Counted from the first letter of the stretch, positions 1-64,000 are shown. The stretch: 64,000 nucleotides of DNA from IMGVR_UViG_3300044797_000098:124001-188000, one strand, 5' to 3'. Program-made: numbers and translations. Notes: generated by a model from the sequence alone, not told the origin.

Positions 1-1775
1 AATTTAAATATATTTCCATCTGTCAATGTCATCACAGCACCAACAGAAAGAGTTTCATTTGTAATATTTTGAAATGATGCTCTTTCACCAGTTAGACTAA
101 CTATATTTGGAGCTTTTATATAACTAAAAAATATTTGATTATTTGTCCATCGTAATATACTATACACTTCACCGGTGGTTTGATTAAATATTCTGAATAC
201 ATCTGTCACTGGAAAATTTAATGGCTGTATAGTATTTACTGCTATCAATCTATTATCTATATATTCATTTAAAACTTCGATATGCGATGATACGATATAA
301 TCTATGCCCTGTGCCAATACCTCTTCATAATTAAATATTATGTTGGCAGATGATCCTATTAAACTACCATTTGGCAATCCTACAAGCTCAAAACTATCTG
401 AATCATATACATAATCTATTTGTGATTTAAAAACATATCTGTATGTATATGTTGCCAATGGAGGATATGCGCCAGTTCCAGTTTTATTATTATCTTGTCC
501 ATACACATATACGTTTCCTGAACTATAATCTATTGAGTATTCACCAATTTGAGATGGCAAATAATCTAATCTAAATGGTAATTCATACAAAAATGCAGGA
601 TGCGGTATGTTTGAATCTGGCGGTTCATTCGGATCGGTAAATACAACACTGCCTATACTGCCAATAGTATCATTATTTGTTACTATTGGAGCGTGCATTA
701 GTGTAAATGTATTTTCTAGCGGTGGTAGTACCTCACGACCAGACGAAAGAACTGTATCTACAACTAGTGATGTTGGATCGAGAACTTTTCCAGTATCTTT
801 ATATTCATAAGTTACCTGAACATAAGCAATATTTTCTGTGGAAAAATTAGGATCATTTAATATACCTCTATTTAATATAACTTGATTATCTAATAATAAT
901 TCGTATGTAAAAGAGTTATCTGGATCATACAGTGAATTAAGTATTTGATATCCATACTCCTGTATATTATAGTTGTATGGTGGCAATGAAGAATCATATA
1001 CGAATAAAACACTATTCAATATAATTACAAATCTTTTAGTAAAATTAATCGTAAAAGTATCTTGATTAAATGTTCCAGTTTTATCAACAGTAACGAGAGG
1101 TAGGTTTTCTGAATAACTAGTTGCCTGCAACGATACAGGATAGTTCGGAAACAACGAAATGGATGTAATATTTTGTACAGGATCACTTGTTGGATTAATG
1201 CCAACCCTTAAAATTTCATACGCGCCTTCCTCATTAAGTCTGTCATATGGACCGTTGCCTCTTGTTTTAAATTCATCAATTATTGTAGTTGTTAAATAGT
1301 TTTCATTTTTTGATTGTCTTATATCATATAGTGATTTAGAAAATATAGTTGATAGACCTTGTATATAATTTGATATTACTGATGGGCTGTCTAAATTATA
1401 TACATTGTTTCTAAGAAAATTATTTAGATATATTTGTACTGGGTTACTTGAATCTAATGGCCCTAATATTAATTGTCTATTTGTTATTCCATCATTTAAA
1501 ATAAATGCATCACCATTTAATGAACTAAATGGCACTTGACTGGTTGATTGAAAAATTATGAAATATGCTGCTTGTGGTACTAATGGTTGTGTCGTTATGT
1601 ACAATAAATCATTTGAAACAGTAACAATTAGGACTGATGGGTTAGAAACACCCGGAGTTTGAGCACTTATTATTATATTACCAGTATTTATGTTTTCATT
1701 TAAAGATTCTGAAAACTTGGCAGTAATATTAGTGCTATCTACTACTGTTACAGATATAATTCTTAAATTAGCCAC
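1..1775 (-). CDS. Partial large baseplate/structural protein (runs off left edge; absent from ORF track)
   Basis: GTG at 1773-1775 overlaps the baseplate-J stop and reads MANLRIISVTVVDSTNITAKFSESLNEN...; the same frame is open at the window edge (...NETLSVGAVMTLTDGNIFK). Beta-rich; directly follows baseplate J. Both ends were translated, not every internal codon. Confidence 0.7.
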   Translation of the reverse strand, partial: MANLRIISVTVVDSTNITAKFSESLNENINTGNIIISAQTPGVSNPSVLIVTVSNDLLYITTQPLVPQAAYFIIFQSTSQVPFSSLNGDAFILNDGITNRQLILGPLDSSNPVQIYLNNFLRNNVYNLDSPSVISNYIQGLSTIFSKSLYDIRQSKNENYLTTTIIDEFKTRGNGPYDRLNEEGAYEILRVGINPTSDPVQNITSISLFPNYPVSLQATSYSENLPLVTVDKTGTFNQDTFTINFTKRFVIILNSVLFVYDSSLPPYNYNIQEYGYQILNSLYDPDNSFTYELLLDNQVILNRGILNDPNFSTENIAYVQVTYEYKDTGKVLDPTSLVVDTVLSSGREVLPPLENTFTLMHAPIVTNNDTIGSIGSVVFTDPNEPPDSNIPHPAFLYELPFRLDYLPSQIGEYSIDYSSGNVYVYGQDNNKTGTGAYPPLATYTYRYVFKSQIDYVYDSDSFELVGLPNGSLIGSSANIIFNYEEVLAQGIDYIVSSHIEVLNEYIDNRLIAVNTIQPLNFPVTDVFRIFNQTTGEVYSILRWTNNQIFFSYIKAPNIVSLTGERASFQNITNETLSVGAVMTLTDGNIFK

Positions 1776-4700
1776 TTGTAATACTTTCTTGTGCTATTGA
1801 AACCGTATTAGCGACGAAATATTGATTTTCTTGAGCGGTAATCGTTAATACTTGACCACCTGTACCATCGACATTAAAATATACTACGCGAACTCGTTCC
1901 ACGCCATCTACCGATTGTGCTGCTGAAATTAACATAGATGAATTTAACACTCCGCCTAATTGATTTGTATTAATTGTTGATGTAACAGCATTTTTTACAT
2001 TTTGTATAACTATTGCAGCAGAGTTTGTTGAATTAGAATTAATAACTATATTAAGTGTAGCATCTATTAGTAATTCTTTTGCTTCTTTAACCAAAACATC
2101 TGCTGTCACCGGACGAGCTCCTTCAACAGTAAATGTTGTATTTGTTATTAACGAATTATAATTATAACTAATTAATATTCTTTCATTTTGTTTTGGAGCT
2201 AAATAATCATAAAACGCAGTATATCTTGAACCGGTTGCTGGTTGTGTAAAAAATGAAACCGTGAATCGTGCTGATTGTGATGAATTAAATCCGCTTGATG
2301 CATAGAACTTATTTAAGAATGCAAACTTTTTATTAGTGTAGAGAGTACCGTTTTTTGTAAAATATACATTTTCATAATCGCCATCTGTTGCATAATAAAA
2401 TGTAATCATTAATGAATCACCGAGATTTGGCACATTATTTATATTATTAGTCGTTGATGGTAATGTGAATTGTGTATTTTGTAATAATGGATCGCTTATC
2501 ATTTCATTAGCATATAATAAATTATTACTTATCTCTGTACCAAGAACATCATATGTTGCCAATGTGCTTAATACTTGATTTCCCGTTGTAACGCTCACTT
2601 TTTTAAGACTTACAACCCTCGTGATGTATGTGTTTGACGGAATAGTTGCATTAATAGTTAGATTAAGAAATGTTACGAATGCTGACAGTGCATTTTGTGT
2701 CAATCCAGAATTGATTGCCGTAAATACAACATTGGCCACCTGTGTAACTGTTGTACCAGAAGCTGTTATAACACCTGAATTGGCTATTTGATCTGTGACG
2801 GTTATTGACAATTTTGTTGGTGACTGATGTAAGTTTTTATTTCCGAATAGAATGACAATAACTTCGTCTCCCTGAGATGCTAATGCATTTACTGGAAGAT
2901 TTAAAATATTATCTGTTGAATCTATTGTGCCAGATATAGTCCATAGGTCTTTATTATCTGCAACTCTAATAATACTAATTTGTATTGTTTGTAAATTAGC
3001 AATTGCTAACTGTATAGTTAATAAATTATTCGATGTATTTATAGATGTTATATTATAATAACCTTTGTTATTTATATTTACTGTATTTACTAATTGTATT
3101 GATTTTCCAAGTAAATCATCTATTGATGAAAAACTAAATGATATGCTTGAAAAAGTTGCTGTTGAGGAATTGGATGAAACTGATTGTATATATCCGTCTG
3201 TTCCTGATGCTATCGACAATCCAGTTGTATTATCAATTATATTAAAAGATATATTATTTTCAATAATAAAATTATGTATAGGTACGTAAAAATTATTAGT
3301 TGTAAAATTATACGCCAAGTTTTGAAAATCAGTTTTTATGATTTGATTTGTAAAAGTAAATGGCTGAAATCTTCTTATATCATCGGCAAAATATATTACT
3401 AAAACATTATCGCCAACAGATGGAGCATTAAAACCAGAAAATATTAATTGATATTGGGTTCCGGTATTTACAACGGTTCCAGGAAAATCGGTATTCCATA
3501 TTTCTTTACCAGAAACTAAATCTATAACGGATACTATTTGTGATTGTAGCAATGAAAAATCGGAAGATGGAATACTTAATGTTACATAATTTTGGCTTGA
3601 ACCATTAACTTGAATTGTTTGATTTTCTCTTTTTAATGTATTTGAATTTATATTATTTGTTGATCCTATATTTGTATTTAATACATAACCATTTCCAGAT
3701 CTACTAATCGGAAGACTAGTTATTCCGGCAGATAGTAAATCTGGTAATGCAGCCAAATACGTAACATCTAGATATACATATTGTGTTGATGCTGGTACAT
3801 TTGATACCGGAATAGTTATTTGATTAGATGTAAAACTCCCCGTCGAATTAGTAACATTAAATGAATCTTGTTGATTATAGGTTATTGATATTAAATCACC
3901 TACCACCGCCGAAGTATCTGTTGGCAATATTATTGTTGAACTATATTTTAATTGTATTCCAACAACGATACTATTATTAATAATAATTCCATCATTTTGT
4001 GCTGTATTATATATTTCTTGATTAGAATCAGTGAGCCTAATACTCTCTATAGAGTTTATTGGATTATCGATTGGTGATAGGACTACTTGAAGTCTTGTTA
4101 GAAAGTTTGCAACCGTGCCAACAACAACTGTGCCACGACTAAAACTAAAATAGTTTGCAGATATTACAACAGATACTGGATGTTTTACAGTACCAGTAAA
4201 AAGATTACTCGATGAATTTAATGAAAATAATACTCTTTCATTCCTTATAGCATTAGAAATGCCCCAATCAACGCTATCTGAAATTGGTCTTGGATTATTA
4301 TTTAAAAACTTACCATCATAATCACTATATGGATCATAACTATCAATCCAAGTATAATCAACTTGAAGTATATCACTGGAAGACGGTAATGTATTACCGC
4401 TAATCTGTATTTGCCCAGTCGTATTTGTGCTTCCTGTATTGTCTAGATTTTGATTAGTTATCGTATAGGTTTCACCCGTATTTACATTAAATACTCTTGT
4501 AACATTCGTAGCCGGAGTATGAAGTAATTGTATTATAGAGCTATCGGTGCTTGATACAATACTATTTTCACTAAGTATAGATATACTTTGTTGAACCTCT
4601 GGTATATCAATAACATCCGAATATGTTGTAGCGTCTTGTCCGTTAAATTTTGATTTAACTCTATCTTCTTGGAATAAGGATATTTTATTTGATATCCAGT

Positions 4701-5859
4701 GAAACTTATCAAAACCCCAAGGGCTTCCAGCATATACACCGGTATCTTTTATTAACTCATAATTTCCAGATATTCTGCCAAGACTATCTACTGTTTTTGG
4801 AACGAAATTACCGCCACTTAAAGAACCCGTAACTTGTAAAATTGCTTCTACTGGTTGAGCTGGTAAAACTCCGTTTGCTATATCATCAATTCTTTTTTGC
4901 GTGACTGTTTTATTCGCATCCGCTGCAATTTGTCCTAATACAATTATATTTGCGCTATTTGTTGGATCATTATTATTACTTTGATCTATATAAATATATG
5001 TATCTGTAAATTGAGTTAAAATACTACCAAGAATAAGTATATCTACTTTACCACCGGTTCCTTCTGATATAATCGTATAACTACCATCTGAGTTTTCCAC
5101 AACCTGTGTTCCATCCCTTGTCATCAATGGATTACCTGGACCAATTACGACAGCATCAGAAACAGCAGAATTGGACAAAACTAAGTTTTTATATCCGAGA
5201 GCTGTGCCTATATTCGATCCACTAAATACGGCTAATACACGATTTCTAAATGTTGCATCATTTTCTTGATCATTACCACCTGTAAATGGAAATGTATTCG
5301 TAACATTTGACACACCTGGAATGGATGTTTGATTTAATGAGTATTGAGATATATTCCCGGCGCTTCCAGCCGTTGTGGCTTGAACTGAAACCTCAACAGC
5401 ATACTGATCTGTTATATTCAAAAAGCTTAAAGTACTTTGATATTTTGTGGCAATAGATTTATAAAAATTAGCATTTGCTGGATCCACACTAGTACCATTT
5501 AATACAACGAAAGTAGATCCGCTAGTAGATGTTATTAACGAATTAGTGTTTATTGCAATAATAGCTGGAATTGAAGCAAATGTCAATAACGCTGTGCCGG
5601 ATGATTTTGTAGCAACTTTTCTTGTCACACCATAATTTTGTGCTAATTTGTCTAAGTCGCTGCCAGATACCAATCTCAGTGATTGAAGATTTGATATTTT
5701 CCCGAGCTCATCATACAATAGAGCAATTTGTGAGGCCGGAGCATCAACGATTAAATCCCTAGCAACTGTTCCAGGCTTAAGATCTAAATTAGGCTGGGCA
5801 GTATTAAAAAAGTCTAAAAGACTTAATATTAATTCGTTTGTTGACCGAATAGTTACCAT
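1768..5859 (-). CDS. Baseplate J-like wedge protein, greatly extended (1363 aa)
   Basis: N-terminus DLKPGTVARDLIVDAPA...DLDKLAQNYGVTRK...GGNDQENDATFRNR and C-terminal LISAAQSVDGVERV are baseplate-J-like; follows a gp25-like gene. Confidence 0.85.
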   Translation of the reverse strand: MVTIRSTNELILSLLDFFNTAQPNLDLKPGTVARDLIVDAPASQIALLYDELGKISNLQSLRLVSGSDLDKLAQNYGVTRKVATKSSGTALLTFASIPAIIAINTNSLITSTSGSTFVVLNGTSVDPANANFYKSIATKYQSTLSFLNITDQYAVEVSVQATTAGSAGNISQYSLNQTSIPGVSNVTNTFPFTGGNDQENDATFRNRVLAVFSGSNIGTALGYKNLVLSNSAVSDAVVIGPGNPLMTRDGTQVVENSDGSYTIISEGTGGKVDILILGSILTQFTDTYIYIDQSNNNDPTNSANIIVLGQIAADANKTVTQKRIDDIANGVLPAQPVEAILQVTGSLSGGNFVPKTVDSLGRISGNYELIKDTGVYAGSPWGFDKFHWISNKISLFQEDRVKSKFNGQDATTYSDVIDIPEVQQSISILSENSIVSSTDSSIIQLLHTPATNVTRVFNVNTGETYTITNQNLDNTGSTNTTGQIQISGNTLPSSSDILQVDYTWIDSYDPYSDYDGKFLNNNPRPISDSVDWGISNAIRNERVLFSLNSSSNLFTGTVKHPVSVVISANYFSFSRGTVVVGTVANFLTRLQVVLSPIDNPINSIESIRLTDSNQEIYNTAQNDGIIINNSIVVGIQLKYSSTIILPTDTSAVVGDLISITYNQQDSFNVTNSTGSFTSNQITIPVSNVPASTQYVYLDVTYLAALPDLLSAGITSLPISRSGNGYVLNTNIGSTNNINSNTLKRENQTIQVNGSSQNYVTLSIPSSDFSLLQSQIVSVIDLVSGKEIWNTDFPGTVVNTGTQYQLIFSGFNAPSVGDNVLVIYFADDIRRFQPFTFTNQIIKTDFQNLAYNFTTNNFYVPIHNFIIENNISFNIIDNTTGLSIASGTDGYIQSVSSNSSTATFSSISFSFSSIDDLLGKSIQLVNTVNINNKGYYNITSINTSNNLLTIQLAIANLQTIQISIIRVADNKDLWTISGTIDSTDNILNLPVNALASQGDEVIVILFGNKNLHQSPTKLSITVTDQIANSGVITASGTTVTQVANVVFTAINSGLTQNALSAFVTFLNLTINATIPSNTYITRVVSLKKVSVTTGNQVLSTLATYDVLGTEISNNLLYANEMISDPLLQNTQFTLPSTTNNINNVPNLGDSLMITFYYATDGDYENVYFTKNGTLYTNKKFAFLNKFYASSGFNSSQSARFTVSFFTQPATGSRYTAFYDYLAPKQNERILISYNYNSLITNTTFTVEGARPVTADVLVKEAKELLIDATLNIVINSNSTNSAAIVIQNVKNAVTSTINTNQLGGVLNSSMLISAAQSVDGVERVRVVYFNVDGTGGQVLTITAQENQYFVANTVSIAQESITSG

Positions 5860-5868
5860 TATCTACCT

Positions 5869-6300
5869 TTAAGAATTACCTACTGTAAAAACGGCACTAA
5901 CTTTGCCGAATGCTCGACTTAAAACATTTATGGTCGTCTGATACTGTCTTGGATCAAATGGACTCTGAACTATTGAGATATTTTGAATGAACGCTATTTG
6001 CTCATCTGGTGAAACTGATTGTCCTGATTGGACCTGTAAGTTTTGCAGTTTCTTAAGGTTTTCTACAGCATTTTGTAACTGTGTTTGTGCAACTGATAGT
6101 AATATATCATTTTGCAAAACAGATCCTATTAAAGATTTACTGATTAAGGTACCATACCAAGGATTTAATACATTTCCACCGGCAGGTGTTAATGCTATTT
6201 TGAGTAAATCTTGCACCAATTTATCATTGCCTTGAATAGTGGCAAAATCTGAGTTCGTTATAACTAAATCTCCATTATATACTTGTAAATCAAATGACAT
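5869..6300 (-). CDS. gp25/GpW-like baseplate wedge (sheath initiator) protein
   Basis: 143 aa; DLQVYNGDLVI...KLVQDLLKIALTPAG...PWYGT pattern; directly upstream of baseplate J; SD GGTGGAG. Confidence 0.75.
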   Translation of the reverse strand: MSFDLQVYNGDLVITNSDFATIQGNDKLVQDLLKIALTPAGGNVLNPWYGTLISKSLIGSVLQNDILLSVAQTQLQNAVENLKKLQNLQVQSGQSVSPDEQIAFIQNISIVQSPFDPRQYQTTINVLSRAFGKVSAVFTVGNS

Positions 6301-6350
6301 AGCTCCACCTATGAATATGCTGAATTATTATTATTTGGCTAAAAGATAGG

Positions 6351-8012
6351 TTATTGAGCAATCAGGACGGTTCCATTATTGACATTATCATAGTATTTTT
6401 GTATGAATTTATATATATTCAATAATGTTCCCTCAAATGATGTCAATGCCGTTATAACATCTGGTATATCTGACTGTTCCACGCCTTGTAAATTAATATC
6501 GGATCTATATTTTTGCATTCTTTGAAATGCCCTTGTGTCAATCAATCCGAGCAGTGCCAGCGGATCCATAATCCATAATGCTGCTTGCATAGCTACCATA
6601 TCCATTAATCCAAAACCACTGAACTCTCCCATTATTATTTCAATATTTCTCAAATAATCAATGCCATAATTACCTAATGTATTACGATTATTATTTAGAG
6701 AATCTAGATTAGTTTGATATGATTTATCGACATTTTTATTAATGGAAAATACGGAATCATCGAGATTAGAAAATACGAAATCACCCAGATCTGGTGTTCC
6801 ATTTAATCCTGTATCGAACTGGATATCATTTAATATTTGTTTTTGAGTTAATTGAATTATTTGATTTTCAATCGCCCTATTGTTAGGATCATTTGCGACA
6901 GGGGGATTTAATGTACCTCCGTTTGTGCCAGCCTCAACACCACCAGTTGGGCTTGGTATTGGTTCAAAATTAATTTTTAATCGAAGTTTTTGTATATTAT
7001 TTATTGATTCTATTAGTTTATCCACCACGATTTGCATTATTTTCACATAATCACTGAAAATCTTTACCTCTGAACTGTATAGTTGACCCAACGGATCAGC
7101 AACCGCAGCCACTAAATCCTGATCTGTTTGCGATGGGTCTGCGGTTACGGCATTAAATATTGCTGTGATTACATCATTTCCTTGATTTAACGTAAGATTA
7201 TTGTTATTATATCTTGTTGTTATTACCTTTTCGATATATGGTCGTTTTAAATTATCAGTTGAACCTGTTGTTGAGGTAAATATTTTTGTTTGCGATTTGT
7301 CATTCAAAAATGGAGCACATACTCTATTTACTATTGGCCTAACCGATGAATCTATTCTTGGATCTACTATAAATGGTTTAATCGGATGTTTAGTGGTGAG
7401 AATACTCGTATCTATCATATTATTTAATCCAAATACTCTATTAACTTCTACGGATCGTTCATGTACGAATTGTCGTTTATTCGGATCATCAACTAATGGA
7501 GCTGTATTTCCAAGTTGTTGGGCGAATGATCTTATGAACAAAGAACCGAGCGTAATCTCTTGTGCTTGCACACCACCATTAGCAAAAATCTTATTAAAAT
7601 ATATTTGTACTTGCTGCTCCCTGAAAGCAAATTGTGATGTTAAATCTAAATTAGATATAATTGCATCTGCTATTTTTTGATATGCTGCCATTGATGTTTT
7701 GTCAGTATTTAGATTTGGGTCATAACCAGGACTGTAAAAATTACTATCATCAGCAACAATAGGAAATCCTATCATTCTATAAAATGCGTGACATCGTGAT
7801 TCTTGATATTGTGGTGTATTTAATTCCTGTGAGTTAGGCACTAATGCATTAAAATGACTCCTGATCGCATCAACTGGCACAATAAAATTATCATATAATG
7901 AATCAAAATCAATAGTTAATATATCTTGATTACTTTTATATTTTGACTGCGTATTGTCTTGTGATGAATTATTATCATAAAAATTATTATTTGAATTATT
8001 TATATTTGCCAC
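6351..8012 (-). CDS. Hypothetical virion/baseplate-associated protein (553 aa)
   Basis: Long ORF with GTG start in the baseplate gene run; no recognised motif. Confidence 0.55.
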   Translation of the reverse strand: MANINNSNNNFYDNNSSQDNTQSKYKSNQDILTIDFDSLYDNFIVPVDAIRSHFNALVPNSQELNTPQYQESRCHAFYRMIGFPIVADDSNFYSPGYDPNLNTDKTSMAAYQKIADAIISNLDLTSQFAFREQQVQIYFNKIFANGGVQAQEITLGSLFIRSFAQQLGNTAPLVDDPNKRQFVHERSVEVNRVFGLNNMIDTSILTTKHPIKPFIVDPRIDSSVRPIVNRVCAPFLNDKSQTKIFTSTTGSTDNLKRPYIEKVITTRYNNNNLTLNQGNDVITAIFNAVTADPSQTDQDLVAAVADPLGQLYSSEVKIFSDYVKIMQIVVDKLIESINNIQKLRLKINFEPIPSPTGGVEAGTNGGTLNPPVANDPNNRAIENQIIQLTQKQILNDIQFDTGLNGTPDLGDFVFSNLDDSVFSINKNVDKSYQTNLDSLNNNRNTLGNYGIDYLRNIEIIMGEFSGFGLMDMVAMQAALWIMDPLALLGLIDTRAFQRMQKYRSDINLQGVEQSDIPDVITALTSFEGTLLNIYKFIQKYYDNVNNGTVLIAQ

Positions 8013-8014
8013 TA

Positions 8015-10159
8015 CTAACTCCCGCTATCAATAGTTCCATCCCTAGCTATATCGCCCTCGTCTCTTCTTGGTGCTCCACCCTCTGAACTTGAACTATTAG
8101 ATGAGGATATAGATGGTGAATATACAAATGTATAATTTAATTCATTGACGGAAACTGATGGTGTTTGCGTTATATCTGTTGGGTTATTTAATATACTAAT
8201 ATAGTTATTATCAAATGATACCTTAACTGTTCCATTACCAGGTGTATCACTTAATATTTCTGCCATAAATAGCTGGTATCCGTCATAAGAAAACGGCCCT
8301 ACACTACCTAATGAAACATTAGCCTGTATTTGAGACGCTATTGATGTTGCAACATCTGATGGCAAATTATTTGTCAATGATTGCGAAGAACTTTCATTAA
8401 TTGAAACAAATATAGTTATTGGTTGAGTAATAAATTGAATATTTGTACTTAAATAAAATGAACTTGTATATTGATCATAAGCTGCTGGTATCACCTGTGC
8501 TATTGAACTATTGGTTTGTTGTTGTAGGTTATTTAGTAATCCTAATACTGTTGCTTGAAATAAATTAGTCGATGGAATAGATACACTCTGACTATATACT
8601 GCTATTGCATTTATGATTGCGTCTTGTGTGCCGGCAACATCTGGTAATGTTATATTTGCCAACGCAGCAGAGTTGCCATTGAATTGCGCACCTATTGTAT
8701 TATTAATGAAATCTTTATTAACTGCAACCTCTGGAATACATCCTAATGTTATTAAACTTTCCCCTACCAGGACCTCATGATTGATAGTAAAAGTATATGT
8801 TAAATCTTGAAATAAATATCCATCATTTGGAAAATAAGATCCTTCATTGGCCGGTATGTTAGTTGAATTTTGATGTATAAAAGTATTTAATGGGATTGGT
8901 CTATTTTGAGAATCAACTACTATATCACCATTGTCCTCTGTAACAACCCCACCAATCAAATTTAATGTTCCATTGAATGGGGCAACTAGATCGTTATTAT
9001 ATGACGAAACACCAAGAGTCGGGGGATCTTTAACGATTGCATTCACAATTCGCATATATCTTGGGCCTTTTGGATCTGTTGGATTATAACTAAAATCAGC
9101 TGGAACATAAAAGAATCTAAAACTAATTGTATATGGCGTTGAGTTCGGATCTGTTGTCGTTGTATAATTTGTTCCTCCTGGGAAAAATATTTTCGATGTT
9201 CCAGCAGGTAAATCATATGCTTTAACTATATTGCTGAATGCCTGACTCGTAGAAAGATTGGCGTCATAGAACTGCCAGCTTTCAGATCTTATAGACGATA
9301 TAATTGGAGGAAATGATGCTGGCAATACTAATCCTGAATCTATACCAACTTCATTATAATATAAAAATGTACCAGTGCTACTTATAATATCACTATTATT
9401 CTTGATGAATGCTGGGCATACATCGGGTGTGCAACAAGAACTTGGATTACCTCCACTTGAACTACAAGGAGGAATCCTGAATCCTAAACTAAGGATTGCT
9501 TTTATTATTTGAATGATAGTTGTCAATACACCAAATACTACGAATAGGTTTTGTAATGAGCATAATAAATCGCCTATTTTTTTAACGATTCCTATAATGC
9601 TATCATTATCCAATCTTGGAGCAGCTTTTCCAAGCATATTTAAATTAGCAACTATAACATCAATAATACCAATAATACGAGTTATTAAATATTCTATTAA
9701 GGATAGAATTAGTAATAATAAGGACATTATCATTATTGGTATTGCAAATGCTGGAAAAATAGAAAGAAACTCTGGTATGCAATTACGAAACAGATTACTT
9801 ATAGCTCCACCAAGTGTAAATGGATTCAATAATGAGCACAAAACCTCTATTATACATAAAATTAAATTTAATACTGGTAAGAAAAACTTATATAACATTA
9901 AGAATGGACTGAACTTTTCTAATAAACTATTAACCGCACCATATACATCAATAATAACATTGGGCTCCATTTTTGGTTTTAATGTACCGGGTGGCAATAT
10001 AAAACTCAGTTGATTAAATATTGATGTAAGATCTTCCACTGGTGATGGAGCGAACGGAATATTATAGCTAGGCAATGCAACAGCAAACCCGTTAGATCCT
10101 GGAAATGTCCCAGAATTAGGCGGTATAACATTTGTTTCTGGTAAAGGGGTACAAGGCAT
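8015..10159 (-). CDS. Baseplate-region protein with N-terminal hydrophobic helices and Cys clusters (714 aa)
   Basis: Long hydrophobic segments in aa ~85-225, motif PPCSSSGGNPSSCCTPDVCP; directly downstream of the spike gene. Confidence 0.55.
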   Translation of the reverse strand: MPCTPLPETNVIPPNSGTFPGSNGFAVALPSYNIPFAPSPVEDLTSIFNQLSFILPPGTLKPKMEPNVIIDVYGAVNSLLEKFSPFLMLYKFFLPVLNLILCIIEVLCSLLNPFTLGGAISNLFRNCIPEFLSIFPAFAIPIMIMSLLLLILSLIEYLITRIIGIIDVIVANLNMLGKAAPRLDNDSIIGIVKKIGDLLCSLQNLFVVFGVLTTIIQIIKAILSLGFRIPPCSSSGGNPSSCCTPDVCPAFIKNNSDIISSTGTFLYYNEVGIDSGLVLPASFPPIISSIRSESWQFYDANLSTSQAFSNIVKAYDLPAGTSKIFFPGGTNYTTTTDPNSTPYTISFRFFYVPADFSYNPTDPKGPRYMRIVNAIVKDPPTLGVSSYNNDLVAPFNGTLNLIGGVVTEDNGDIVVDSQNRPIPLNTFIHQNSTNIPANEGSYFPNDGYLFQDLTYTFTINHEVLVGESLITLGCIPEVAVNKDFINNTIGAQFNGNSAALANITLPDVAGTQDAIINAIAVYSQSVSIPSTNLFQATVLGLLNNLQQQTNSSIAQVIPAAYDQYTSSFYLSTNIQFITQPITIFVSINESSSQSLTNNLPSDVATSIASQIQANVSLGSVGPFSYDGYQLFMAEILSDTPGNGTVKVSFDNNYISILNNPTDITQTPSVSVNELNYTFVYSPSISSSNSSSSEGGAPRRDEGDIARDGTIDSGS

Positions 10160-10206
10160 TTTATTCTTTTATATCTATATCATTATTTATTGTTATTAAA
10201 ATTAAA

Positions 10207-12228
10207 TTATCTGATAGGACCAGCAGCAGGATCTTCAATTACTGGTCGTCCATTCAATACTATATTTGGGCTATCAAATTCAATAGACGCAGGGCTACGA
10301 AATAACATTTTTCTCGCATAACAGGTCATGCTACCAGGCGTAGTAATTGTTAGCCCATCATCATCTATTCTCAGTATTGTCATTTCCTTTTGAGAATTGA
10401 ATACACGAATATCCACAACACCGGCTACCCAGCCGGTATTTGAGTTTTGAAACCGTGTGGTTTCCGCTGGAACCGTATTACCTCCAACTTGTATTATGAC
10501 CTCACCATCCATATTTGCTGCAAGACTTATATTCCTTAAATCCCTACCAACATTTGCGACTATTCCACCCTGAGTATCTAACCATAATGATTGACGATCT
10601 ACCGTATTTGCACCAATATTAATTTCTACTGATCCATCGAAATTTAAACTACCACTTCTGCCACCAGCATTAGCATTTACACCATTAGTAATTATCTGCG
10701 TACTAATGATTGTTGGAATAGGTGGGACTTGTCCTGCTGCCAATGTTGTAGTCGTAACATATTCAACTGGGGTATAAAACGTATTAGTCTGTATGGTACT
10801 GCAAGTATCTGCAATATTATGATATACGGTTCCGTGTTGTATATATATCGGGTTATTTTTACCTGAAAACCTATCTATTGGCCCAAATGAATTACCAATA
10901 TCATCTAATAGAGATATTGCAGGATCATTAATAAATGATTCTGCTAATACATCTTTATATAATGAATTAAACACTAAATCATTAGTATTATTTGATTGAG
11001 GGTTAGGTGAAACTGTTGAATAATTTTCATATCTGATATTTAATGGTATATTGCCTGTTTCGCTGGATGCTGGTACATTTAGCTTGAATTGACCTTCTTT
11101 ATCAATATCAAAAAAGAATCTACTACGAGCACGAGCATAATTATCTTTATTATTTACATTTGGAGGACCAGAACCTTTTGTTTCTTTTCTTGCATTTATC
11201 TCAAAATGATATGCGAGACTTTTTCTCTCTTGCCTTTTTATTTGTTGATACGCATTTTTAAAAGTATCCTGTTCGCTTGCAGTGGATTTAATATTAAATG
11301 ATGATAGATTATTAACACCTAATGGAACTATATCTCTATTTAAATCTATCACATTTCCATATAAATCTACTACTGTTCCTTTTATTTCTTCTATTAAATA
11401 ATTTGGTGATGTTAAACTTAAACTCAATGCATCGGCTCGTCCAGCTCTCCTATCAGTTATGGTTGAGTAATTTGGAAAAACTCCTGTTTTATAGAACTCT
11501 AATTCAATATCATCAGAATATACATTGGCAGATTCTTCATATTCATATACAACTTCTCTTTTTTCTACTCTTGCAGGATTTCTTACAGCTGTTCCAGAAT
11601 TAAAAATCTTTGCATCTGCAATCGGATCCATTCCAATGGCAATTAATGTATCATCGTATGCTGTGTCAAACTCTCTTAAAAATGAAGGATAGTTGGTGGA
11701 TGGTTGTTTATCTCTATATATAATACCATTTATCTCTCTTGAACCTTGTCCTAAATAATAGGACTGATCAAAATTATTGAGATATACCTTTCTAGTTATA
11801 TCAAATGTCGCTGAGTTTTCTGTTTCACCTATAACAATAACATCATCATTAAGATTTATTGCAACATCATTATTTGATTGTATAGTTATTCCGCCTCTTG
11901 TTAAATCCGGTATGCTTATTTGTGTAGACGATTGTGTCAATCTTGCTACTGGGTCTCTTGCTAAAAATGCAACTATCGCATAATTACTTGTTCCTTCAAC
12001 TTGACTGACATAAACAGGCGTTCCTTCTGCTGGAAAACCACCAATAAATCCGCCACCAGCTGAAAGATATGGGATTGGTAATTGGGCTAATACATCTCTG
12101 GCTCCATCATTATTTAACTGTGAATCGGGCCTGAATGTAACATATGCTGACATCGTGCTAAGATCAATTTTCGTGATCGTAGCCAATCGTGTCATTCCAG
12201 ATGGTTTAAATATGGGTCCTTGTGCCAT
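10207..12228 (-). CDS. Baseplate central spike / gpV-gp5-like protein (673 aa)
   Basis: N-terminal OB-fold-like segment (ATITKID...GGFIGGFPAEGTPVYV) and C-terminal short beta-strand repeats; follows the hub gene. Confidence 0.6.
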   Translation of the reverse strand: MAQGPIFKPSGMTRLATITKIDLSTMSAYVTFRPDSQLNNDGARDVLAQLPIPYLSAGGGFIGGFPAEGTPVYVSQVEGTSNYAIVAFLARDPVARLTQSSTQISIPDLTRGGITIQSNNDVAINLNDDVIVIGETENSATFDITRKVYLNNFDQSYYLGQGSREINGIIYRDKQPSTNYPSFLREFDTAYDDTLIAIGMDPIADAKIFNSGTAVRNPARVEKREVVYEYEESANVYSDDIELEFYKTGVFPNYSTITDRRAGRADALSLSLTSPNYLIEEIKGTVVDLYGNVIDLNRDIVPLGVNNLSSFNIKSTASEQDTFKNAYQQIKRQERKSLAYHFEINARKETKGSGPPNVNNKDNYARARSRFFFDIDKEGQFKLNVPASSETGNIPLNIRYENYSTVSPNPQSNNTNDLVFNSLYKDVLAESFINDPAISLLDDIGNSFGPIDRFSGKNNPIYIQHGTVYHNIADTCSTIQTNTFYTPVEYVTTTTLAAGQVPPIPTIISTQIITNGVNANAGGRSGSLNFDGSVEINIGANTVDRQSLWLDTQGGIVANVGRDLRNISLAANMDGEVIIQVGGNTVPAETTRFQNSNTGWVAGVVDIRVFNSQKEMTILRIDDDGLTITTPGSMTCYARKMLFRSPASIEFDSPNIVLNGRPVIEDPAAGPIR

Positions 12229-15200
12229 TATGTTCCATCCGCTGGATTAGTGGAATCGGCCGGATTATTAAATACAATCCAGCAATCGACTATGTAACTA
12301 TATATTGCATTATCAATATCATACTGGTCTAATGTGGCATCTCCTGAACCTGATGAGTTTTTATTGGCTATATCTCTTCCATAATAAAATGCTTCTCGTG
12401 AGGGTGCTCTAAACTCACCGTCCTCGTAAGAATCTACTATTGTAACTTGTATTTGCTCTTTATACGCTGATAGTTTTTGAGGATTAGTCTGTAAACTACC
12501 AGTTGGCTGTGCATTGGTTGTTAAGTCGGTAGAACCAGTTAAATATCCAAGAACTTCATTTGCCAATTTGAGCGCGTAGGTATTCGGATCACTAAAATTA
12601 TCACTATTACTGTTAGAATATATTCGTAACTCTAAAACTGCCCCGTCTAAACTTAACGTTGAACCGCCATAATCTAAAAGACGCTGTAATCCCATTTTAT
12701 TTGATGATCCGTATATAGCATTAGTTATATCATCATCTATTGATGATGTATTGCTGGCCGAAACTATACCATTTACTGAATTACTAGTTGCGGTATTACC
12801 TACTATCGTAGCAACGTGCTCTTGATTAAATACGTTTCCTTGTCTTTTATGAGCTAGGTTTGTCGTATCTTTATTATTTTTATAGAACATCTTCCCTATA
12901 ACATCTAGGAAGGTTGGTATATATTCTCCAAGATTGTGACCGTGGGTCAATTCCAATGTTGTTGTAAATCCTTGTCCATATGTAAAATTATGTTGAACAC
13001 TATGCACGTAAAATAATAAATCAATATCTTCTAAATATAGCACTTCGCCTGGCTGTTGATATTCATTCCCAACAATAGTTAATGATGCTTTTAATATTTC
13101 TTTTCTTGCTTGATTAAGAACGGACACTGCGTATGGAGCACATTGAACCTCTGGATTAGTTAAATATGGAGCATCAATACCTTGTGGAACTGAGATACCA
13201 TACATTCTCCATAAATCATAATCTACTGCTGATACGCTATTAAAAGCATTACCGTATTGAAATAATTTTAAATCTTCTGATGCAATTCCGTTTTGATTAA
13301 TTAATTGTGCTGCCTGCCCACCAAATCTTCCAGTTACCTCTATTGAAGTATATTGTGGTCTATTTTCCGTGATAGAATAATTTATTATATCATTATTTTT
13401 TATTACATATCTATTACCCGATCCTGGACCATAATCATCATATGATTCATCTTCGATCATATACTCAAATGTTTTAGGTATATTTTTACTTCGACTCAAT
13501 GATGGATGTAATAATGCATTTCCAAGTGCCTGATTTCCAGGACCACCCGAACCGCTAACTAACGTTAATCCTTCTTGGAGACTTTTTAATGAATTGACTG
13601 CTGTTTTTATGGCAGTTTGTCTTTGAGATAGGCGTCCTGATATGCCATTAGCTATTTGCAATATGTCATTACTGCTAACGACAGATGGTTGTTGAGAACC
13701 ATTGGGGAATAACTGACTCAGATCGAACATCATACTTGTAGCACCTTGTAATCTTGTAACGATCATAGATTGTCTGGTTTGAGCCGAGGTATCACTTGCT
13801 ATTTGTGCTGCTGTTTGAAATTGTGTTGTATTATTTGTTGTATTTGACGGTAATACTGACTGAACGAACTCAGCCCTTGATGCAACATTGAATAAATTTA
13901 AATTAGTTTGCTGTTGAAGGTTATTAGTATCTAGACTGGCTGAGATAGCACTATTCATTGCATCTGGTTGCGACAAAACATTTAAAGAAACTGTATTTGT
14001 TATCTTGCCAGTTTGCTCATCAGATACAAATTGAAATCCGCCTATATTACCACTTACTCTTTGTATTCCAGCAAGTGTTCCTTGATCAAAACTGTTAATA
14101 AAACTTTCACAATCATCATCTGTTGCATATCCTAATGCTAAACAATATAACCTAATTTCATCTTCTAATGTTTCTATATTTTGATATGCAGCATCGAGCT
14201 GATCCAATGAAAGATCTTCTAAAAATTGGGGGAAAATCTGAATACCAAGATCGTCTTTTAATCTCAACATTTTGTAGAACACGGAACTTGGAACTCTATT
14301 ATACCTTGGACTTCTTGCTTCTATGTGCCCTTGTGTATTAACAAATAGCTCAAAACCAGCTATTACATTTTTTATATTTTCTATTTTTGTAGCAACAGTC
14401 ATATAGTCGCTTTTAAATGTTTCTGGATTTACGAACTCTGTTATGAATGCTTGGATATCATAATCTTTATCATATGTATCATCAACAATGAAAAAATTAA
14501 TATCCTCATTAGCCCTAACCTTCCACGCTATCCTCCTTGTTAGAAATGCTAATCTGCGTCGTAAATCTCTTCTTGATGAATCATCTAACCTTGTTGAAGA
14601 ACCAGAATTTAAATTTGAATTATCATAATCAAAAGAAATATCATTACCAAGTAATGAAACAGGAGGATTACCTGCCTGATTTAATGTTTGACTAATATCA
14701 TTTATTTTTTTCTGTATTAATGTATCTAATTGTTGTAGATTTTGTTGTAATAACTTATCATTACTATTACCTTTTGTGGCAAGGTCTTGAGCATTGGTTA
14801 TACCAAATACTGACAATTTATCAGCGAAATCTGCCCGTTGTTTTAATAGTGATTGCAAATCTGCATCGTATGACGTGGCATTAATTTGATTATTTAATAC
14901 CTTGGAAAATGTTGTTTCATCCACAGTTAATTGTTTAAAAGGTATAAAATTACCATAGATAGCGTTTCTCTCTTTTAATTGTTGAGTTAATCCTCGTAGG
15001 AATGAACCGCTCGAATCTCTATTAGTTCCACTATCTTTCTTGAAACTGCCATCAATCATCAATGCAGCTTTATAGAAAGTGGTAAAATTATATGGCTGAC
15101 CAGAAATCAATAATGATATAACATTCATTATATCTTGACCAGCGAATGGATCACTGATTATCGCCGGAGCATAACTACCAGGAGGACTTGGCTGATATGT

Positions 15201-17153
15201 ATCACCAAATAACGCTAATGTTGCAATACCTTCTTTCCATCTATATACCATTCCATCTGGATCGTAAAATACTCTTCTAACTGAATTATTTTTTACTCTA
15301 TCTGCATCCTGTTGCAAGAAATTAGTTTCAGTTGAAACTGTGCCAGCAAATAACCCATTTTTATCTTTCACGAACTCTGAATTAAATAACTGTTTATTTT
15401 CATCTAAAAGCTCTAATTGATTATCTTGAACACCCGTTACTGTATCAAACTCTAATTTAAACGGCGTCATAGGATCAAATAATGAACCATTGAATACTTC
15501 AACGGATGGTTTAAAATTAACGACACCGTATTTAAAATATCCAGCGTTATCTGAACCACTAACAGAAACGGTATATTTTCTATCGCTATAACTTGATGCT
15601 GCGCTTTCTACAATACCAGCAAAAACATGAGTTCCGTCTTTGTCTGAAACTATTTGGCCTCTCATTATTTGCCACAGCCAATTTGGAAAATCATTACCAA
15701 CAAATACAGATTTTTCTAATGAATAATTTTCATTTATAGCAAAAGTATCTTTAATATCATTTGTTAAATTATTTAATCCTTGTAAAAATCCCAACCCAGA
15801 AAATGAACTTTGTAGCCCGCCGAGAATCTTGTTATCTATTTTCTTTTTTGAATTCATATAAATATGAACAGTATCCATTGGTTGGATTACAAGTTTTCCG
15901 GCATAATTTAATCTCATTTTTTTTCGTATGAGATTAAGATTTTTCTTTTGATCTTGATTATTTGCTATTGCATTTCTTCGCGTATTTGCTGTCATTGTTA
16001 ATTGTGAATATAGCGCATTTATTATAGTACCAAATAATACTACTTCAGTTAAACCTAACCCATCATTACCAACAGCATCACTTCCTTGTAAAGCAGAAGG
16101 ATCTATAGTTAAAGTACTTACATCATAATTAATCTCAAAACCAAGATTATCTATAACCGCTTGAACTATTTTTCCTGAATATGCGTTTGTACTAACAAAA
16201 AAATTAATAGGATCGGCTCCTCGTAATTGTCTTAACATATTTAATTGTTGTTTTTGTAACGTAATAGTTTGGTCTAATGATGTAACTCCAAATTGTGAAA
16301 ATGAATTGGAATAAAACTTATTTGTTGCATCATTAATTGCTTGTTCAATATCTAAATTAGTAATCCTCATAATTTTATATGGATCATTAAAGTTTAATGT
16401 AAATGTTCCTCCCGCAAAATCTAATTTTGTAGTGGTAGTAATTTGGGTTACATTGGTAAATTCAATTACACCGGTTCCTTGGCTAAAACTGGAACGAAAA
16501 GTATCTGGAATACCAGCAATCCACGATGTGTATGGAGTATCCTGTGATAGTGCATATATCTCTTTGACGCGATCTATGATATTTGTAAATTTGGATAGAG
16601 CACCCGTCACCGAATCTTGTACGCTATCTGCACCATATGCAGCAAGAGTTGCGGAAGGAGTTTGAGCTATGTTGTCTGTTAGTGAAAAAATTATAGGCAA
16701 TAAGTGGTAATCTACTCTACCTATATCTGATGATACCTGTGCTATTTTACATAATTTTTCATATGACGATATTTGTGTGCATTTATTTTGAAATAAAACT
16801 TTTGTTGCTCTATAAAATAATTGTTCGTGAGCATCCATATAGTCTGGCCTATAGTTTTCCGCGAGTGATGAAAACATGCGTTTTTTCACTAATACCGTAG
16901 CATTTGGATCTTGCATAGATATATTTAATTGCTTTGGTGTATAGTTATTATAGTCTATGCGTTGAGCACCTTCTTCAGTATATGATCTTTCAGCGGTTTG
17001 ATCTGACTGATTGGCAAATGCACTCAAATTACTATATTGATTAGTATAACCATATTGAGCAATATCTAGTGATTTATTTTTTGAATCACCAGTACTAAAT
17101 TGACTATCTAGTATATTGCCTAAATTACTTAAAAAATCATTAGGGTTTGCCAC
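12228..17153 (-). CDS. Baseplate hub protein (gp27/gpD-like), extended (1641 aa)
   Basis: VFAGIVESA...YTVSVSGSD and C-terminal ASLTIVGNEYQQPGEVLYL...FYVHSVQHNFTYGQGFTTTLELTHG are typical hub signatures; position after the tube initiator. Confidence 0.75.
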   Translation of the reverse strand: MANPNDFLSNLGNILDSQFSTGDSKNKSLDIAQYGYTNQYSNLSAFANQSDQTAERSYTEEGAQRIDYNNYTPKQLNISMQDPNATVLVKKRMFSSLAENYRPDYMDAHEQLFYRATKVLFQNKCTQISSYEKLCKIAQVSSDIGRVDYHLLPIIFSLTDNIAQTPSATLAAYGADSVQDSVTGALSKFTNIIDRVKEIYALSQDTPYTSWIAGIPDTFRSSFSQGTGVIEFTNVTQITTTTKLDFAGGTFTLNFNDPYKIMRITNLDIEQAINDATNKFYSNSFSQFGVTSLDQTITLQKQQLNMLRQLRGADPINFFVSTNAYSGKIVQAVIDNLGFEINYDVSTLTIDPSALQGSDAVGNDGLGLTEVVLFGTIINALYSQLTMTANTRRNAIANNQDQKKNLNLIRKKMRLNYAGKLVIQPMDTVHIYMNSKKKIDNKILGGLQSSFSGLGFLQGLNNLTNDIKDTFAINENYSLEKSVFVGNDFPNWLWQIMRGQIVSDKDGTHVFAGIVESAASSYSDRKYTVSVSGSDNAGYFKYGVVNFKPSVEVFNGSLFDPMTPFKLEFDTVTGVQDNQLELLDENKQLFNSEFVKDKNGLFAGTVSTETNFLQQDADRVKNNSVRRVFYDPDGMVYRWKEGIATLALFGDTYQPSPPGSYAPAIISDPFAGQDIMNVISLLISGQPYNFTTFYKAALMIDGSFKKDSGTNRDSSGSFLRGLTQQLKERNAIYGNFIPFKQLTVDETTFSKVLNNQINATSYDADLQSLLKQRADFADKLSVFGITNAQDLATKGNSNDKLLQQNLQQLDTLIQKKINDISQTLNQAGNPPVSLLGNDISFDYDNSNLNSGSSTRLDDSSRRDLRRRLAFLTRRIAWKVRANEDINFFIVDDTYDKDYDIQAFITEFVNPETFKSDYMTVATKIENIKNVIAGFELFVNTQGHIEARSPRYNRVPSSVFYKMLRLKDDLGIQIFPQFLEDLSLDQLDAAYQNIETLEDEIRLYCLALGYATDDDCESFINSFDQGTLAGIQRVSGNIGGFQFVSDEQTGKITNTVSLNVLSQPDAMNSAISASLDTNNLQQQTNLNLFNVASRAEFVQSVLPSNTTNNTTQFQTAAQIASDTSAQTRQSMIVTRLQGATSMMFDLSQLFPNGSQQPSVVSSNDILQIANGISGRLSQRQTAIKTAVNSLKSLQEGLTLVSGSGGPGNQALGNALLHPSLSRSKNIPKTFEYMIEDESYDDYGPGSGNRYVIKNNDIINYSITENRPQYTSIEVTGRFGGQAAQLINQNGIASEDLKLFQYGNAFNSVSAVDYDLWRMYGISVPQGIDAPYLTNPEVQCAPYAVSVLNQARKEILKASLTIVGNEYQQPGEVLYLEDIDLLFYVHSVQHNFTYGQGFTTTLELTHGHNLGEYIPTFLDVIGKMFYKNNKDTTNLAHKRQGNVFNQEHVATIVGNTATSNSVNGIVSASNTSSIDDDITNAIYGSSNKMGLQRLLDYGGSTLSLDGAVLELRIYSNSNSDNFSDPNTYALKLANEVLGYLTGSTDLTTNAQPTGSLQTNPQKLSAYKEQIQVTIVDSYEDGEFRAPSREAFYYGRDIANKNSSGSGDATLDQYDIDNAIYSYIVDCWIVFNNPADSTNPADGT

Positions 17154-17170
17154 TTATATTTCCTCTTACA

Positions 17171-18058
17171 CTATAATATATCATTGACTGCATTAATGAT
17201 ACTATTAAAACTATTTGCAGTCTGTAAATCGCTAAAACTCAATGGAACAGCATCAGAGTTTGATGGACCAGAATTAGCAGATCGTTGCCACGCGAGAGAA
17301 TTAGTCCGATAGCCTCGTCTTTGTGTTACCATAAATGCTATATTGTAGGTAAATAACCCAAGTTTATCAACGCTTTCATTTACTGTCATACTGGTAAAAA
17401 ACCCGCGAAACACCCAACCTGTGTAATAAAATTCTATTCCTAATGCTAATGAAGCTAATGAAGGAACATTTTGTGGTAATATATTTTGACTTGCCGGATC
17501 TAATGCCATAACCCCAAGTGATCCGCCTGTTAATGAACTATTAAATCCACCAAGGTTTCCTAATACAGAATCCACTGAACTATTTAATCCTGTTATTGAG
17601 CTATCAGAAGCCATTGTGAGCGCAATCGGGTCAAAAAGATATTGCTCTGCCCTATATATTTCATATAATACATTCAATCCTTCAACACCAGAACTACCGG
17701 TATGTCCTTGTAATGTTAATGTTGGTAATTCCTCTCCCCAATACTGTATATTGTATCCGCCCTTTGTTCTTTCTGTATTGATTACCTTTTTATATCCATA
17801 GTCTATATTTTGAGGGTTTATATACATATTAATAACACCGACTTCTGGAACGAACCAGTGTCCTATATTCCTTCGTGGCACCGCTTGTAATAATGCTGGT
17901 ACTTGGCTTGAAGGTAATCCATTTCCATCTGCACTTGATATAATAGAAGCGATAGAGCCAATTTGCTGAAGGGTCTTGCTTGCACCATTCAATGCTTGAT
18001 TTAAATTGGTAGTACCAATTACTGTATTAGTTGGTGGTGCCTGATTTAGAAATGCCAT
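17171..18058 (-). CDS. Tail tube initiator / distal tube-like protein (295 aa)
   Basis: MYINPQNIDY...ERTKGGYNIQYWGEELPTLTLQGHTG and FRGFFTSMTVNES; between tape measure and hub. Confidence 0.7.
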   Translation of the reverse strand: MAFLNQAPPTNTVIGTTNLNQALNGASKTLQQIGSIASIISSADGNGLPSSQVPALLQAVPRRNIGHWFVPEVGVINMYINPQNIDYGYKKVINTERTKGGYNIQYWGEELPTLTLQGHTGSSGVEGLNVLYEIYRAEQYLFDPIALTMASDSSITGLNSSVDSVLGNLGGFNSSLTGGSLGVMALDPASQNILPQNVPSLASLALGIEFYYTGWVFRGFFTSMTVNESVDKLGLFTYNIAFMVTQRRGYRTNSLAWQRSANSGPSNSDAVPLSFSDLQTANSFNSIINAVNDIL

Positions 18059-20418
18059 TATTGTATTCTCCCTGGGTAAGCACCTGCAACGGTTCCATTA
18101 ATGATTTCTATACTACTTGGTACTGATTTTGTATGCACTCCAAATCCTGGTGGAGCCGTGATTTCTAATACTACTTTTTGTGGGGGATGTTGTTTCATTT
18201 CTACTTGTGTCTTTAATGCCTCTTTGTTAGTTGTAGTAACTGCTGCTGGTCTTTGTTGATTAATGCCTGTATGCAATGCTGTTTTTAGGATATTGTGTTT
18301 ATCCTCCATCTCTTTTTGCATTCTTGCTCGCTGAGTTGCTAATTCTGGGGAACTACTGGCTTCTGCAAGAGTTGGCATTCTAGCTTGTGTAGTGGCAGGA
18401 CCTGTATATGCCCCTGTTATTGTTTCCGTTGCAACTTTGAGGACATTTTGTGATGGTCTATCTGGTTGTCTCAATGTTCTTCTTGCTGGTGGAGTTATGG
18501 TATTATCCATTACTTTTTGTTCAGGAGTTTCTGATACCATTCCTAATGCACCTTTAAAATCATGTATAGTATCAACTACACCGCTAGCTAATTCTTTAAA
18601 ACCTTCCTTTGCTCCATTACTAGTACCAACAACAGCGTCAATCATTTGTGACATCATCTGTCTTGCTGATAGAACTTCTTCTTTTTGGTAGGCTTCTTTA
18701 TTTGTTGCAGTTTTTTCACCTTTGGTATAAATCTCCCCAAATGCTTCGTTTTTTTTCATTGTTTCGGTTATAGCAGCTTTATTGCCTCCTGTGGTGCCAA
18801 ATAATTGTTTCATTGTAAGACCGGCTGTAATTTCAGCTGCTATTGCCATTCGTTGTGTTTGGATAGCAATTTGTTTTAATTCAGTATTATTTCTTTCTTG
18901 AATTTTTTCACCTCGTGTTGCAACCTCATTTACTGCATTTTGACCAGTTTTTAATTCTTTGGTAACGGCTCCGAAATCTCTTTTGCCTAATGCTTCTAAT
19001 AATTTTGTAGCCTGATCATCGGAAGCTCCCGCCCCAATACCAAAAGCTCCGCTCTTTAAAAGAGATCGTTGTCTCATAAATTGAGCTGCTGCTTCGGGGC
19101 TTGATGCTGCTTCTTGCTGCGTATATATTCTACCGCCGAATTGTTGTCGAAGGCTTCTTTCTGCCATTTGAGCTACTTGATCTAATTTACCTTGACGCAA
19201 CAACTGATCAATCTGAAACGATCCTTGTAATCCACCTGGACCACCAGATCGTAATGATAGAAATGCTTTAGCTCCAACTGTCATTTCACTTATTGATTTA
19301 ACCATACCATCAACAATATCCATCGAAGCTTTACCAGTTAATCCTGTTTCTCGTAATGCGTCAGTGTATCTTGCAAGAACTTTTGCTGCACCGTCAGAAT
19401 TATCTCCAACAAATTTAAATCTTTCAGCAATACCACTCATAACTTGATCTACATCTTTAAATTGTAAACCTAATGTATTAGCAACACTAGATATATCTGC
19501 TAAGAACTCTGCACCTTTCTGTGCTTGATCCGTTACTCGTCCAACTGAGTTTCCAAGATTGTCATATGCATCAGCTAATGCTTTGGTTACAACCGTTTCA
19601 CTTTGTCCTGTACCGGTCATTAGTTTCATTGTATTAAGCAATACATTTGTTGATCTATTAGCTCCATCACCAGAACTAATTGTCTGATCTAGATATCCAG
19701 GAAGTTGTTTCAATGCATTCGAAAATTGCATTGTTACTGGAATGCCTAATCCTGTTGCACTTGCAATAGCGCCTAATTGATTCGTATAGTTTTTTGTCTT
19801 TGCTGCTAAATCAACTAATCTTCCTTCTGAACCCTCAAATAAATCATTCATACTTCCACTGGCAGACATTAATGATATATATGAGTTTTCTAAAACCTCT
19901 GCTTGTCCTGCATTAGTAATAAATGCACTACCCATGCCCTCTATAATTTTTGCCGTACGCTCCATACCAAGATCACCAAGTATTTTGGTTAGACCGGAGA
20001 TATCACCAGACAACACGTTTATTGCAGCGCCACCTTTATCTGTTCCTTCGAACATCTTATCCCATTTCATCACAGCGCCCATTTTAGAAAAATCTACCAA
20101 TAATTTATCGACGCTTTTTGATACACTACCAATAGAATTACTACCAGTCATACCAACATCACTTAAATTATCACCAAAACTTTTAGCATGATCAATTAGT
20201 TTTGAAAAACCATCTTTGAGTCCGTTAGTAATTTTGTGAAACTCTTGAAATGAGTTACTAGCATCGCCACCAAGGGAGTTTAGTATGACCTTGCCTAATT
20301 CAGGCATTTTTACAATAAGATTCTCTATATTAGATAGAAATCCACCGGACGAACCAGCAAAACTGTCCATTGTTGTTTGTGCCCCCGTTATGCCAGCATC
20401 TGTTGGTGTATCAACCAT
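18058..20418 (-). CDS. Tape measure protein (786 aa)
   Basis: Ala/Gly/Lys/Met-rich, predicted helical; directly after the chaperone pair and before the tube initiator. Confidence 0.7.
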   Translation of the reverse strand: MVDTPTDAGITGAQTTMDSFAGSSGGFLSNIENLIVKMPELGKVILNSLGGDASNSFQEFHKITNGLKDGFSKLIDHAKSFGDNLSDVGMTGSNSIGSVSKSVDKLLVDFSKMGAVMKWDKMFEGTDKGGAAINVLSGDISGLTKILGDLGMERTAKIIEGMGSAFITNAGQAEVLENSYISLMSASGSMNDLFEGSEGRLVDLAAKTKNYTNQLGAIASATGLGIPVTMQFSNALKQLPGYLDQTISSGDGANRSTNVLLNTMKLMTGTGQSETVVTKALADAYDNLGNSVGRVTDQAQKGAEFLADISSVANTLGLQFKDVDQVMSGIAERFKFVGDNSDGAAKVLARYTDALRETGLTGKASMDIVDGMVKSISEMTVGAKAFLSLRSGGPGGLQGSFQIDQLLRQGKLDQVAQMAERSLRQQFGGRIYTQQEAASSPEAAAQFMRQRSLLKSGAFGIGAGASDDQATKLLEALGKRDFGAVTKELKTGQNAVNEVATRGEKIQERNNTELKQIAIQTQRMAIAAEITAGLTMKQLFGTTGGNKAAITETMKKNEAFGEIYTKGEKTATNKEAYQKEEVLSARQMMSQMIDAVVGTSNGAKEGFKELASGVVDTIHDFKGALGMVSETPEQKVMDNTITPPARRTLRQPDRPSQNVLKVATETITGAYTGPATTQARMPTLAEASSSPELATQRARMQKEMEDKHNILKTALHTGINQQRPAAVTTTNKEALKTQVEMKQHPPQKVVLEITAPPGFGVHTKSVPSSIEIINGTVAGAYPGRIQ

Positions 20419-20424
20419 CTAAAA

Positions 20425-20787
20425 TTATCCTTTTATTTTTCTCTTGCGTTTTCTCGTTTTTTTATTTTTTTCTTCATCGAGCTTTTTATTCATTTCCATA
20501 ATTTTTCTTGATGTCTCTTCGAACTCTTCATCACTAGATGTGATCTCATTCGATCCTATCCCAAGCATTTTTTGAACTAATTCGGGATTAGTGAATGAAC
20601 CGATTAAATATCCTTGATTTTCCAGTAATTTATTTTCATCGTTGTAATCCTCTATCCAATTATAGAACATCCAAGCTCTCATAATTGGATCCATATTCTC
20701 TAATTCAGGATCATCCGGGAAACAGCCACGCATTTTACATAAGAACCAAATAAATCTATGGTCTGATTCCCTGACTATTTTTTTAAA
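20425..20787 (-). CDS. Tail assembly chaperone, frameshift extension (gpT-like; ORF track gives 20425..20733)
   Basis: The -1 frame is open from the slippery site through IVRESDHRFIWFLCK into MRGCFPDDPE...; no clear SD before the internal ATG. Confidence 0.75.
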   Translation of the reverse strand, partial: FKKIVRESDHRFIWFLCKMRGCFPDDPELENMDPIMRAWMFYNWIEDYNDENKLLENQGYLIGSFTNPELVQKMLGIGSNEITSSDEEFEETSRKIMEMNKKLDEEKNKKTRKRKRKIKG

Positions 20788-21437
20788 TCCGCTGATACCT
20801 CCTCAACTGCTTTTGGTGTTGTCATTCCATATTTGGTTCGAGCTTCCTCTTTCATTGCAGCAAGCTCATCCCATAATCGTCCAACTATAACTTCTTCTAA
20901 TGAATCTATCAATGCAAGTTTTGATTCATCTGTATTATCACCGAGAACCATATTTATATCTTCCCCGTCTATTTTGTAGATGGAACGAATTAATTGTTGC
21001 TTTCTTGATTCTAATGCAGCTTCATAATCATTTTTTACATTTTCTAATGTAGCCATACCGGCTTCACGAGATTCTTGCGATTTTAGCGTTCGTAAAGAAA
21101 ATACTGTATCACCAATTTGTACATCACGTGTTAACCTACCTATACCTGATAGCAACTCTATCCTGCGTTTGCCATGATCGGTAATTCTTGCTCCGTGTTT
21201 CAAAACGTCATTTTTTTCTTCACGAGCAGCTTTCATTCTTGCTTCAAATTCTGCTGGCGAGATTTTTTGTTGAACCGGTTGTTGAGCAGCTTGTTGTCTA
21301 AGAACAGCTGGATTTACAATTTCGTCGTCACCATCTTCTGGTAATCCAACATTGAATTCACGTAAAGGTTGTTGTTGCGGTTGTGGTTTTGGTTGAGTTA
21401 ATTTTTTGTTAAAATTTGGTGAATTAAAATCTGGCAT
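20775..21437 (-). CDS. Tail assembly chaperone (gpG-like, 220 aa)
   Basis: Between tail tube and tape measure; VFSLRTLK motif; ends DLKK-TAG on a slippery run; SD AGGAG. Confidence 0.75.
   Translation of the reverse strand: MPDFNSPNFNKKLTQPKPQPQQQPLREFNVGLPEDGDDEIVNPAVLRQQAAQQPVQQKISPAEFEARMKAAREEKNDVLKHGARITDHGKRRIELLSGIGRLTRDVQIGDTVFSLRTLKSQESREAGMATLENVKNDYEAALESRKQQLIRSIYKIDGEDINMVLGDNTDESKLALIDSLEEVIVGRLWDELAAMKEEARTKYGMTTPKAVEEVSADLKK
20778..20787 (-). other. Programmed -1 ribosomal frameshift site (T TTA AAA / A AAA AAA)
   Basis: Minus strand GAT TTA AAA AAA TAG; -1 slip gives AAA ATA GTC AGG..., in frame with the downstream ORF. Confidence 0.8.
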
Positions 21438-21484
21438 AATGGCTTTCTCCTATTAATATGTGGTTTTATTAGAATACGGAATAT

Positions 21485-21535
21485 TAAAACACAAATCCCG
21501 TAATATACAATATATCACGGGAAATTTATGTTTTA
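21485..21535 (-). terminator. Hairpin after tail tube gene (probable terminator/attenuator)
   Basis: Imperfect inverted repeat centred on CCCGTGATATA-TTG-TATATTACGGG followed by ATTTGTGTTTT on the minus strand. Confidence 0.55.
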
Positions 21536-21541
21536 GTTTTA

Positions 21542-22168
21542 TTAGACGTTTGAAAAATAATCAGTAATTAAACCTGGCGCATCCATTGAACCTAGACGCT
21601 GACCTGAGTCAGCAGCTTGCTCAATTGAATTGATTTGTAGTATGCTTGAACCGTATAGACCACCTGTTGCAGCAATACCGCCATTCAATGTTGAATATAT
21701 ACCTTCTGCCTCAAATGTCATTTTTTCAGTAATTATCCACATATCTGCACGAAAATCAACGCTGATATTTTTTATCCATACATTTTTTATTGTTGTAACG
21801 ATTGCATTATTACCATCACCATTTGATATATCATACACGTCAATATCGAACGGAATACGTTGCGCGTGTGCATGAATAAATCCACGTCGAAATGCTTCTG
21901 TTATTCTGGCTCGATCAAATCTTATTCTATCACAAGAACCGGTGATATTTGTGCTTTTTGTTGGAGCTGAATCTATGTGACCATCTGTTCCAACTTCATC
22001 AACCATTGTTATTGTTCGATCTTCTTGGAAACTTATAGTTTGGATTGCTCCAACAGCAGTTGCACCAACACGAATGACTATATTCGTTGATAGCTGTGTT
22101 AATGTAGCATCATATCCAGTGACTGGTTGCTCTGTTATGCTTCCTGTATTTGGCGCAAGATTCGTCAT
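21542..22168 (-). CDS. Tail tube protein (208 aa)
   Basis: VGAIQTISFQEDR...IPFDIDVYD...TTIKNVWIKN...ITEKMTFEAE; directly after sheath; SD AGGAG. Confidence 0.85.
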   Translation of the reverse strand: MTNLAPNTGSITEQPVTGYDATLTQLSTNIVIRVGATAVGAIQTISFQEDRTITMVDEVGTDGHIDSAPTKSTNITGSCDRIRFDRARITEAFRRGFIHAHAQRIPFDIDVYDISNGDGNNAIVTTIKNVWIKNISVDFRADMWIITEKMTFEAEGIYSTLNGGIAATGGLYGSSILQINSIEQAADSGQRLGSMDAPGLITDYFSNV

Positions 22169-22182
22169 TCGTTATCTCCTAA

Positions 22183-24966
22183 TTATGCTATTATTCCAAC
22201 ACTAACTGTTATATAAATCCAATCGATTGGATAAGTTGGCTGCACCTGAACCGTTATATCCCATTGACGAGGCTCAACACTATCACGCACAACGGTTGGT
22301 TCCGTGTAGCTAGTAATCAATCCTTGTGCTTGGAATCCTCGTAGCAATGCGATTGTTCGTGTAAGCAGTGTTGCTTGTGTGTCTGTATTTTCTGGTGTTC
22401 CAATATATTCTTTGAATCCGCTTCTCATTGCTTTTGCGAGACGATCTCTAATGAATACGATTGAAATCTCTTGTTCTTCTGGTGCTCCGCTTTGTGAGGT
22501 TGTTATACCCCACAATACCGCACCACCGCCAGCAACTGGTTGTAACGGAGCTACTCCGGCATCAGCCAAGCTAGACAATACCGTTGAACTTACCATTCTA
22601 TTTGATTGAATAGTAAATCCGCTCAGATTTTTATTAGTTAGTGGTTGAGCTATATTTGCACTACCAGATGTGTAACCAGCAGCAGCTGCTGCGATGTAGA
22701 AACCATCAATTATTTGATTACTTCCGCCAACTTGAACAACAATCTGATCTGGCCAGAAATACACAGCTCTATATGTATTACCATATGCAGCTGCAACTGA
22801 GTAATTGGCCAAATCTTCGGTATTACCAGACAATACATCCTGTATTGTTGCACCTTGAATGCCTTCGAGTACTCCAATGTTTTCGACAGCAGCTAACGAA
22901 GCTCCGGTTAGATTGCTTGGAGTTAATCCGTTTATTGCTCCTATAAACAATACGCGCTCTTTTCTATTCAATGGATTGCTCATCGCAATACAATGATTTA
23001 GTGAGTTTTCAAAAATAACCGATATTGTTTGTAATGGAAGCGGGACTAGTATATCTAGTTCCTGTGCTTCCAATGTGGCAAGAGCCGTTTCCCAACCAGC
23101 ATCGAAGAATGTTGCATCCTGCACATCTACGATTGTTACTCGTAATGAGTTATTATTGGGAACAATGTTATGATTTAGAACTAAATAATCACTAGTTTGT
23201 GATGGATCCAATACTTCGTATTTAAGATTATGCTCACTAATAAATGATTTGGCAATAGTTAGTGTATTGGAACCAGAATTGTATGATGTAATATCATATA
23301 TACCGATATTTGAAGCATCAGCAGATGCTGTTATTTTCAATTTTAGCCCAAGAGCTATTACATTGAACGGATTGAAATTAACTGAAATGCTGCTCAATGT
23401 ACCAGTTGCAGTGTTTGGAATTGCAATCAATGCTCCATCAGAACCGGTGCTACCGGCAACAACTTCTCCGAAAATTGGATCAACCAATTCAAAAGTTGTA
23501 GTTGGATCATTAATAAAATCAGCAAATGGCGGAGTTGAACTAGCAAGTATTTGAAGCTTACCGCCAACAACACCAACTATCGAGAATATACCAACATTTG
23601 TATTATTTACCGCATCAATAATTGAAAGCTCTTTACCAACATATGATGATGTGAATGTTATAGATGAGCTAAATAATGCATTTATTTGTGTAGTTAAATC
23701 TCGATTGATATAACCATCTTGACCAAAATTAAGTGTAGCAACTGTTTGCGTAACTGAATATGAGAATGAGTTTCCTGCTGGAGGAAGAGCGTTGTCAAAA
23801 ACGAACTCTGATATAGTTGGCTGACCGGCCTCTCCAAGAGTAAAAAACTCAAATTTATTTGCTAATAGTTGTTTTTCAACTCCCGTTGCTGGATTTGTCA
23901 CGAAGATATCGATATTTGAATTTGGATCTGGCGATACTCCAAGAGGAAGCGGAATTACGAAATCATTAACGTTTGTTGATGTAGCAGGAAAACTAGTTTC
24001 TAATACGTAAGAAATACGTCGTGGAAGAGGAGGAGCAGCCTGTAAACACATAATACCAGGAGGCGTATTAGCAAATGCTAACTGACAACCGAGAGATAAT
24101 GTATTGGTTAGGCTTGGAAGACCGTGTTTGGTATTTAGTTGTTGAACTGATGTAAAAAATGTTGGGCTATTTATATCAGCAACAGCGATATATGTGGCAG
24201 TTAGGCTATCATTTTTGGTTAGCACACCGCTTGATACTTGAATAGTAAAATAATCACCAGGTCGGAAGGGTGATATCGTTGTTGGACCATTCATAGTTTC
24301 TGATATTGAAAACATCAATATACTATTTGATACAATTTGATTATTTGCAACCCATACTGTTGGATTACCATTTGCATCTAAAACATTGCCAGATACGGAA
24401 CCAAATGCAACGAATTGTGCAGTTCCAGCAATAGGTTGATTTAGATTGTTTCGTTGAACTGAAACGCATTTAATAGTCCAAGTTTCGTTTGGGGCATTTA
24501 AATCAACGAGTGAAAGATTTTGAACGGTACCAACACCAACGTTTGTAGGACCAGTTAAATAAAATGTTCCACCTTGATCAACAAAATGTGCCTGTTGAAG
24601 TTCAATTTGACCATTTGAAATATCTATTCTATAATCATAAGTAAAAGGAAATGGATTTTGATCTATTGATTGCTCTAATCCTTGAAGCAGGACTCCGTTT
24701 TTATATAACTGTTCTCGTTTTGAGATGATAGGAGCATATTGAAGAAGAAAATGTCTTCCGTCACTACCGTTAGTTGATGTGTAATAACCATCTAACCCAT
24801 CATTACCGCCACCAACAGCAGAAGATACGATGATTTCTTGACGAGCACCCTCACCGATTATGCAGGTAATTCTAGCACCACCAGGCACTGATGCGCCAGT
24901 ACTTTGTGTTATGACGTTGGTGATTACACCAGGAAGAACGTTATTTGCAGACGGTATGTTTGCCAT
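22183..24966 (-). CDS. Contractile tail sheath protein with inserted domains (927 aa)
   Basis: N-terminal LPGVITNVI; C-terminal QEISIVFIRDRLAKAMR...VQVQPTYPIDWIYITV typical of sheath proteins. Confidence 0.9.
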   Translation of the reverse strand: MANIPSANNVLPGVITNVITQSTGASVPGGARITCIIGEGARQEIIVSSAVGGGNDGLDGYYTSTNGSDGRHFLLQYAPIISKREQLYKNGVLLQGLEQSIDQNPFPFTYDYRIDISNGQIELQQAHFVDQGGTFYLTGPTNVGVGTVQNLSLVDLNAPNETWTIKCVSVQRNNLNQPIAGTAQFVAFGSVSGNVLDANGNPTVWVANNQIVSNSILMFSISETMNGPTTISPFRPGDYFTIQVSSGVLTKNDSLTATYIAVADINSPTFFTSVQQLNTKHGLPSLTNTLSLGCQLAFANTPPGIMCLQAAPPLPRRISYVLETSFPATSTNVNDFVIPLPLGVSPDPNSNIDIFVTNPATGVEKQLLANKFEFFTLGEAGQPTISEFVFDNALPPAGNSFSYSVTQTVATLNFGQDGYINRDLTTQINALFSSSITFTSSYVGKELSIIDAVNNTNVGIFSIVGVVGGKLQILASSTPPFADFINDPTTTFELVDPIFGEVVAGSTGSDGALIAIPNTATGTLSSISVNFNPFNVIALGLKLKITASADASNIGIYDITSYNSGSNTLTIAKSFISEHNLKYEVLDPSQTSDYLVLNHNIVPNNNSLRVTIVDVQDATFFDAGWETALATLEAQELDILVPLPLQTISVIFENSLNHCIAMSNPLNRKERVLFIGAINGLTPSNLTGASLAAVENIGVLEGIQGATIQDVLSGNTEDLANYSVAAAYGNTYRAVYFWPDQIVVQVGGSNQIIDGFYIAAAAAGYTSGSANIAQPLTNKNLSGFTIQSNRMVSSTVLSSLADAGVAPLQPVAGGGAVLWGITTSQSGAPEEQEISIVFIRDRLAKAMRSGFKEYIGTPENTDTQATLLTRTIALLRGFQAQGLITSYTEPTVVRDSVEPRQWDITVQVQPTYPIDWIYITVSVGIIA

Positions 24967-25068
24967 TGAAGAATCCTTAGTTAGTAAGTCCTGCTAAAAT
25001 AAATGTATTATTATTGCTATTAATCATATGCTATTATTCTTTATTATGCCGTGATTTTTTATTCACTA

Positions 25069-25860
25069 TTACAAGTTTCCCATGACATCGGTTATATTTT
25101 CGGATATATTAATTGTTAGGTTAGGTGCCACCACACCGGGAGGTGATGGTAATCTCGTAAATTCTATGCTTAGATTAATTACATCTATAATATTAGATAT
25201 AGGGATATGGCGATGCCACTCCGATCTGATTTGTAGTGTTATAGTCTGAACGAATAAATGATCATTTCGATCGTCACGTTCTGTTGGTGCCCCAGCAGAT
25301 ACTTTACTAACTATCAATCCTGATTTTACTAAATCATTAAATGCAAGATCAACGAATAACAAAGAAATTAAATCAACTAAATCATCTCTCGCTCTAAGAT
25401 CTCTTGCCATCACATCTATATTAATTGAACCTTCCCATGCTCCAGCAAAAATAAAATATTCTGGGACAGGAAAGTTTTTCATATTACCATATCCGTCTTG
25501 AATTATTAAATTTCCCCATTTTACAACGCCAGTTTCCCTATTCATAGATATTGGAACAGATGTTGAACCACCATGTCTAACAATTATTGCTGGATAATAA
25601 ATAATATCAAAACGATACGATTCTCCTATAAAAACTCTAGTTGTTATATTGTCAGTATAACCAACATTTTGCGGTAAATTAGTATGGTCAGGAGTTTGAG
25701 GATAACCCCATAGATCATGAGCATAATGATAATATGAATCACGTGAAAAAAAATCTCGTAATGTTGCAATGATTAGTTCTTTTGGATATAACGTCATCGA
25801 GTTCTGGACGACATTATAGATTCCATCTAAATCTGAACGGTAAAAATTGTTAGTTACCAT
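25069..25860 (-). CDS. Probable tail terminator/completion protein (263 aa)
   Basis: YPAIIVR...WEGSINIDVMARDLRARDDLVD...TITLQIRSEW; just upstream of sheath. Confidence 0.55.
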   Translation of the reverse strand: MVTNNFYRSDLDGIYNVVQNSMTLYPKELIIATLRDFFSRDSYYHYAHDLWGYPQTPDHTNLPQNVGYTDNITTRVFIGESYRFDIIYYPAIIVRHGGSTSVPISMNRETGVVKWGNLIIQDGYGNMKNFPVPEYFIFAGAWEGSINIDVMARDLRARDDLVDLISLLFVDLAFNDLVKSGLIVSKVSAGAPTERDDRNDHLFVQTITLQIRSEWHRHIPISNIIDVINLSIEFTRLPSPPGVVAPNLTINISENITDVMGNL

Positions 25861-25863
25861 AAA

Positions 25864-26103
25864 TTAATATCCATCCTTTATATTATTAATTATATTTGTA
25901 ATATCTAATAAACTATACCCATCTTGGATAGTATTTATTATATTTGTAAAAGATAAAAGAGTAATAGCTTTTTCTACGTATTTTAATCCATGGCATTCTT
26001 CACATTTAATTAATACATTTATTTTACCAATTTTTTTATGAGTATCTGGTACTCCAGCACATGCATCACATACAGATTTTAACGTAATCATCCAGTTTTT
26101 CAT
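25864..26103 (-). CDS. Small Zn-finger protein (CxxC...CxxCxG), 79 aa, ending in DGY
   Basis: Start moved to ATG 26103 (SD AGGTGG, next to upstream stop); CDACAG...CEECHG. Confidence 0.6.
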   Translation of the reverse strand: MKNWMITLKSVCDACAGVPDTHKKIGKINVLIKCEECHGLKYVEKAITLLSFTNIINTIQDGYSLLDITNIINNIKDGY

Positions 26104-26104
26104 T

Positions 26105-27202
26105 TTACCACCTGTATTTAATTCTAATTGGTGAAAAATATACACCTGTTGGAATTAGACCGGAATATGTTGATAACTTAAATACATATCCAATTGATAT
26201 AGTTAGTGATGATTGCAATGTATTAAAATAATATTGTAAATTATTTTGTATTGCAGAATTAATTACTAAATAATAAGTACCTGCTTGTATTGCGGTTAAT
26301 CCAGGACCAGTTAATACTGTTTGTTGGGTATTAGCAACACCAAATTGTGGATTTAACCCAGCACATTGTGTTTGCGCATCTAACATAGAACTATAGCCCG
26401 TAACATCATAATCAGTAAAACCACTGGTAATTGTAATAGTAATTGTAGTTGTATTTTGATCGATAGGATCTCCAGTATTAGTAGCATATATACCCTGTTT
26501 TATTTCTAAAATCTGAGTATCTATTGGAATGACTTCTGATATATTAAAAACCCTAAAATAACCATGCTGATTAGCATCTACTAAAGTTAAGGTAGCATAT
26601 GTAGATGGTCCGGATGCAGCATTAGCATATGCGCTCCCAAATGTTGAATTATCACTAATCCCATCATCATTGTATGGACCAACTGAGGTACTACTCCATA
26701 ATTTTTCGCCAACCAAAATCGGCAACATAGAATAAGCTGTTTGATTTTTATTATTATTATAAGTCGAGCCAACGCTCAATCCAGTAGGAGTTGGATTTAC
26801 TCCTTTAACGAGATTTTCATCAGTACCATTATCTAAAGTTGTGCCATCGACATGGTATCCATCAAAAACATTATCGGTAATTATTTGATCATCAGTAGAA
26901 TTACAAACTATATATGCATATATAGTTGTAGTATCTCTAATAAATATGTTATTTTTTACAATACTAGAGGTACCACCTGATAAAACTAAATTGGCACTAC
27001 TACTGCCAGCTCCAAACTGTGCTGGTGCTGCCATACCAGAAAAATAATTATTTGTAATACTTGTATCTGATGTCGTTCCCACACAATTAAAATATGAGTA
27101 AGTAATTGATGTACTCGCAGGATTACCATCTGGTGTATAAGTACCATAATCGAATGAATTACCATCTATAATTATATTATTAATAGGAGTACTGAAAACC
27201 AT
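26105..27202 (-). CDS. Beta-helix-containing virion protein (365 aa)
   Basis: Starts with beta-helix-like rungs (NIIIDGNSF, SITNNYF, IVKNNIF, IITDNVF); abuts the upstream gene in frame. Confidence 0.6.
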   Translation of the reverse strand: MVFSTPINNIIIDGNSFDYGTYTPDGNPASTSITYSYFNCVGTTSDTSITNNYFSGMAAPAQFGAGSSSANLVLSGGTSSIVKNNIFIRDTTTIYAYIVCNSTDDQIITDNVFDGYHVDGTTLDNGTDENLVKGVNPTPTGLSVGSTYNNNKNQTAYSMLPILVGEKLWSSTSVGPYNDDGISDNSTFGSAYANAASGPSTYATLTLVDANQHGYFRVFNISEVIPIDTQILEIKQGIYATNTGDPIDQNTTTITITITSGFTDYDVTGYSSMLDAQTQCAGLNPQFGVANTQQTVLTGPGLTAIQAGTYYLVINSAIQNNLQYYFNTLQSSLTISIGYVFKLSTYSGLIPTGVYFSPIRIKYRW

Positions 27203-30200
27203 TTATGTTCCTATTCTTGTATCTGTGATTAATCCAACTGGCTGTATATTTACTAATCCGCCATCAAAAAATGTACAAAAGTTAGTATCATATGCAGTAA
27301 ACTTATTATTTTTTATAATGACTGGGGCGTATCCAGTAGTATCTGTTGCTGGCACCCTATTAGCTATATACATAAATGCACAAGTATTATCTACAATTTT
27401 TAATGCTCCAGTGAATATACCTGAGTTATTTGGGAACGATCCTGCTGGTAAATCTAGAGTAGAATTATATGCAATACCGCTTGCATATCCAGTGAATATA
27501 TATTTACAAGTATTATTAGATATTGTTAGATTGCTCATCTTGTCAGCTTGAAATGTAGTATTTGGTAAAATTGAATTTGGCAAATCTTGTTTTGTCGTTA
27601 TATTAATAGCTCCACAGCTATTGTTGGAAATGAATGTATTTGTTGTGCAAATTGCATCATACACAACAAGACCGACATTTGTTGGAGCAATTTCTATAAG
27701 TTGATTTTTATTACAATAGTTATTAGTTATCAGACAGTTATTCAATCTTGTTCCAGTTGTTGTTGTAGGCGCCACGCTTGGACCGGTTATTGCAATTACA
27801 GCGAACTTATCATCTGCATTTGCTGCTGTTGATACGAATTTATTATTCGTTATTTTTATACCTTCCGCGAAACAAAGAGAATTAAGATATATCATTGATA
27901 TAAAAGGGAATCTATTTAAACTTGGTGATGTAAATATACAACTATCAATGGTGATATTTTCTAAACCGCTCGTCGTAATATTCGAGAATATACACGCCTT
28001 GGCCGGACTTGCAGGATTAGTTATAGTAAAATTAGAATCACTTGTTGCGTCATATGTATAATTAATATTACAAGTAGAGAACGTACTATTATTTGCAAGC
28101 GTAAATCCAACTGCACAAGGAACTGTGATATTACAATTTGTAAATGCAGTATTATTTGATAGTATAAAACTTGTACCACTAGCAGATCCAACGGTTATGG
28201 TAGAATTATTGAATGCTGTGTTGGTTCCTATTGATACACCTGATACCGTTGTTATAGTACAATTATTTATTACTGCATTAGAACCGAAAGAACTTAATGC
28301 ACCAAATGGACCTATGGTGCTTCCAGTAAATGCACAATTAGATCCGAAAATCATTGATGTATTTGATAGTGTTACGGTACAATTTGTGAATATTGTGGCA
28401 GTTCCAAATGTTATAGAGCTTTCTGGGAAAGTAATTGTACAATTTGTGAAAGATATATTATTACCAAATGATACTGTATTAGATGGAAAATTAATCGTAC
28501 AATTTATAAATGATATATTATTTCCAACTAATAATGTTGAGGTGGATGCATTGATTATTATATTAGAAAAAGTAATATTATTTACTAATGAAACGTTGGA
28601 TGTTCCAAAATTTAATATGCCATCATTACCATTGAAAACCACTTTTGTAGAATATCCGATTGATATTGAAGGTGATGTAAATGTTACCTCTCCTCTAATA
28701 TCTACATTAACTCCGTTGGGATTATTTGTAGTATTAGTATATGATATAAAGTTTGTAAATTGAGATATCCAAGAATTTAAAGAATCAATTGTCCTGAACT
28801 GACCCTCCGAACTTAATATGAACGAGTCGGTTATTCCAGAATAACCATTAGAAACAAATCTTCGTGCATCAACAATGGATAGCGAAGAAATTGAACCACT
28901 AGTGACGGTCGCTGTAACGATATATAATGGAGCAACATCCGTATAATTTGATACCAAATTACTAAAATAAGTTCCACGTATAGGATATGTTTGTCCTGAT
29001 GCCGGATTTGTTACATAAAATATTCTATTTTGATCCAGAGACCCATACGTTCCAACGAGTGACGGACTATAATCTGTTGATGCGATTAATTCTATTTCAG
29101 ATTTATTATTAGCACATATGAACCAAGTTATTGTATTTACCGTTGTAGTGAATGCTGGATATAAAGACTCTATCAAAGTTGGAATGGTAATATTAGTTTC
29201 ATTTATAGAAATTATATTACCATTTATTAAAGCTATTCCGCCATTGAAAGATATTATATTTGAGGACAAGGATTCATTATCAAAACCATTTACTACACCA
29301 TTTTGATTTAATAATCTTGTTGGAGCATTAATATAATTAAGTGCGGAACTCGTAAATTGCTCTTCACTAACGTTTCCAAACTCTCGCTCATCTTTTAGAT
29401 ATGATACCTGTTTCGTAATGTCATTAATTTGACAGCTCGAAACAAGCATAATTTCTTCATCTAATTCTAATGTTAAAAATAACTGGATATCTAATGTTTT
29501 ATTAGAAAAACTGCTAACTGATAGATTTAAATCTATAATAAAATCTATATAATCTATATTGGTTTCATCATAAAATCTAACTATCTCTCCTTTTTTACCA
29601 GTGGTGAGAGGCCCTAAATTAGTTGTAGTTAAAGATACAGGATTCCATCTTGCTAAATATCCTGTATATACACCGCTATTTTGATCATAATTATTAATTA
29701 TTAATCTAATTTCTTTATCATTATTTGTTGTAGTATAGCCTCGTAATTTTGGAGAAACTCTATATAAATTAATATTAGATATATCTAATCCAGTATTTAT
29801 AAATCTGGCTCGTTCGTGCATAAATGTATGGCCATTACCATCGACATAAATCTCAAAAAACCTCTTGAATGGACCAACAGTGGTTGCATCAAAAACATTT
29901 TCTGCATCAAAAGATACTGAGTCATCTGAAAAATAAACGAATACTGGTATATTATTTGACGTTGCTGCTGGAGAAGTACCGGCTGCATGAACACCATCAT
30001 ATACGGTTATATTTGTGTAAGCAGCTGGCGTTGAACAATTTTGAAATGAAATGGCCTTAATAGTAAATCTGCCGTAATCTCTAAAATTAAATCTAGAATC
30101 TGATGTTGGAAAAGCTGGTTGTATAACGATAGTTTTGCCAACAGCTAATCCAGAATTAGATAGATCTAGATTTATTTGATATACTACCTCTACCCTATTT

Positions 30201-32122
30201 GGTAAAACATTAGTGTATGGTGGAGGAAGAATAGTCGCTGGCCAATAACCGTCTCCAAATGAATCTTGAATATTATTCAACAGATTAGGATCAGATCTTA
30301 AACTATCACGCTCTACACCATTCGTATAAAAAAAGTTTCTTTTTAGTGGATAGAATAGGAGTGTGGGATTAAACATCGCTGCTGCAACAGTGGCATATGC
30401 TGTTGTTGGAGGAGGACTAGATATGTTGGCTCCGCCTAACCCTATTCCAAGAGGATCTATGGAATTAAAGTTATCAACTACGTTGTTGGGAAATGATGAT
30501 AGTGATGAACTAGTATAATTTCCATTTGTATCTACAGTACCGCTCACGATACTAAAACTTGCATTATTATATGGATCCGCAAGCATTATTCCGAACTGTC
30601 CAGAATACTCAAAAGCTATAAATCTATAATTAAATCCTGGTACTCTAAATGCTATATTTATATTATTTACTACATCATCTAATGTATATTGTCCGGGTGT
30701 TGCTCCTTGATTCCCGGTTACATCTATTGCCGGTAATGGAATTATAGTTGAGGTGTTACCTGTTGGTAACAAATATAAATATAAATTATAATGACTTGAA
30801 TCAAACTTAGATGAATTAAAACCGTTGCCAAGTGCAGCAGCAGCTCGTGGGCTTGCTATTATCAAACTCTCATAATTACCAGTATAATTTGGGGAACGAG
30901 CAGAAGCTAATACGCCGTATTTTCCTCTATGAAAAGTTGATTTATCTATTCGCGCTAATGCATTAACATTAGAGATTGGATTTTTTCCATTTATTCTAAC
31001 AGCATAGTTTCTTACATTTCCTATAACATTTGATTTTGTTGAATCAATAATAAATTGATATGATATACCAGTCCCATAATTAATCGTTAGTAGATCACCT
31101 GGTTGTACCTGAGCAAATTGTGCATCAAAATTAAAAGTACTTAATTGCGTCGCAGTTGGACTAAATAAAATAACATCATCACCATTAATAAAACTATCAA
31201 CTGGTGACGAAGCCATTGGGCCTGGCGGGACATTTAGAGAATATGCTATTGCTGGTGTTGGCGGAACAAGTGGCTCCCCATAACCATCTGCCAAAAAACT
31301 AGATGCTCTTGATGTTCTAGAAATACCGTTAGCATATAGATTTTGTACACGACTACCAAGTAATAATAAACTAGAATTATCAAAATATTCTATTATACTT
31401 TGTATATCTTCATTTGATTGTGGTATAGTGGTAAAGTTGCTTGAAATTACACTAATACCACTTGCCATATGTGCGTAATTTATTGGTGGTACAGTCCCAC
31501 CAGATGTTGGCGTTACATTTGTACTACCATCCAATTTTTCATGAACAACCAAATCATTACTAATATCTTCGATTAATAAATCTGCATTGGTCGTATTTCT
31601 ATTTATTACATTGGTACCGGATGATGGTAAAACAGTTGGATTAGTTTTTACGAATGGTGTAGTCTGATCAACACGAATAGCTGAAAGAAAGTGATTGTAA
31701 TTTGTTCCATCAATATGTGGTTCTAATTTTACACCAGTTAAACTTAAGAAACCATTTAATACATCTATTGAGTTCTGTAATGTCAAAATTAATGTATATA
31801 GCGATGATGTTGAATATACTAAACTTAGTTTTGATTCTTGTATTGCTGCGGTTGGAGATATTTGCGCATCCGTTATTGGCAATGTGACCAGGCCAATACC
31901 AACTAATGCTGATGGCATAATTGTTCCATCAGGATTTAATGATACAGATAGACGCTGTGCTATTGAGCCAGTAGAGCCTTGTGCATTAATACCAATATTT
32001 GATTCAACTGCAAACATTGCTGAGCGTAGAGCATTAATAGCATCACCACCAATACTGGTAATGTTATCATCAACCTGTGGCAATTCAGCATTAGAATCTA
32101 TTTGAAAAGGAAAATTACTCAC
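27203..32122 (-). CDS. Large tail fibre/tailspike-like protein with C-terminal beta-helix (1639 aa)
   Basis: N-terminal FPFQIDSNAELP...INALRSAMFAVESNIG attachment-type segment; C-terminal ~20-aa repeats NNISFxNCTIxF. Confidence 0.7.
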   Translation of the reverse strand: MSNFPFQIDSNAELPQVDDNITSIGGDAINALRSAMFAVESNIGINAQGSTGSIAQRLSVSLNPDGTIMPSALVGIGLVTLPITDAQISPTAAIQESKLSLVYSTSSLYTLILTLQNSIDVLNGFLSLTGVKLEPHIDGTNYNHFLSAIRVDQTTPFVKTNPTVLPSSGTNVINRNTTNADLLIEDISNDLVVHEKLDGSTNVTPTSGGTVPPINYAHMASGISVISSNFTTIPQSNEDIQSIIEYFDNSSLLLLGSRVQNLYANGISRTSRASSFLADGYGEPLVPPTPAIAYSLNVPPGPMASSPVDSFINGDDVILFSPTATQLSTFNFDAQFAQVQPGDLLTINYGTGISYQFIIDSTKSNVIGNVRNYAVRINGKNPISNVNALARIDKSTFHRGKYGVLASARSPNYTGNYESLIIASPRAAAALGNGFNSSKFDSSHYNLYLYLLPTGNTSTIIPLPAIDVTGNQGATPGQYTLDDVVNNINIAFRVPGFNYRFIAFEYSGQFGIMLADPYNNASFSIVSGTVDTNGNYTSSSLSSFPNNVVDNFNSIDPLGIGLGGANISSPPPTTAYATVAAAMFNPTLLFYPLKRNFFYTNGVERDSLRSDPNLLNNIQDSFGDGYWPATILPPPYTNVLPNRVEVVYQINLDLSNSGLAVGKTIVIQPAFPTSDSRFNFRDYGRFTIKAISFQNCSTPAAYTNITVYDGVHAAGTSPAATSNNIPVFVYFSDDSVSFDAENVFDATTVGPFKRFFEIYVDGNGHTFMHERARFINTGLDISNINLYRVSPKLRGYTTTNNDKEIRLIINNYDQNSGVYTGYLARWNPVSLTTTNLGPLTTGKKGEIVRFYDETNIDYIDFIIDLNLSVSSFSNKTLDIQLFLTLELDEEIMLVSSCQINDITKQVSYLKDEREFGNVSEEQFTSSALNYINAPTRLLNQNGVVNGFDNESLSSNIISFNGGIALINGNIISINETNITIPTLIESLYPAFTTTVNTITWFICANNKSEIELIASTDYSPSLVGTYGSLDQNRIFYVTNPASGQTYPIRGTYFSNLVSNYTDVAPLYIVTATVTSGSISSLSIVDARRFVSNGYSGITDSFILSSEGQFRTIDSLNSWISQFTNFISYTNTTNNPNGVNVDIRGEVTFTSPSISIGYSTKVVFNGNDGILNFGTSNVSLVNNITFSNIIINASTSTLLVGNNISFINCTINFPSNTVSFGNNISFTNCTITFPESSITFGTATIFTNCTVTLSNTSMIFGSNCAFTGSTIGPFGALSSFGSNAVINNCTITTVSGVSIGTNTAFNNSTITVGSASGTSFILSNNTAFTNCNITVPCAVGFTLANNSTFSTCNINYTYDATSDSNFTITNPASPAKACIFSNITTSGLENITIDSCIFTSPSLNRFPFISMIYLNSLCFAEGIKITNNKFVSTAANADDKFAVIAITGPSVAPTTTTGTRLNNCLITNNYCNKNQLIEIAPTNVGLVVYDAICTTNTFISNNSCGAINITTKQDLPNSILPNTTFQADKMSNLTISNNTCKYIFTGYASGIAYNSTLDLPAGSFPNNSGIFTGALKIVDNTCAFMYIANRVPATDTTGYAPVIIKNNKFTAYDTNFCTFFDGGLVNIQPVGLITDTRIGT
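28080..28620 (-). repeat. Tandem ~20-aa beta-solenoid repeats within the 1639-aa protein
   Basis: NNISFINCTINFPSNTVSFG / NNISFTNCTITFPESSITFG / TATIFTNCTVTLSNTSMIFG / SNCAFTGSTIGPFGALSSFG; boundaries approximate. Confidence 0.8.
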
Positions 32123-32131
32123 TATTAGCCC

Positions 32132-32530
32132 TTATCTATTTGTTGGAAACGGTATTACTTGTGATGCAGGATTAGATTGATTTGACGACTGTTGAGAAGA
32201 TACGAAGTTTTGTATTTTATCTTTTAACATTCCCTTAGCCACCTGGAAAATTAGACCAGATAGAAGACCAGCGACTGAACCAAAAAGTAATCTACCACTT
32301 AATGATGTTAACCCGTCTGGGTAAGCATATTTTGTAGCAAAGTATGCTATTAGAGCGCCGATAGATGGCGGAAGCAATGGCAAACAAAGTTCTGTCCAAA
32401 ACTTATAGTTATCCAATTTAGGAAACGCATATTCGGTAATTGTGCGTATAAACCACATTATTACTGAGACACCTAATCCAAATAGTAAAAATTGCCACGA
32501 AAAGAGCTGAGTTATTCCATCCATATTCAT
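32132..32530 (-). CDS. Holin-like membrane protein (3 predicted TM segments, 132 aa)
   Basis: Three hydrophobic segments, LLFGSVAGLLSGLIFQ motif, polar C-terminal tail, MNM possible dual start. Confidence 0.55.
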   Translation of the reverse strand: MNMDGITQLFSWQFLLFGLGVSVIMWFIRTITEYAFPKLDNYKFWTELCLPLLPPSIGALIAYFATKYAYPDGLTSLSGRLLFGSVAGLLSGLIFQVAKGMLKDKIQNFVSSQQSSNQSNPASQVIPFPTNR

Positions 32531-33216
32531 TTTCTCCTCTTTCCATTTATTATCCTAGACACTGTTCCATTATTGATGCAGAATAAATCAGCTATTTCTT
32601 TTTGTAAATAATTTCCGGTAGCATACAAATTTCTAATCTCAATGATCACATCTTCACTAATTACAGAGTTAACTATCGATGCGTGTTTTTTAAACTCTTC
32701 AGATCTAATCTTTCCAGTATTCGCTTTACCTATTTTATCTTTTGTTTCTTGAGATTTTGGAGTACGTAATTTAATTTTTTGGGCCTCCAACATGGGAATA
32801 CCTTTATTATATGGAATTTTACCTTTATGAGATTTGGACATTTTATCTATAATTTCCTCTGTCCAAATACCCCTTCCTCCAGGTAAAACGTTATAACCTA
32901 TTTTTTTATTGGTTGAGTTAAAATACTTAATCCAATACATTTCTCTTATATTAAGCCACTCCTGATTTATTGCAATATCTATTGCTTCAACATTGAAATT
33001 AATAAAACCATATTTTGATATAGCTCTTGATATCAAATAATTTTTATTTTTTCCTGATTTATTATATCTATTCGCATCAGACCTATGTCCAGATATTCTA
33101 TTCTTGAGACCCTGAATTGTTTTACCGATATAAATTTTTCCATTTACCATATTAGTTATTTTATAAATAACCAACTTGATATTTGTAATATCTATATCAT
33201 TTTCTACAATTTTCAC
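32527..33216 (-). CDS. Free-standing GIY-YIG homing endonuclease with NUMOD3-like repeats and C-terminal HTH
   Basis: VIYKITNMVNGKIYIGKT; RE.YWI...GYN; SQETKDKIGKANTGK; QKEIADLFCINNGTVSRI. Confidence 0.9.
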   Translation of the reverse strand: MKIVENDIDITNIKLVIYKITNMVNGKIYIGKTIQGLKNRISGHRSDANRYNKSGKNKNYLISRAISKYGFINFNVEAIDIAINQEWLNIREMYWIKYFNSTNKKIGYNVLPGGRGIWTEEIIDKMSKSHKGKIPYNKGIPMLEAQKIKLRTPKSQETKDKIGKANTGKIRSEEFKKHASIVNSVISEDVIIEIRNLYATGNYLQKEIADLFCINNGTVSRIINGKRRK

Positions 33217-33220
33217 CTAC

Positions 33221-33257
33221 AATCTCCTATATTATTATATCTCAATATAGGTAGATT
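33221..33257 (-). promoter_or_regulatory. Hairpin sequestering the GIY-YIG SD, with TATAAT in the loop
   Basis: AATCT-A-CCTATATT-[GAGATATAAT]-AATATAGG-AGATT-GTAG-GTG; AGGAG lies in the 3' arm, 7 nt from the start. Confidence 0.7.
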
Positions 33258-33438
33258 AGCTTTTTATGAAACCAGCTCGCTCAAATAATAACTTCAATAA
33301 AAAATCTTTATCATACTGTGTTAAATCTGAAAAAGATTTAGTTTTAAACATAGCTAATTTATCATTGAGATCGGATTGTTTTTGTCTGGATTCTACTAAC
33401 CCAGGAATGTCTTTTGTATTTTTGGCACGCGTTTTCAT
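33256..33438 (-). CDS. Hypothetical protein (60 aa)
   Basis: SD AGGT, fills the gap in the operon. Confidence 0.55.
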   Translation of the reverse strand: MKTRAKNTKDIPGLVESRQKQSDLNDKLAMFKTKSFSDLTQYDKDFLLKLLFERAGFIKS

Positions 33439-33445
33439 TTTACCT

Positions 33446-33841
33446 TTATTGATTTGGATTTAGAATAATTTTTAAGAATGATATTGATTGATTTTCTAAA
33501 TCTGTTTTAGATATTCTTGCTAATGATTCCAGTAATTTATAATGCGCACTTCCATTAAACCTATATGGCGAATGCGGATCATACACTTCATCAATTACTA
33601 TACAAGGCTCATTATGATTAGTAAGATCTAAACACGCATAAATATTAACTGAATTAGGAAATGGCAATGGTATTATAACTTCTGTCTGTGGCAAAAAATA
33701 ATTACTTGATCCCACTGTAATATATCCATCATTAACTATTAAATGATATCCGTCCACATGGTATCCATCATATACACAAGTTAAATCTATTGAACTTGTT
33801 AGTATATCAGATGTATATATATTTTTATATGTTATTATCAT
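33446..33841 (-). CDS. Hypothetical protein with three DGY motifs (131 aa), possibly tailspike-associated
   Basis: VYDGYHVDGYHLIVNDGY; follows the tailspike gene; SD AAGGT. Confidence 0.6.
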   Translation of the reverse strand: MIITYKNIYTSDILTSSIDLTCVYDGYHVDGYHLIVNDGYITVGSSNYFLPQTEVIIPLPFPNSVNIYACLDLTNHNEPCIVIDEVYDPHSPYRFNGSAHYKLLESLARISKTDLENQSISFLKIILNPNQ

Positions 33842-33849
33842 GATTTACC

Positions 33850-36522
33850 TTACCCGCCACTTTGTCCATTAACAGTAAAATATATAGTATCAGAAAAATC
33901 CTGAAAAGATAGTTGCCCAGCCGGTGGGATCAGAGTCCCATCATAAATAAAAATATCAAACGATGTTGTTGTAACGTTTGTTACGACAACTAATTGATTA
34001 TAATCAAAATTTGAACACGTGCATGTTATATTGTATGTTTTACCATTTATAATGTCAATTGGAATGGCATTGGTTAATACTATGTGAACTGGATCTAGTG
34101 AGGCACCGCTATAAGTTATTGAATTAATTCCAAACCAGTATCCAGTAGGTTGAGATGCTGGTGGAACAGTAAATGACCCCCATGCTTTAGTTATATTATC
34201 AGCATATAGTGTATTTTGGAGCGCGCCTCCTACACCTAAATTCAAATGCCCAGGATTTCCGGTTATTTGGATATGCGGTTGTGTAGGATTACCACTGCTA
34301 TCAACCATATTTGCACCAGCCAATACAAGCGAAGACTGTCTGTATGTCCACAAACCAGATCCAGTTGATCCTCCCGGCGTCCATGCAAAATATTGCTCTG
34401 ATGTATCCCAACTAGCGTCACTCCAATTACCAGCACCAGGAGATCTTGTTTTTAGCATAAAATTGCCATTAACACCAGTATTAAGTGATGAACCAATAGT
34501 AACTAATGTTGCCTGTTTTGATGTATCATATGATATCCAATCAGATGTAGCTCCAATTAATCCCCAATAGCAATTAGCTGCTATTTCATATGCACCAGTT
34601 GTATTATTTTTATATGTCGTGATAGCGTTAGAATTACCGGTATTAGATGGAACAGATGTAAGTGTAGTTCTACCAGCGCCAACTGATGTAAACGTTAATT
34701 GATTTGTTGTTGTATAACTGATGCCAATGGTAGGAGAAATTGCAACGGCACCAGTGTTTAATGTAGTAGTTCCAACAACAGTTAGATTATCACCGATATT
34801 TTCGGAACCAGACACAGTCAATGTTCCAGTAGTCGGAATTAAACTTCCAGTGAGACTTAAATTACCACCAACACTAAAATTACCAGGCTGACTGCTACCA
34901 CCACTAATTGTTCCACTTATCATTCCATTAACAGTTAGATTTCCATTTATCTGGGCATTACCATAATTTAGATATAATAATCTTATCCACTTACCAGTTC
35001 CTGATGCAGTAGTGAATATATTTATTCCATCAGCTGATAGGCCAGTAGCATTAGTACCTCTATCTAAATAAAAATGCTCTTCATTACTACCGACCCATAC
35101 AACAGATCCTGCTGCCAATGTTGAATCATCAATCTGCTGTAATGCAGCGGTTGATGGAACTATTGTTCTCTGACCAGACGAATCTGACCCAAAAGTATTA
35201 TTGGCAACGGTAGCTAAAATGACAGTCTGGGGAACCGATTCATTAGTTCCAAAAATACTAACAGTAAAATTATTTGAAACGCTTGCATAAGCAGCAGTGT
35301 TATTCACAACACCAGAGTTTCCAGTGACCTCTGCTCTTGGCATTAAGTTTTTACTTGCTGGAGCTGAAACCCCATTAATATCTACATATACGCCATATTT
35401 TACATTATTTCCATTACCAACTATATAATTATTATTAAATAATATATTACATGCAGTTGTGCTCAAAATAGAATTGTGTATAGCAGCGGAAGAATCATTT
35501 GCCAAGTATCCATAAACACGTATTTTATTATTTACATATTCACATTTATCTGCATTATATCCAATGCCCCTAAACTCACCACCTAATGCAAACCCGTCAA
35601 TGAAACAATCTTTGACTTTAAGTATTGTTCCAGTGCTAACTGGATTAGCTGGATCTAATTGTATTGGATATGATGTTACACCATTTGTGCCTATTGATTG
35701 ACCTGATGAAAAATTAGCTCTACCAACAAATACCACATGATCGCACTCTAAATGCGATCCAGGTTCTTGTAAAACCAACGGAGTATTAACCGCATAATTT
35801 TGGGCTAATTTGTAATTTAAATCGCCAAGAATAGTTGGTTCAATAAAATTATCACCTATAACGAGATTCATAATTTTAGTTACACGCTCAAACATAAAAT
35901 ATGGTAAATTAGAATTAATTGCTCCATCGTTATTAATTCTATTAATGTCTGGAAGAATTTTAAATACCGGAGCAGCAGTTGATGTAACTTTTGGATATGG
36001 CGGACTGCCAGATGTTGGCGGAATGACTAACGATGTAGCGTTGACTATTTTGGTACCATACCCTTCGCCAAAAATTACTATCCCTGGTGGAACATTAATT
36101 GTATTTAATACATAATATGTTCCAGATTTAATAACAACTATACCTCCTCGTTGTATTCTCTCATATTGGGCAGGTAATCCAGTATTAGTATAGATAGCAT
36201 TGAATATAGGATTCAATATAGTATCTAATGATGGTACGGTTGGATCGAAATTAATCGTTCCATTTGCATTATGCCAGCTATCATAACCATCACCAATAGT
36301 GACAAAACCTTCACCATTTGATATTAATTGTGATATGGAAGCAGATGTTGCAGCCAATGCATCTGCAACCGTGACATACGATACTCCATTGATTACGATC
36401 GCTGGTATTAAATCGATTTGATCTGCACTATGGCGAAAACTTAAACCTTCGATATGAGTCTGAAAATCATATCTGTTCGTTGCCAATCCTCCAATAGGAG
36501 GAGTATATGTCGGTTTTGCCAT
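33850..36522 (-). CDS. Tailspike/fibre with pectate-lyase-like beta-helix (890 aa)
   Basis: GGIVVIKSGTYYVLNTINVPPGIVIFGEGYGTKI is a typical beta-helix start; later fibre-like repeats INGNLTVNG and VGGNLSLTG. Confidence 0.75.
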   Translation of the reverse strand: MAKPTYTPPIGGLATNRYDFQTHIEGLSFRHSADQIDLIPAIVINGVSYVTVADALAATSASISQLISNGEGFVTIGDGYDSWHNANGTINFDPTVPSLDTILNPIFNAIYTNTGLPAQYERIQRGGIVVIKSGTYYVLNTINVPPGIVIFGEGYGTKIVNATSLVIPPTSGSPPYPKVTSTAAPVFKILPDINRINNDGAINSNLPYFMFERVTKIMNLVIGDNFIEPTILGDLNYKLAQNYAVNTPLVLQEPGSHLECDHVVFVGRANFSSGQSIGTNGVTSYPIQLDPANPVSTGTILKVKDCFIDGFALGGEFRGIGYNADKCEYVNNKIRVYGYLANDSSAAIHNSILSTTACNILFNNNYIVGNGNNVKYGVYVDINGVSAPASKNLMPRAEVTGNSGVVNNTAAYASVSNNFTVSIFGTNESVPQTVILATVANNTFGSDSSGQRTIVPSTAALQQIDDSTLAAGSVVWVGSNEEHFYLDRGTNATGLSADGINIFTTASGTGKWIRLLYLNYGNAQINGNLTVNGMISGTISGGSSQPGNFSVGGNLSLTGSLIPTTGTLTVSGSENIGDNLTVVGTTTLNTGAVAISPTIGISYTTTNQLTFTSVGAGRTTLTSVPSNTGNSNAITTYKNNTTGAYEIAANCYWGLIGATSDWISYDTSKQATLVTIGSSLNTGVNGNFMLKTRSPGAGNWSDASWDTSEQYFAWTPGGSTGSGLWTYRQSSLVLAGANMVDSSGNPTQPHIQITGNPGHLNLGVGGALQNTLYADNITKAWGSFTVPPASQPTGYWFGINSITYSGASLDPVHIVLTNAIPIDIINGKTYNITCTCSNFDYNQLVVVTNVTTTSFDIFIYDGTLIPPAGQLSFQDFSDTIYFTVNGQSGG

Positions 36523-36539
36523 ATAGGGATGCTATTTTA

Positions 36540-37289
36540 TTAGCCTTTTGCTACTCTTATAATCTTGACTACGGTATTAAATTTTAGATTGAATTTCTCA
36601 CTTAATTGTCTTTTAGTATAATTATTAGTTTTATATAAACTAATAATTTCTTGTTTTATTTCAATAGGTATCCTAAATGACATATCTTGATTTTTACGAT
36701 GTTCCTTTAAAATATTAATATGTTCTTTTGTTAGCGGAGTTCGTTCTCGTGATGACTGAAACTCTGATTGTTTTAATCTTGCCTCTGGCGAGGCGGTTTT
36801 TCCATACATGGGGTTTTTTTCACCCAATTTATCTTCTGAAAATTTTTTCATATTTTCTTTTGAATGATGAAAGTTTCTTTTTAGGCCCGATTCTGATATT
36901 TTCTTTTTATGAGCTTCTGAATGTTTTCTGCCTGTCATTGACTTAATAAGTTTTAATTTATTTTCTTCATTTAAACCAACGACACCGTCTCCACCAATAG
37001 TCAAATTATATCCAAATTGTTTTTCGTTTGATTTAAAATAAGCAATCCAGTAAATTTCTCTATCACCGGAATCTTCTACATTACAGGTTTCTATTATTTC
37101 ATATATAAAATTTTCTTTACCATATTTTTTAATGGCACCATGTATTGCATTGAATCCTTTTTTAGGATTACTGTTTGCAACAGCAATATGTTTTTTAAAT
37201 CTAGAAAACGGATCTTTTGAGCGTCCTATATAGATCTTATTATTAAATTTATTTGTAATTTTATATATGTATGATTCGGGCATACTCAT
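36540..37289 (-). CDS. Free-standing GIY-YIG homing endonuclease with NUMOD3-like repeats and HTH
   Basis: YIYKITNKFNNKIYIGRS; REIYWIAYF...GYNLTIGGDG; HSEAHKKKISES; GEKNPMYGK. Confidence 0.9.
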   Translation of the reverse strand: MSMPESYIYKITNKFNNKIYIGRSKDPFSRFKKHIAVANSNPKKGFNAIHGAIKKYGKENFIYEIIETCNVEDSGDREIYWIAYFKSNEKQFGYNLTIGGDGVVGLNEENKLKLIKSMTGRKHSEAHKKKISESGLKRNFHHSKENMKKFSEDKLGEKNPMYGKTASPEARLKQSEFQSSRERTPLTKEHINILKEHRKNQDMSFRIPIEIKQEIISLYKTNNYTKRQLSEKFNLKFNTVVKIIRVAKG

Positions 37290-37318
37290 ATACTAAATTA
37301 GTAGTATATAAATAAAAA

Positions 37319-38926
37319 TTATAGCGTAATTATATGATTATGCAGTCTTTCTGCTAAAACAATGCCCGATGATACAACATGTGAATGACCTGCTGCAACA
37401 GATGTTACTTGATTTATTTGACTAACAGATGTTATCTTTTCACTAATAACAACCGTGTGGAAATGAGGAGGTATCCCAATAGAAGAAGCAACGCTTGTTG
37501 GTATAGTACTTGGAAAATTACTCGTATCATATGTTATTGGCACTTGATATATAGGATCTGTTTTTCGTATTCTCTGCATTGCAAACTTTTGAGCACCTGT
37601 TCCGTCCAAGAATAATTTATTTCGTGTAACATTTAATACTTCATATCTAAACTCTTGATTACCACATTCATCAAATCTAACAATAAAATCTCTATCTTTT
37701 ATTGTAGGAACTGGTATAGTCCATACATTTGGTTGCATTGTCGATTCTAATCCACTATCCATTGCAATTAAATCATCGACGCTCGGATCTAATCTAACCA
37801 GAATCTTACCATCACTACGTGCAGGATTAAAGTATTGTGTCCAACCTACAACAATGCCTGTGCCAAAACAAATATTGCAGCGTGCTTCGGGATATTCGTT
37901 ATATGGCAACATACATTTACAAGTCATACCTGTCCAGCGTCTTTGCACTAAACAAACAGGTTCTCCCGTTGTTGCCAATATAATTGATGATTGTATAGCT
38001 ATATTGGCTTCCTGTGCATTTAAACCTCGTAATTGCAAACCGACTCCGTTATAGCCATCAGCGCAACCGATTTGCCCACCAATATAACTTCCAATACATG
38101 CACCACTCAACAATAACGCAGGGCTTGTTCTACGATACCCGGAAAATAAAAATGATGGTGTATTAGTACTTAATGGAGTATTTATTGCATCGCTACAAGT
38201 TGCATCTATTGTTAAAGAGTCCGTTATTTTTTGTCTATAACCATCTGTAATTGTAAAAGGAAAATGTTCAATATCAAATCTATTCCAACATTCATATACT
38301 ACCGTGTTTTGGTCCTCTTGTTCCACGGGCCAAAAGATTGCATTCGGATCCCAATATACATAACCATCATATCCATCTGTATTATGGATTGTTGCTATGC
38401 TATTATTGAATCCTCTTTGTATAGCAGGATTAGTTAATACTAGATCATTATTATTATCTATACTAGAATAATTGATTAATTCACCGCCTAATTTTATTGT
38501 TCCAGATGAAGGGAAACCGCCAGTATCAATTAACGGTATTAACGAACTAGTTGCAGTTATATTGCTTGCTAAAAGACTATAAGGGAGAGTTGCCAATCCA
38601 TTATATGCCTGTGGCAATGTTGTTGGATCAAAAAAGGATGGATTATACTCCGCTGCTCTGACGGCAAAATGATATAATGTTCCAGGAACTAAATCTACAA
38701 TATTAACGTTAGTTGAGCCATCAAAAGAAACAAATGTTGGTGATTGTAGAAAAAAAGTATACGTAAATGCTGGCGCAATGAAATCGCTCATATAAATGTT
38801 GTACAATATCTTATTAGAGCGGTTAGTTGGATAGGCAGTAGCCCATTTTAAATTGATAGAATATCCATCACCAAGACTTTTGGCAATTGTTAATCCCTCT
38901 ATATTTACATTAAGGTAATAAGGCAA
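37319..38926 (-). CDS. Neck/head-tail connector-like protein with FN3-like N-terminus, Cys cluster and HxH tail (535 aa)
   Basis: DLVPGTLYHFAVRA (FN3-like); GEPVCLVQRRWTGMTCKC...CNICFGTG; PTIKDRDFIV...RYEVLNVTR; C-terminal HFH/HSH/HNH; TTG start. Confidence 0.55.
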   Translation of the reverse strand: MPYYLNVNIEGLTIAKSLGDGYSINLKWATAYPTNRSNKILYNIYMSDFIAPAFTYTFFLQSPTFVSFDGSTNVNIVDLVPGTLYHFAVRAAEYNPSFFDPTTLPQAYNGLATLPYSLLASNITATSSLIPLIDTGGFPSSGTIKLGGELINYSSIDNNNDLVLTNPAIQRGFNNSIATIHNTDGYDGYVYWDPNAIFWPVEQEDQNTVVYECWNRFDIEHFPFTITDGYRQKITDSLTIDATCSDAINTPLSTNTPSFLFSGYRRTSPALLLSGACIGSYIGGQIGCADGYNGVGLQLRGLNAQEANIAIQSSIILATTGEPVCLVQRRWTGMTCKCMLPYNEYPEARCNICFGTGIVVGWTQYFNPARSDGKILVRLDPSVDDLIAMDSGLESTMQPNVWTIPVPTIKDRDFIVRFDECGNQEFRYEVLNVTRNKLFLDGTGAQKFAMQRIRKTDPIYQVPITYDTSNFPSTIPTSVASSIGIPPHFHTVVISEKITSVSQINQVTSVAAGHSHVVSSGIVLAERLHNHIITL

Positions 38927-38934
38927 GATATCTC

Positions 38935-39441
38935 CTATTCGTTAACTTTTTCCATTAACGTTTCTTTTAGTTCATTCCTATCTTTACCTTTTCTATTATG
39001 ATGATCTAATAAATGATCGACGTAGTTTTCTGCTTCATTTTCACCAAACTCATCATCTATATATTCTATCTGACGTTTGAAGCCCTTTTGTTCTGCCGGG
39101 TTGTGTAAATAATCACCATCATTGGCGCCGGGCGTAGGGTGCTTATTATAGCACTGATCTAGCCAATGCTGTATCTCATGCACAGCGTACCCGTAATCTT
39201 TTACGAAATCACCATCACATAATAATTTATAATTGAATGTTATAACACCATGATCAGTCCTAGCGCTCACTGGGATATCAGCAAATCGCATGGGAATAAT
39301 ATCTATTATTGACGGGTCAACATCTTTTTCTTTGCACATATCTTTTACTATGTCGTGCTCAATTAAAAACTTTTTCATTCTATCTATTAGCTTCAATAAT
39401 GTTTTTGCTGGAACTTTTTTTATCTCTTCTATTGAATACAT
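38935..39441 (-). CDS. Zincin-type metallopeptidase-like protein (HEXXH)
   Basis: AVHEIQHWLDQ followed by YLHNPAEQKGF (candidate third Zn ligand Glu). Confidence 0.6.
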   Translation of the reverse strand: MYSIEEIKKVPAKTLLKLIDRMKKFLIEHDIVKDMCKEKDVDPSIIDIIPMRFADIPVSARTDHGVITFNYKLLCDGDFVKDYGYAVHEIQHWLDQCYNKHPTPGANDGDYLHNPAEQKGFKRQIEYIDDEFGENEAENYVDHLLDHHNRKGKDRNELKETLMEKVNE

Positions 39442-39442
39442 A

Positions 39443-40462
39443 TTATTTCCTGTTCATATTTGGAAATGATTTATATATTAAATTATTATCATGCATAAAC
39501 TTTCTTACCGTGGCTCTATCACAATTCAATATTTTTGAAACTTTATTAAAACTTTTTAATTCGTCGTATAATTTTTGCACTGTATTAGAATCAAGAAAAT
39601 GCATTGAGGATTTTTCAATTAAATTATCTATTTGATCTATAATTATTTTTTTTCTTTCTAAATAAACAGTTGAATCGCCGTAAATATAATTATATATATT
39701 TTTAACATCAGCTAATGAATTAAATGCAAAACTTCTAAGTTTTTCATCTATTGAGTTGATCCAGCCGTATTCAATAAAACAATTTTTATTAATTATATTA
39801 TATATTTGTTCCACAGCAGGACATGCACCAACCAAGCCAATATGTATGGAATATGGTTGTTCATTTCTTTTATTGAAAGAATATGACCCATCACCATCCA
39901 TATAGCCTCTAATAAAATGACGAACTAATTCGTGTTCAACTAGCCATTGTGGCATAGTATATGAATATGTTTTTTGTGGCGTTATACCAAATCTGCCAAG
40001 ATCGTCAAATGCTTTTTTAGATCTCATTATTAAATAGGATGCAAAATACTGTTCTTTAACACTCTTGTTTTTTAATAATAATGGAGATGGCTTTCTGGTA
40101 AAACTTTTTACGATGGCATTTGATTTTATGTGTTTTTTAAATAGTTCTATATGAGCTATATCTTTTGTGGCTAATTCCAGCTTTATATCATATGTGGTAC
40201 TCTTACGCATTCGTAAATTACCATCGGCAGAAAGAAATCCAGCCCAATACATTGATTGTTCATTTATATTGCTAAAAAAATCTTCATCACATACATATCG
40301 TGTTGAAGGATATGGTATATTATGGATTTTACAATTCTTTTTTAATACAACAATAGAAGTTTTTAGTTTTCTAACCACGTCCCAAGTCATATCAATACTG
40401 TTAGCACAACTATTAATTGCTTCAACTAATTCATCTTTTGGTATAACTTTGGCTCTAACCAT
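39443..40462 (-). CDS. Free-standing LAGLIDADG endonuclease (two motifs, terminal HTH-like segments)
   Basis: YWAGFLSADGN and HFIRGYMDGDGS; LERKK. Confidence 0.9.
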   Translation of the reverse strand: MVRAKVIPKDELVEAINSCANSIDMTWDVVRKLKTSIVVLKKNCKIHNIPYPSTRYVCDEDFFSNINEQSMYWAGFLSADGNLRMRKSTTYDIKLELATKDIAHIELFKKHIKSNAIVKSFTRKPSPLLLKNKSVKEQYFASYLIMRSKKAFDDLGRFGITPQKTYSYTMPQWLVEHELVRHFIRGYMDGDGSYSFNKRNEQPYSIHIGLVGACPAVEQIYNIINKNCFIEYGWINSIDEKLRSFAFNSLADVKNIYNYIYGDSTVYLERKKIIIDQIDNLIEKSSMHFLDSNTVQKLYDELKSFNKVSKILNCDRATVRKFMHDNNLIYKSFPNMNRK

Positions 40463-40527
40463 AAAAAATCCTATACTTATATGTGAAACTATTAGAATGA
40501 TGATATAGCATTATTAGGCATTTTATT

Positions 40528-40905
40528 GTGAATATAAAAAAAATACAGGAACTATCTGAACTATTTTGTATAGCAACTACATTGAATAATTTGCTAGACA
40601 ATATGTCATTAGAACAGGCTATGTTCGTATTAAGGCTATCGGAAGATGCAACAGAGGAAGATATTAAACGAGCATATAGACGATTAGCTAAATTGTATCA
40701 CCCCGATGTCGCTGGTGGTAGCGATATGCAGTTTAATTTACTGAATAAAGCAAAGAAAGTTATGCTGGAAAATATGAAGAATCAGGATGAGGTCGTTGTG
40801 GAACCTGAAAAACCTAAGGAATATGGCAAGTTGAGGTTAGTAAAGAATCCTGCTGAAAAAGGTCATAATTGGGGTGATTGGTACGATAGAGAATTAGGAA
40901 AATAA
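40528..40905 (+). CDS. J-domain (DnaJ-type) co-chaperone protein
   Basis: EQAMFVLRLSEDATEEDIKRAYRRLAKLYHPDVAGG with intact HPD. Confidence 0.9.
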   Translation: MNIKKIQELSELFCIATTLNNLLDNMSLEQAMFVLRLSEDATEEDIKRAYRRLAKLYHPDVAGGSDMQFNLLNKAKKVMLENMKNQDEVVVEPEKPKEYGKLRLVKNPAEKGHNWGDWYDRELGK

Positions 40906-40906
40906 T

Positions 40907-41827
40907 TTAAAATATTTGGCGAGCACGCAGGTGGCGAAGGCGTTGTAATTGCGGATTCATTGCGCTGGCACTTGCAATGGTAAGTGTTCCGAGACCATGA
41001 GGGGCCGGGCGCATTGAATTTTTAATATATTTAAGCTTATCATAGTATTGTGTTAACATTGTACTATACTGTGTTTCCAATAACTCTGCGACGCTTGGAG
41101 GAGTAAAAGAAACACCGTTGTCATTTATCGAATACTCGCGACCACGTTCAATTAACGCTTGACTTGCCAATGCCATCAACACCGCACCATCGACCAATAT
41201 AGCGTGAAACTCATTAATAATCTGTGTATCTTCCCATGTAAAATATGTAAAATATGGTATCTGATTAAATTCACTTAATGCATTAACAACAAATGTAGTT
41301 ATCATATCAGCAGAAAATATATCACAATTTACATAAATAGTATTACCATATTGATCTGTACTTTGTGCTAATCCACTATTATTCAATCTTGCCTTAACGG
41401 TTTTAGCAACCTTATTAATATTACGAATAGCGAGTTGTGAGAAATTGAAACCAGGATCGTCCCCCAATGCCACATAACCATCAGAATTAATTACTCTTGG
41501 AACATCAGTATTTACTACCACAAACTCAAAAGAATTGGCCAACTGAGTACCATTTAGTGTACCTTGCCATATATCATTCCATACACCATATGGTCCATTA
41601 AACGGGACTGTAAAATTAAATTGATATTTACCAACATCTAGTTGCATCACACCTGCTGTAGTAGCAGTTAAAACTACCAAACCTGTTGGCGCAACTATTG
41701 ACACGGTCGGAAAAGTGTCTAAATTAACAGGAATGCCCGCCATATTCGTAAACTGGGCTACCAACTGAACTGTACTATTGACATCGATTAATTGACTACG
41801 TGTTGTTAAAGTTGTTAATCCAACCAT
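40907..41827 (-). CDS. Head-tail adaptor/neck protein with N-terminal Ig-like domain (306 aa)
   Basis: GKYQFNFTVP...GVWNDIW (Ig-like), then helical ALSEFNQIP...ILVDGAVLMAL...YSINDNGVS neck-type pattern. Confidence 0.6.
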   Translation of the reverse strand: MVGLTTLTTRSQLIDVNSTVQLVAQFTNMAGIPVNLDTFPTVSIVAPTGLVVLTATTAGVMQLDVGKYQFNFTVPFNGPYGVWNDIWQGTLNGTQLANSFEFVVVNTDVPRVINSDGYVALGDDPGFNFSQLAIRNINKVAKTVKARLNNSGLAQSTDQYGNTIYVNCDIFSADMITTFVVNALSEFNQIPYFTYFTWEDTQIINEFHAILVDGAVLMALASQALIERGREYSINDNGVSFTPPSVAELLETQYSTMLTQYYDKLKYIKNSMRPAPHGLGTLTIASASAMNPQLQRLRHLRARQIF

Positions 41828-41874
41828 ATTATTTCCTGTATCATCACCAATAACTATTTATTAGGTATACTATT

Positions 41875-42738
41875 ATGAGAAAAAGCAAACTACAAACAGT
41901 TCTTACTAAAGAAATGTTAGAATATAACTATAAAAAATACGGTTCTATGCAAAAAATGGCTGATGAATTAAATATAGGAATTGATTCTATATATAAATAT
42001 ATGAAACTTCATAATGTTAACTACGATGCGCATTATACTGGTATTTATGAATGTGATGAAAATATCTTTAAAGAAGAGACTGAACGAGCATTTTATCTAG
42101 CTGGATTCATTGCAGCAGACGGTTGTGTCTATCATAGAAAACATAGTTCGATATTATCGATTGCACTATCTATTAAGGATATAGAACATCTACAAAATAT
42201 AAAAAAATTATTTAGGGCAACAAATAAAATAGAATTTTACACTGATAAAAATAATCTACAAAGCTGTAGAATATCTATTGTATCAAAAATAATATGTAAA
42301 GATTTAGAAAAATTTAATATAGTCCCAAGAAAATCTTTAATTTATACTTTTCCTGAATGGCTAACAGATCATCCATTAGTTCATCATTTTATTCGAGGAT
42401 ATGCTGATGGCGATGGTTCATGGTCGAATAGGCATACTGCTAAAAATCGTATAATAAAACAAACAAGTTTTTCAATTCTAGGTACTCAAAACTTAGTTTT
42501 AGCATTTAAAAAAATTATAGAGGAACGATGTCAAATTAAATCAATGGCTGAAATTAAAAAACGAGATGATGAAAAAGTATATAGGCTTACATATTATGGA
42601 AATAATATGGTATCTAAAATATATGAGTTTTTATATAATAGTAGCTCAATATATTTGAGTAGGAAACGAAATATAGCAAAATTAGCAAAAGAATTATCAT
42701 CTAATAATAAAAATTTTGCTAGACACATCTCCACATAA
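41875..42738 (+). CDS. Free-standing LAGLIDADG endonuclease
   Basis: FYLAGFIAADGC and HFIRGYADGDGS; N-terminal HTH-like segment; LSRKR. Confidence 0.9.
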   Translation: MRKSKLQTVLTKEMLEYNYKKYGSMQKMADELNIGIDSIYKYMKLHNVNYDAHYTGIYECDENIFKEETERAFYLAGFIAADGCVYHRKHSSILSIALSIKDIEHLQNIKKLFRATNKIEFYTDKNNLQSCRISIVSKIICKDLEKFNIVPRKSLIYTFPEWLTDHPLVHHFIRGYADGDGSWSNRHTAKNRIIKQTSFSILGTQNLVLAFKKIIEERCQIKSMAEIKKRDDEKVYRLTYYGNNMVSKIYEFLYNSSSIYLSRKRNIAKLAKELSSNNKNFARHIST

Positions 42739-42768
42739 TAACTATCATTTTTACTATATATATTTGAT

Positions 42769-43170
42769 ATGAGAATACTTCCGCCGTCCAAAGCATTTTG
42801 GATCACTAATATATCAAAAAAGGCTATAAACCTTACGGATCTTGGAATATATATCTATCCAATGTGTTCTATAAATCTTTTAGATAAGAAACATTACGGG
42901 CATTTAACCGAAGAACAGGTTATGAAATCAGCGACCGGTGGTTCATTATTTTTAAAAAAAAGATGTGTTGTAGTTAGAAAAGTTGCGCCCGGAACACCAA
43001 TGAAAAGTCCGCCACCATTACAAGAAGATGCTGTTTTCCCAACACGTCAGCGATCTAGTATTGAATTTGACAAGCCAACATATGATGAATTAAACATACC
43101 AGATGAAGAATTTGCAGAAGAAAATGCTGATATTGCCGAAGAAAGTCACTTAGGTAAATGGAATAAATAA
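42769..43170 (+). CDS. Hypothetical protein (133 aa), similar to the N-terminus of 61286..61951
   Basis: FWITNISKKAINL...INLL...EEQVMKS...GSL; acidic tail. Confidence 0.6.
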   Translation: MRILPPSKAFWITNISKKAINLTDLGIYIYPMCSINLLDKKHYGHLTEEQVMKSATGGSLFLKKRCVVVRKVAPGTPMKSPPPLQEDAVFPTRQRSSIEFDKPTYDELNIPDEEFAEENADIAEESHLGKWNK

Positions 43171-43179
43171 GGAGTTTCT

Positions 43180-43404
43180 ATGAAGGACGCTATTCTATCT
43201 TTTAGTGATTTACAGCAAGAAACTGTTGAAACTGCTAAGCCTAAAACCAAAAAGAAATCTGCCAAGAAAGATAATACTGAGTGTGTGATGGACGACACGC
43301 TGGAAGAATGCCCTAAAAAAACATCCAAAAAATTAGAAGAAAAGTATAAAAAACTCAATGATAAATTAGATTTAACAATCCAAAAACTAACAAAGGGTAT
43401 ATAA
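43180..43404 (+). CDS. Hypothetical Lys-rich protein (74 aa)
   Basis: SD AAGGAG; coupled to next gene by TAATG. Confidence 0.65.
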   Translation: MKDAILSFSDLQQETVETAKPKTKKKSAKKDNTECVMDDTLEECPKKTSKKLEEKYKKLNDKLDLTIQKLTKGI

Positions 43405-43688
43405 TGCCACCTAATACTCTAACTACAATTTTAACCACTATTTTAACAATACTTATGACATCATTTTTTGGTGTCCTGGGCTGGTTTATTAAATCTATAT
43501 TAAGCAAAGTTAGTGCTATTGATAGTGCTTTAAATAAACATATAGTTGAAGATAAAGAAATACAAACAGCATTAAATGTAACGCTAACGGCACAAGCTAA
43601 ACTGGCAGATAAAATGGACGGAAAGATCGATCAAATCAATGAAAAAATTGATATGAAAATTGAAAAGCTTAATGAAAAATTAGAATAA
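43404..43688 (+). CDS. Single-TM plus coiled-coil membrane protein (94 aa; lysis-accessory-like architecture)
   Basis: N-terminal TTILTTILTILMTSFFGVLGWFI followed by heptad-like C-terminus. Confidence 0.55.
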   Translation: MPPNTLTTILTTILTILMTSFFGVLGWFIKSILSKVSAIDSALNKHIVEDKEIQTALNVTLTAQAKLADKMDGKIDQINEKIDMKIEKLNEKLE

Positions 43689-43689
43689 T

Positions 43690-43911
43690 TTATTTTATTA
43701 CCATAACGCTTATAGCTTTTGGTTGTCCTCTGCGATTAGTGCCTATTTGATAGGAAACTATCTGACCTTTTGACAATGTTTTATAGCCTTCCATTGCTAT
43801 ATCGCTATAATGTACAAAAATATCAGTATCGCTTTCATCTGGTTTTACGAATCCAAATCCTTTATTAAACCAAACAACCGTACCATAATATACTTTATTT
43901 TCTTCATTCAT
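43690..43911 (-). CDS. Cold-shock domain (CspA-family) nucleic acid-binding protein
   Basis: GTVVWFNKGFGFV (RNP1), DIFVHYSDI (RNP2), GYKTLSKGQIVSY. Confidence 0.95.
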   Translation of the reverse strand: MNEENKVYYGTVVWFNKGFGFVKPDESDTDIFVHYSDIAMEGYKTLSKGQIVSYQIGTNRRGQPKAISVMVIK

Positions 43912-43919
43912 AAAAGTTC

Positions 43920-44183
43920 CTATTTTATTATTTTATTATTCTCATCTACGATGATAGATGAGCCGTCTTTGTGCCATACTTTTATATTACTTTTACCGAA
44001 AAAATTATTAAACTCCATAATACCCATTGCTTGAACTGCCTTGCGTTCCTCAGCAGTTTTACATCCTTTTAATGCATTGTCATATCGATCAAATAATTTT
44101 AATAACTCGGCCTCACAACCATTGGCACGTGCATGTCCCAATAATTGCTTACGCGTTTCTTTCTCTGACATTGGCTTACTCAT
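43920..44183 (-). CDS. Hypothetical protein (87 aa)
   Basis: SD AAGGAAG; operon context. Confidence 0.6.
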   Translation of the reverse strand: MSKPMSEKETRKQLLGHARANGCEAELLKLFDRYDNALKGCKTAEERKAVQAMGIMEFNNFFGKSNIKVWHKDGSSIIVDENNKIIK

Positions 44184-44203
44184 TATTCTTCCTTGCTTTC
44201 AAA

Positions 44204-44623
44204 CTAAATTACTACCCAAACAGAATTAGTACCATCAAATACTACCATAAGTGATTCATATCTAATATCCATATTATATGTCGAAGCTCCAGCTATGTTA
44301 TGCCCATTTCCATCCACAACTATCTGATATGACGAAGCAGAACCCTTAGAGTCTGCAATTATATATGTATTCCCGTTAGCTGGAGATGCAGGTAAGGTAA
44401 TGGTAATACTGGAGCTAAGCGTACCAATACTAATTATATAATCAGTATTTTGTACGTTATAGCTGGAAGTCTTCGATACCAAATTATTTGATACGCCAGC
44501 TCCAATAGTTAAATTACCATTTATTGTAAGAGTACTACTAATTGTTACTGAATCTGATGAATGAGCTAATTTATTTACTCCCGAGGCATCTAAATAAATT
44601 ATTTTATCAACATATGATGCCAT
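44204..44623 (-). CDS. Fibre-domain virion protein (139 aa)
   Basis: ITITLPASPANGNTYIIADSKG...IVVDGNG...VFDGTNSVW resembles T4 gp9/gp10-like and fibre modules. Confidence 0.6.
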   Translation of the reverse strand: MASYVDKIIYLDASGVNKLAHSSDSVTISSTLTINGNLTIGAGVSNNLVSKTSSYNVQNTDYIISIGTLSSSITITLPASPANGNTYIIADSKGSASSYQIVVDGNGHNIAGASTYNMDIRYESLMVVFDGTNSVWVVI

Positions 44624-44643
44624 CTATTCATTTCCAGTATTAT

Positions 44644-45051
44644 TTATTGCACTCTTTGAAATACCATTTCATTCGTATCTAAATTCCATTTACCGTCATC
44701 AGCTTTACCATCTGGATCAATTCCATTAGCTAATGCAATTGTTTTTACTGTTTCGATCATAGATTGATTGTTAAGAACTGCTTGACTAAGTAGTCGTGTT
44801 TTTTGAACTTGAACTTCGGAAAGATGAAGCTCAATATCTGCTAACTGCATTTTGACTTGTACTAACGCTTGTTCGGCATCTCGAACTTTTTGAGCATCTT
44901 CTGCGGTAAGAGAAATTTGAGTTGTCTCTGGCGAAGGAGGTGCTGGAGAAGCTGGGGTTTCTGAAACTGTTGGAACCACTGTTAGTGGTGATTTTGTTTC
45001 TTGATTATGAGTTGAGGTAAATTTCTTGTTTTGTTTTCCCATGACTTTCAC
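44644..45051 (-). CDS. Coiled-coil protein (135 aa)
   Basis: Pro-rich linker then heptad region AQKVRDAEQALVQVKMQLADIE. Confidence 0.6.
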   Translation of the reverse strand: MKVMGKQNKKFTSTHNQETKSPLTVVPTVSETPASPAPPSPETTQISLTAEDAQKVRDAEQALVQVKMQLADIELHLSEVQVQKTRLLSQAVLNNQSMIETVKTIALANGIDPDGKADDGKWNLDTNEMVFQRVQ

Positions 45052-45081
45052 TTTCTTTTAGGTAATAGTATCCCGACATAG

Positions 45082-45123
45082 GACACTGTCTCAACATACT
45101 ATATCAGCAGTTGAGACAGTGTC
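45082..45123. promoter_or_regulatory. Perfect 14-bp inverted repeat with TGATATA in the 14-nt loop
   Basis: GACACTGTCTCAAC-ATACTATATCAGCA-GTTGAGACAGTGTC, intergenic. Confidence 0.7.
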
Positions 45124-45146
45124 GAATGTTTTTTAGGGATTAAGGA

Positions 45147-47111
45147 TTAGAGTAGAACTGGTGTTAGGATACGAATAACCATTTGGGTTGCACTTAACAT
45201 GAACCCAACTGGGGCTACGACTTGACCAGCAGTTGTTGGAGCAGTTGCTGTTACTTTACCTGCGTTAGCTGGATCTAGATACATTACGTTACCAGGAGCA
45301 GCTGAGCCAGTGATATTTGGACTAACTAGACCGTCTGTATATAGGTTACCAGATGATACCTTATCTTTGGCGAACCCTGCACAATATGCAGTTGAAAGAG
45401 AGTTTCCCTCAGCAGATGATACAGCAAGAGAACCAGATACATATACTGCATCATTGGCTGCACCTACGGCAGAAGTATTTACACCAGTAACGGTGATTTC
45501 TTCTGTACCAGAAGATGATGTTGCAATGATCTGACCGCCAGAAGCAGCTTCAAGTGTTACACCTGATGGAACTGTGATTGTATTGCTTGTTGGCCCAACT
45601 TGTAGATATGTAGAACCGTTGTTTTGTAGATTAATACCACCGGCACCATTGATTGTCAATACATCAGAACCACCTGATTGTAATGTTTGTGTTTGTAGGT
45701 AATAACCATCAACGATAGTAACATCACCATCGAATGATGCATTTGATTGGAATGTTGATGTGCCAACGATTGTTTCTGCACCATCGACCATCAAATTACC
45801 TTTGACTTCGAAGTTGCCAGCAGCTTGTGTTACTGTGAGTACGCCTGATGCACTGAGTGTACCGTCGCCAGATACTGTGTTCCATGTTGAAGCAGCACCG
45901 GTTTGTGCGATTAGAAGTTGCCCGTTTGTACCGGCTGTTGAAGTAAGAACACCAGAACCATTTACTTGAACTGTACCCCAGTTAGTAAGTGGTGTTGTGA
46001 TATTACCAGATGATACTGTAAGACCATTGCTTGCAGTCAAAAGACCAGTTGATGTAAGCGTGCTAGATGCTGTGGTAGCACCACTTAATGTATTTGCACC
46101 AGATGATGTTTTGAATGTACCGGTTGAACCAGAAAAATCGAAGTTAGGATTGCTCCCAGTTGTTACGTTACCATTGATTGTGTTTGTGCCTGTACCAGTT
46201 GTAAATGTACCAGCATTATCAATTGTTAATGCATGATTACCACCACCTGCACCAACAGTAAAATCACCATGAGCGCTTACTACTGTAACTGCACCAGTTG
46301 CCGATATGGTTGCATCTTGAGATACTGTGGTCCAAGCTGGGACTGGAGTTCCATTAGTTAGAAGTACTTGACCAGCTGTACCTGGAGTGATATCTGCTCC
46401 AACGTTGATTAGACTTGTTGAAAGAAGACCACCACCACTATTATGAACAACACCTGCTGTATTGAAAGCGCGAATAGTAACCGTAGTCGCGCCTGTAAAT
46501 GTTGTATTACCATTTACTGATACTGCACCTGTTGATGTTTGAAATGCTCCAGTTGAGTTTGAAAAATCTAGATTTCCTGCACCAGAAGATGCAACCAAAC
46601 TTGTTCCGCCACTAAGTGTTACCGTATTTGCAGTAGTAGTACCAACATCCAAAAGCGTTGAACCGGCTGCTGCTAAATTGACACCAGCATGACCATTAAC
46701 AGTAATAACACCTGCTGTTGTTGACCAAGTAGAATCTGCTGCTCCTGTAATATTTAGAGCACCGGCAGTTGTACTAAGTTGTGAAGCAGCGTTACCAGTT
46801 AGTGAGAATGCACCGCCTGATTGTGTTAGTGCACCACCGAGTGTGGTTAGACCAGTTCCAACTGTAAATGTATTTGAACTAGTTACTGATGTAGCACCGT
46901 TTAGTGATACCGCGCCTGTACCAGTTGAAAATGTTTGGGCGCCCGGCATGCTTGTATTTTTATTTAGCGTAATGCTTGTTGCTGTAGCTGCACCGATTGA
47001 TAATGCTCCGGCAGCATCAGAATCAACACCTGAACCAACTAAAAGTTGATCTGATGATCCAATTTGTGTGGTAACGCCTGATTGTATAGTTAACGCTCTC
47101 CATGTAGCCAT
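45147..47111 (-). CDS. Gly/Thr/Ala-rich fibre with C-terminal decoration/cement-like domain (654 aa)
   Basis: Repeats FSTGTGAVSLNG, DFSxSTGxFxTS and GTxGQxL...W.TVS.D.T.SA.G; C-terminal domain shared with 48687..49250. Confidence 0.65.
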   Translation of the reverse strand: MATWRALTIQSGVTTQIGSSDQLLVGSGVDSDAAGALSIGAATATSITLNKNTSMPGAQTFSTGTGAVSLNGATSVTSSNTFTVGTGLTTLGGALTQSGGAFSLTGNAASQLSTTAGALNITGAADSTWSTTAGVITVNGHAGVNLAAAGSTLLDVGTTTANTVTLSGGTSLVASSGAGNLDFSNSTGAFQTSTGAVSVNGNTTFTGATTVTIRAFNTAGVVHNSGGGLLSTSLINVGADITPGTAGQVLLTNGTPVPAWTTVSQDATISATGAVTVVSAHGDFTVGAGGGNHALTIDNAGTFTTGTGTNTINGNVTTGSNPNFDFSGSTGTFKTSSGANTLSGATTASSTLTSTGLLTASNGLTVSSGNITTPLTNWGTVQVNGSGVLTSTAGTNGQLLIAQTGAASTWNTVSGDGTLSASGVLTVTQAAGNFEVKGNLMVDGAETIVGTSTFQSNASFDGDVTIVDGYYLQTQTLQSGGSDVLTINGAGGINLQNNGSTYLQVGPTSNTITVPSGVTLEAASGGQIIATSSSGTEEITVTGVNTSAVGAANDAVYVSGSLAVSSAEGNSLSTAYCAGFAKDKVSSGNLYTDGLVSPNITGSAAPGNVMYLDPANAGKVTATAPTTAGQVVAPVGFMLSATQMVIRILTPVLL

Positions 47112-47164
47112 TGTATTTTCCTATTATTTGATTATTGAAGGTTGATTGTTTATTGTTGAAAATC

Positions 47165-47395
47165 TTACGAAAGTTGAGTAAATCTTACATCTGATTGAAG
47201 AACACGAATTGCCCTTTGATCCATTATATCGACACCAATATCGGCTCCGACTGTAAAACCGTGAACCTGATCTGATGCCATTACTACTTGATGACCACCA
47301 TTTTTTAGTGGAATGTTTATTTGTTTGCATGGACCTTGTGTGTGAATACATCGGGTATGGGGTGGAATTTCTCCATTGTATGCGAATCTAGCCAT
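47165..47395 (-). CDS. Hypothetical protein (76 aa)
   Basis: Strong SD AAAGGAG and upstream YAATAA-N4-RYAT motif. Confidence 0.65.
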   Translation of the reverse strand: MARFAYNGEIPPHTRCIHTQGPCKQINIPLKNGGHQVVMASDQVHGFTVGADIGVDIMDQRAIRVLQSDVRFTQLS

Positions 47396-47448
47396 TAGTA
47401 TTCTCCTTTGTAAGAATTGTTGTTAGTCTTCCCTATTTATATATTATA

Positions 47449-48651
47449 TTATTGCTTATTTTTAGAAATTTTTTCCCACTCCGATAGCCAAATAGAAATT
47501 ACCGTGTATCCAGCAATAGTTAGGACGTTTTTTCTTTCAATAGTTTTATCATACAAATACCCAAAAGTCTTTCCGTTTTTAGGATTAACATCATTACGAT
47601 TATACTTTTCGGGATTACCGTGCCAAAAATCACCATTCATTTCGTATATAGTATTAGTAATTGGATCTAGAGCATCTGGCTTAAATCGTTGTTTTCCTAT
47701 TTTTATTCGTGCTTGTCTATATTCTTGTGGTATACCTAAATAATCTAACCATTCTATTTCTGGCTTTGTTACCTCTCTGCCCGACATACATGTCGGACAA
47801 TTCTGCTCCAACAGGCATCTAGCCTTTATTACCGCATCCCAACTATGCCCATTACTACATTTCCACCAAATTCTTGTATTACTACCACGTGAATAATTTT
47901 CTGGAATATCGTTATTCTTTTCATAATCCCATTGACTAACTATTATAAGATCGATCTTCAATAAATTATTGGTATGGTTAACTTTATTACCAGTGCAGTA
48001 TGGACACTTATATCCGCGTGTTTTACCCCATACTAATTGTTGATATTCACTACCACAGTCTGGGCAGTTCCACCAAGCCATATAATCACTACCTGCATTT
48101 ATATCACGAAAACATAATATGTTTTTTACAACATTCCACTCAATTTCCAAATGTGGAAAATTATCTACCAACGAATTATGTAACGTTTTTCTTATAGTTT
48201 TTCTCGTTTTTATTTCACACCCATCAATATAAAAATTATGATGACCACATAAATTATGTGGTATTTTATTTTTTTTATTGAATTGTTTTTCCCAGTCATT
48301 CACTCTAATAATACATTCTTTATTACATAGGTCGCAAATAAAAATACACGCTTTATGCGAACCGCAAATTAATGTATTTATATCTACGATATTTTTACTG
48401 CTCCATACCTTTAGTATGCTTGGATATCTAACGACTAAGGAATTAGTTTCATTGACTCGTTTCCCGGTACAATAAGGACAACCAACCCCTTCTATTTTTT
48501 TGCATAGTTTTTGATCATATGATGAATTACAATCAATACATTTCCACCAATACCTAGTCTCAGACAGTACATTTTCCATCCTTGGATCGATACTATTTTT
48601 CTCCCAGTCCCAAAACTTCAACACTTCCGGATATTTTTCTAATAACTTCAT
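47449..48651 (-). CDS. Zn-ribbon (treble-clef) repeat protein with C-terminal Vsr/PD-(D/E)XK-like endonuclease; probable mobile endonuclease
   Basis: Repeated WW.C..C....CPYC.G units; C-terminal FKPDALD...YEMNGDFWHG...GYTVISIWLSEW. Confidence 0.8.
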   Translation of the reverse strand: MKLLEKYPEVLKFWDWEKNSIDPRMENVLSETRYWWKCIDCNSSYDQKLCKKIEGVGCPYCTGKRVNETNSLVVRYPSILKVWSSKNIVDINTLICGSHKACIFICDLCNKECIIRVNDWEKQFNKKNKIPHNLCGHHNFYIDGCEIKTRKTIRKTLHNSLVDNFPHLEIEWNVVKNILCFRDINAGSDYMAWWNCPDCGSEYQQLVWGKTRGYKCPYCTGNKVNHTNNLLKIDLIIVSQWDYEKNNDIPENYSRGSNTRIWWKCSNGHSWDAVIKARCLLEQNCPTCMSGREVTKPEIEWLDYLGIPQEYRQARIKIGKQRFKPDALDPITNTIYEMNGDFWHGNPEKYNRNDVNPKNGKTFGYLYDKTIERKNVLTIAGYTVISIWLSEWEKISKNKQ

Positions 48652-48658
48652 ACGCTTA

Positions 48659-48686
48659 AATATAACTCAAAATTGCCAAAAGTCAA
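48659..48686 (-). promoter_or_regulatory. Sigma70-like promoter TTGACT-N16-TATATT, probably leaderless
   Basis: -10 box ends 7 nt before the ATG of the Zn-ribbon endonuclease; no SD. Confidence 0.55.
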
Positions 48687-49250
48687 TTACAGCTGAACAA
48701 AATTCTCATCAATTTCAATAACTAGCGTTGTTGAGTTTTTTGCGAACCCTAGTTTTTGAACTATATTTCCTCCTATTGTTGGTGCTATCGTTGTCATTGT
48801 CCCATCGATTAAACCCAAGTAATATACTGCTCCAACAGTCAATCCAGAGAATGAACTGTTTTCTCCTTCCAGTTGAACAACGCACTGCGTTGATGAGCTC
48901 TTCGACAACACTATACCGATTGCCAATTTAGTTGCATCAGTTGCATTCGCCAGCCCAACGGTATTAGATCCAGAAAGATACACAACATTACCAACAGCAA
49001 CAGAAGATGTACAAGTATAATTACCATATCCATCTACGCTAATACTAGTTCCGCCTGTTGCCGGCGCAGGCTTCCATTGGCTCGATGAAGCATCCCATGT
49101 GAGTACTTGACCATCACTTGGTGCTGTACTTGATATAGAGTTACCTTGTATTTTGGTAACAGTGACATTACTAGTAGTTCCACTAGCGTCTCCACCAAGT
49201 GAACCACCACCGCCTCCACCGCCAGTTTGACCTCCAAGGAATGAACTCAT
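48687..49250 (-). CDS. Short fibre/decoration protein (187 aa)
   Basis: Poly-Gly, IQGNSISSTAPSDGQVLTWD fibre motif, then VAVGNVVYL...AIGIV...GAVYYLG...IVQKLGFA cement-like domain. Confidence 0.65.
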   Translation of the reverse strand: MSSFLGGQTGGGGGGGSLGGDASGTTSNVTVTKIQGNSISSTAPSDGQVLTWDASSSQWKPAPATGGTSISVDGYGNYTCTSSVAVGNVVYLSGSNTVGLANATDATKLAIGIVLSKSSSTQCVVQLEGENSSFSGLTVGAVYYLGLIDGTMTTIAPTIGGNIVQKLGFAKNSTTLVIEIDENFVQL

Positions 49251-49257
49251 TTATTCT

Positions 49258-49587
49258 TTACTGACGTTCCCAAGCATTTACAGACACAACAATTGGCCCA
49301 GAACTACCAGATTGAACTCGAAACCAAATTTTACCTACAACACGGTTGTCAAATGACAATCCAGCTGATGCATTGGCACTATTAAGCTCTCCGTGAACGG
49401 TATTACCGTTCATCGAAAACTCAACTACGCCGGTACCTAAATTCAACATCATAATGCCTTGCGTCACAAATGGGATAAATAAATCAGCGTTACTATTGAA
49501 ACTTGTTGCTGTAACGGATACCTTTTGAAAAAAATTATGATCGAAACCATAAGTTATCGCACCCATACCAATACCATTATTAGTCAT
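49258..49587 (-). CDS. Small beta-sandwich virion protein (109 aa)
   Basis: SD GGAG; all-beta pattern. Confidence 0.55.
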   Translation of the reverse strand: MTNNGIGMGAITYGFDHNFFQKVSVTATSFNSNADLFIPFVTQGIMMLNLGTGVVEFSMNGNTVHGELNSANASAGLSFDNRVVGKIWFRVQSGSSGPIVVSVNAWERQ

Positions 49588-49602
49588 AGTAGCTCCCTAA
49601 TT

Positions 49603-50469
49603 TTATATTAGAAAATTAGCAGATGATGCATCTCGATAGCCAATGTCCATCATAGTTTTTATTTTTGATGGTGTAAAATCTAACATATCTTCTATAAGAT
49701 TAAACTTGGGTCGTATTATATTAAGTTTTATTTCTTTTTTATTAGTCAATCCTGATTTAGCTAATTGATTATATATTAATGCTTTTTCAATATCATTAGA
49801 CATAATTTTATCTGAATATAAATCAAATGATCGTTTTAATATATCCATTATATTTGGTTTAATAATAAACTTTTTATCACGAGTTTCTGGTGATGTAACA
49901 ATAGCATCTACTTCCGTAGCACCAAAATCTATTGCGGTATGGATAGGAGATATTGATTTTATTCCTCCATCACCGAATAATTGATCACCTATTTTTATAG
50001 GTTCAAAAAGAATTGGAAATGATGCGCTAGCACCAACAGCGCTAACAAAATCATCTGATGTTTGATCAAAATTATTATATTTACCGGTAGTAAAAGAAAC
50101 CGCTCCAACAATAACGTGCCTATTAGCATTGCGTATTTTTTGTACAGATATAGAGTTTTGCAACAGTAGTTTCATAGGAGAACTATCAAAAAAACCAAGC
50201 TTCCAAGCAATGTGAAGTTTCCCAAATGGTTTCCATTTTTTGTATATTTTATCATTAGTGAGGGATAGCCACATATCGGAGAGAGTGTTGATAGCGAGCT
50301 TTTCTTGTCCGATGGGGAATTGACTTAAAAATGCAGCATTGATAGCGCCACTGCTCACTCCGACTACGAGATCGTAAGATTTTTCTAAATCACCAAGTAA
50401 ATGCCTCAATACGCCTGTTGACCAGCTCCCTTTACTTCCTCCGCCACCAAGTATAAGTGCACGAACCAT
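49603..50469 (-). CDS. Patatin-like phospholipase (288 aa)
   Basis: LILGGGGSKG oxyanion motif, GVSSG nucleophile elbow, SASFP, DGG. Confidence 0.95.
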   Translation of the reverse strand: MVRALILGGGGSKGSWSTGVLRHLLGDLEKSYDLVVGVSSGAINAAFLSQFPIGQEKLAINTLSDMWLSLTNDKIYKKWKPFGKLHIAWKLGFFDSSPMKLLLQNSISVQKIRNANRHVIVGAVSFTTGKYNNFDQTSDDFVSAVGASASFPILFEPIKIGDQLFGDGGIKSISPIHTAIDFGATEVDAIVTSPETRDKKFIIKPNIMDILKRSFDLYSDKIMSNDIEKALIYNQLAKSGLTNKKEIKLNIIRPKFNLIEDMLDFTPSKIKTMMDIGYRDASSANFLI

Positions 50470-50519
50470 CTACTGCCTCTAATTTAGACTATATCAATAT
50501 ACAATAAAACTGATAGAAA

Positions 50520-51380
50520 TTATGGCTTGTATTGTAATTTTGCTTGATCATATCCTTGCTGCAAAAGCAAGCGCATCGTAGCGTTATCAAATGATAATGA
50601 ACTATTTGGCAAATCTGATGATGGTCGAATGATTTTGACATTCAAAAACTTCTTATCTGGTTGAAGCCCGGCAGATACCAATCTATTGTACATAAACATC
50701 ATTTTGATATCTGATTGTGTCATCTGATCTGTCATATAATCAAAACAACGAAGACCATATGTTACAACATCAACATCATTGAAAGATGATGACGGCATTT
50801 TTGGCCCACATAAAACTATATCTAAATCTGTTGCGCCCATTGCAATTGCTTCATTGATTGGAGTTGAATGACGAACTCCACCATCTGTATATTTGATTCC
50901 ATTAATTACGATAGGAATTAATCCCATTGGAAATGAACTCGACGCAAGAATGCCATCTAAAAAGTACCCATCGTCTTGTGTAAATGTATGATAGTTTCCT
51001 GTGCAGATTTCTGTTGCTGAAACTGCGACTTTATTGCCGGACGCACGTATTTTATTGAGGTTAATGTTATTATGAACTAAATCTATAAGCGGTTGTGAAT
51101 TATATATTGAATCCGACCATAATCCTTTTGCAACATTCCATGGACACCAGTTTTTCTTTACGGTTGAGTCTTGTATATTATACCATAGATTATATAGCGC
51201 TTGATATCCTAATTTCTGATCTGCTGGTGCATACTGAGCCATCCAAGATGCATTTAGCGCACCAACTGAAACACCGGTAAAACAATCATATGTATTACCA
51301 AGATCCTCGAATAGATATTTGAGGCACCCAACTTGAAAACTTCCAGCTGAACCACCACCCGATAAAACTAATGCTCGCAT
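50520..51380 (-). CDS. Patatin-like phospholipase (286 aa)
   Basis: LVLSGGGSAG, GVSVG, SSSFP, YTDGG. Confidence 0.95.
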   Translation of the reverse strand: MRALVLSGGGSAGSFQVGCLKYLFEDLGNTYDCFTGVSVGALNASWMAQYAPADQKLGYQALYNLWYNIQDSTVKKNWCPWNVAKGLWSDSIYNSQPLIDLVHNNINLNKIRASGNKVAVSATEICTGNYHTFTQDDGYFLDGILASSSFPMGLIPIVINGIKYTDGGVRHSTPINEAIAMGATDLDIVLCGPKMPSSSFNDVDVVTYGLRCFDYMTDQMTQSDIKMMFMYNRLVSAGLQPDKKFLNVKIIRPSSDLPNSSLSFDNATMRLLLQQGYDQAKLQYKP

Positions 51381-51417
51381 ATATACTCCTTGTAATTATA
51401 TAATTATATGCGTGTGA

Positions 51418-52398
51418 TTATGTATTATGCGCCCGTGCCACGGTGAGTACCCAAGCAATATCCAACCCTGTGTGTCCAGAATTAGTAACAATAACTTCAT
51501 GTTGCCATTGTGGCAAAGCTTTTCGTGGTATCAGTGCAGGTATAATTAAATCTAATGTACGAGATCCAAACATTTGTAATGATGTTACAGGATGAGTTAA
51601 TGGTATTTGAATAGTATATAAATCATATCCACCAAGCCTATTAAGGTTTGGAGTTATTGTTCCATATCCTATCCCATTAGAAGCATTAGTCCAGTCCCAA
51701 AAACCAGTACCGGTTAAATTTGGTACCGGTACAGCAGTAGCAAGATTTATGGAAGAATTAGTATTTACTCCGGGAATAATTAAAACGTTACCCGGGCCGG
51801 TCAAATTGACATTACCGGTTCCACTAACAGTTGTTACAGTTGTGGCGGGAGCATTCATCCAATAATCAATTTTATCTCCAAAGACCGCTCCAGTATAAGA
51901 GATTTGTCCACCCGCTAAATAGAGATAATCATTATGTTGCCACGTGATAGTAGTTGTAGCGGTGTAACCGTCATCACTAGAATAGTAAAATGGCGTTCCA
52001 TTACCATTACCAAGAGTAGGATCATCACCAGCACCAATTATTGTCATCTGCACGGTTGATGGGAATAGTGTTGGTAGAGTATTCAATCTACCATCGGAAG
52101 AGCGAGGAATGATTGATGAGTTGGCTGTTGACATATAATTGGTCAAAAAATCGGTAGTATCAAGATCGTTTTGTGTTTGGGAATAATCTAGATCAAATTG
52201 ATACCCAGTAGACATAGTCGAAAAAACAAGCTGTGTTTTGTATGCAATATTTTGATCGAAGGAAAATACGCAATACCCGTCCACACCAATAACATACTGA
52301 ACAGCTAAGCTTTTATTGATAATTATTTGCTTAAAATCTAACCATTTTAAAGAAACTACGGCTGGACTATTGAATTGGATTTGTTGAGCATATGACAT
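51418..52398 (-). CDS. Hypothetical virion protein (326 aa)
   Basis: Beta/Thr/Gly-rich; two DGY motifs; within decoration/fibre block. Confidence 0.55.
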   Translation of the reverse strand: MSYAQQIQFNSPAVVSLKWLDFKQIIINKSLAVQYVIGVDGYCVFSFDQNIAYKTQLVFSTMSTGYQFDLDYSQTQNDLDTTDFLTNYMSTANSSIIPRSSDGRLNTLPTLFPSTVQMTIIGAGDDPTLGNGNGTPFYYSSDDGYTATTTITWQHNDYLYLAGGQISYTGAVFGDKIDYWMNAPATTVTTVSGTGNVNLTGPGNVLIIPGVNTNSSINLATAVPVPNLTGTGFWDWTNASNGIGYGTITPNLNRLGGYDLYTIQIPLTHPVTSLQMFGSRTLDLIIPALIPRKALPQWQHEVIVTNSGHTGLDIAWVLTVARAHNT

Positions 52399-52414
52399 AA
52401 CTATCCTAAATTAT

Positions 52415-52852
52415 TTAGTAATAAGGAATAAATTGCACTGTGCCATTTATTTTGATCTGTAGATAGCCTGCGGGCGTAGTTGGTAATGGATCGGCAGCAC
52501 CTGCTGACGGCGCTGTTGTGGTGACAGGAAATCCGTTCACAAGCAAATTGCCAGATGAGCTATCAATGGTTATAGAATATTGACCAGTTGCTCCGGCAGA
52601 TATTATAATTTCTCCACCTGCAACAGCAGAAGATATGGTGATAACACCATTATTTGTTATAGATGATGGCACGATGCTAGCCACATTTAATGATCCACTA
52701 TTTATATAAATAGGTCCATTTAAAGTAGAACCACCCGGCGCGTATTCATTTGCACCAGCCCCATAAATTAACCACTGACCATCAGTTGGTCTGTTTGGCG
52801 ATACTGCGTTTCCTTGGATTGCTGCAACTACGTTGTTTTTTAAATCTGACAT
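52415..52852 (-). CDS. Short fibre-like protein (145 aa)
   Basis: IQGNAVSPNRPTDGQWLIY motif like 48687; C-terminal PAGYLQIKINGTVQFIPYY; SD AGGAG. Confidence 0.6.
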   Translation of the reverse strand: MSDLKNNVVAAIQGNAVSPNRPTDGQWLIYGAGANEYAPGGSTLNGPIYINSGSLNVASIVPSSITNNGVITISSAVAGGEIIISAGATGQYSITIDSSSGNLLVNGFPVTTTAPSAGAADPLPTTPAGYLQIKINGTVQFIPYY

Positions 52853-52873
52853 AATGTCTCCTGTGTTTATTTG

Positions 52874-55800
52874 TTATTCAAAATATCCATTTACAAGTAT
52901 CGTGCCACGAGTCACTCCCGTAGTAGTTCCATAAAGATGTTTACATATGATTAGGAAATACATTCCAGGCTGTACCACCAATGGACAAGTAAATGTTTGT
53001 TGTATTGGTGTACCCGTATAAATAGTTCCAATGGGAGCATTCACTGCGGCTGTAAATATACCTAATGAATATCTATATCCTGTTGCTGCAGTTGGGTTAT
53101 TAGAATTAGCGATCATAAAACTCCATTCTTGAATATTTAAAGTACCACCTAATGCAGTGGTGACGAATGGTTGAGGCATATACAATTCAGTAATGTAAAG
53201 AGAATATGGTGAAGGAACTTGATATCCAAAAATACCATATTGAGTTTCCCCTCCTCCCGCCTGACCAATATCAAAATCTCCGCCTAACGTGGTATAATTA
53301 ACGCCTGAAGAGGTAAGAACAGCAGCCGATGGGGCAGTAGTAAAGATTTGTCCAGTCTGCGCGAAGGTAATGGGATCAATACCGGATGATTTACCAGCAC
53401 CACCTAATTGCTGAGCCCACGGCTTGTTTGAATTAACTTCGTATCGCCATGCTTGGAAGGAAGTGATTTTCAATTGAGGGGCAGCTCCAGCCGCACCTGA
53501 ATTATAGACTCGTGCAAATGATGGTATGTGTGAGGTCAAAGAAGCTTCAGGAGTGGTAACTGGAATTGCTTCATAGACATCTACGATAGGAATACCGCCA
53601 GAGTCCTCGATGATGAATCGTGAACCCCCATCATCTATACTAACTAAAAACAAATAATAATGTGTAGTAGTCAAAGTTGCTATAACAGCTGAAACAGTTT
53701 CCGTACCGTTGTAACTGGTAACACATTTAACCTGACCGCTATTTTGGATGCGGAAAAAGGCACCGTTATTGATGATAGCAGTCGTTCCAGATGGTGCCCC
53801 AAATCCTAACTCAATAGTGGAGTTAGTAGTTTGAGTAGCTAATGCCCTAAAGGCACACTCGATTGGGGATTCACTATATATAGCAAATTGAGTAGTAGAG
53901 GTAATAATAGCATCAGTCGTAGTGGTAGTAGTGGAGTTGTTATTAAGTGTTAAAATGCCACTAGCTTGTACTGTCGTCATCGTGGTATTGCTGGTTGTCC
54001 ATAACCAAGTATTGATCGTTGATTGTTCAACCATATCCAATGCTAATAAGGTTTTGTCTCCTGGTACCGTGTAGCTTAGCCTGTCTAGTCGTGGAATTCT
54101 ACCAACCCCGGATGATTGACCAATAGTAGGCTGACCAGATTGAACACCGGCAGTCATGGCTGATCTGTCTACAACAAGTTCGGTACTATTGGGCGACATA
54201 GTGACAACTAGCGCCGGATCAGTTGCAACTGCCGCAGTAGAAGCTGCTTTTACCGCTGCAGTATTTGTACCATCTGTAACTTTACCAGTGACACGTAAAT
54301 CACCGGTCGTATTTAGCGAAAGAGGATTGAGAGTACCAGTTGAATATGTTGGAGCCGAAGTTGTTACGGAACCACCGTCTTGTGCAACTACTGGTGGCAA
54401 TGATGAGCCGGCGGCTCCACCAAACAACACAGTAGGATCATCTAACTGAACAGCGCGTAAATTACAAGTAGCAGTCCCAGAAGTGTAAGCAGAAACCCTA
54501 ACACGAACATGAGAAGAACCACCAGCACCAACTATTGTTTTTGTTGTAGCAGTATTAGAAGAACCAAATACCACGCTTGCCATGATATTACTAGTTATTG
54601 GATCATCAAAAAAAGTTGATACCCAGGTAGTGCCACCGTCCATTGATATTTCAGGAACAATGGTACCGATCAATGAACCAGCAACCAATTGCATACCAGC
54701 TGTTCTCTCGCCTGCCACTGCCAACTGGACAGTAGCATTTAATGCACCAAGAGTACCAGTACCAGTTGAATCATTTGTCGTGAATGCTAAAGAGTTATTT
54801 GGGCTTATCGCTACAACTAACGCAGGATCAGTTGCAACTGCAGCAGTACTTGGAGCTTTAACTGCTACCGGTCCGTTAGTACCATCAGTAATTTTTTGTG
54901 ACCAGGCATTTGCTAACGTATTAGCAGTTCCTTGATTTACCGTACCAATTGAATTAGTACCGGTTGGTAATGGAGAGTTAGGAGATAATCCAACAACTAA
55001 CGCTTCCTGAGAAGCGGTAGCTGCGGTACTTGCTAACGTTACGCCTAGAAAATTTTGATTAGAATCAACTAGCGCAGTATTAGTTTGAAGATTAATACCA
55101 TTACCTTGATAGGCAATCATCACGTGACTGCCTTGTCCAGCACTCCAAGTAACAGTTGCGGTACCAGAAGTCCAGGCAGTTGCAATTAATCTTGCTTGAG
55201 TCCAACCGGCAGCATTCATTTCTACAGTTCCGTTAATAGTAACGGATTGTGTAATTAAACCTGACTGATTAGAAAGGGCGGCAACATTGATCCATGTACC
55301 ATCTCCATTAGTAGCTTGAGTTGTTAATGTTCCTGCCCAAGTTCCAGTTATATCAAAAATTATTGAACCATACCCAGCCGCTGTAGCAACAACATTGCCA
55401 TTTAAAGCTGCAACAGTTCCAGAACCAGTTGCATTTGATTGAGCAATACTGTTTGGAGATAATGTAACAACTAACGCAGGATCAGTTGCAACTGCAGCAG
55501 TACTTGGAGCTTTAACTGCTACCGGTCCGTTAGTACCATCAGTAATTTTTTGTGACCAGGCATTTGCTAACGTATTAGCAGTTCCTTGATTTACCGTACC
55601 AATTGAATTAGTACCGGTTGGTAATGGAGAGTTAGGAGATAATCCAACAACTAACGCTTCCTGAGAAGCGGTAGCTGCGGTACTTGCTGGAGTAACACCT
55701 AATGCATTGCCAGTTGAATCGATAAGTTGAGAATTAGTTAGAAAATTGGCACCACTGTTAGACCAAACATAACTCCAATGATTAAAAACAGCAGATCCCC

Positions 55801-56689
55801 AAGTTATATTAGCGGTACCAGAAGTCCACGCTGTAGCGGTTAAACGAACTTGAGCAAACCCGGCACAATTTAATTCGACGGCACCGTTTGCCGTAGTGGA
55901 ATTAACTATGGTACCGCCAATGCTTAACAATGCGCTAATGGTAAACCACACTCCGTCGCCGTTATGACCTTGCACCGTAAGCGTACCACTCCAAGTACCG
56001 GAAACATTGAAAATACAAGTACCATAACCAGCTGTACTGGCAATTACGGATTGGCTTAATGCAGTTATAGTTCCAGATCCTGTAAGGCTGCTTTGTGCGA
56101 CGCTATTAGGAGATAACGCAACAACTAATGCAGGATCTGCTGCAACAGGAGAGGTATTCGGAGCCTTAACTGCTACCGGTCCGTTAGTACCATCAGTAAT
56201 TTTTTGAGACCAAGCATTAGCTAATACGTTAGCAGTTCCTTGATTTACTGTACCGATTGAATTAGTGCCGGTTGGTAATGGAGAGTTTGGAGAAAATGCA
56301 ACAACCAATGATGGATCGGTTGCAACGGCAGCAGTTGAAGCAGCTTTTACTGCTGAAGTATTAGTACCATCTGTAACTTTAATTGGCCAAGCATTAGCCA
56401 ATGTGTTTGCTGTTCCTTGATTTGCAGTAACCGTACCAGCAACCGTTACGGCTGTACCGCTTGTAACACCTTGAATACTTACAACACCGCCAGCAGGAGT
56501 TCCTGCAACGCCATCACCAACAATTATTATGTTACCAGATGAGTCTACTTTAATGAAACGAGAATTAGTTCCATCTGATCCTGCTGCTATTAATGCTGGC
56601 GTATTTGCTGGAATTGCTGTGGCGTTTTGTACAGAAAGCTCTATGCCATTACTTCCATATAGTTCCGCGCCTGGTGAATCTGATGACAT
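52874..56689 (-). CDS. Large repetitive fibre/decoration protein (1271 aa) with 218-aa periodic modules
   Basis: Repeated NSPLPTGTNSIGTVNQGTAN.LANAWSQKITDGTNGPVAVKA linkers alternating with G.W.GTL...W...RL.ATAWTSGTA beta domains. Confidence 0.75.
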   Translation of the reverse strand: MSSDSPGAELYGSNGIELSVQNATAIPANTPALIAAGSDGTNSRFIKVDSSGNIIIVGDGVAGTPAGGVVSIQGVTSGTAVTVAGTVTANQGTANTLANAWPIKVTDGTNTSAVKAASTAAVATDPSLVVAFSPNSPLPTGTNSIGTVNQGTANVLANAWSQKITDGTNGPVAVKAPNTSPVAADPALVVALSPNSVAQSSLTGSGTITALSQSVIASTAGYGTCIFNVSGTWSGTLTVQGHNGDGVWFTISALLSIGGTIVNSTTANGAVELNCAGFAQVRLTATAWTSGTANITWGSAVFNHWSYVWSNSGANFLTNSQLIDSTGNALGVTPASTAATASQEALVVGLSPNSPLPTGTNSIGTVNQGTANTLANAWSQKITDGTNGPVAVKAPSTAAVATDPALVVTLSPNSIAQSNATGSGTVAALNGNVVATAAGYGSIIFDITGTWAGTLTTQATNGDGTWINVAALSNQSGLITQSVTINGTVEMNAAGWTQARLIATAWTSGTATVTWSAGQGSHVMIAYQGNGINLQTNTALVDSNQNFLGVTLASTAATASQEALVVGLSPNSPLPTGTNSIGTVNQGTANTLANAWSQKITDGTNGPVAVKAPSTAAVATDPALVVAISPNNSLAFTTNDSTGTGTLGALNATVQLAVAGERTAGMQLVAGSLIGTIVPEISMDGGTTWVSTFFDDPITSNIMASVVFGSSNTATTKTIVGAGGSSHVRVRVSAYTSGTATCNLRAVQLDDPTVLFGGAAGSSLPPVVAQDGGSVTTSAPTYSTGTLNPLSLNTTGDLRVTGKVTDGTNTAAVKAASTAAVATDPALVVTMSPNSTELVVDRSAMTAGVQSGQPTIGQSSGVGRIPRLDRLSYTVPGDKTLLALDMVEQSTINTWLWTTSNTTMTTVQASGILTLNNNSTTTTTTDAIITSTTQFAIYSESPIECAFRALATQTTNSTIELGFGAPSGTTAIINNGAFFRIQNSGQVKCVTSYNGTETVSAVIATLTTTHYYLFLVSIDDGGSRFIIEDSGGIPIVDVYEAIPVTTPEASLTSHIPSFARVYNSGAAGAAPQLKITSFQAWRYEVNSNKPWAQQLGGAGKSSGIDPITFAQTGQIFTTAPSAAVLTSSGVNYTTLGGDFDIGQAGGGETQYGIFGYQVPSPYSLYITELYMPQPFVTTALGGTLNIQEWSFMIANSNNPTAATGYRYSLGIFTAAVNAPIGTIYTGTPIQQTFTCPLVVQPGMYFLIICKHLYGTTTGVTRGTILVNGYFE
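54813..56300. repeat. Direct repeats with 654-bp period; 54813..55034 and 55467..55688 identical over 222 bp; diverged third copy from 56121
   Basis: Base-by-base comparison of the two copies. Confidence 0.95.
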
Positions 56690-56759
56690 GTTTCCTATTT
56701 AAGTTGCTTGAATGATCTGCTAATTAAATGTCGATTGATGCCTATTTATATTTTCATTA

Positions 56760-56797
56760 AACTAAAAACCCTAGGGTTTTTAGTTGTAGGGTTTTTA
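56760..56797. promoter_or_regulatory. Perfect 26-bp palindrome plus duplicated half-site
   Basis: AACTAAAAACCCTAGGGTTTTTAGTT (56760..56785); TAGGGTTTTTA occurs again at 56787..56797. Confidence 0.65.
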
Positions 56798-56828
56798 TAA
56801 TATTATATATCAGATTATGGCGAGTTCA

Positions 56829-58145
56829 TCATGTCCACTCGGTAACACGTAATGATCCCACGGCCGTTGTCCAAATTGCATTACACTGACCAGTATAGTT
56901 TAGATTTAAATCCGTATATGAATTTGGAAGTAATCTAATCGTATACGCAGTATTTGATGCAGCAGTTGCTGAAATAGCAAGAAAGCATACAGACGAACTA
57001 TCATTATAGAACGCTGCACTTATCCTATTCGCATTAGATGCAAGAGCAGTCACGCTTGAAGTCGAAGCAGCAACGCTTGTCATTGTACCAACTGTTGATT
57101 TATCTACAGTTAATGTACCTGATACTGGAATTGCAGTACCACCAGAAATACCTTGTATTGTTACAACGCCAGTTGCTGGTGTACCAGCTGTACCTGTGCC
57201 AGTTACTGGTTGAGTAACACTTGAACCATCAACACGTAAATTACCAACGGTTGTTAGTGACAGTGCACTTAATTGTCCTGTTGTATATGATGGAGCGGAA
57301 GTTGTTACAGCAGCACCGATGAATGTTACGTCGCTTGTTGGTGTAGTCGCATTGACTGGATACACGCCATCAATACGAAGCAGACCAGCTGTTGTTAGTG
57401 ACAGCGGATCCATTTGTCCATTAGTATAAGCTGGAGCGGATGTATTAACTAAAGCACCCATATAAGTTGCTGAAGATGGAGGAGAAGCAGCTGTTGCCGA
57501 AACTGAAGAGTTATTATAGTTACCAGTACCAGCGTTGGCTGTAACAGTACCAGAAACTGGTTGTGTGACAGCAGAACCATCTACGCGTAATGCACCAGCT
57601 GTAGTGAGTGATAGAGCACTCATCTGACCAGTTGTATAAGTTGGAGATGATGTTGTTACAGAACCACCAACAAATGCTAAATCTGTTGTTGCAGTTGGAG
57701 CAGTTTGTCCTGGATATACACCGTCAATACGTAATTGACCAGATGTAGTAAGTGACAAAGAATTCATAGTATTATTTGAATACGCAGGAGCAGCAGTTGT
57801 TACAGATCCACCCATAAGCTCTGCCGATGATGGAGCAGCAGAACCCGTGCTTGAAACTGCACCGCTATTAAATACACCAGAAGATGTATTGACTAGTACC
57901 GAGGTCATACCTGAGATACCTTGGATTGTTAGTACACCGGTTGCTGCTGAACCGGCAGTACCTGAGCCAGCGACTAACAAGTCGCCAACATTGTTAACTG
58001 CAACAAGTTGTGCTAATCCAGTTGAGTAATTATACCCATCAATTAGTAAACCTGGTTGAGTAGACCCTACTGAGGATCCGTTAGGGGCGCTAATCTCAAC
58101 GCCCAACGATGAATAAATTATTGACGCTGGTGATTCTGAAGACAT
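56829..58145 (-). CDS. Repetitive fibre/decoration protein (438 aa), paralogous to 52874..56689
   Basis: Shared N-terminus MSS.SP...Y...G.E.S; four repeats G..VTT.AP.YT.GQM..LSLTT.G.LR.DG. Confidence 0.7.
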   Translation of the reverse strand: MSSESPASIIYSSLGVEISAPNGSSVGSTQPGLLIDGYNYSTGLAQLVAVNNVGDLLVAGSGTAGSAATGVLTIQGISGMTSVLVNTSSGVFNSGAVSSTGSAAPSSAELMGGSVTTAAPAYSNNTMNSLSLTTSGQLRIDGVYPGQTAPTATTDLAFVGGSVTTSSPTYTTGQMSALSLTTAGALRVDGSAVTQPVSGTVTANAGTGNYNNSSVSATAASPPSSATYMGALVNTSAPAYTNGQMDPLSLTTAGLLRIDGVYPVNATTPTSDVTFIGAAVTTSAPSYTTGQLSALSLTTVGNLRVDGSSVTQPVTGTGTAGTPATGVVTIQGISGGTAIPVSGTLTVDKSTVGTMTSVAASTSSVTALASNANRISAAFYNDSSSVCFLAISATAASNTAYTIRLLPNSYTDLNLNYTGQCNAIWTTAVGSLRVTEWT

Positions 58146-58212
58146 GTTAGACCTTTCGGTAGATCGTTGTTATTTGTTGGTCTTACAATTATATACAATA
58201 ATATTACATATT

Positions 58213-58962
58213 TTATAAATTAATATGTCTTGTACGAGAAGTTTCGAATGGACCGCTATAGACTATAGTATCTGTTAAACTTTCTATAATTGTCACACCA
58301 TCTGTTCCATACATATTCCAAGTTATATTTATTGGAAATGGGATACTCCAAGTAATTATTTTTTCAATAATCTTTTTAGTTTTTGTATTATCATTATACC
58401 AAACTATATTAGTTGGAAACGGATTAGCAAATGGGGTTACTTCTTTATACGCATTAACTGCGAATAAATCGCCTGGACCTTCACTAATAAAATGGATTAA
58501 CTGCCGTAGTGTTTCGTGACTTGTTGGCTGTACAGCATTTTGATCAATATCTTTAATCGCCCCTTGAACATTGGTAGCATCAGTAATTGTTAAACCGGTT
58601 GGATTAAAACCTACTAATCCAGCTCCTACTGGAAACATAAAATCTACATACCCACCAGTTGAATTATTTATTGATTCAACAACTGTAAAAACAGTATCAC
58701 TTACTATACTAGCAATAGTATAATATCCATCCGCTCCAGATGAACCAAAAATATAAGCAATATCTCCTGCTTGAGCCGGATGATCAAATGCTGGTAATAA
58801 AAGACCTTCACCATCAGAAATAGGACTTACTACAACAGTTTGAGTGATGGATGTTGTACTAGCACTAGACACAGAGCTTAGATATACAGAATAACCATCA
58901 GAGAAAAGCTCCTGAGGTGATATTATATCTGAACGAAATATATCACTTTTTCTAATAGGCAT
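58213..58962 (-). CDS. Hypothetical virion protein (249 aa)
   Basis: AGDIAYIFGS..ADGYYTIASIVSDT beta module; ATNVQGAIKDI fibre-type motif. Confidence 0.55.
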   Translation of the reverse strand: MPIRKSDIFRSDIISPQELFSDGYSVYLSSVSSASTTSITQTVVVSPISDGEGLLLPAFDHPAQAGDIAYIFGSSGADGYYTIASIVSDTVFTVVESINNSTGGYVDFMFPVGAGLVGFNPTGLTITDATNVQGAIKDIDQNAVQPTSHETLRQLIHFISEGPGDLFAVNAYKEVTPFANPFPTNIVWYNDNTKTKKIIEKIITWSIPFPINITWNMYGTDGVTIIESLTDTIVYSGPFETSRTRHINL

Positions 58963-59043
58963 TATTATCCTGCATCAATAAATATATGATAGTAGCCATT
59001 TGATCTACTAAAATATGATTTTATTGACATTGCAATAAAACTA

Positions 59044-59463
59044 TTATTTTTTCTTTGATTTTTGTTTCTTTACTTCCACAACTTCGTCCGAAGCATTATT
59101 TTCCTTATCTTTCTTTAGAACTTCGGCCTCTTTCTCTGAATGTTCCGCTTTCATAACGAAAGCATTAATAACATTATATACGATGCTTCCCATCGAAGCA
59201 AACGCACCAGCTTGCCCATCCAATGTCGATGCTTGCTTTCTTAAATTTTCTGCTTGGGAAACACATTGTTGTCTATTTCGTTCGGCATCATTCATAACTT
59301 GAATTAATAATGCTTCAATTATATCTTTATTATCTATATTAAAAACACTATGTGATACAGCATCTGCAACGCGTTTTCGTAATTTTAGAATCTCTTCTCC
59401 ATAACTCATATTATATTTCCTTTCTTTTTTTCTTGTGCAATATGTTGCGCTACTATCAAGCAA
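59044..59463 (-). CDS. Coiled-coil hypothetical protein (true start probably MSYGEE at 59409)
   Basis: ATGA overlap with upstream stop at 59406-59409; helical composition. Confidence 0.6.
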   Translation of the reverse strand: MLDSSATYCTRKKERKYNMSYGEEILKLRKRVADAVSHSVFNIDNKDIIEALLIQVMNDAERNRQQCVSQAENLRKQASTLDGQAGAFASMGSIVYNVINAFVMKAEHSEKEAEVLKKDKENNASDEVVEVKKQKSKKK

Positions 59464-59636
59464 GGCTCACACACTACTAAATTATCTATATCACTACCAC
59501 TAACAATATAAAATTTAGTTGGTTCTTCTGGTAAGTCTGGTCCATTACGACGGAACATTTTTGGAGCTTTATGTCCAGACGAACACCAATGATTAAACGG
59601 TGCTGGAATTTCTCTATATGTTAAATCTGCTTTCAT
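59406..59636 (-). CDS. Small Cys/His protein, possibly Zn-binding (76 aa)
   Basis: WCSSGH...VCEPC; SD AAGGA. Confidence 0.6.
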   Translation of the reverse strand: MKADLTYREIPAPFNHWCSSGHKAPKMFRRNGPDLPEEPTKFYIVSGSDIDNLVVCEPCLIVAQHIAQEKKKGNII

Positions 59637-59644
59637 ATATTCCT

Positions 59645-59681
59645 TAAAATAAAAAGAGAATAGGTTTCTCTATTCTCTTTT
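59645..59681 (-). terminator. Intrinsic terminator-like hairpin
   Basis: AAAAGAGAATAG-AGAAAC-CTATTCTCTTTT then TATTTT, downstream of the 500-aa gene. Confidence 0.65.
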
Positions 59682-59703
59682 ATATATCAGAACTTATTTA
59701 TTT

Positions 59704-61206
59704 TTAGACTATGAAATAGTCTATGATATCACCAGATCTTTGTGTAGCGAAGAATGTTACCGATGTAGTTGATGTTTCAGTATAATCAGCACTTTGAGTT
59801 ATAAGTCCTGGATGACGAAGCACTCCACGAGTGTATAAATACAAGCCACGACCATTGTTAGTTCCATCTAATACATATGTTAATCCACCTGGAAGCGTGT
59901 GTGGCGTTCCTGGTGATAGATCGGCTCCAAGCAACTCAATAGTACGAGTTATTGTACTTGCAGAAATTGCATTTGATAGCGCCTGTAATGATGCCGTTAT
60001 TGTTTGACCGCTTGTTAGAATTGGTCCGGTATATGTCTCATTACCAATTTGACTATTTAGTGTATTGAGTGCCTGAACAACTGTTGGAGTTGCATTTGGC
60101 AAGAAGTAAAATGGGAAGTATTGAGAAGTATTGTTTACTAACCCAGCAAGACTGTTATAGCCATCTGGAATACCAGTTGCACTTACGAGGTCATTAATCT
60201 CATTTAGATTTGAAGCATCTGTTAAAATACCAAGAGCAGGTACAGTTCTAAATGCATTTACATCTAGAAGATCAAGTCGTTCACTATAACCATATAACAT
60301 ATTTACTGTTAATGATTGACCAGATTCCCAAGTGTATGGTGTGTTCGTTGTTACGAAACTATCTGGGAATGGAGATGAATAGAAGTGAACTTCAACCGAA
60401 TTTGGTGAAGTAGACGCGCCAGCATATGTAACACCGAAGATTCTTTCACCAGCATGAGCTCCAGAAAGAACAACCATCTCATCACCGGTATTATAACCGT
60501 CAACTATGTGTACATAGCATGATGCCCAATCACCAGTAAATGGTGCAGCATCAAAACATGGAACACCAGTTTGATTTACAGTATCTGCATGTTTGAAATT
60601 GCCAGCAGATGTGAGAGTTACTTGTGTATAACCATCTTGAACGGCAACACCAAATATTCCACGATTTACGTTATATGCAACGGCATCTGTAGTTTTTGTT
60701 GCAATGTTTGATAGATTTGCTGGAACGTTAGTGCCAACAGCTGTTGGTCGTTGATATGTTGGGATTGGTGCATCGTAACCAACACCCTTGATTGCAGCGC
60801 GGTCTGTACGTTCGTAGTTAAGATCATCTTGTAGACTGTATGGATTTCGTTCTGTCCAGGTTATTGCTCCGTTATTTGTATCTCCTGCTACGGCATTTGG
60901 ATTTGATACTGTGACCGATGTGCCTGATATAAAAGAATCGATTAGGAATGTTCCGTTGTTTCCGGAGCTTGCTGCACCGGATATTGTTAGAAAATGTCCA
61001 ACCGATGTGGCTGTCATACCACTTAGACCAGTAATAGTTGCATCCCCGGCGCTCACAGTAGTGATACTGGCAGCCGAACCAGATTGTGCAAATATGCCAA
61101 CGCCAAGAAAATTGGACTCATCGGCAAGTACCATATTTGATGTTTGAAATAACGAACCAGCTATATCTAAAGCTTGGTCAAGTGCATTAAGTCTATATGA
61201 AGCCAT
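59704..61206 (-). CDS. Virion structural/decoration protein (500 aa)
   Basis: VGHFLTISGA...NNGTFLI beta module; three DGY; C-terminal LYLYTRGVL...DYTETSTTSVTF...GDII module; SD AAGGA. Confidence 0.6.
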   Translation of the reverse strand: MASYRLNALDQALDIAGSLFQTSNMVLADESNFLGVGIFAQSGSAASITTVSAGDATITGLSGMTATSVGHFLTISGAASSGNNGTFLIDSFISGTSVTVSNPNAVAGDTNNGAITWTERNPYSLQDDLNYERTDRAAIKGVGYDAPIPTYQRPTAVGTNVPANLSNIATKTTDAVAYNVNRGIFGVAVQDGYTQVTLTSAGNFKHADTVNQTGVPCFDAAPFTGDWASCYVHIVDGYNTGDEMVVLSGAHAGERIFGVTYAGASTSPNSVEVHFYSSPFPDSFVTTNTPYTWESGQSLTVNMLYGYSERLDLLDVNAFRTVPALGILTDASNLNEINDLVSATGIPDGYNSLAGLVNNTSQYFPFYFLPNATPTVVQALNTLNSQIGNETYTGPILTSGQTITASLQALSNAISASTITRTIELLGADLSPGTPHTLPGGLTYVLDGTNNGRGLYLYTRGVLRHPGLITQSADYTETSTTSVTFFATQRSGDIIDYFIV

Positions 61207-61285
61207 TGCTTTCCTTGTTGATTATAAAATTGATATGATCTTTCTTACTCAATATCAAATTATTACCCATATAAATAAAAAAATA

Positions 61286-61951
61286 TTATGGCGCCTTAAT
61301 TACATAAGTAGCTTCAATAATACTCCTATTATATTGTGGTGTAAAACTTATGAATGTAATTGTATCATATCCAGTTCCAACACCACCGGATTCAGATATT
61401 AAATAATCAATCCCGTATTTCATGCCATGACCATTATGTGAAACATAAATATGAAACTCATTATTATTATAAATACCATCAATGAACTTATCAGAATTAG
61501 GAGTTGTAAAAACTCTATTGGTACCATTTATTGCACCAACTAATGCTTGGCGCTGTCTAAATAGGTAAGTAATATATCCGTCACCCCCGCCACCACCAGC
61601 ATTTATGGCGTCCACTACTTCCTGTGTTAATTCTGGAAAATCTACACTAAGACCATTTACTATTCCAGCTGATTGAAGAAATGCCTTTTGCGTTGCATTA
61701 AATTGCAATAGATCAATATCACTACATAAAACAATTATATCACGACATAATATTTTATGTTTTATTTCTCCTTTTAATAGCGATGCTCTAATATCATCTT
61801 CCGCTACACCAGGGATCTTAAGCAGATCTCGAGTACGACCATGATGTATTGGATAGTGGAATATATGAATTAATTTTTTAGGATGAGTGATATTCTGCAC
61901 TACGAAGCAGTTTGGATTTCTAGACCCTGGCGCAAAACTATCCATTCCCAT
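61286..61951 (-). CDS. Virion structural protein (221 aa)
   Basis: C-terminal GAINGTNRVFT...VSHNG...GIDY...TITF module typical of phage structural proteins. Confidence 0.6.
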   Translation of the reverse strand: MGMDSFAPGSRNPNCFVVQNITHPKKLIHIFHYPIHHGRTRDLLKIPGVAEDDIRASLLKGEIKHKILCRDIIVLCSDIDLLQFNATQKAFLQSAGIVNGLSVDFPELTQEVVDAINAGGGGGDGYITYLFRQRQALVGAINGTNRVFTTPNSDKFIDGIYNNNEFHIYVSHNGHGMKYGIDYLISESGGVGTGYDTITFISFTPQYNRSIIEATYVIKAP

Positions 61952-61960
61952 TGCATTATC

Positions 61961-62692
61961 CTATGCTACATTTATAGTAATATTAACTGGACGATCACTG
62001 TTTTTACCACGTATAGAATTAGAATTATTACTAATTATTTCTGGCTCTTCTTGTTGTCCAGTAACTATATCATTAGATTGTTGCATTGTTTCTTTTTTAA
62101 TAGATTCAATAATTGGTTGTTTAGCAGTTTCTTTCTTGATTTCACCAGGTGGTTTATATTGAGCATATATTTGCTTGTGCAATAATTTCTCATCTCTATT
62201 GAGAATAATACCTTTTAATTCATTTTCACTTAATTTATTTATATCGTCTTTATTTATTCTATAACGAAGATACAACATTTCATTTAAATAATCCATTTGA
62301 GGTTGAAAAAAATCCATATCCTTTTGCTCAACACGAAGCGTTCTATCTAATGCAGAACTTAATATTCTACAATAACTTGTATGCCAGTCTGGATCTCCGA
62401 GAAAATCTTCTTTGATGGAATCAACTGCTGTTTTTAATTTGAAAAAAGTTTTTATTTGTTCACCAGCATCTTTTGTGATGAACGGTGTGCTTCGCTGATA
62501 GTATTGTAGATTTTGACGAGGATTATAGTCCGTTTCTTGATTTATTCTACGCGTATCGAATGCAACTTTTGTTAATGGTTGCGATAGATTTTTTAGAGAA
62601 TTAACTCGTAATTCCTGTCCATCAACACGATCTTCAATCGAAGAATGCACCTGTTTTACATTATTTAGAATTAACTTAAATATGTTGTTCAT
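61961..62692 (-). CDS. Hypothetical protein (243 aa)
   Basis: Long ORF preceded by YAATAA-N4-RYAT motif; no recognised domain. Confidence 0.6.
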   Translation of the reverse strand: MNNIFKLILNNVKQVHSSIEDRVDGQELRVNSLKNLSQPLTKVAFDTRRINQETDYNPRQNLQYYQRSTPFITKDAGEQIKTFFKLKTAVDSIKEDFLGDPDWHTSYCRILSSALDRTLRVEQKDMDFFQPQMDYLNEMLYLRYRINKDDINKLSENELKGIILNRDEKLLHKQIYAQYKPPGEIKKETAKQPIIESIKKETMQQSNDIVTGQQEEPEIISNNSNSIRGKNSDRPVNITINVA

Positions 62693-62722
62693 TATATGTA
62701 TATGTGAGATTATTGGCGGTGG

Positions 62723-63778
62723 TTAGAATTTTAGTGATGAAGTTTTAGGTAAATTAGATTTACGATACCCTTGTGTTCCCGCCTGTGTTTTTTCGTCTAT
62801 AATACGCATCTTTTCACTGAAACGAAGATATGCATCATATTTACGTTGGAGATATATTGTGGCACCTGAATATACCCAATGTAAAAATAACCATTGATTT
62901 CGATTACCGGAATAATATAGTTCGTAGGTATTTTTGTCATTTGACTTATCTACTTTGTATATGCTACAATCTATATTAGCAATTGTTTTCATACCCTCTA
63001 AAAATTGAAGCGTTGATACTATTTTACAACCAGATACCATCTCTGTTTCTCTATTTATTGTACCGTCGCCATCAAAATACCCACGAATAAAATGACGATG
63101 TAAATTTTCTGGCATCCATTTAGGATATTCCAATATGAATGTTTTGCGTGATACACACCCCAATTTTTGCATTTGTTGACATATATGCTTACTGTTTATA
63201 CTTAATGTTGCCTCTATTCCTTTCCCTTCGTGCTCTCTATTCGATAGTCTTACTTGTGATTTTGCATCATTTTCGTCTTTATAGATAAGTTTGGAAAACA
63301 CGTGAAGTATTTCTTCATCTATGACATCTAATGATATTACTGTTGACCAATGGTGTGCCATCTGATTACAGCCGTCAGCATATAGGAAGCCAAGAAAATA
63401 CGCCTTCTCTTCAGTATCTATATTGTCGAAAAAATCCTCGTTGATTGGATATTTTCGGTGTGCTTCTTCGGCACTACGTGTTGGAACGTTATACTCTTCC
63501 ATATACATTAGAACGGCAGCAGCACTCAATCCATCTGGCTTACCAGCAGCTTCCAATGAAAGCCCTGTTTTATATCTTTCAATACACCTTTCTTTCATTT
63601 CCTTTGATGTGATTTTACGTGGTCGAATTGGAACGTTATGCTTCTTCAACATTTGAAGAATCGAATTGTCGCTAACCTGATGAATTTTAGCGAGTTTTGT
63701 CGTTGACCATTCTAATGTAGAATATTCGTGAATGATTTGGTTTTCTTTACCTGCCAGCTTGCCCTGATTTTTAGCCAT
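62723..63778 (-). CDS. Free-standing LAGLIDADG endonuclease with two N-terminal HTH-like repeats
   Basis: NEDFFDNIDTEEKAYFLGFLYADGC; HFIRGYFDGDGT; LQRK. Confidence 0.9.
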   Translation of the reverse strand: MAKNQGKLAGKENQIIHEYSTLEWSTTKLAKIHQVSDNSILQMLKKHNVPIRPRKITSKEMKERCIERYKTGLSLEAAGKPDGLSAAAVLMYMEEYNVPTRSAEEAHRKYPINEDFFDNIDTEEKAYFLGFLYADGCNQMAHHWSTVISLDVIDEEILHVFSKLIYKDENDAKSQVRLSNREHEGKGIEATLSINSKHICQQMQKLGCVSRKTFILEYPKWMPENLHRHFIRGYFDGDGTINRETEMVSGCKIVSTLQFLEGMKTIANIDCSIYKVDKSNDKNTYELYYSGNRNQWLFLHWVYSGATIYLQRKYDAYLRFSEKMRIIDEKTQAGTQGYRKSNLPKTSSLKF

Positions 63779-63800
63779 AGTGATCTCCGTTTCTCCTTAC

Positions 63801-63828
63801 AATATAGCCACTTGTGTGGGTTTGTCAA
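63801..63828 (-). promoter_or_regulatory. Sigma70-like promoter TTGACA-N16-TATATT
   Basis: Consensus -35 upstream of the LAGLIDADG gene, followed by AAGGAG and GGAG. Confidence 0.65.
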
Positions 63829-63873
63829 GCCCGTGTGGCAAGTAAATGACGTAATAGGCGTAGATCAACGAAC

Positions 63874-63911
63874 AAAAAGAAACGGCGTCGAGGTTTTATT
63901 TCGACGCCGTT
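63874..63911 (-). terminator. Intrinsic terminator after probable major capsid gene
   Basis: AACGGCGTCGA-AATAAAACC-TCGACGCCGTT-TCTTTTT: 11-bp GC-rich stem plus U tract. Confidence 0.85.
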
Positions 63912-63943
63912 AAGCTAACTGCTTGATTTATTGAAGGAAACTA

Positions 63944-64000
63944 TTAGGCTCCGACGATTACTGATTTATTACCTTTTGCAACGCCACGTGGATTCACTAT
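63944..64000 (-). CDS. 3' end of probable major capsid protein (partial)
   Basis: ...IVNPRGVAKGNKSVIVGA-TAA-TAG resembles the final strand of HK97-fold capsid proteins; double stop and strong terminator suggest high expression; only 18 codons visible. Confidence 0.55.
   Translation of the reverse strand: MVNPRGVAKGNKSVIVGA

What the first reader, a model, noticed from the sequence alone, without database searches (positions are those of the whole stretch)
3190..61582. Virion-wide Asp-Gly-Tyr (DGY) tag: candidate undescribed modification or docking system
Seen: manual count gives 33 DGY tripeptides in 19 proteins: baseplate J x1, 714-aa x2, sheath x2, terminator-like x1, Zn-finger x2, 365-aa x1, 1639-aa x2, 131-aa x3, tailspike x1, 535-aa neck x5, 306-aa neck x1, 654-aa x1, 187-aa x1, patatin at 50520 x1, 326-aa x2, 438-aa x1, 249-aa x2, 500-aa x3, 221-aa x1. 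With assumed frequencies D~6%, G~7.5%, Y~4% over ~20,000 residues, only about 3-4 are expected. About a quarter of all DG dipeptides here are followed by Tyr. All four Gly, both Asp and both Tyr codons are used (GACGGATAT, GATGGTTAT, GATGGGTAC, GATGGCTAT, GACGGTTAC), so selection acts on the protein, not the DNA. Position -2 is often I/V/L/F, which suits an exposed beta-turn. DGY is absent from the tube, tape measure, tube initiator, hub, spike, chaperones and all six endonucleases. Paralog pairs differ at the site (438-aa LIDGYN vs 1271-aa IAAGSD; patatin QDDGYF vs QTSDDF), suggesting independent gains. Caveats: the baseplate-J site and one sheath site are homologous, and the 1271-aa fibre has none. 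Known: Tyr O-glycosylation occurs on some bacterial S-layers, some actinophage virions are glycosylated by phage enzymes, and Asp-Gly readily forms isoaspartate. Inference: DGY is a sequon for a phage-encoded modifying enzyme, or a docking site for a coat/decoration factor on the particle surface.
Basis: partly seen in the sequence, partly recalled or inferred. Interest (0 to 1): 0.9.

Follow-up and report, generated by a model that had tools for sequence, protein, structure and literature searches.

The report
Asp-Gly-Tyr tag on huge-phage tails
The tail, baseplate and fibre proteins of a worldwide group of very large phages carry the three-residue motif Asp-Gly-Tyr about 11 to 17 times more often than chance; the motif keeps being re-created in exposed loops, and its genes sit next to a conserved sugar-transfer gene cluster, so it may be an undescribed attachment site for sugars on the phage tail.

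Summary
The window (part of a 406-kb uncultivated phage contig) has 33 DGY in 19 proteins against 3.2 expected. DGY is the most over-represented of all 8000 tripeptides by about 16 orders of magnitude.

- **Protein level:** 33 of 35 GAYGGNTAY matches are in frame, and codon use is close to background.
- **Specificity:** DGF and NGY are about 1.1x, EGY 0.26x, DSY 0.28x.
- **Tail only:** the tail block has 43 DGY against 3.8 expected. Other genes of the same genome have 3 against 2.85.
- **Not generic:** T4 tail proteins, an Eggerthella phage and 375,000 aa of cellular proteins show no enrichment.
- **Clade-wide:** in 159 related loci the fibre side has 1851 DGY against 118 expected, and downstream genes are about 1.3x.
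- **Evolution:** sites are conserved among close relatives but turn over at long range, with at least 103 gains or losses in one fibre family. They lie in loops and form tandem arrays in some relatives.
- **Linked genes:** a glycosyltransferase and sugar-nucleotide cassette lies downstream of the DGY-richest genes in 121 of 126 loci.

My best explanation is a sequon for tail glycosylation by phage enzymes. This is inferred, not shown.

The parts
3190..61582 (-). Span holding the 33 in-frame DGY codon triplets (GAYGGNTAY) in 19 tail-block proteins
   Evidence: 33 of 35 motif matches are in frame on the coding strand. 3.2 DGY are expected from composition.
1768..5859 (-). 1363-aa baseplate-J-like protein, DGY at residue 888
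   Evidence: Pfam Baseplate_J (weak) in the precomputed table. Site listed. The context is homologous to sheath site 417.
8015..10159 (-). 714-aa tail or baseplate protein of unknown family, DGY at 446 and 626
   Evidence: No Pfam or PHROG hit.
22183..24966 (-). 927-aa tail sheath, DGY at 59 and 417. Both lie outside the conserved sheath core (residues 703-921).
   Evidence: PHROG 23 'tail sheath' matches residues 703-921 only. Sites. Relatives carry DGY at other sheath positions (145 and 525 in L007).
25069..27202 (-). Three DGY-bearing proteins: 263 aa (1 DGY), 93 aa (2 DGY, one being the C-terminal three residues) and 365 aa (1 DGY, in DGYHVDG)
   Evidence: no Pfam family.
27203..32122 (-). 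1639-aa protein, DGY at 279 and 624. Its distant orthologue in L009 has five DGY at other positions.
33446..33841 (-). 131-aa protein with a cluster of three DGY (VYDGYHVDGYHLIVNDGY)
33850..36522 (-). 890-aa protein, DGY at 78
37319..38926 (-). 535-aa protein with five DGY, including the back-to-back DGYDGY; weak fn3 match at 21-92
40907..41827 (-). 306-aa protein, DGY at 116
45147..47111 (-). 654-aa fibre-like protein, DGY at 468. The 85%-identical relative has a second DGY where the window has DGT.
48687..52398 (-). 187-aa protein (1 DGY), patatin-like phospholipase at 50520-51380 (1 DGY) and 326-aa protein (2 DGY). The paralogous patatin at 49603-50469 has none.
56829..61951 (-). 438-aa (1), 249-aa (2), 500-aa (3) and 221-aa (1) DGY-bearing proteins
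   Evidence: No Pfam hit on record.
10207..22168 (-). Run of tail proteins with no DGY: 673 aa, 1641 aa, 295 aa (tube-initiator-like), 786 aa (tape measure), 102 aa, 220 aa and 208 aa
   Evidence: The 1641-aa protein has 0 DGY where a share of 4.1 would be expected (P 0.016).
1..1775 (-). C-terminal 591 aa of a 2286-aa fibre-like protein. The full protein has 5 DGY, all in the part outside the window, including the DGYADGY mini-array. The ~1000-aa baseplate protein and the glycosyltransferase cassette follow downstream, at contig positions below 124001.

Best explanation
DGY is a short linear recognition motif kept by selection in exposed loops of the tail, neck, baseplate and fibre proteins of this clade of huge phages. 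The most likely reader is a phage-encoded glycosyltransferase. The cassette lies directly after the fibre genes on the same strand: one GT-B (GT1/GT4-type) enzyme, two GT-A (GT2-type) enzymes and a nucleotide-sugar dehydratase/epimerase. I propose it is made with the late genes and attaches a sugar or short glycan to the tyrosine hydroxyl of DGY in the cytoplasm, during or after folding. Asp at -2 and Gly at -1 would form the sequon, and Pro, Lys and Arg are not tolerated just after it. The outcome would be a tail and fibre surface studded with glycans.

**Shown:** the enrichment, its residue specificity, its restriction to tail proteins, its spread across the clade, its loop location, purifying selection with repeated gains, and the conserved gene linkage.

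**Inferred:** that the motif is modified at all, that Tyr is the acceptor, that these particular enzymes do it, and what the glycan is for (shielding, solubility or host binding).
For: 1. **Size and specificity.** The window has 33 DGY against 3.2 expected and DGY ranks first of 8000 tripeptides. In 218 unique fibre-side proteins DGY is 14.2x, while DGF is 1.13x, DGW 0.26x, NGY 1.14x, EGY 0.26x, DAY 0.64x, DSY 0.28x and YGD 1.65x. All three residues and their order matter, which fits a specific reader better than a turn propensity.
2. **Lineage-specific.** T4 tail proteins have 6 against 2.5 expected and phage LE2-3 has 1 against 1.7. 75 cellular loci have 50 against 48.1. Universal folding rules cannot give 15x in one clade and 1x elsewhere.
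3. **Substrate class.** The tail block has 43 against 3.8 expected. All other genes seen in the same genome have 3 against 2.85 in 20,578 aa.
4. **Selection.** 20 of 21 and 11 of 11 sites are conserved in close relatives, against 65% and 48% for other tripeptides. At long range, 43 alignment columns carry DGY and at least 103 gains or losses are needed among 51 fibres.
5. **Exposure.** In a confident model (pLDDT 85, pTM 0.80), 25 of 43 DGY columns are in loops and only 3 are in strand interiors (p 1.3e-4). The busiest columns lie in low-confidence flexible loops and the C-terminal tail.
6. **Autonomous unit.** One homologous spot of the ~2200-aa protein holds tandem arrays, with up to 7 copies seen in the loci inspected. 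33% of sites have another DGY within 10 aa.
7. **Sequon-like flanks.** Pro is 0.1x at +1 and Lys 0.2-0.3x from +1 to +6. Lys plus Arg fall to 2-4% at +1 to +6 against a 6.9% background, on the C-terminal side only.
8. **Linkage.** The GT1-type gene follows the DGY-richest genes in 121 of 126 loci with enough DNA. The gap is at most 100 nt in 37 of them. The cassette genes themselves have no DGY.
Against: - No modification has been observed, and no DGY or tyrosine sequon is known (one search found no paper).
- Glycosyltransferases are common in large phages, where they can modify DNA or host polysaccharides (reviewed in PMC12619734).
- The association is universal in the clade, so it carries no presence/absence information.
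- One phage (L100/L134) has 24 DGY but no GT1-type gene within 7-9.5 kb downstream.
- The cassette contains a helix-anchored all-beta protein with no fold match. This could point to a membrane-located process instead.
- The nearest solved relatives of the enzymes are generic glycosyltransferases.
- About 270 kb of the genome was not examined and may encode a different writer.
Confidence: 0.4

Rival explanations
1. DGY is a docking or adhesion motif that is not modified. It would be bound by another phage protein (a decoration or assembly factor) or by a host-surface ligand. The exposed Tyr would act as the contact residue, as in antibody binding loops.
For: The same evidence for a specific reader applies: residue specificity, tail restriction, loop location, repeated gains and tandem arrays. 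The motif is commonest in the distal, variable half of a peripheral baseplate protein.
Against: - No candidate partner was found.
- The Ig-repeat protein next to the fibre genes occurs only in the window's subclade.
- Generic Tyr-rich stickiness would not require the exact order D-G-Y (YGD 1.65x, GYD 1.34x, DYG 0.73x).
- It gives no role to the conserved glycosyltransferase cassette.
Confidence: 0.2
2. DGY is the target of a different covalent chemistry, written by an enzyme elsewhere in the unexamined genome or by the host. Candidates are tyrosine sulfation, phosphorylation or nucleotidylation, tyrosine cross-linking, or isoaspartate formation at Asp-Gly.
For: The acidic, Lys/Arg-poor, Gly-containing surroundings of the Tyr resemble what is generally known of tyrosine sulfation sites (my knowledge, not tested). 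A weak tyrosine-phosphatase-like protein lies in the head-side block. Only about 137 kb of 406 kb was examined.
Against: No kinase, sulfotransferase or similar enzyme was found in the 137 kb examined. The phosphatase match is below the Pfam threshold. Isoaspartate chemistry would not require Tyr.
Confidence: 0.15
3. DGY is a purely structural micro-motif, such as a calcium-binding loop, a tyrosine-corner-like lock or a turn. It would be favoured by the folds used in these fibre proteins, with no reader or writer.
For: A subset of sites sits in dockerin/EF-hand-type loops (for example DVDGDGYITTND). Hydrophobic residues are enriched at -2 and -3. DG is a common turn dipeptide, and DGT is also mildly enriched (about 2x).
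Against: - Only 4% of 1455 unique contexts are EF-hand-like, and none is in the window.
- NGY and DGF are not enriched.
- There is no enrichment in T4 fibres or in cellular proteins.
- Sites are not tied to homologous positions or to one domain.
- Tandem DGYxDGYx arrays and a C-terminal DGY do not fit a fold-locking role.
Confidence: 0.12
4. The enrichment is an artefact of composition, of paralogous repeats, or of a DNA-level process (a selected DNA motif or slippage).
For: Tandem arrays could grow by slippage. GAC is slightly over-used at the Asp position (p 0.02).
Against: - It survives per-protein shuffles and a Markov model.
- The DNA motif is enriched only in frame.
- All Gly codons are used in background proportions.
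- The contexts are unrelated to one another.
- Gains occur by single substitutions from DGx or xGY at many columns.
Confidence: 0.02

Closest known systems
Mycobacteriophage virion glycosylation (Freeman et al. 2023, as summarised in PMC12619734)
   Same: Phage-encoded glycosyltransferases modify the phage's own structural proteins in the cytoplasm. The enzymes' genes lie with the structural genes (the gene arrangement is from my knowledge).
   Different: In those phages the glycans are reported at the C-termini of the capsid and tail-tube subunits of siphoviruses. Here the tube-like proteins (208 and 220 aa, unannotated) and the capsid lack the motif, and the candidate sites are internal DGY loops in sheath, baseplate, neck and fibre proteins of huge myoviruses. 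No tripeptide sequon is described there. I could not read the original paper.
Bacterial short glycosylation sequons with an obligatory acidic residue: Campylobacter D/E-X-N-X-S/T and Bacteroidota D-(S/T)-(A/I/L/V/M/T) (my knowledge)
   Same: A 3-5-residue sequon with Asp close to the acceptor, Pro excluded next to it, use of exposed flexible loops, and many substrate proteins.
   Different: Those acceptors are Asn or Ser/Thr, and the transfer is done en bloc in the periplasm by a membrane oligosaccharyltransferase. Here the candidate acceptor is Tyr and the substrates assemble in the cytoplasm.
Tyrosine O-glycosylation of S-layer proteins (Paenibacillus alvei, Thermoanaerobacter; PMC2943079)
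   Same: A glycan is O-linked to tyrosine on a repetitive surface structure.
   Different: It is a few sites per protein and is transferred outside the membrane. The review was searched for 'consensus sequence' and 'sequon' and contains neither term. Those glycans are built by a cellular gene cluster, not a phage one.
Chlorovirus PBCV-1 capsid glycosylation by virus-encoded enzymes (my knowledge; the PBCV-1 enzyme B736L is a weak sequence match of the GT1-type protein)
   Same: The virus encodes its own glycosylation machinery and uses atypical sites on its structural proteins.
   Different: It is a eukaryotic virus with N-linked glycans on the major capsid protein, and it has no DGY motif.
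EF-hand / dockerin DxDxDG calcium loops
   Same: About 4% of DGY sites occupy positions 5-7 of such loops in the ~1000-aa baseplate protein.
   Different: 96% of sites, and all 33 in the window, lack the upstream Asp/Asn pattern.

Membership tests
Enzyme-recognised glycosylation sequon | Short motif over-represented in, and restricted to, one class of substrate proteins | tested here: met
   Tail block 43 against 3.8 expected; other genes of the genome 3 against 2.85. Across the clade, the fibre side is 15.7x and downstream genes 1.3x.
Enzyme-recognised glycosylation sequon | Strict residue requirements, including exclusion of Pro next to the acceptor | tested here: met
   DGY 14.2x against DGF 1.13x, NGY 1.14x, EGY 0.26x and DSY 0.28x. 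Pro is 0.1x at +1.
Enzyme-recognised glycosylation sequon | Sites are accessible on the folded or folding protein | tested here: inconclusive
   25 of 43 columns are in loops and 3 in strand interiors of a confident AlphaFold model.
Enzyme-recognised glycosylation sequon | A cognate transferase is encoded and expressed with the substrates | tested here: inconclusive
   A GT1/GT4-type gene, two GT2-type genes and a sugar dehydratase/epimerase follow the fibre genes in 121 of 126 loci. Protein specificity of these enzymes was not shown, and expression timing is inferred only from strand and short gaps.
Enzyme-recognised glycosylation sequon | The residue carries a glycan | not testable with these tools
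   This needs mass spectrometry or glycan staining of virions.
EF-hand / DxDxDG calcium-binding loop | Asp/Asn at loop positions 1 and 3 before the DG, and an acidic residue at position 12 | tested here: not met
   64 of 1455 unique contexts (4%) match, and 0 of 33 in the window.
Generic beta-turn / hairpin propensity | Equivalent turn formers (Asn-Gly) and equivalent strand starters (Phe, Trp, Val) are similarly favoured, and the effect appears in any beta-rich protein | tested here: not met
   NGY 1.14x, DGF 1.13x, DGW 0.26x. T4 tail and fibre proteins have 6 against 2.5 expected.
Single repeated domain or paralogous repeat | Sequence contexts of the sites are homologous to each other | tested here: not met
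   Among 19 window proteins, only the baseplate-J and sheath proteins are paralogous. Apart from overlapping neighbours, the contexts are unrelated.

The most novel reading that the evidence does not exclude
A globally distributed clade of huge phages uses a dedicated, previously unknown protein-tagging system. A three-residue tyrosine sequon (Asp-Gly-Tyr) is scattered over and continually re-evolved in the exposed loops of the contractile tail, baseplate and fibres. It is written by a phage-encoded glycosylation cassette, giving a tyrosine-linked glycan coat on a phage tail. This would be the first defined sequon for phage virion glycosylation and the first tyrosine sequon in any system.
Probability: 0.3. 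Interest if true: 0.9.

Novelty: new variant of a known kind. Interest (0 to 1): 0.8.

Why it matters
If DGY marks glycan attachment, it gives a sequence-readable map of where a phage decorates its own tail. It would also provide a minimal tyrosine sequon with its enzymes, which could be useful for glyco-engineering. And it would extend phage virion glycosylation from a few actinophages to an abundant, environmentally widespread group of huge phages.

Even if the mechanism is different, a three-residue motif that is 11-17 times enriched is a rare and clean signature. It is restricted to one structural module, conserved in the short term and repeatedly gained in the long term across more than 150 loci. 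That pattern points to an unknown reader or writer, and it makes the question directly testable by mass spectrometry on any cultivated member.

Tried and rejected
- **Deposited phage relatives:** only one weak sheath hit, to an Eggerthella phage.
- **PHROGs and Pfam on DGY-bearing proteins:** almost no families.
- **Literature search for 'DGY motif':** no papers.
- **The 337-aa cassette protein:** no sequence match among solved structures. A good model (pLDDT 85.7) gave no significant fold match, only a weak porin-like resemblance. It is not an evident enzyme.
- **Solved relatives of the GT1-type and GT2-type proteins:** generic matches only, so they say nothing about protein specificity.
- **Search for an outgroup (fibre relatives lacking DGY or the cassette):** failed in both viral and metagenome scans. 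Every sizeable locus is enriched (minimum 2.4x) and nearly all carry the GT1-type gene.
- **Alternative genetic code:** checked as a cause of my failed fibre detection and rejected; my search pattern was simply too narrow.
- **Cellular homologues of the GT1-type gene:** their neighbourhoods show no DGY enrichment.
- **Walking 137 kb of the contig:** no kinase or sulfotransferase found.
- **Freeman et al. 2023:** the paper is not held.
- **Moraphage lineage (PMC12619734):** it has four core glycosyltransferase groups, but I could not establish that it is the same clade.

Full report
**Source and gene content**

The window is positions 124001-188000 of a 406,470-bp uncultivated viral contig (JGI 3300044797 Ga0480565_0000007, also IMGVR_UViG_3300044797_000098). 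It is 97% coding, almost entirely on the minus strand, and reads in the standard code.

Family searches recognise these genes:
- a tail sheath (22183-24966);
- a tape measure (18058-20418) and a weak tube-initiator-like protein (17171-18058);
- a baseplate-J-like protein (1768-5859);
- two GIY-YIG endonucleases, three LAGLIDADG endonucleases and one DUF4379 zinc-finger gene;
- two patatin-like phospholipases and a J-domain protein.

Most other proteins have no known family. No deposited phage is close; the best is 32% identity over 19% of the sheath.

Yes.
- From the real composition, 3.2 DGY are expected (3.0 with per-protein composition, 8.3 under a first-order Markov model).
- The Poisson probabilities are 2.5e-22 and 7e-11.
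- DGY ranks first of all tripeptides under both models. The runner-up has p about 6e-6 under composition and about 3e-4 under the Markov model.
- After DG, Tyr follows 33 times and Phe 3 times. Before GY, Asp occurs 33 times, Asn 3 and Glu 2.

The signal acts on the protein.
- GAYGGNTAY occurs 35 times against 6.5 expected, and 33 of these are the in-frame coding sites.
- Codon choice at the sites matches the background for Gly and Tyr. There is only a slight GAC excess for Asp.

The contexts are not one repeated domain. Only the baseplate-J and sheath sites, and a 9-residue DGYHVDG match, are related to each other.

**Where in the genome?**

I walked the contig outward with exact-protein look-ups and covered positions 88.6-225.4 kb.
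- In the tail, neck, baseplate and fibre block (54 genes, 23,414 aa), DGY occurs 43 times against 3.8 expected (11.3x, p 3e-30, rank 1). 27% of DG dipeptides there are followed by Tyr.
- All other genes have 3 against 2.85 expected in 20,578 aa. These include the capsid, terminase, lysis genes, helicases, primase, methyltransferase, tubulin and the glycosyltransferases.
- So the tag belongs to the tail, not to the whole virion or proteome. The only head-side carrier is a 235-aa protein next to the capsid gene.
- Inside the tail block, a run of proteins has none: the tape measure, the tube-initiator-like protein, two small unannotated proteins downstream of the sheath gene, and a 1641-aa protein. 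The 1641-aa zero is individually unlikely (P 0.016).
- In the sheath, both sites lie outside the conserved core matched by the sheath profile (residues 703-921).

**Is it generic?**

No.
- T4 tail, baseplate and fibre proteins have 6 against 2.5 expected (rank 191). The Eggerthella phage tail has 1 against 1.7.
- 75 cellular loci around related GT4-type genes have 50 against 48.1 in 374,505 aa.

**Relatives**

- Sheath relatives at 93%, 84%, 54% and 44% identity all have DGY as their top tripeptide. For example, L009 has 10 against 1.0 expected.
- Profile scans with a ~1000-aa baseplate protein found 79 viral and 80 metagenome loci. They come from soils, sediments, fresh water, sea water and microbial mats, on contigs up to 480 kb. 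The protein lies just outside the window, and its best fold match is a phi812 baseplate chain (E 8e-6).
- Pooled, the fibre side has 1851 DGY against 118 expected (15.7x). The per-locus median is 14.9x and the minimum 2.4x. Genes downstream have 67 against 53. The two collections overlap, so these loci are not all independent.
- In 218 unique fibre-side proteins the specificity is extreme: DGY 14.2x, DGF 1.13x, DGW 0.26x, NGY 1.14x, EGY 0.26x, DAY 0.64x, DSY 0.28x, YGD 1.65x.
- Pro is nearly absent at +1 (0.1x). Lys and Arg are depleted from +1 to +6 but not upstream. Hydrophobic residues are favoured at -2 and -3.

**Evolutionary behaviour**

- Among close relatives the sites are conserved more than other tripeptides: 20 of 21 against 65% (p 1.4e-3), and 11 of 11 against 48% (p 3e-4).
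- At long range they turn over. Against L009, 1 site is shared, 3 are only in the window and at least 6 only in the relative.
- In a 51-sequence alignment of the baseplate protein, 43 columns carry DGY in at least one sequence. At least 103 changes are needed on a tree built from the DGY-free N-terminal half.
- The usual alternatives at those columns are DGT, DGI, DGV, NGY, DDY or an indel.
- At one homologous spot of the ~2200-aa protein the motif forms arrays, with up to 7 copies seen in the loci inspected. L027 has DGYVDGYADGYVDGYDGYSDGY, and the window phage has DGYADGY.
- One third of all sites have another DGY within 10 residues. Only 4% fit an EF-hand or dockerin calcium loop, and none of those is in the window.

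**Structure**

An AlphaFold model of the baseplate protein, built from the 51-sequence alignment, is confident (pLDDT 85.4, pTM 0.80). I projected the DGY columns on its secondary structure.
- 25 columns fall in loops, 9 in helices or helix ends (the dockerin-like segments) and 6 at strand edges.
- Only 3 fall in strand interiors, although 31% of the model is strand (p 1.3e-4).
- The most frequently used columns lie in low-confidence flexible loops and the C-terminal tail.

**The linked genes**

Directly after the fibre genes, on the same strand, lies a cassette:
- a GT1/GT4-type glycosyltransferase (369 aa);
- a GT2-type enzyme (221 aa);
- a 337-aa helix-anchored all-beta protein with no fold match;
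- a second GT2-type enzyme (279 aa);
- a nucleotide-sugar dehydratase/epimerase, interrupted here by an intein.

The order [~2200-aa protein][~1000-aa protein][GT1-type] holds in every diverged locus inspected. The GT1-type gene is found in 121 of 126 loci with more than 3 kb of downstream DNA. In 37 loci the gap to it is at most 100 nt. None of the cassette proteins carries DGY.

There are exceptions. L043 and L061 keep the other cassette genes but not the GT1-type gene. L100/L134 has 24 DGY but different downstream genes, with only a GT-B-like fragment.

In cellular genomes the only close relatives of the GT1-type gene are two phage-like contigs binned into MAGs, and both are DGY-rich.

**Interpretation**

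A three-residue motif that is strictly specified, lineage-specific and confined to one structural module cannot be a folding preference. Add loop location, short-term purifying selection and repeated gains, and it needs a lineage-specific reader or writer.

The only lineage-specific, conserved and physically linked enzymes I found are the glycosyltransferases. I therefore favour a glycosylation sequon with Tyr as acceptor (confidence about 0.4).

Parallels from general knowledge are the obligatory Asp near the acceptor in the Campylobacter and Bacteroidota sequons, Pro exclusion next to acceptors, tyrosine-linked S-layer glycans (PMC2943079) and glycosylated mycobacteriophage virions (as summarised in PMC12619734).

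The weaknesses are plain:
- No modification has been observed.
- Phage glycosyltransferases often act on DNA or on host polysaccharide.
- The association is universal, so it is uninformative as a correlation.
- One cassette member looks membrane-anchored.
- About 270 kb of the genome was not examined.

The rivals are an unmodified docking or adhesion motif (0.2), another tyrosine or aspartate chemistry written elsewhere (0.15), a purely structural motif (0.12) and an artefact (0.02).

**Novelty**

I found no description of this motif. Virion glycosylation by phage enzymes is known, so I rate this as a new variant of a known kind. If the motif is instead a docking system, it would be further from anything known.

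Noticed in passing
L017:11851-13938 (contig about 105.2-107.3 kb, outside the window): The nucleotide-sugar dehydratase/epimerase of the cassette is 695 aa because an intein (Pfam Intein_splicing, residues 138-490) interrupts it. Relatives have 290-330-aa versions without the intein.
   Followed up: partly
window 32527-33216, 36540-37289, 39443-40462, 41875-42738(+), 47449-48651, 62723-63778: Six homing-endonuclease-type genes (two GIY-YIG, three LAGLIDADG, one DUF4379 zinc-finger) are scattered through the tail gene block. None carries DGY.
   Followed up: partly
window 49603-50469 and 50520-51380: Two tandem patatin-like phospholipase genes sit inside the tail block. Only the second carries DGY; a paralogue in the 93%-class relative has SDD at the aligned position.
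   Followed up: no
window 40528-40905 (+) and L269:1506-2477: A small J-domain protein is encoded on the opposite strand in the middle of the tail block. A full-length DnaJ homologue is encoded about 40 kb away.
   Followed up: no
window 33446-33841 and 26105-27202: The 131-aa protein has VYDGYHVDGYHLIVNDGY, and the 365-aa protein shares DGYHVDG. The alternating His, Asp and Tyr could form a metal site.
   Followed up: no
window 25864-26145: A 93-aa ORF overlaps the start of the 365-aa gene. It has an internal repeat (NIINxIxDGY) and ends in DGY followed by the stop codon. Whether it is a real gene was not tested.
   Followed up: no
L017:4520-8146 (outside the window): A 1208-aa protein made of ten Big_3_5 Ig-like repeats lies between the baseplate protein and the cassette, only in the window's subclade. 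It has no DGY.
   Followed up: partly
L017:13983-15395: A TubZ-like tubulin gene directly follows the cassette and is conserved there in many relatives.
   Followed up: no
L013:3744-4508: A 254-aa protein in the head-side block has weak, sub-threshold matches to tyrosine-phosphatase families.
   Followed up: no
L012:7925-8632: A 235-aa protein next to the major capsid gene is the only head-side protein with DGY (two copies). It could be a head decoration protein.
   Followed up: no
L191, L192: Contigs of this phage clade are filed inside MAGs labelled Gammaproteobacteria and Thioploca. This is either mis-binning or a weak hint at the host.
   Followed up: no
L148, and L100/L134: L148 is the only fibre locus with little DGY (2 against 0.85 expected), and its contig ends right after the fibre. 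L100/L134 is among the richest (24 DGY) but lacks the adjacent GT1-type gene.
   Followed up: partly
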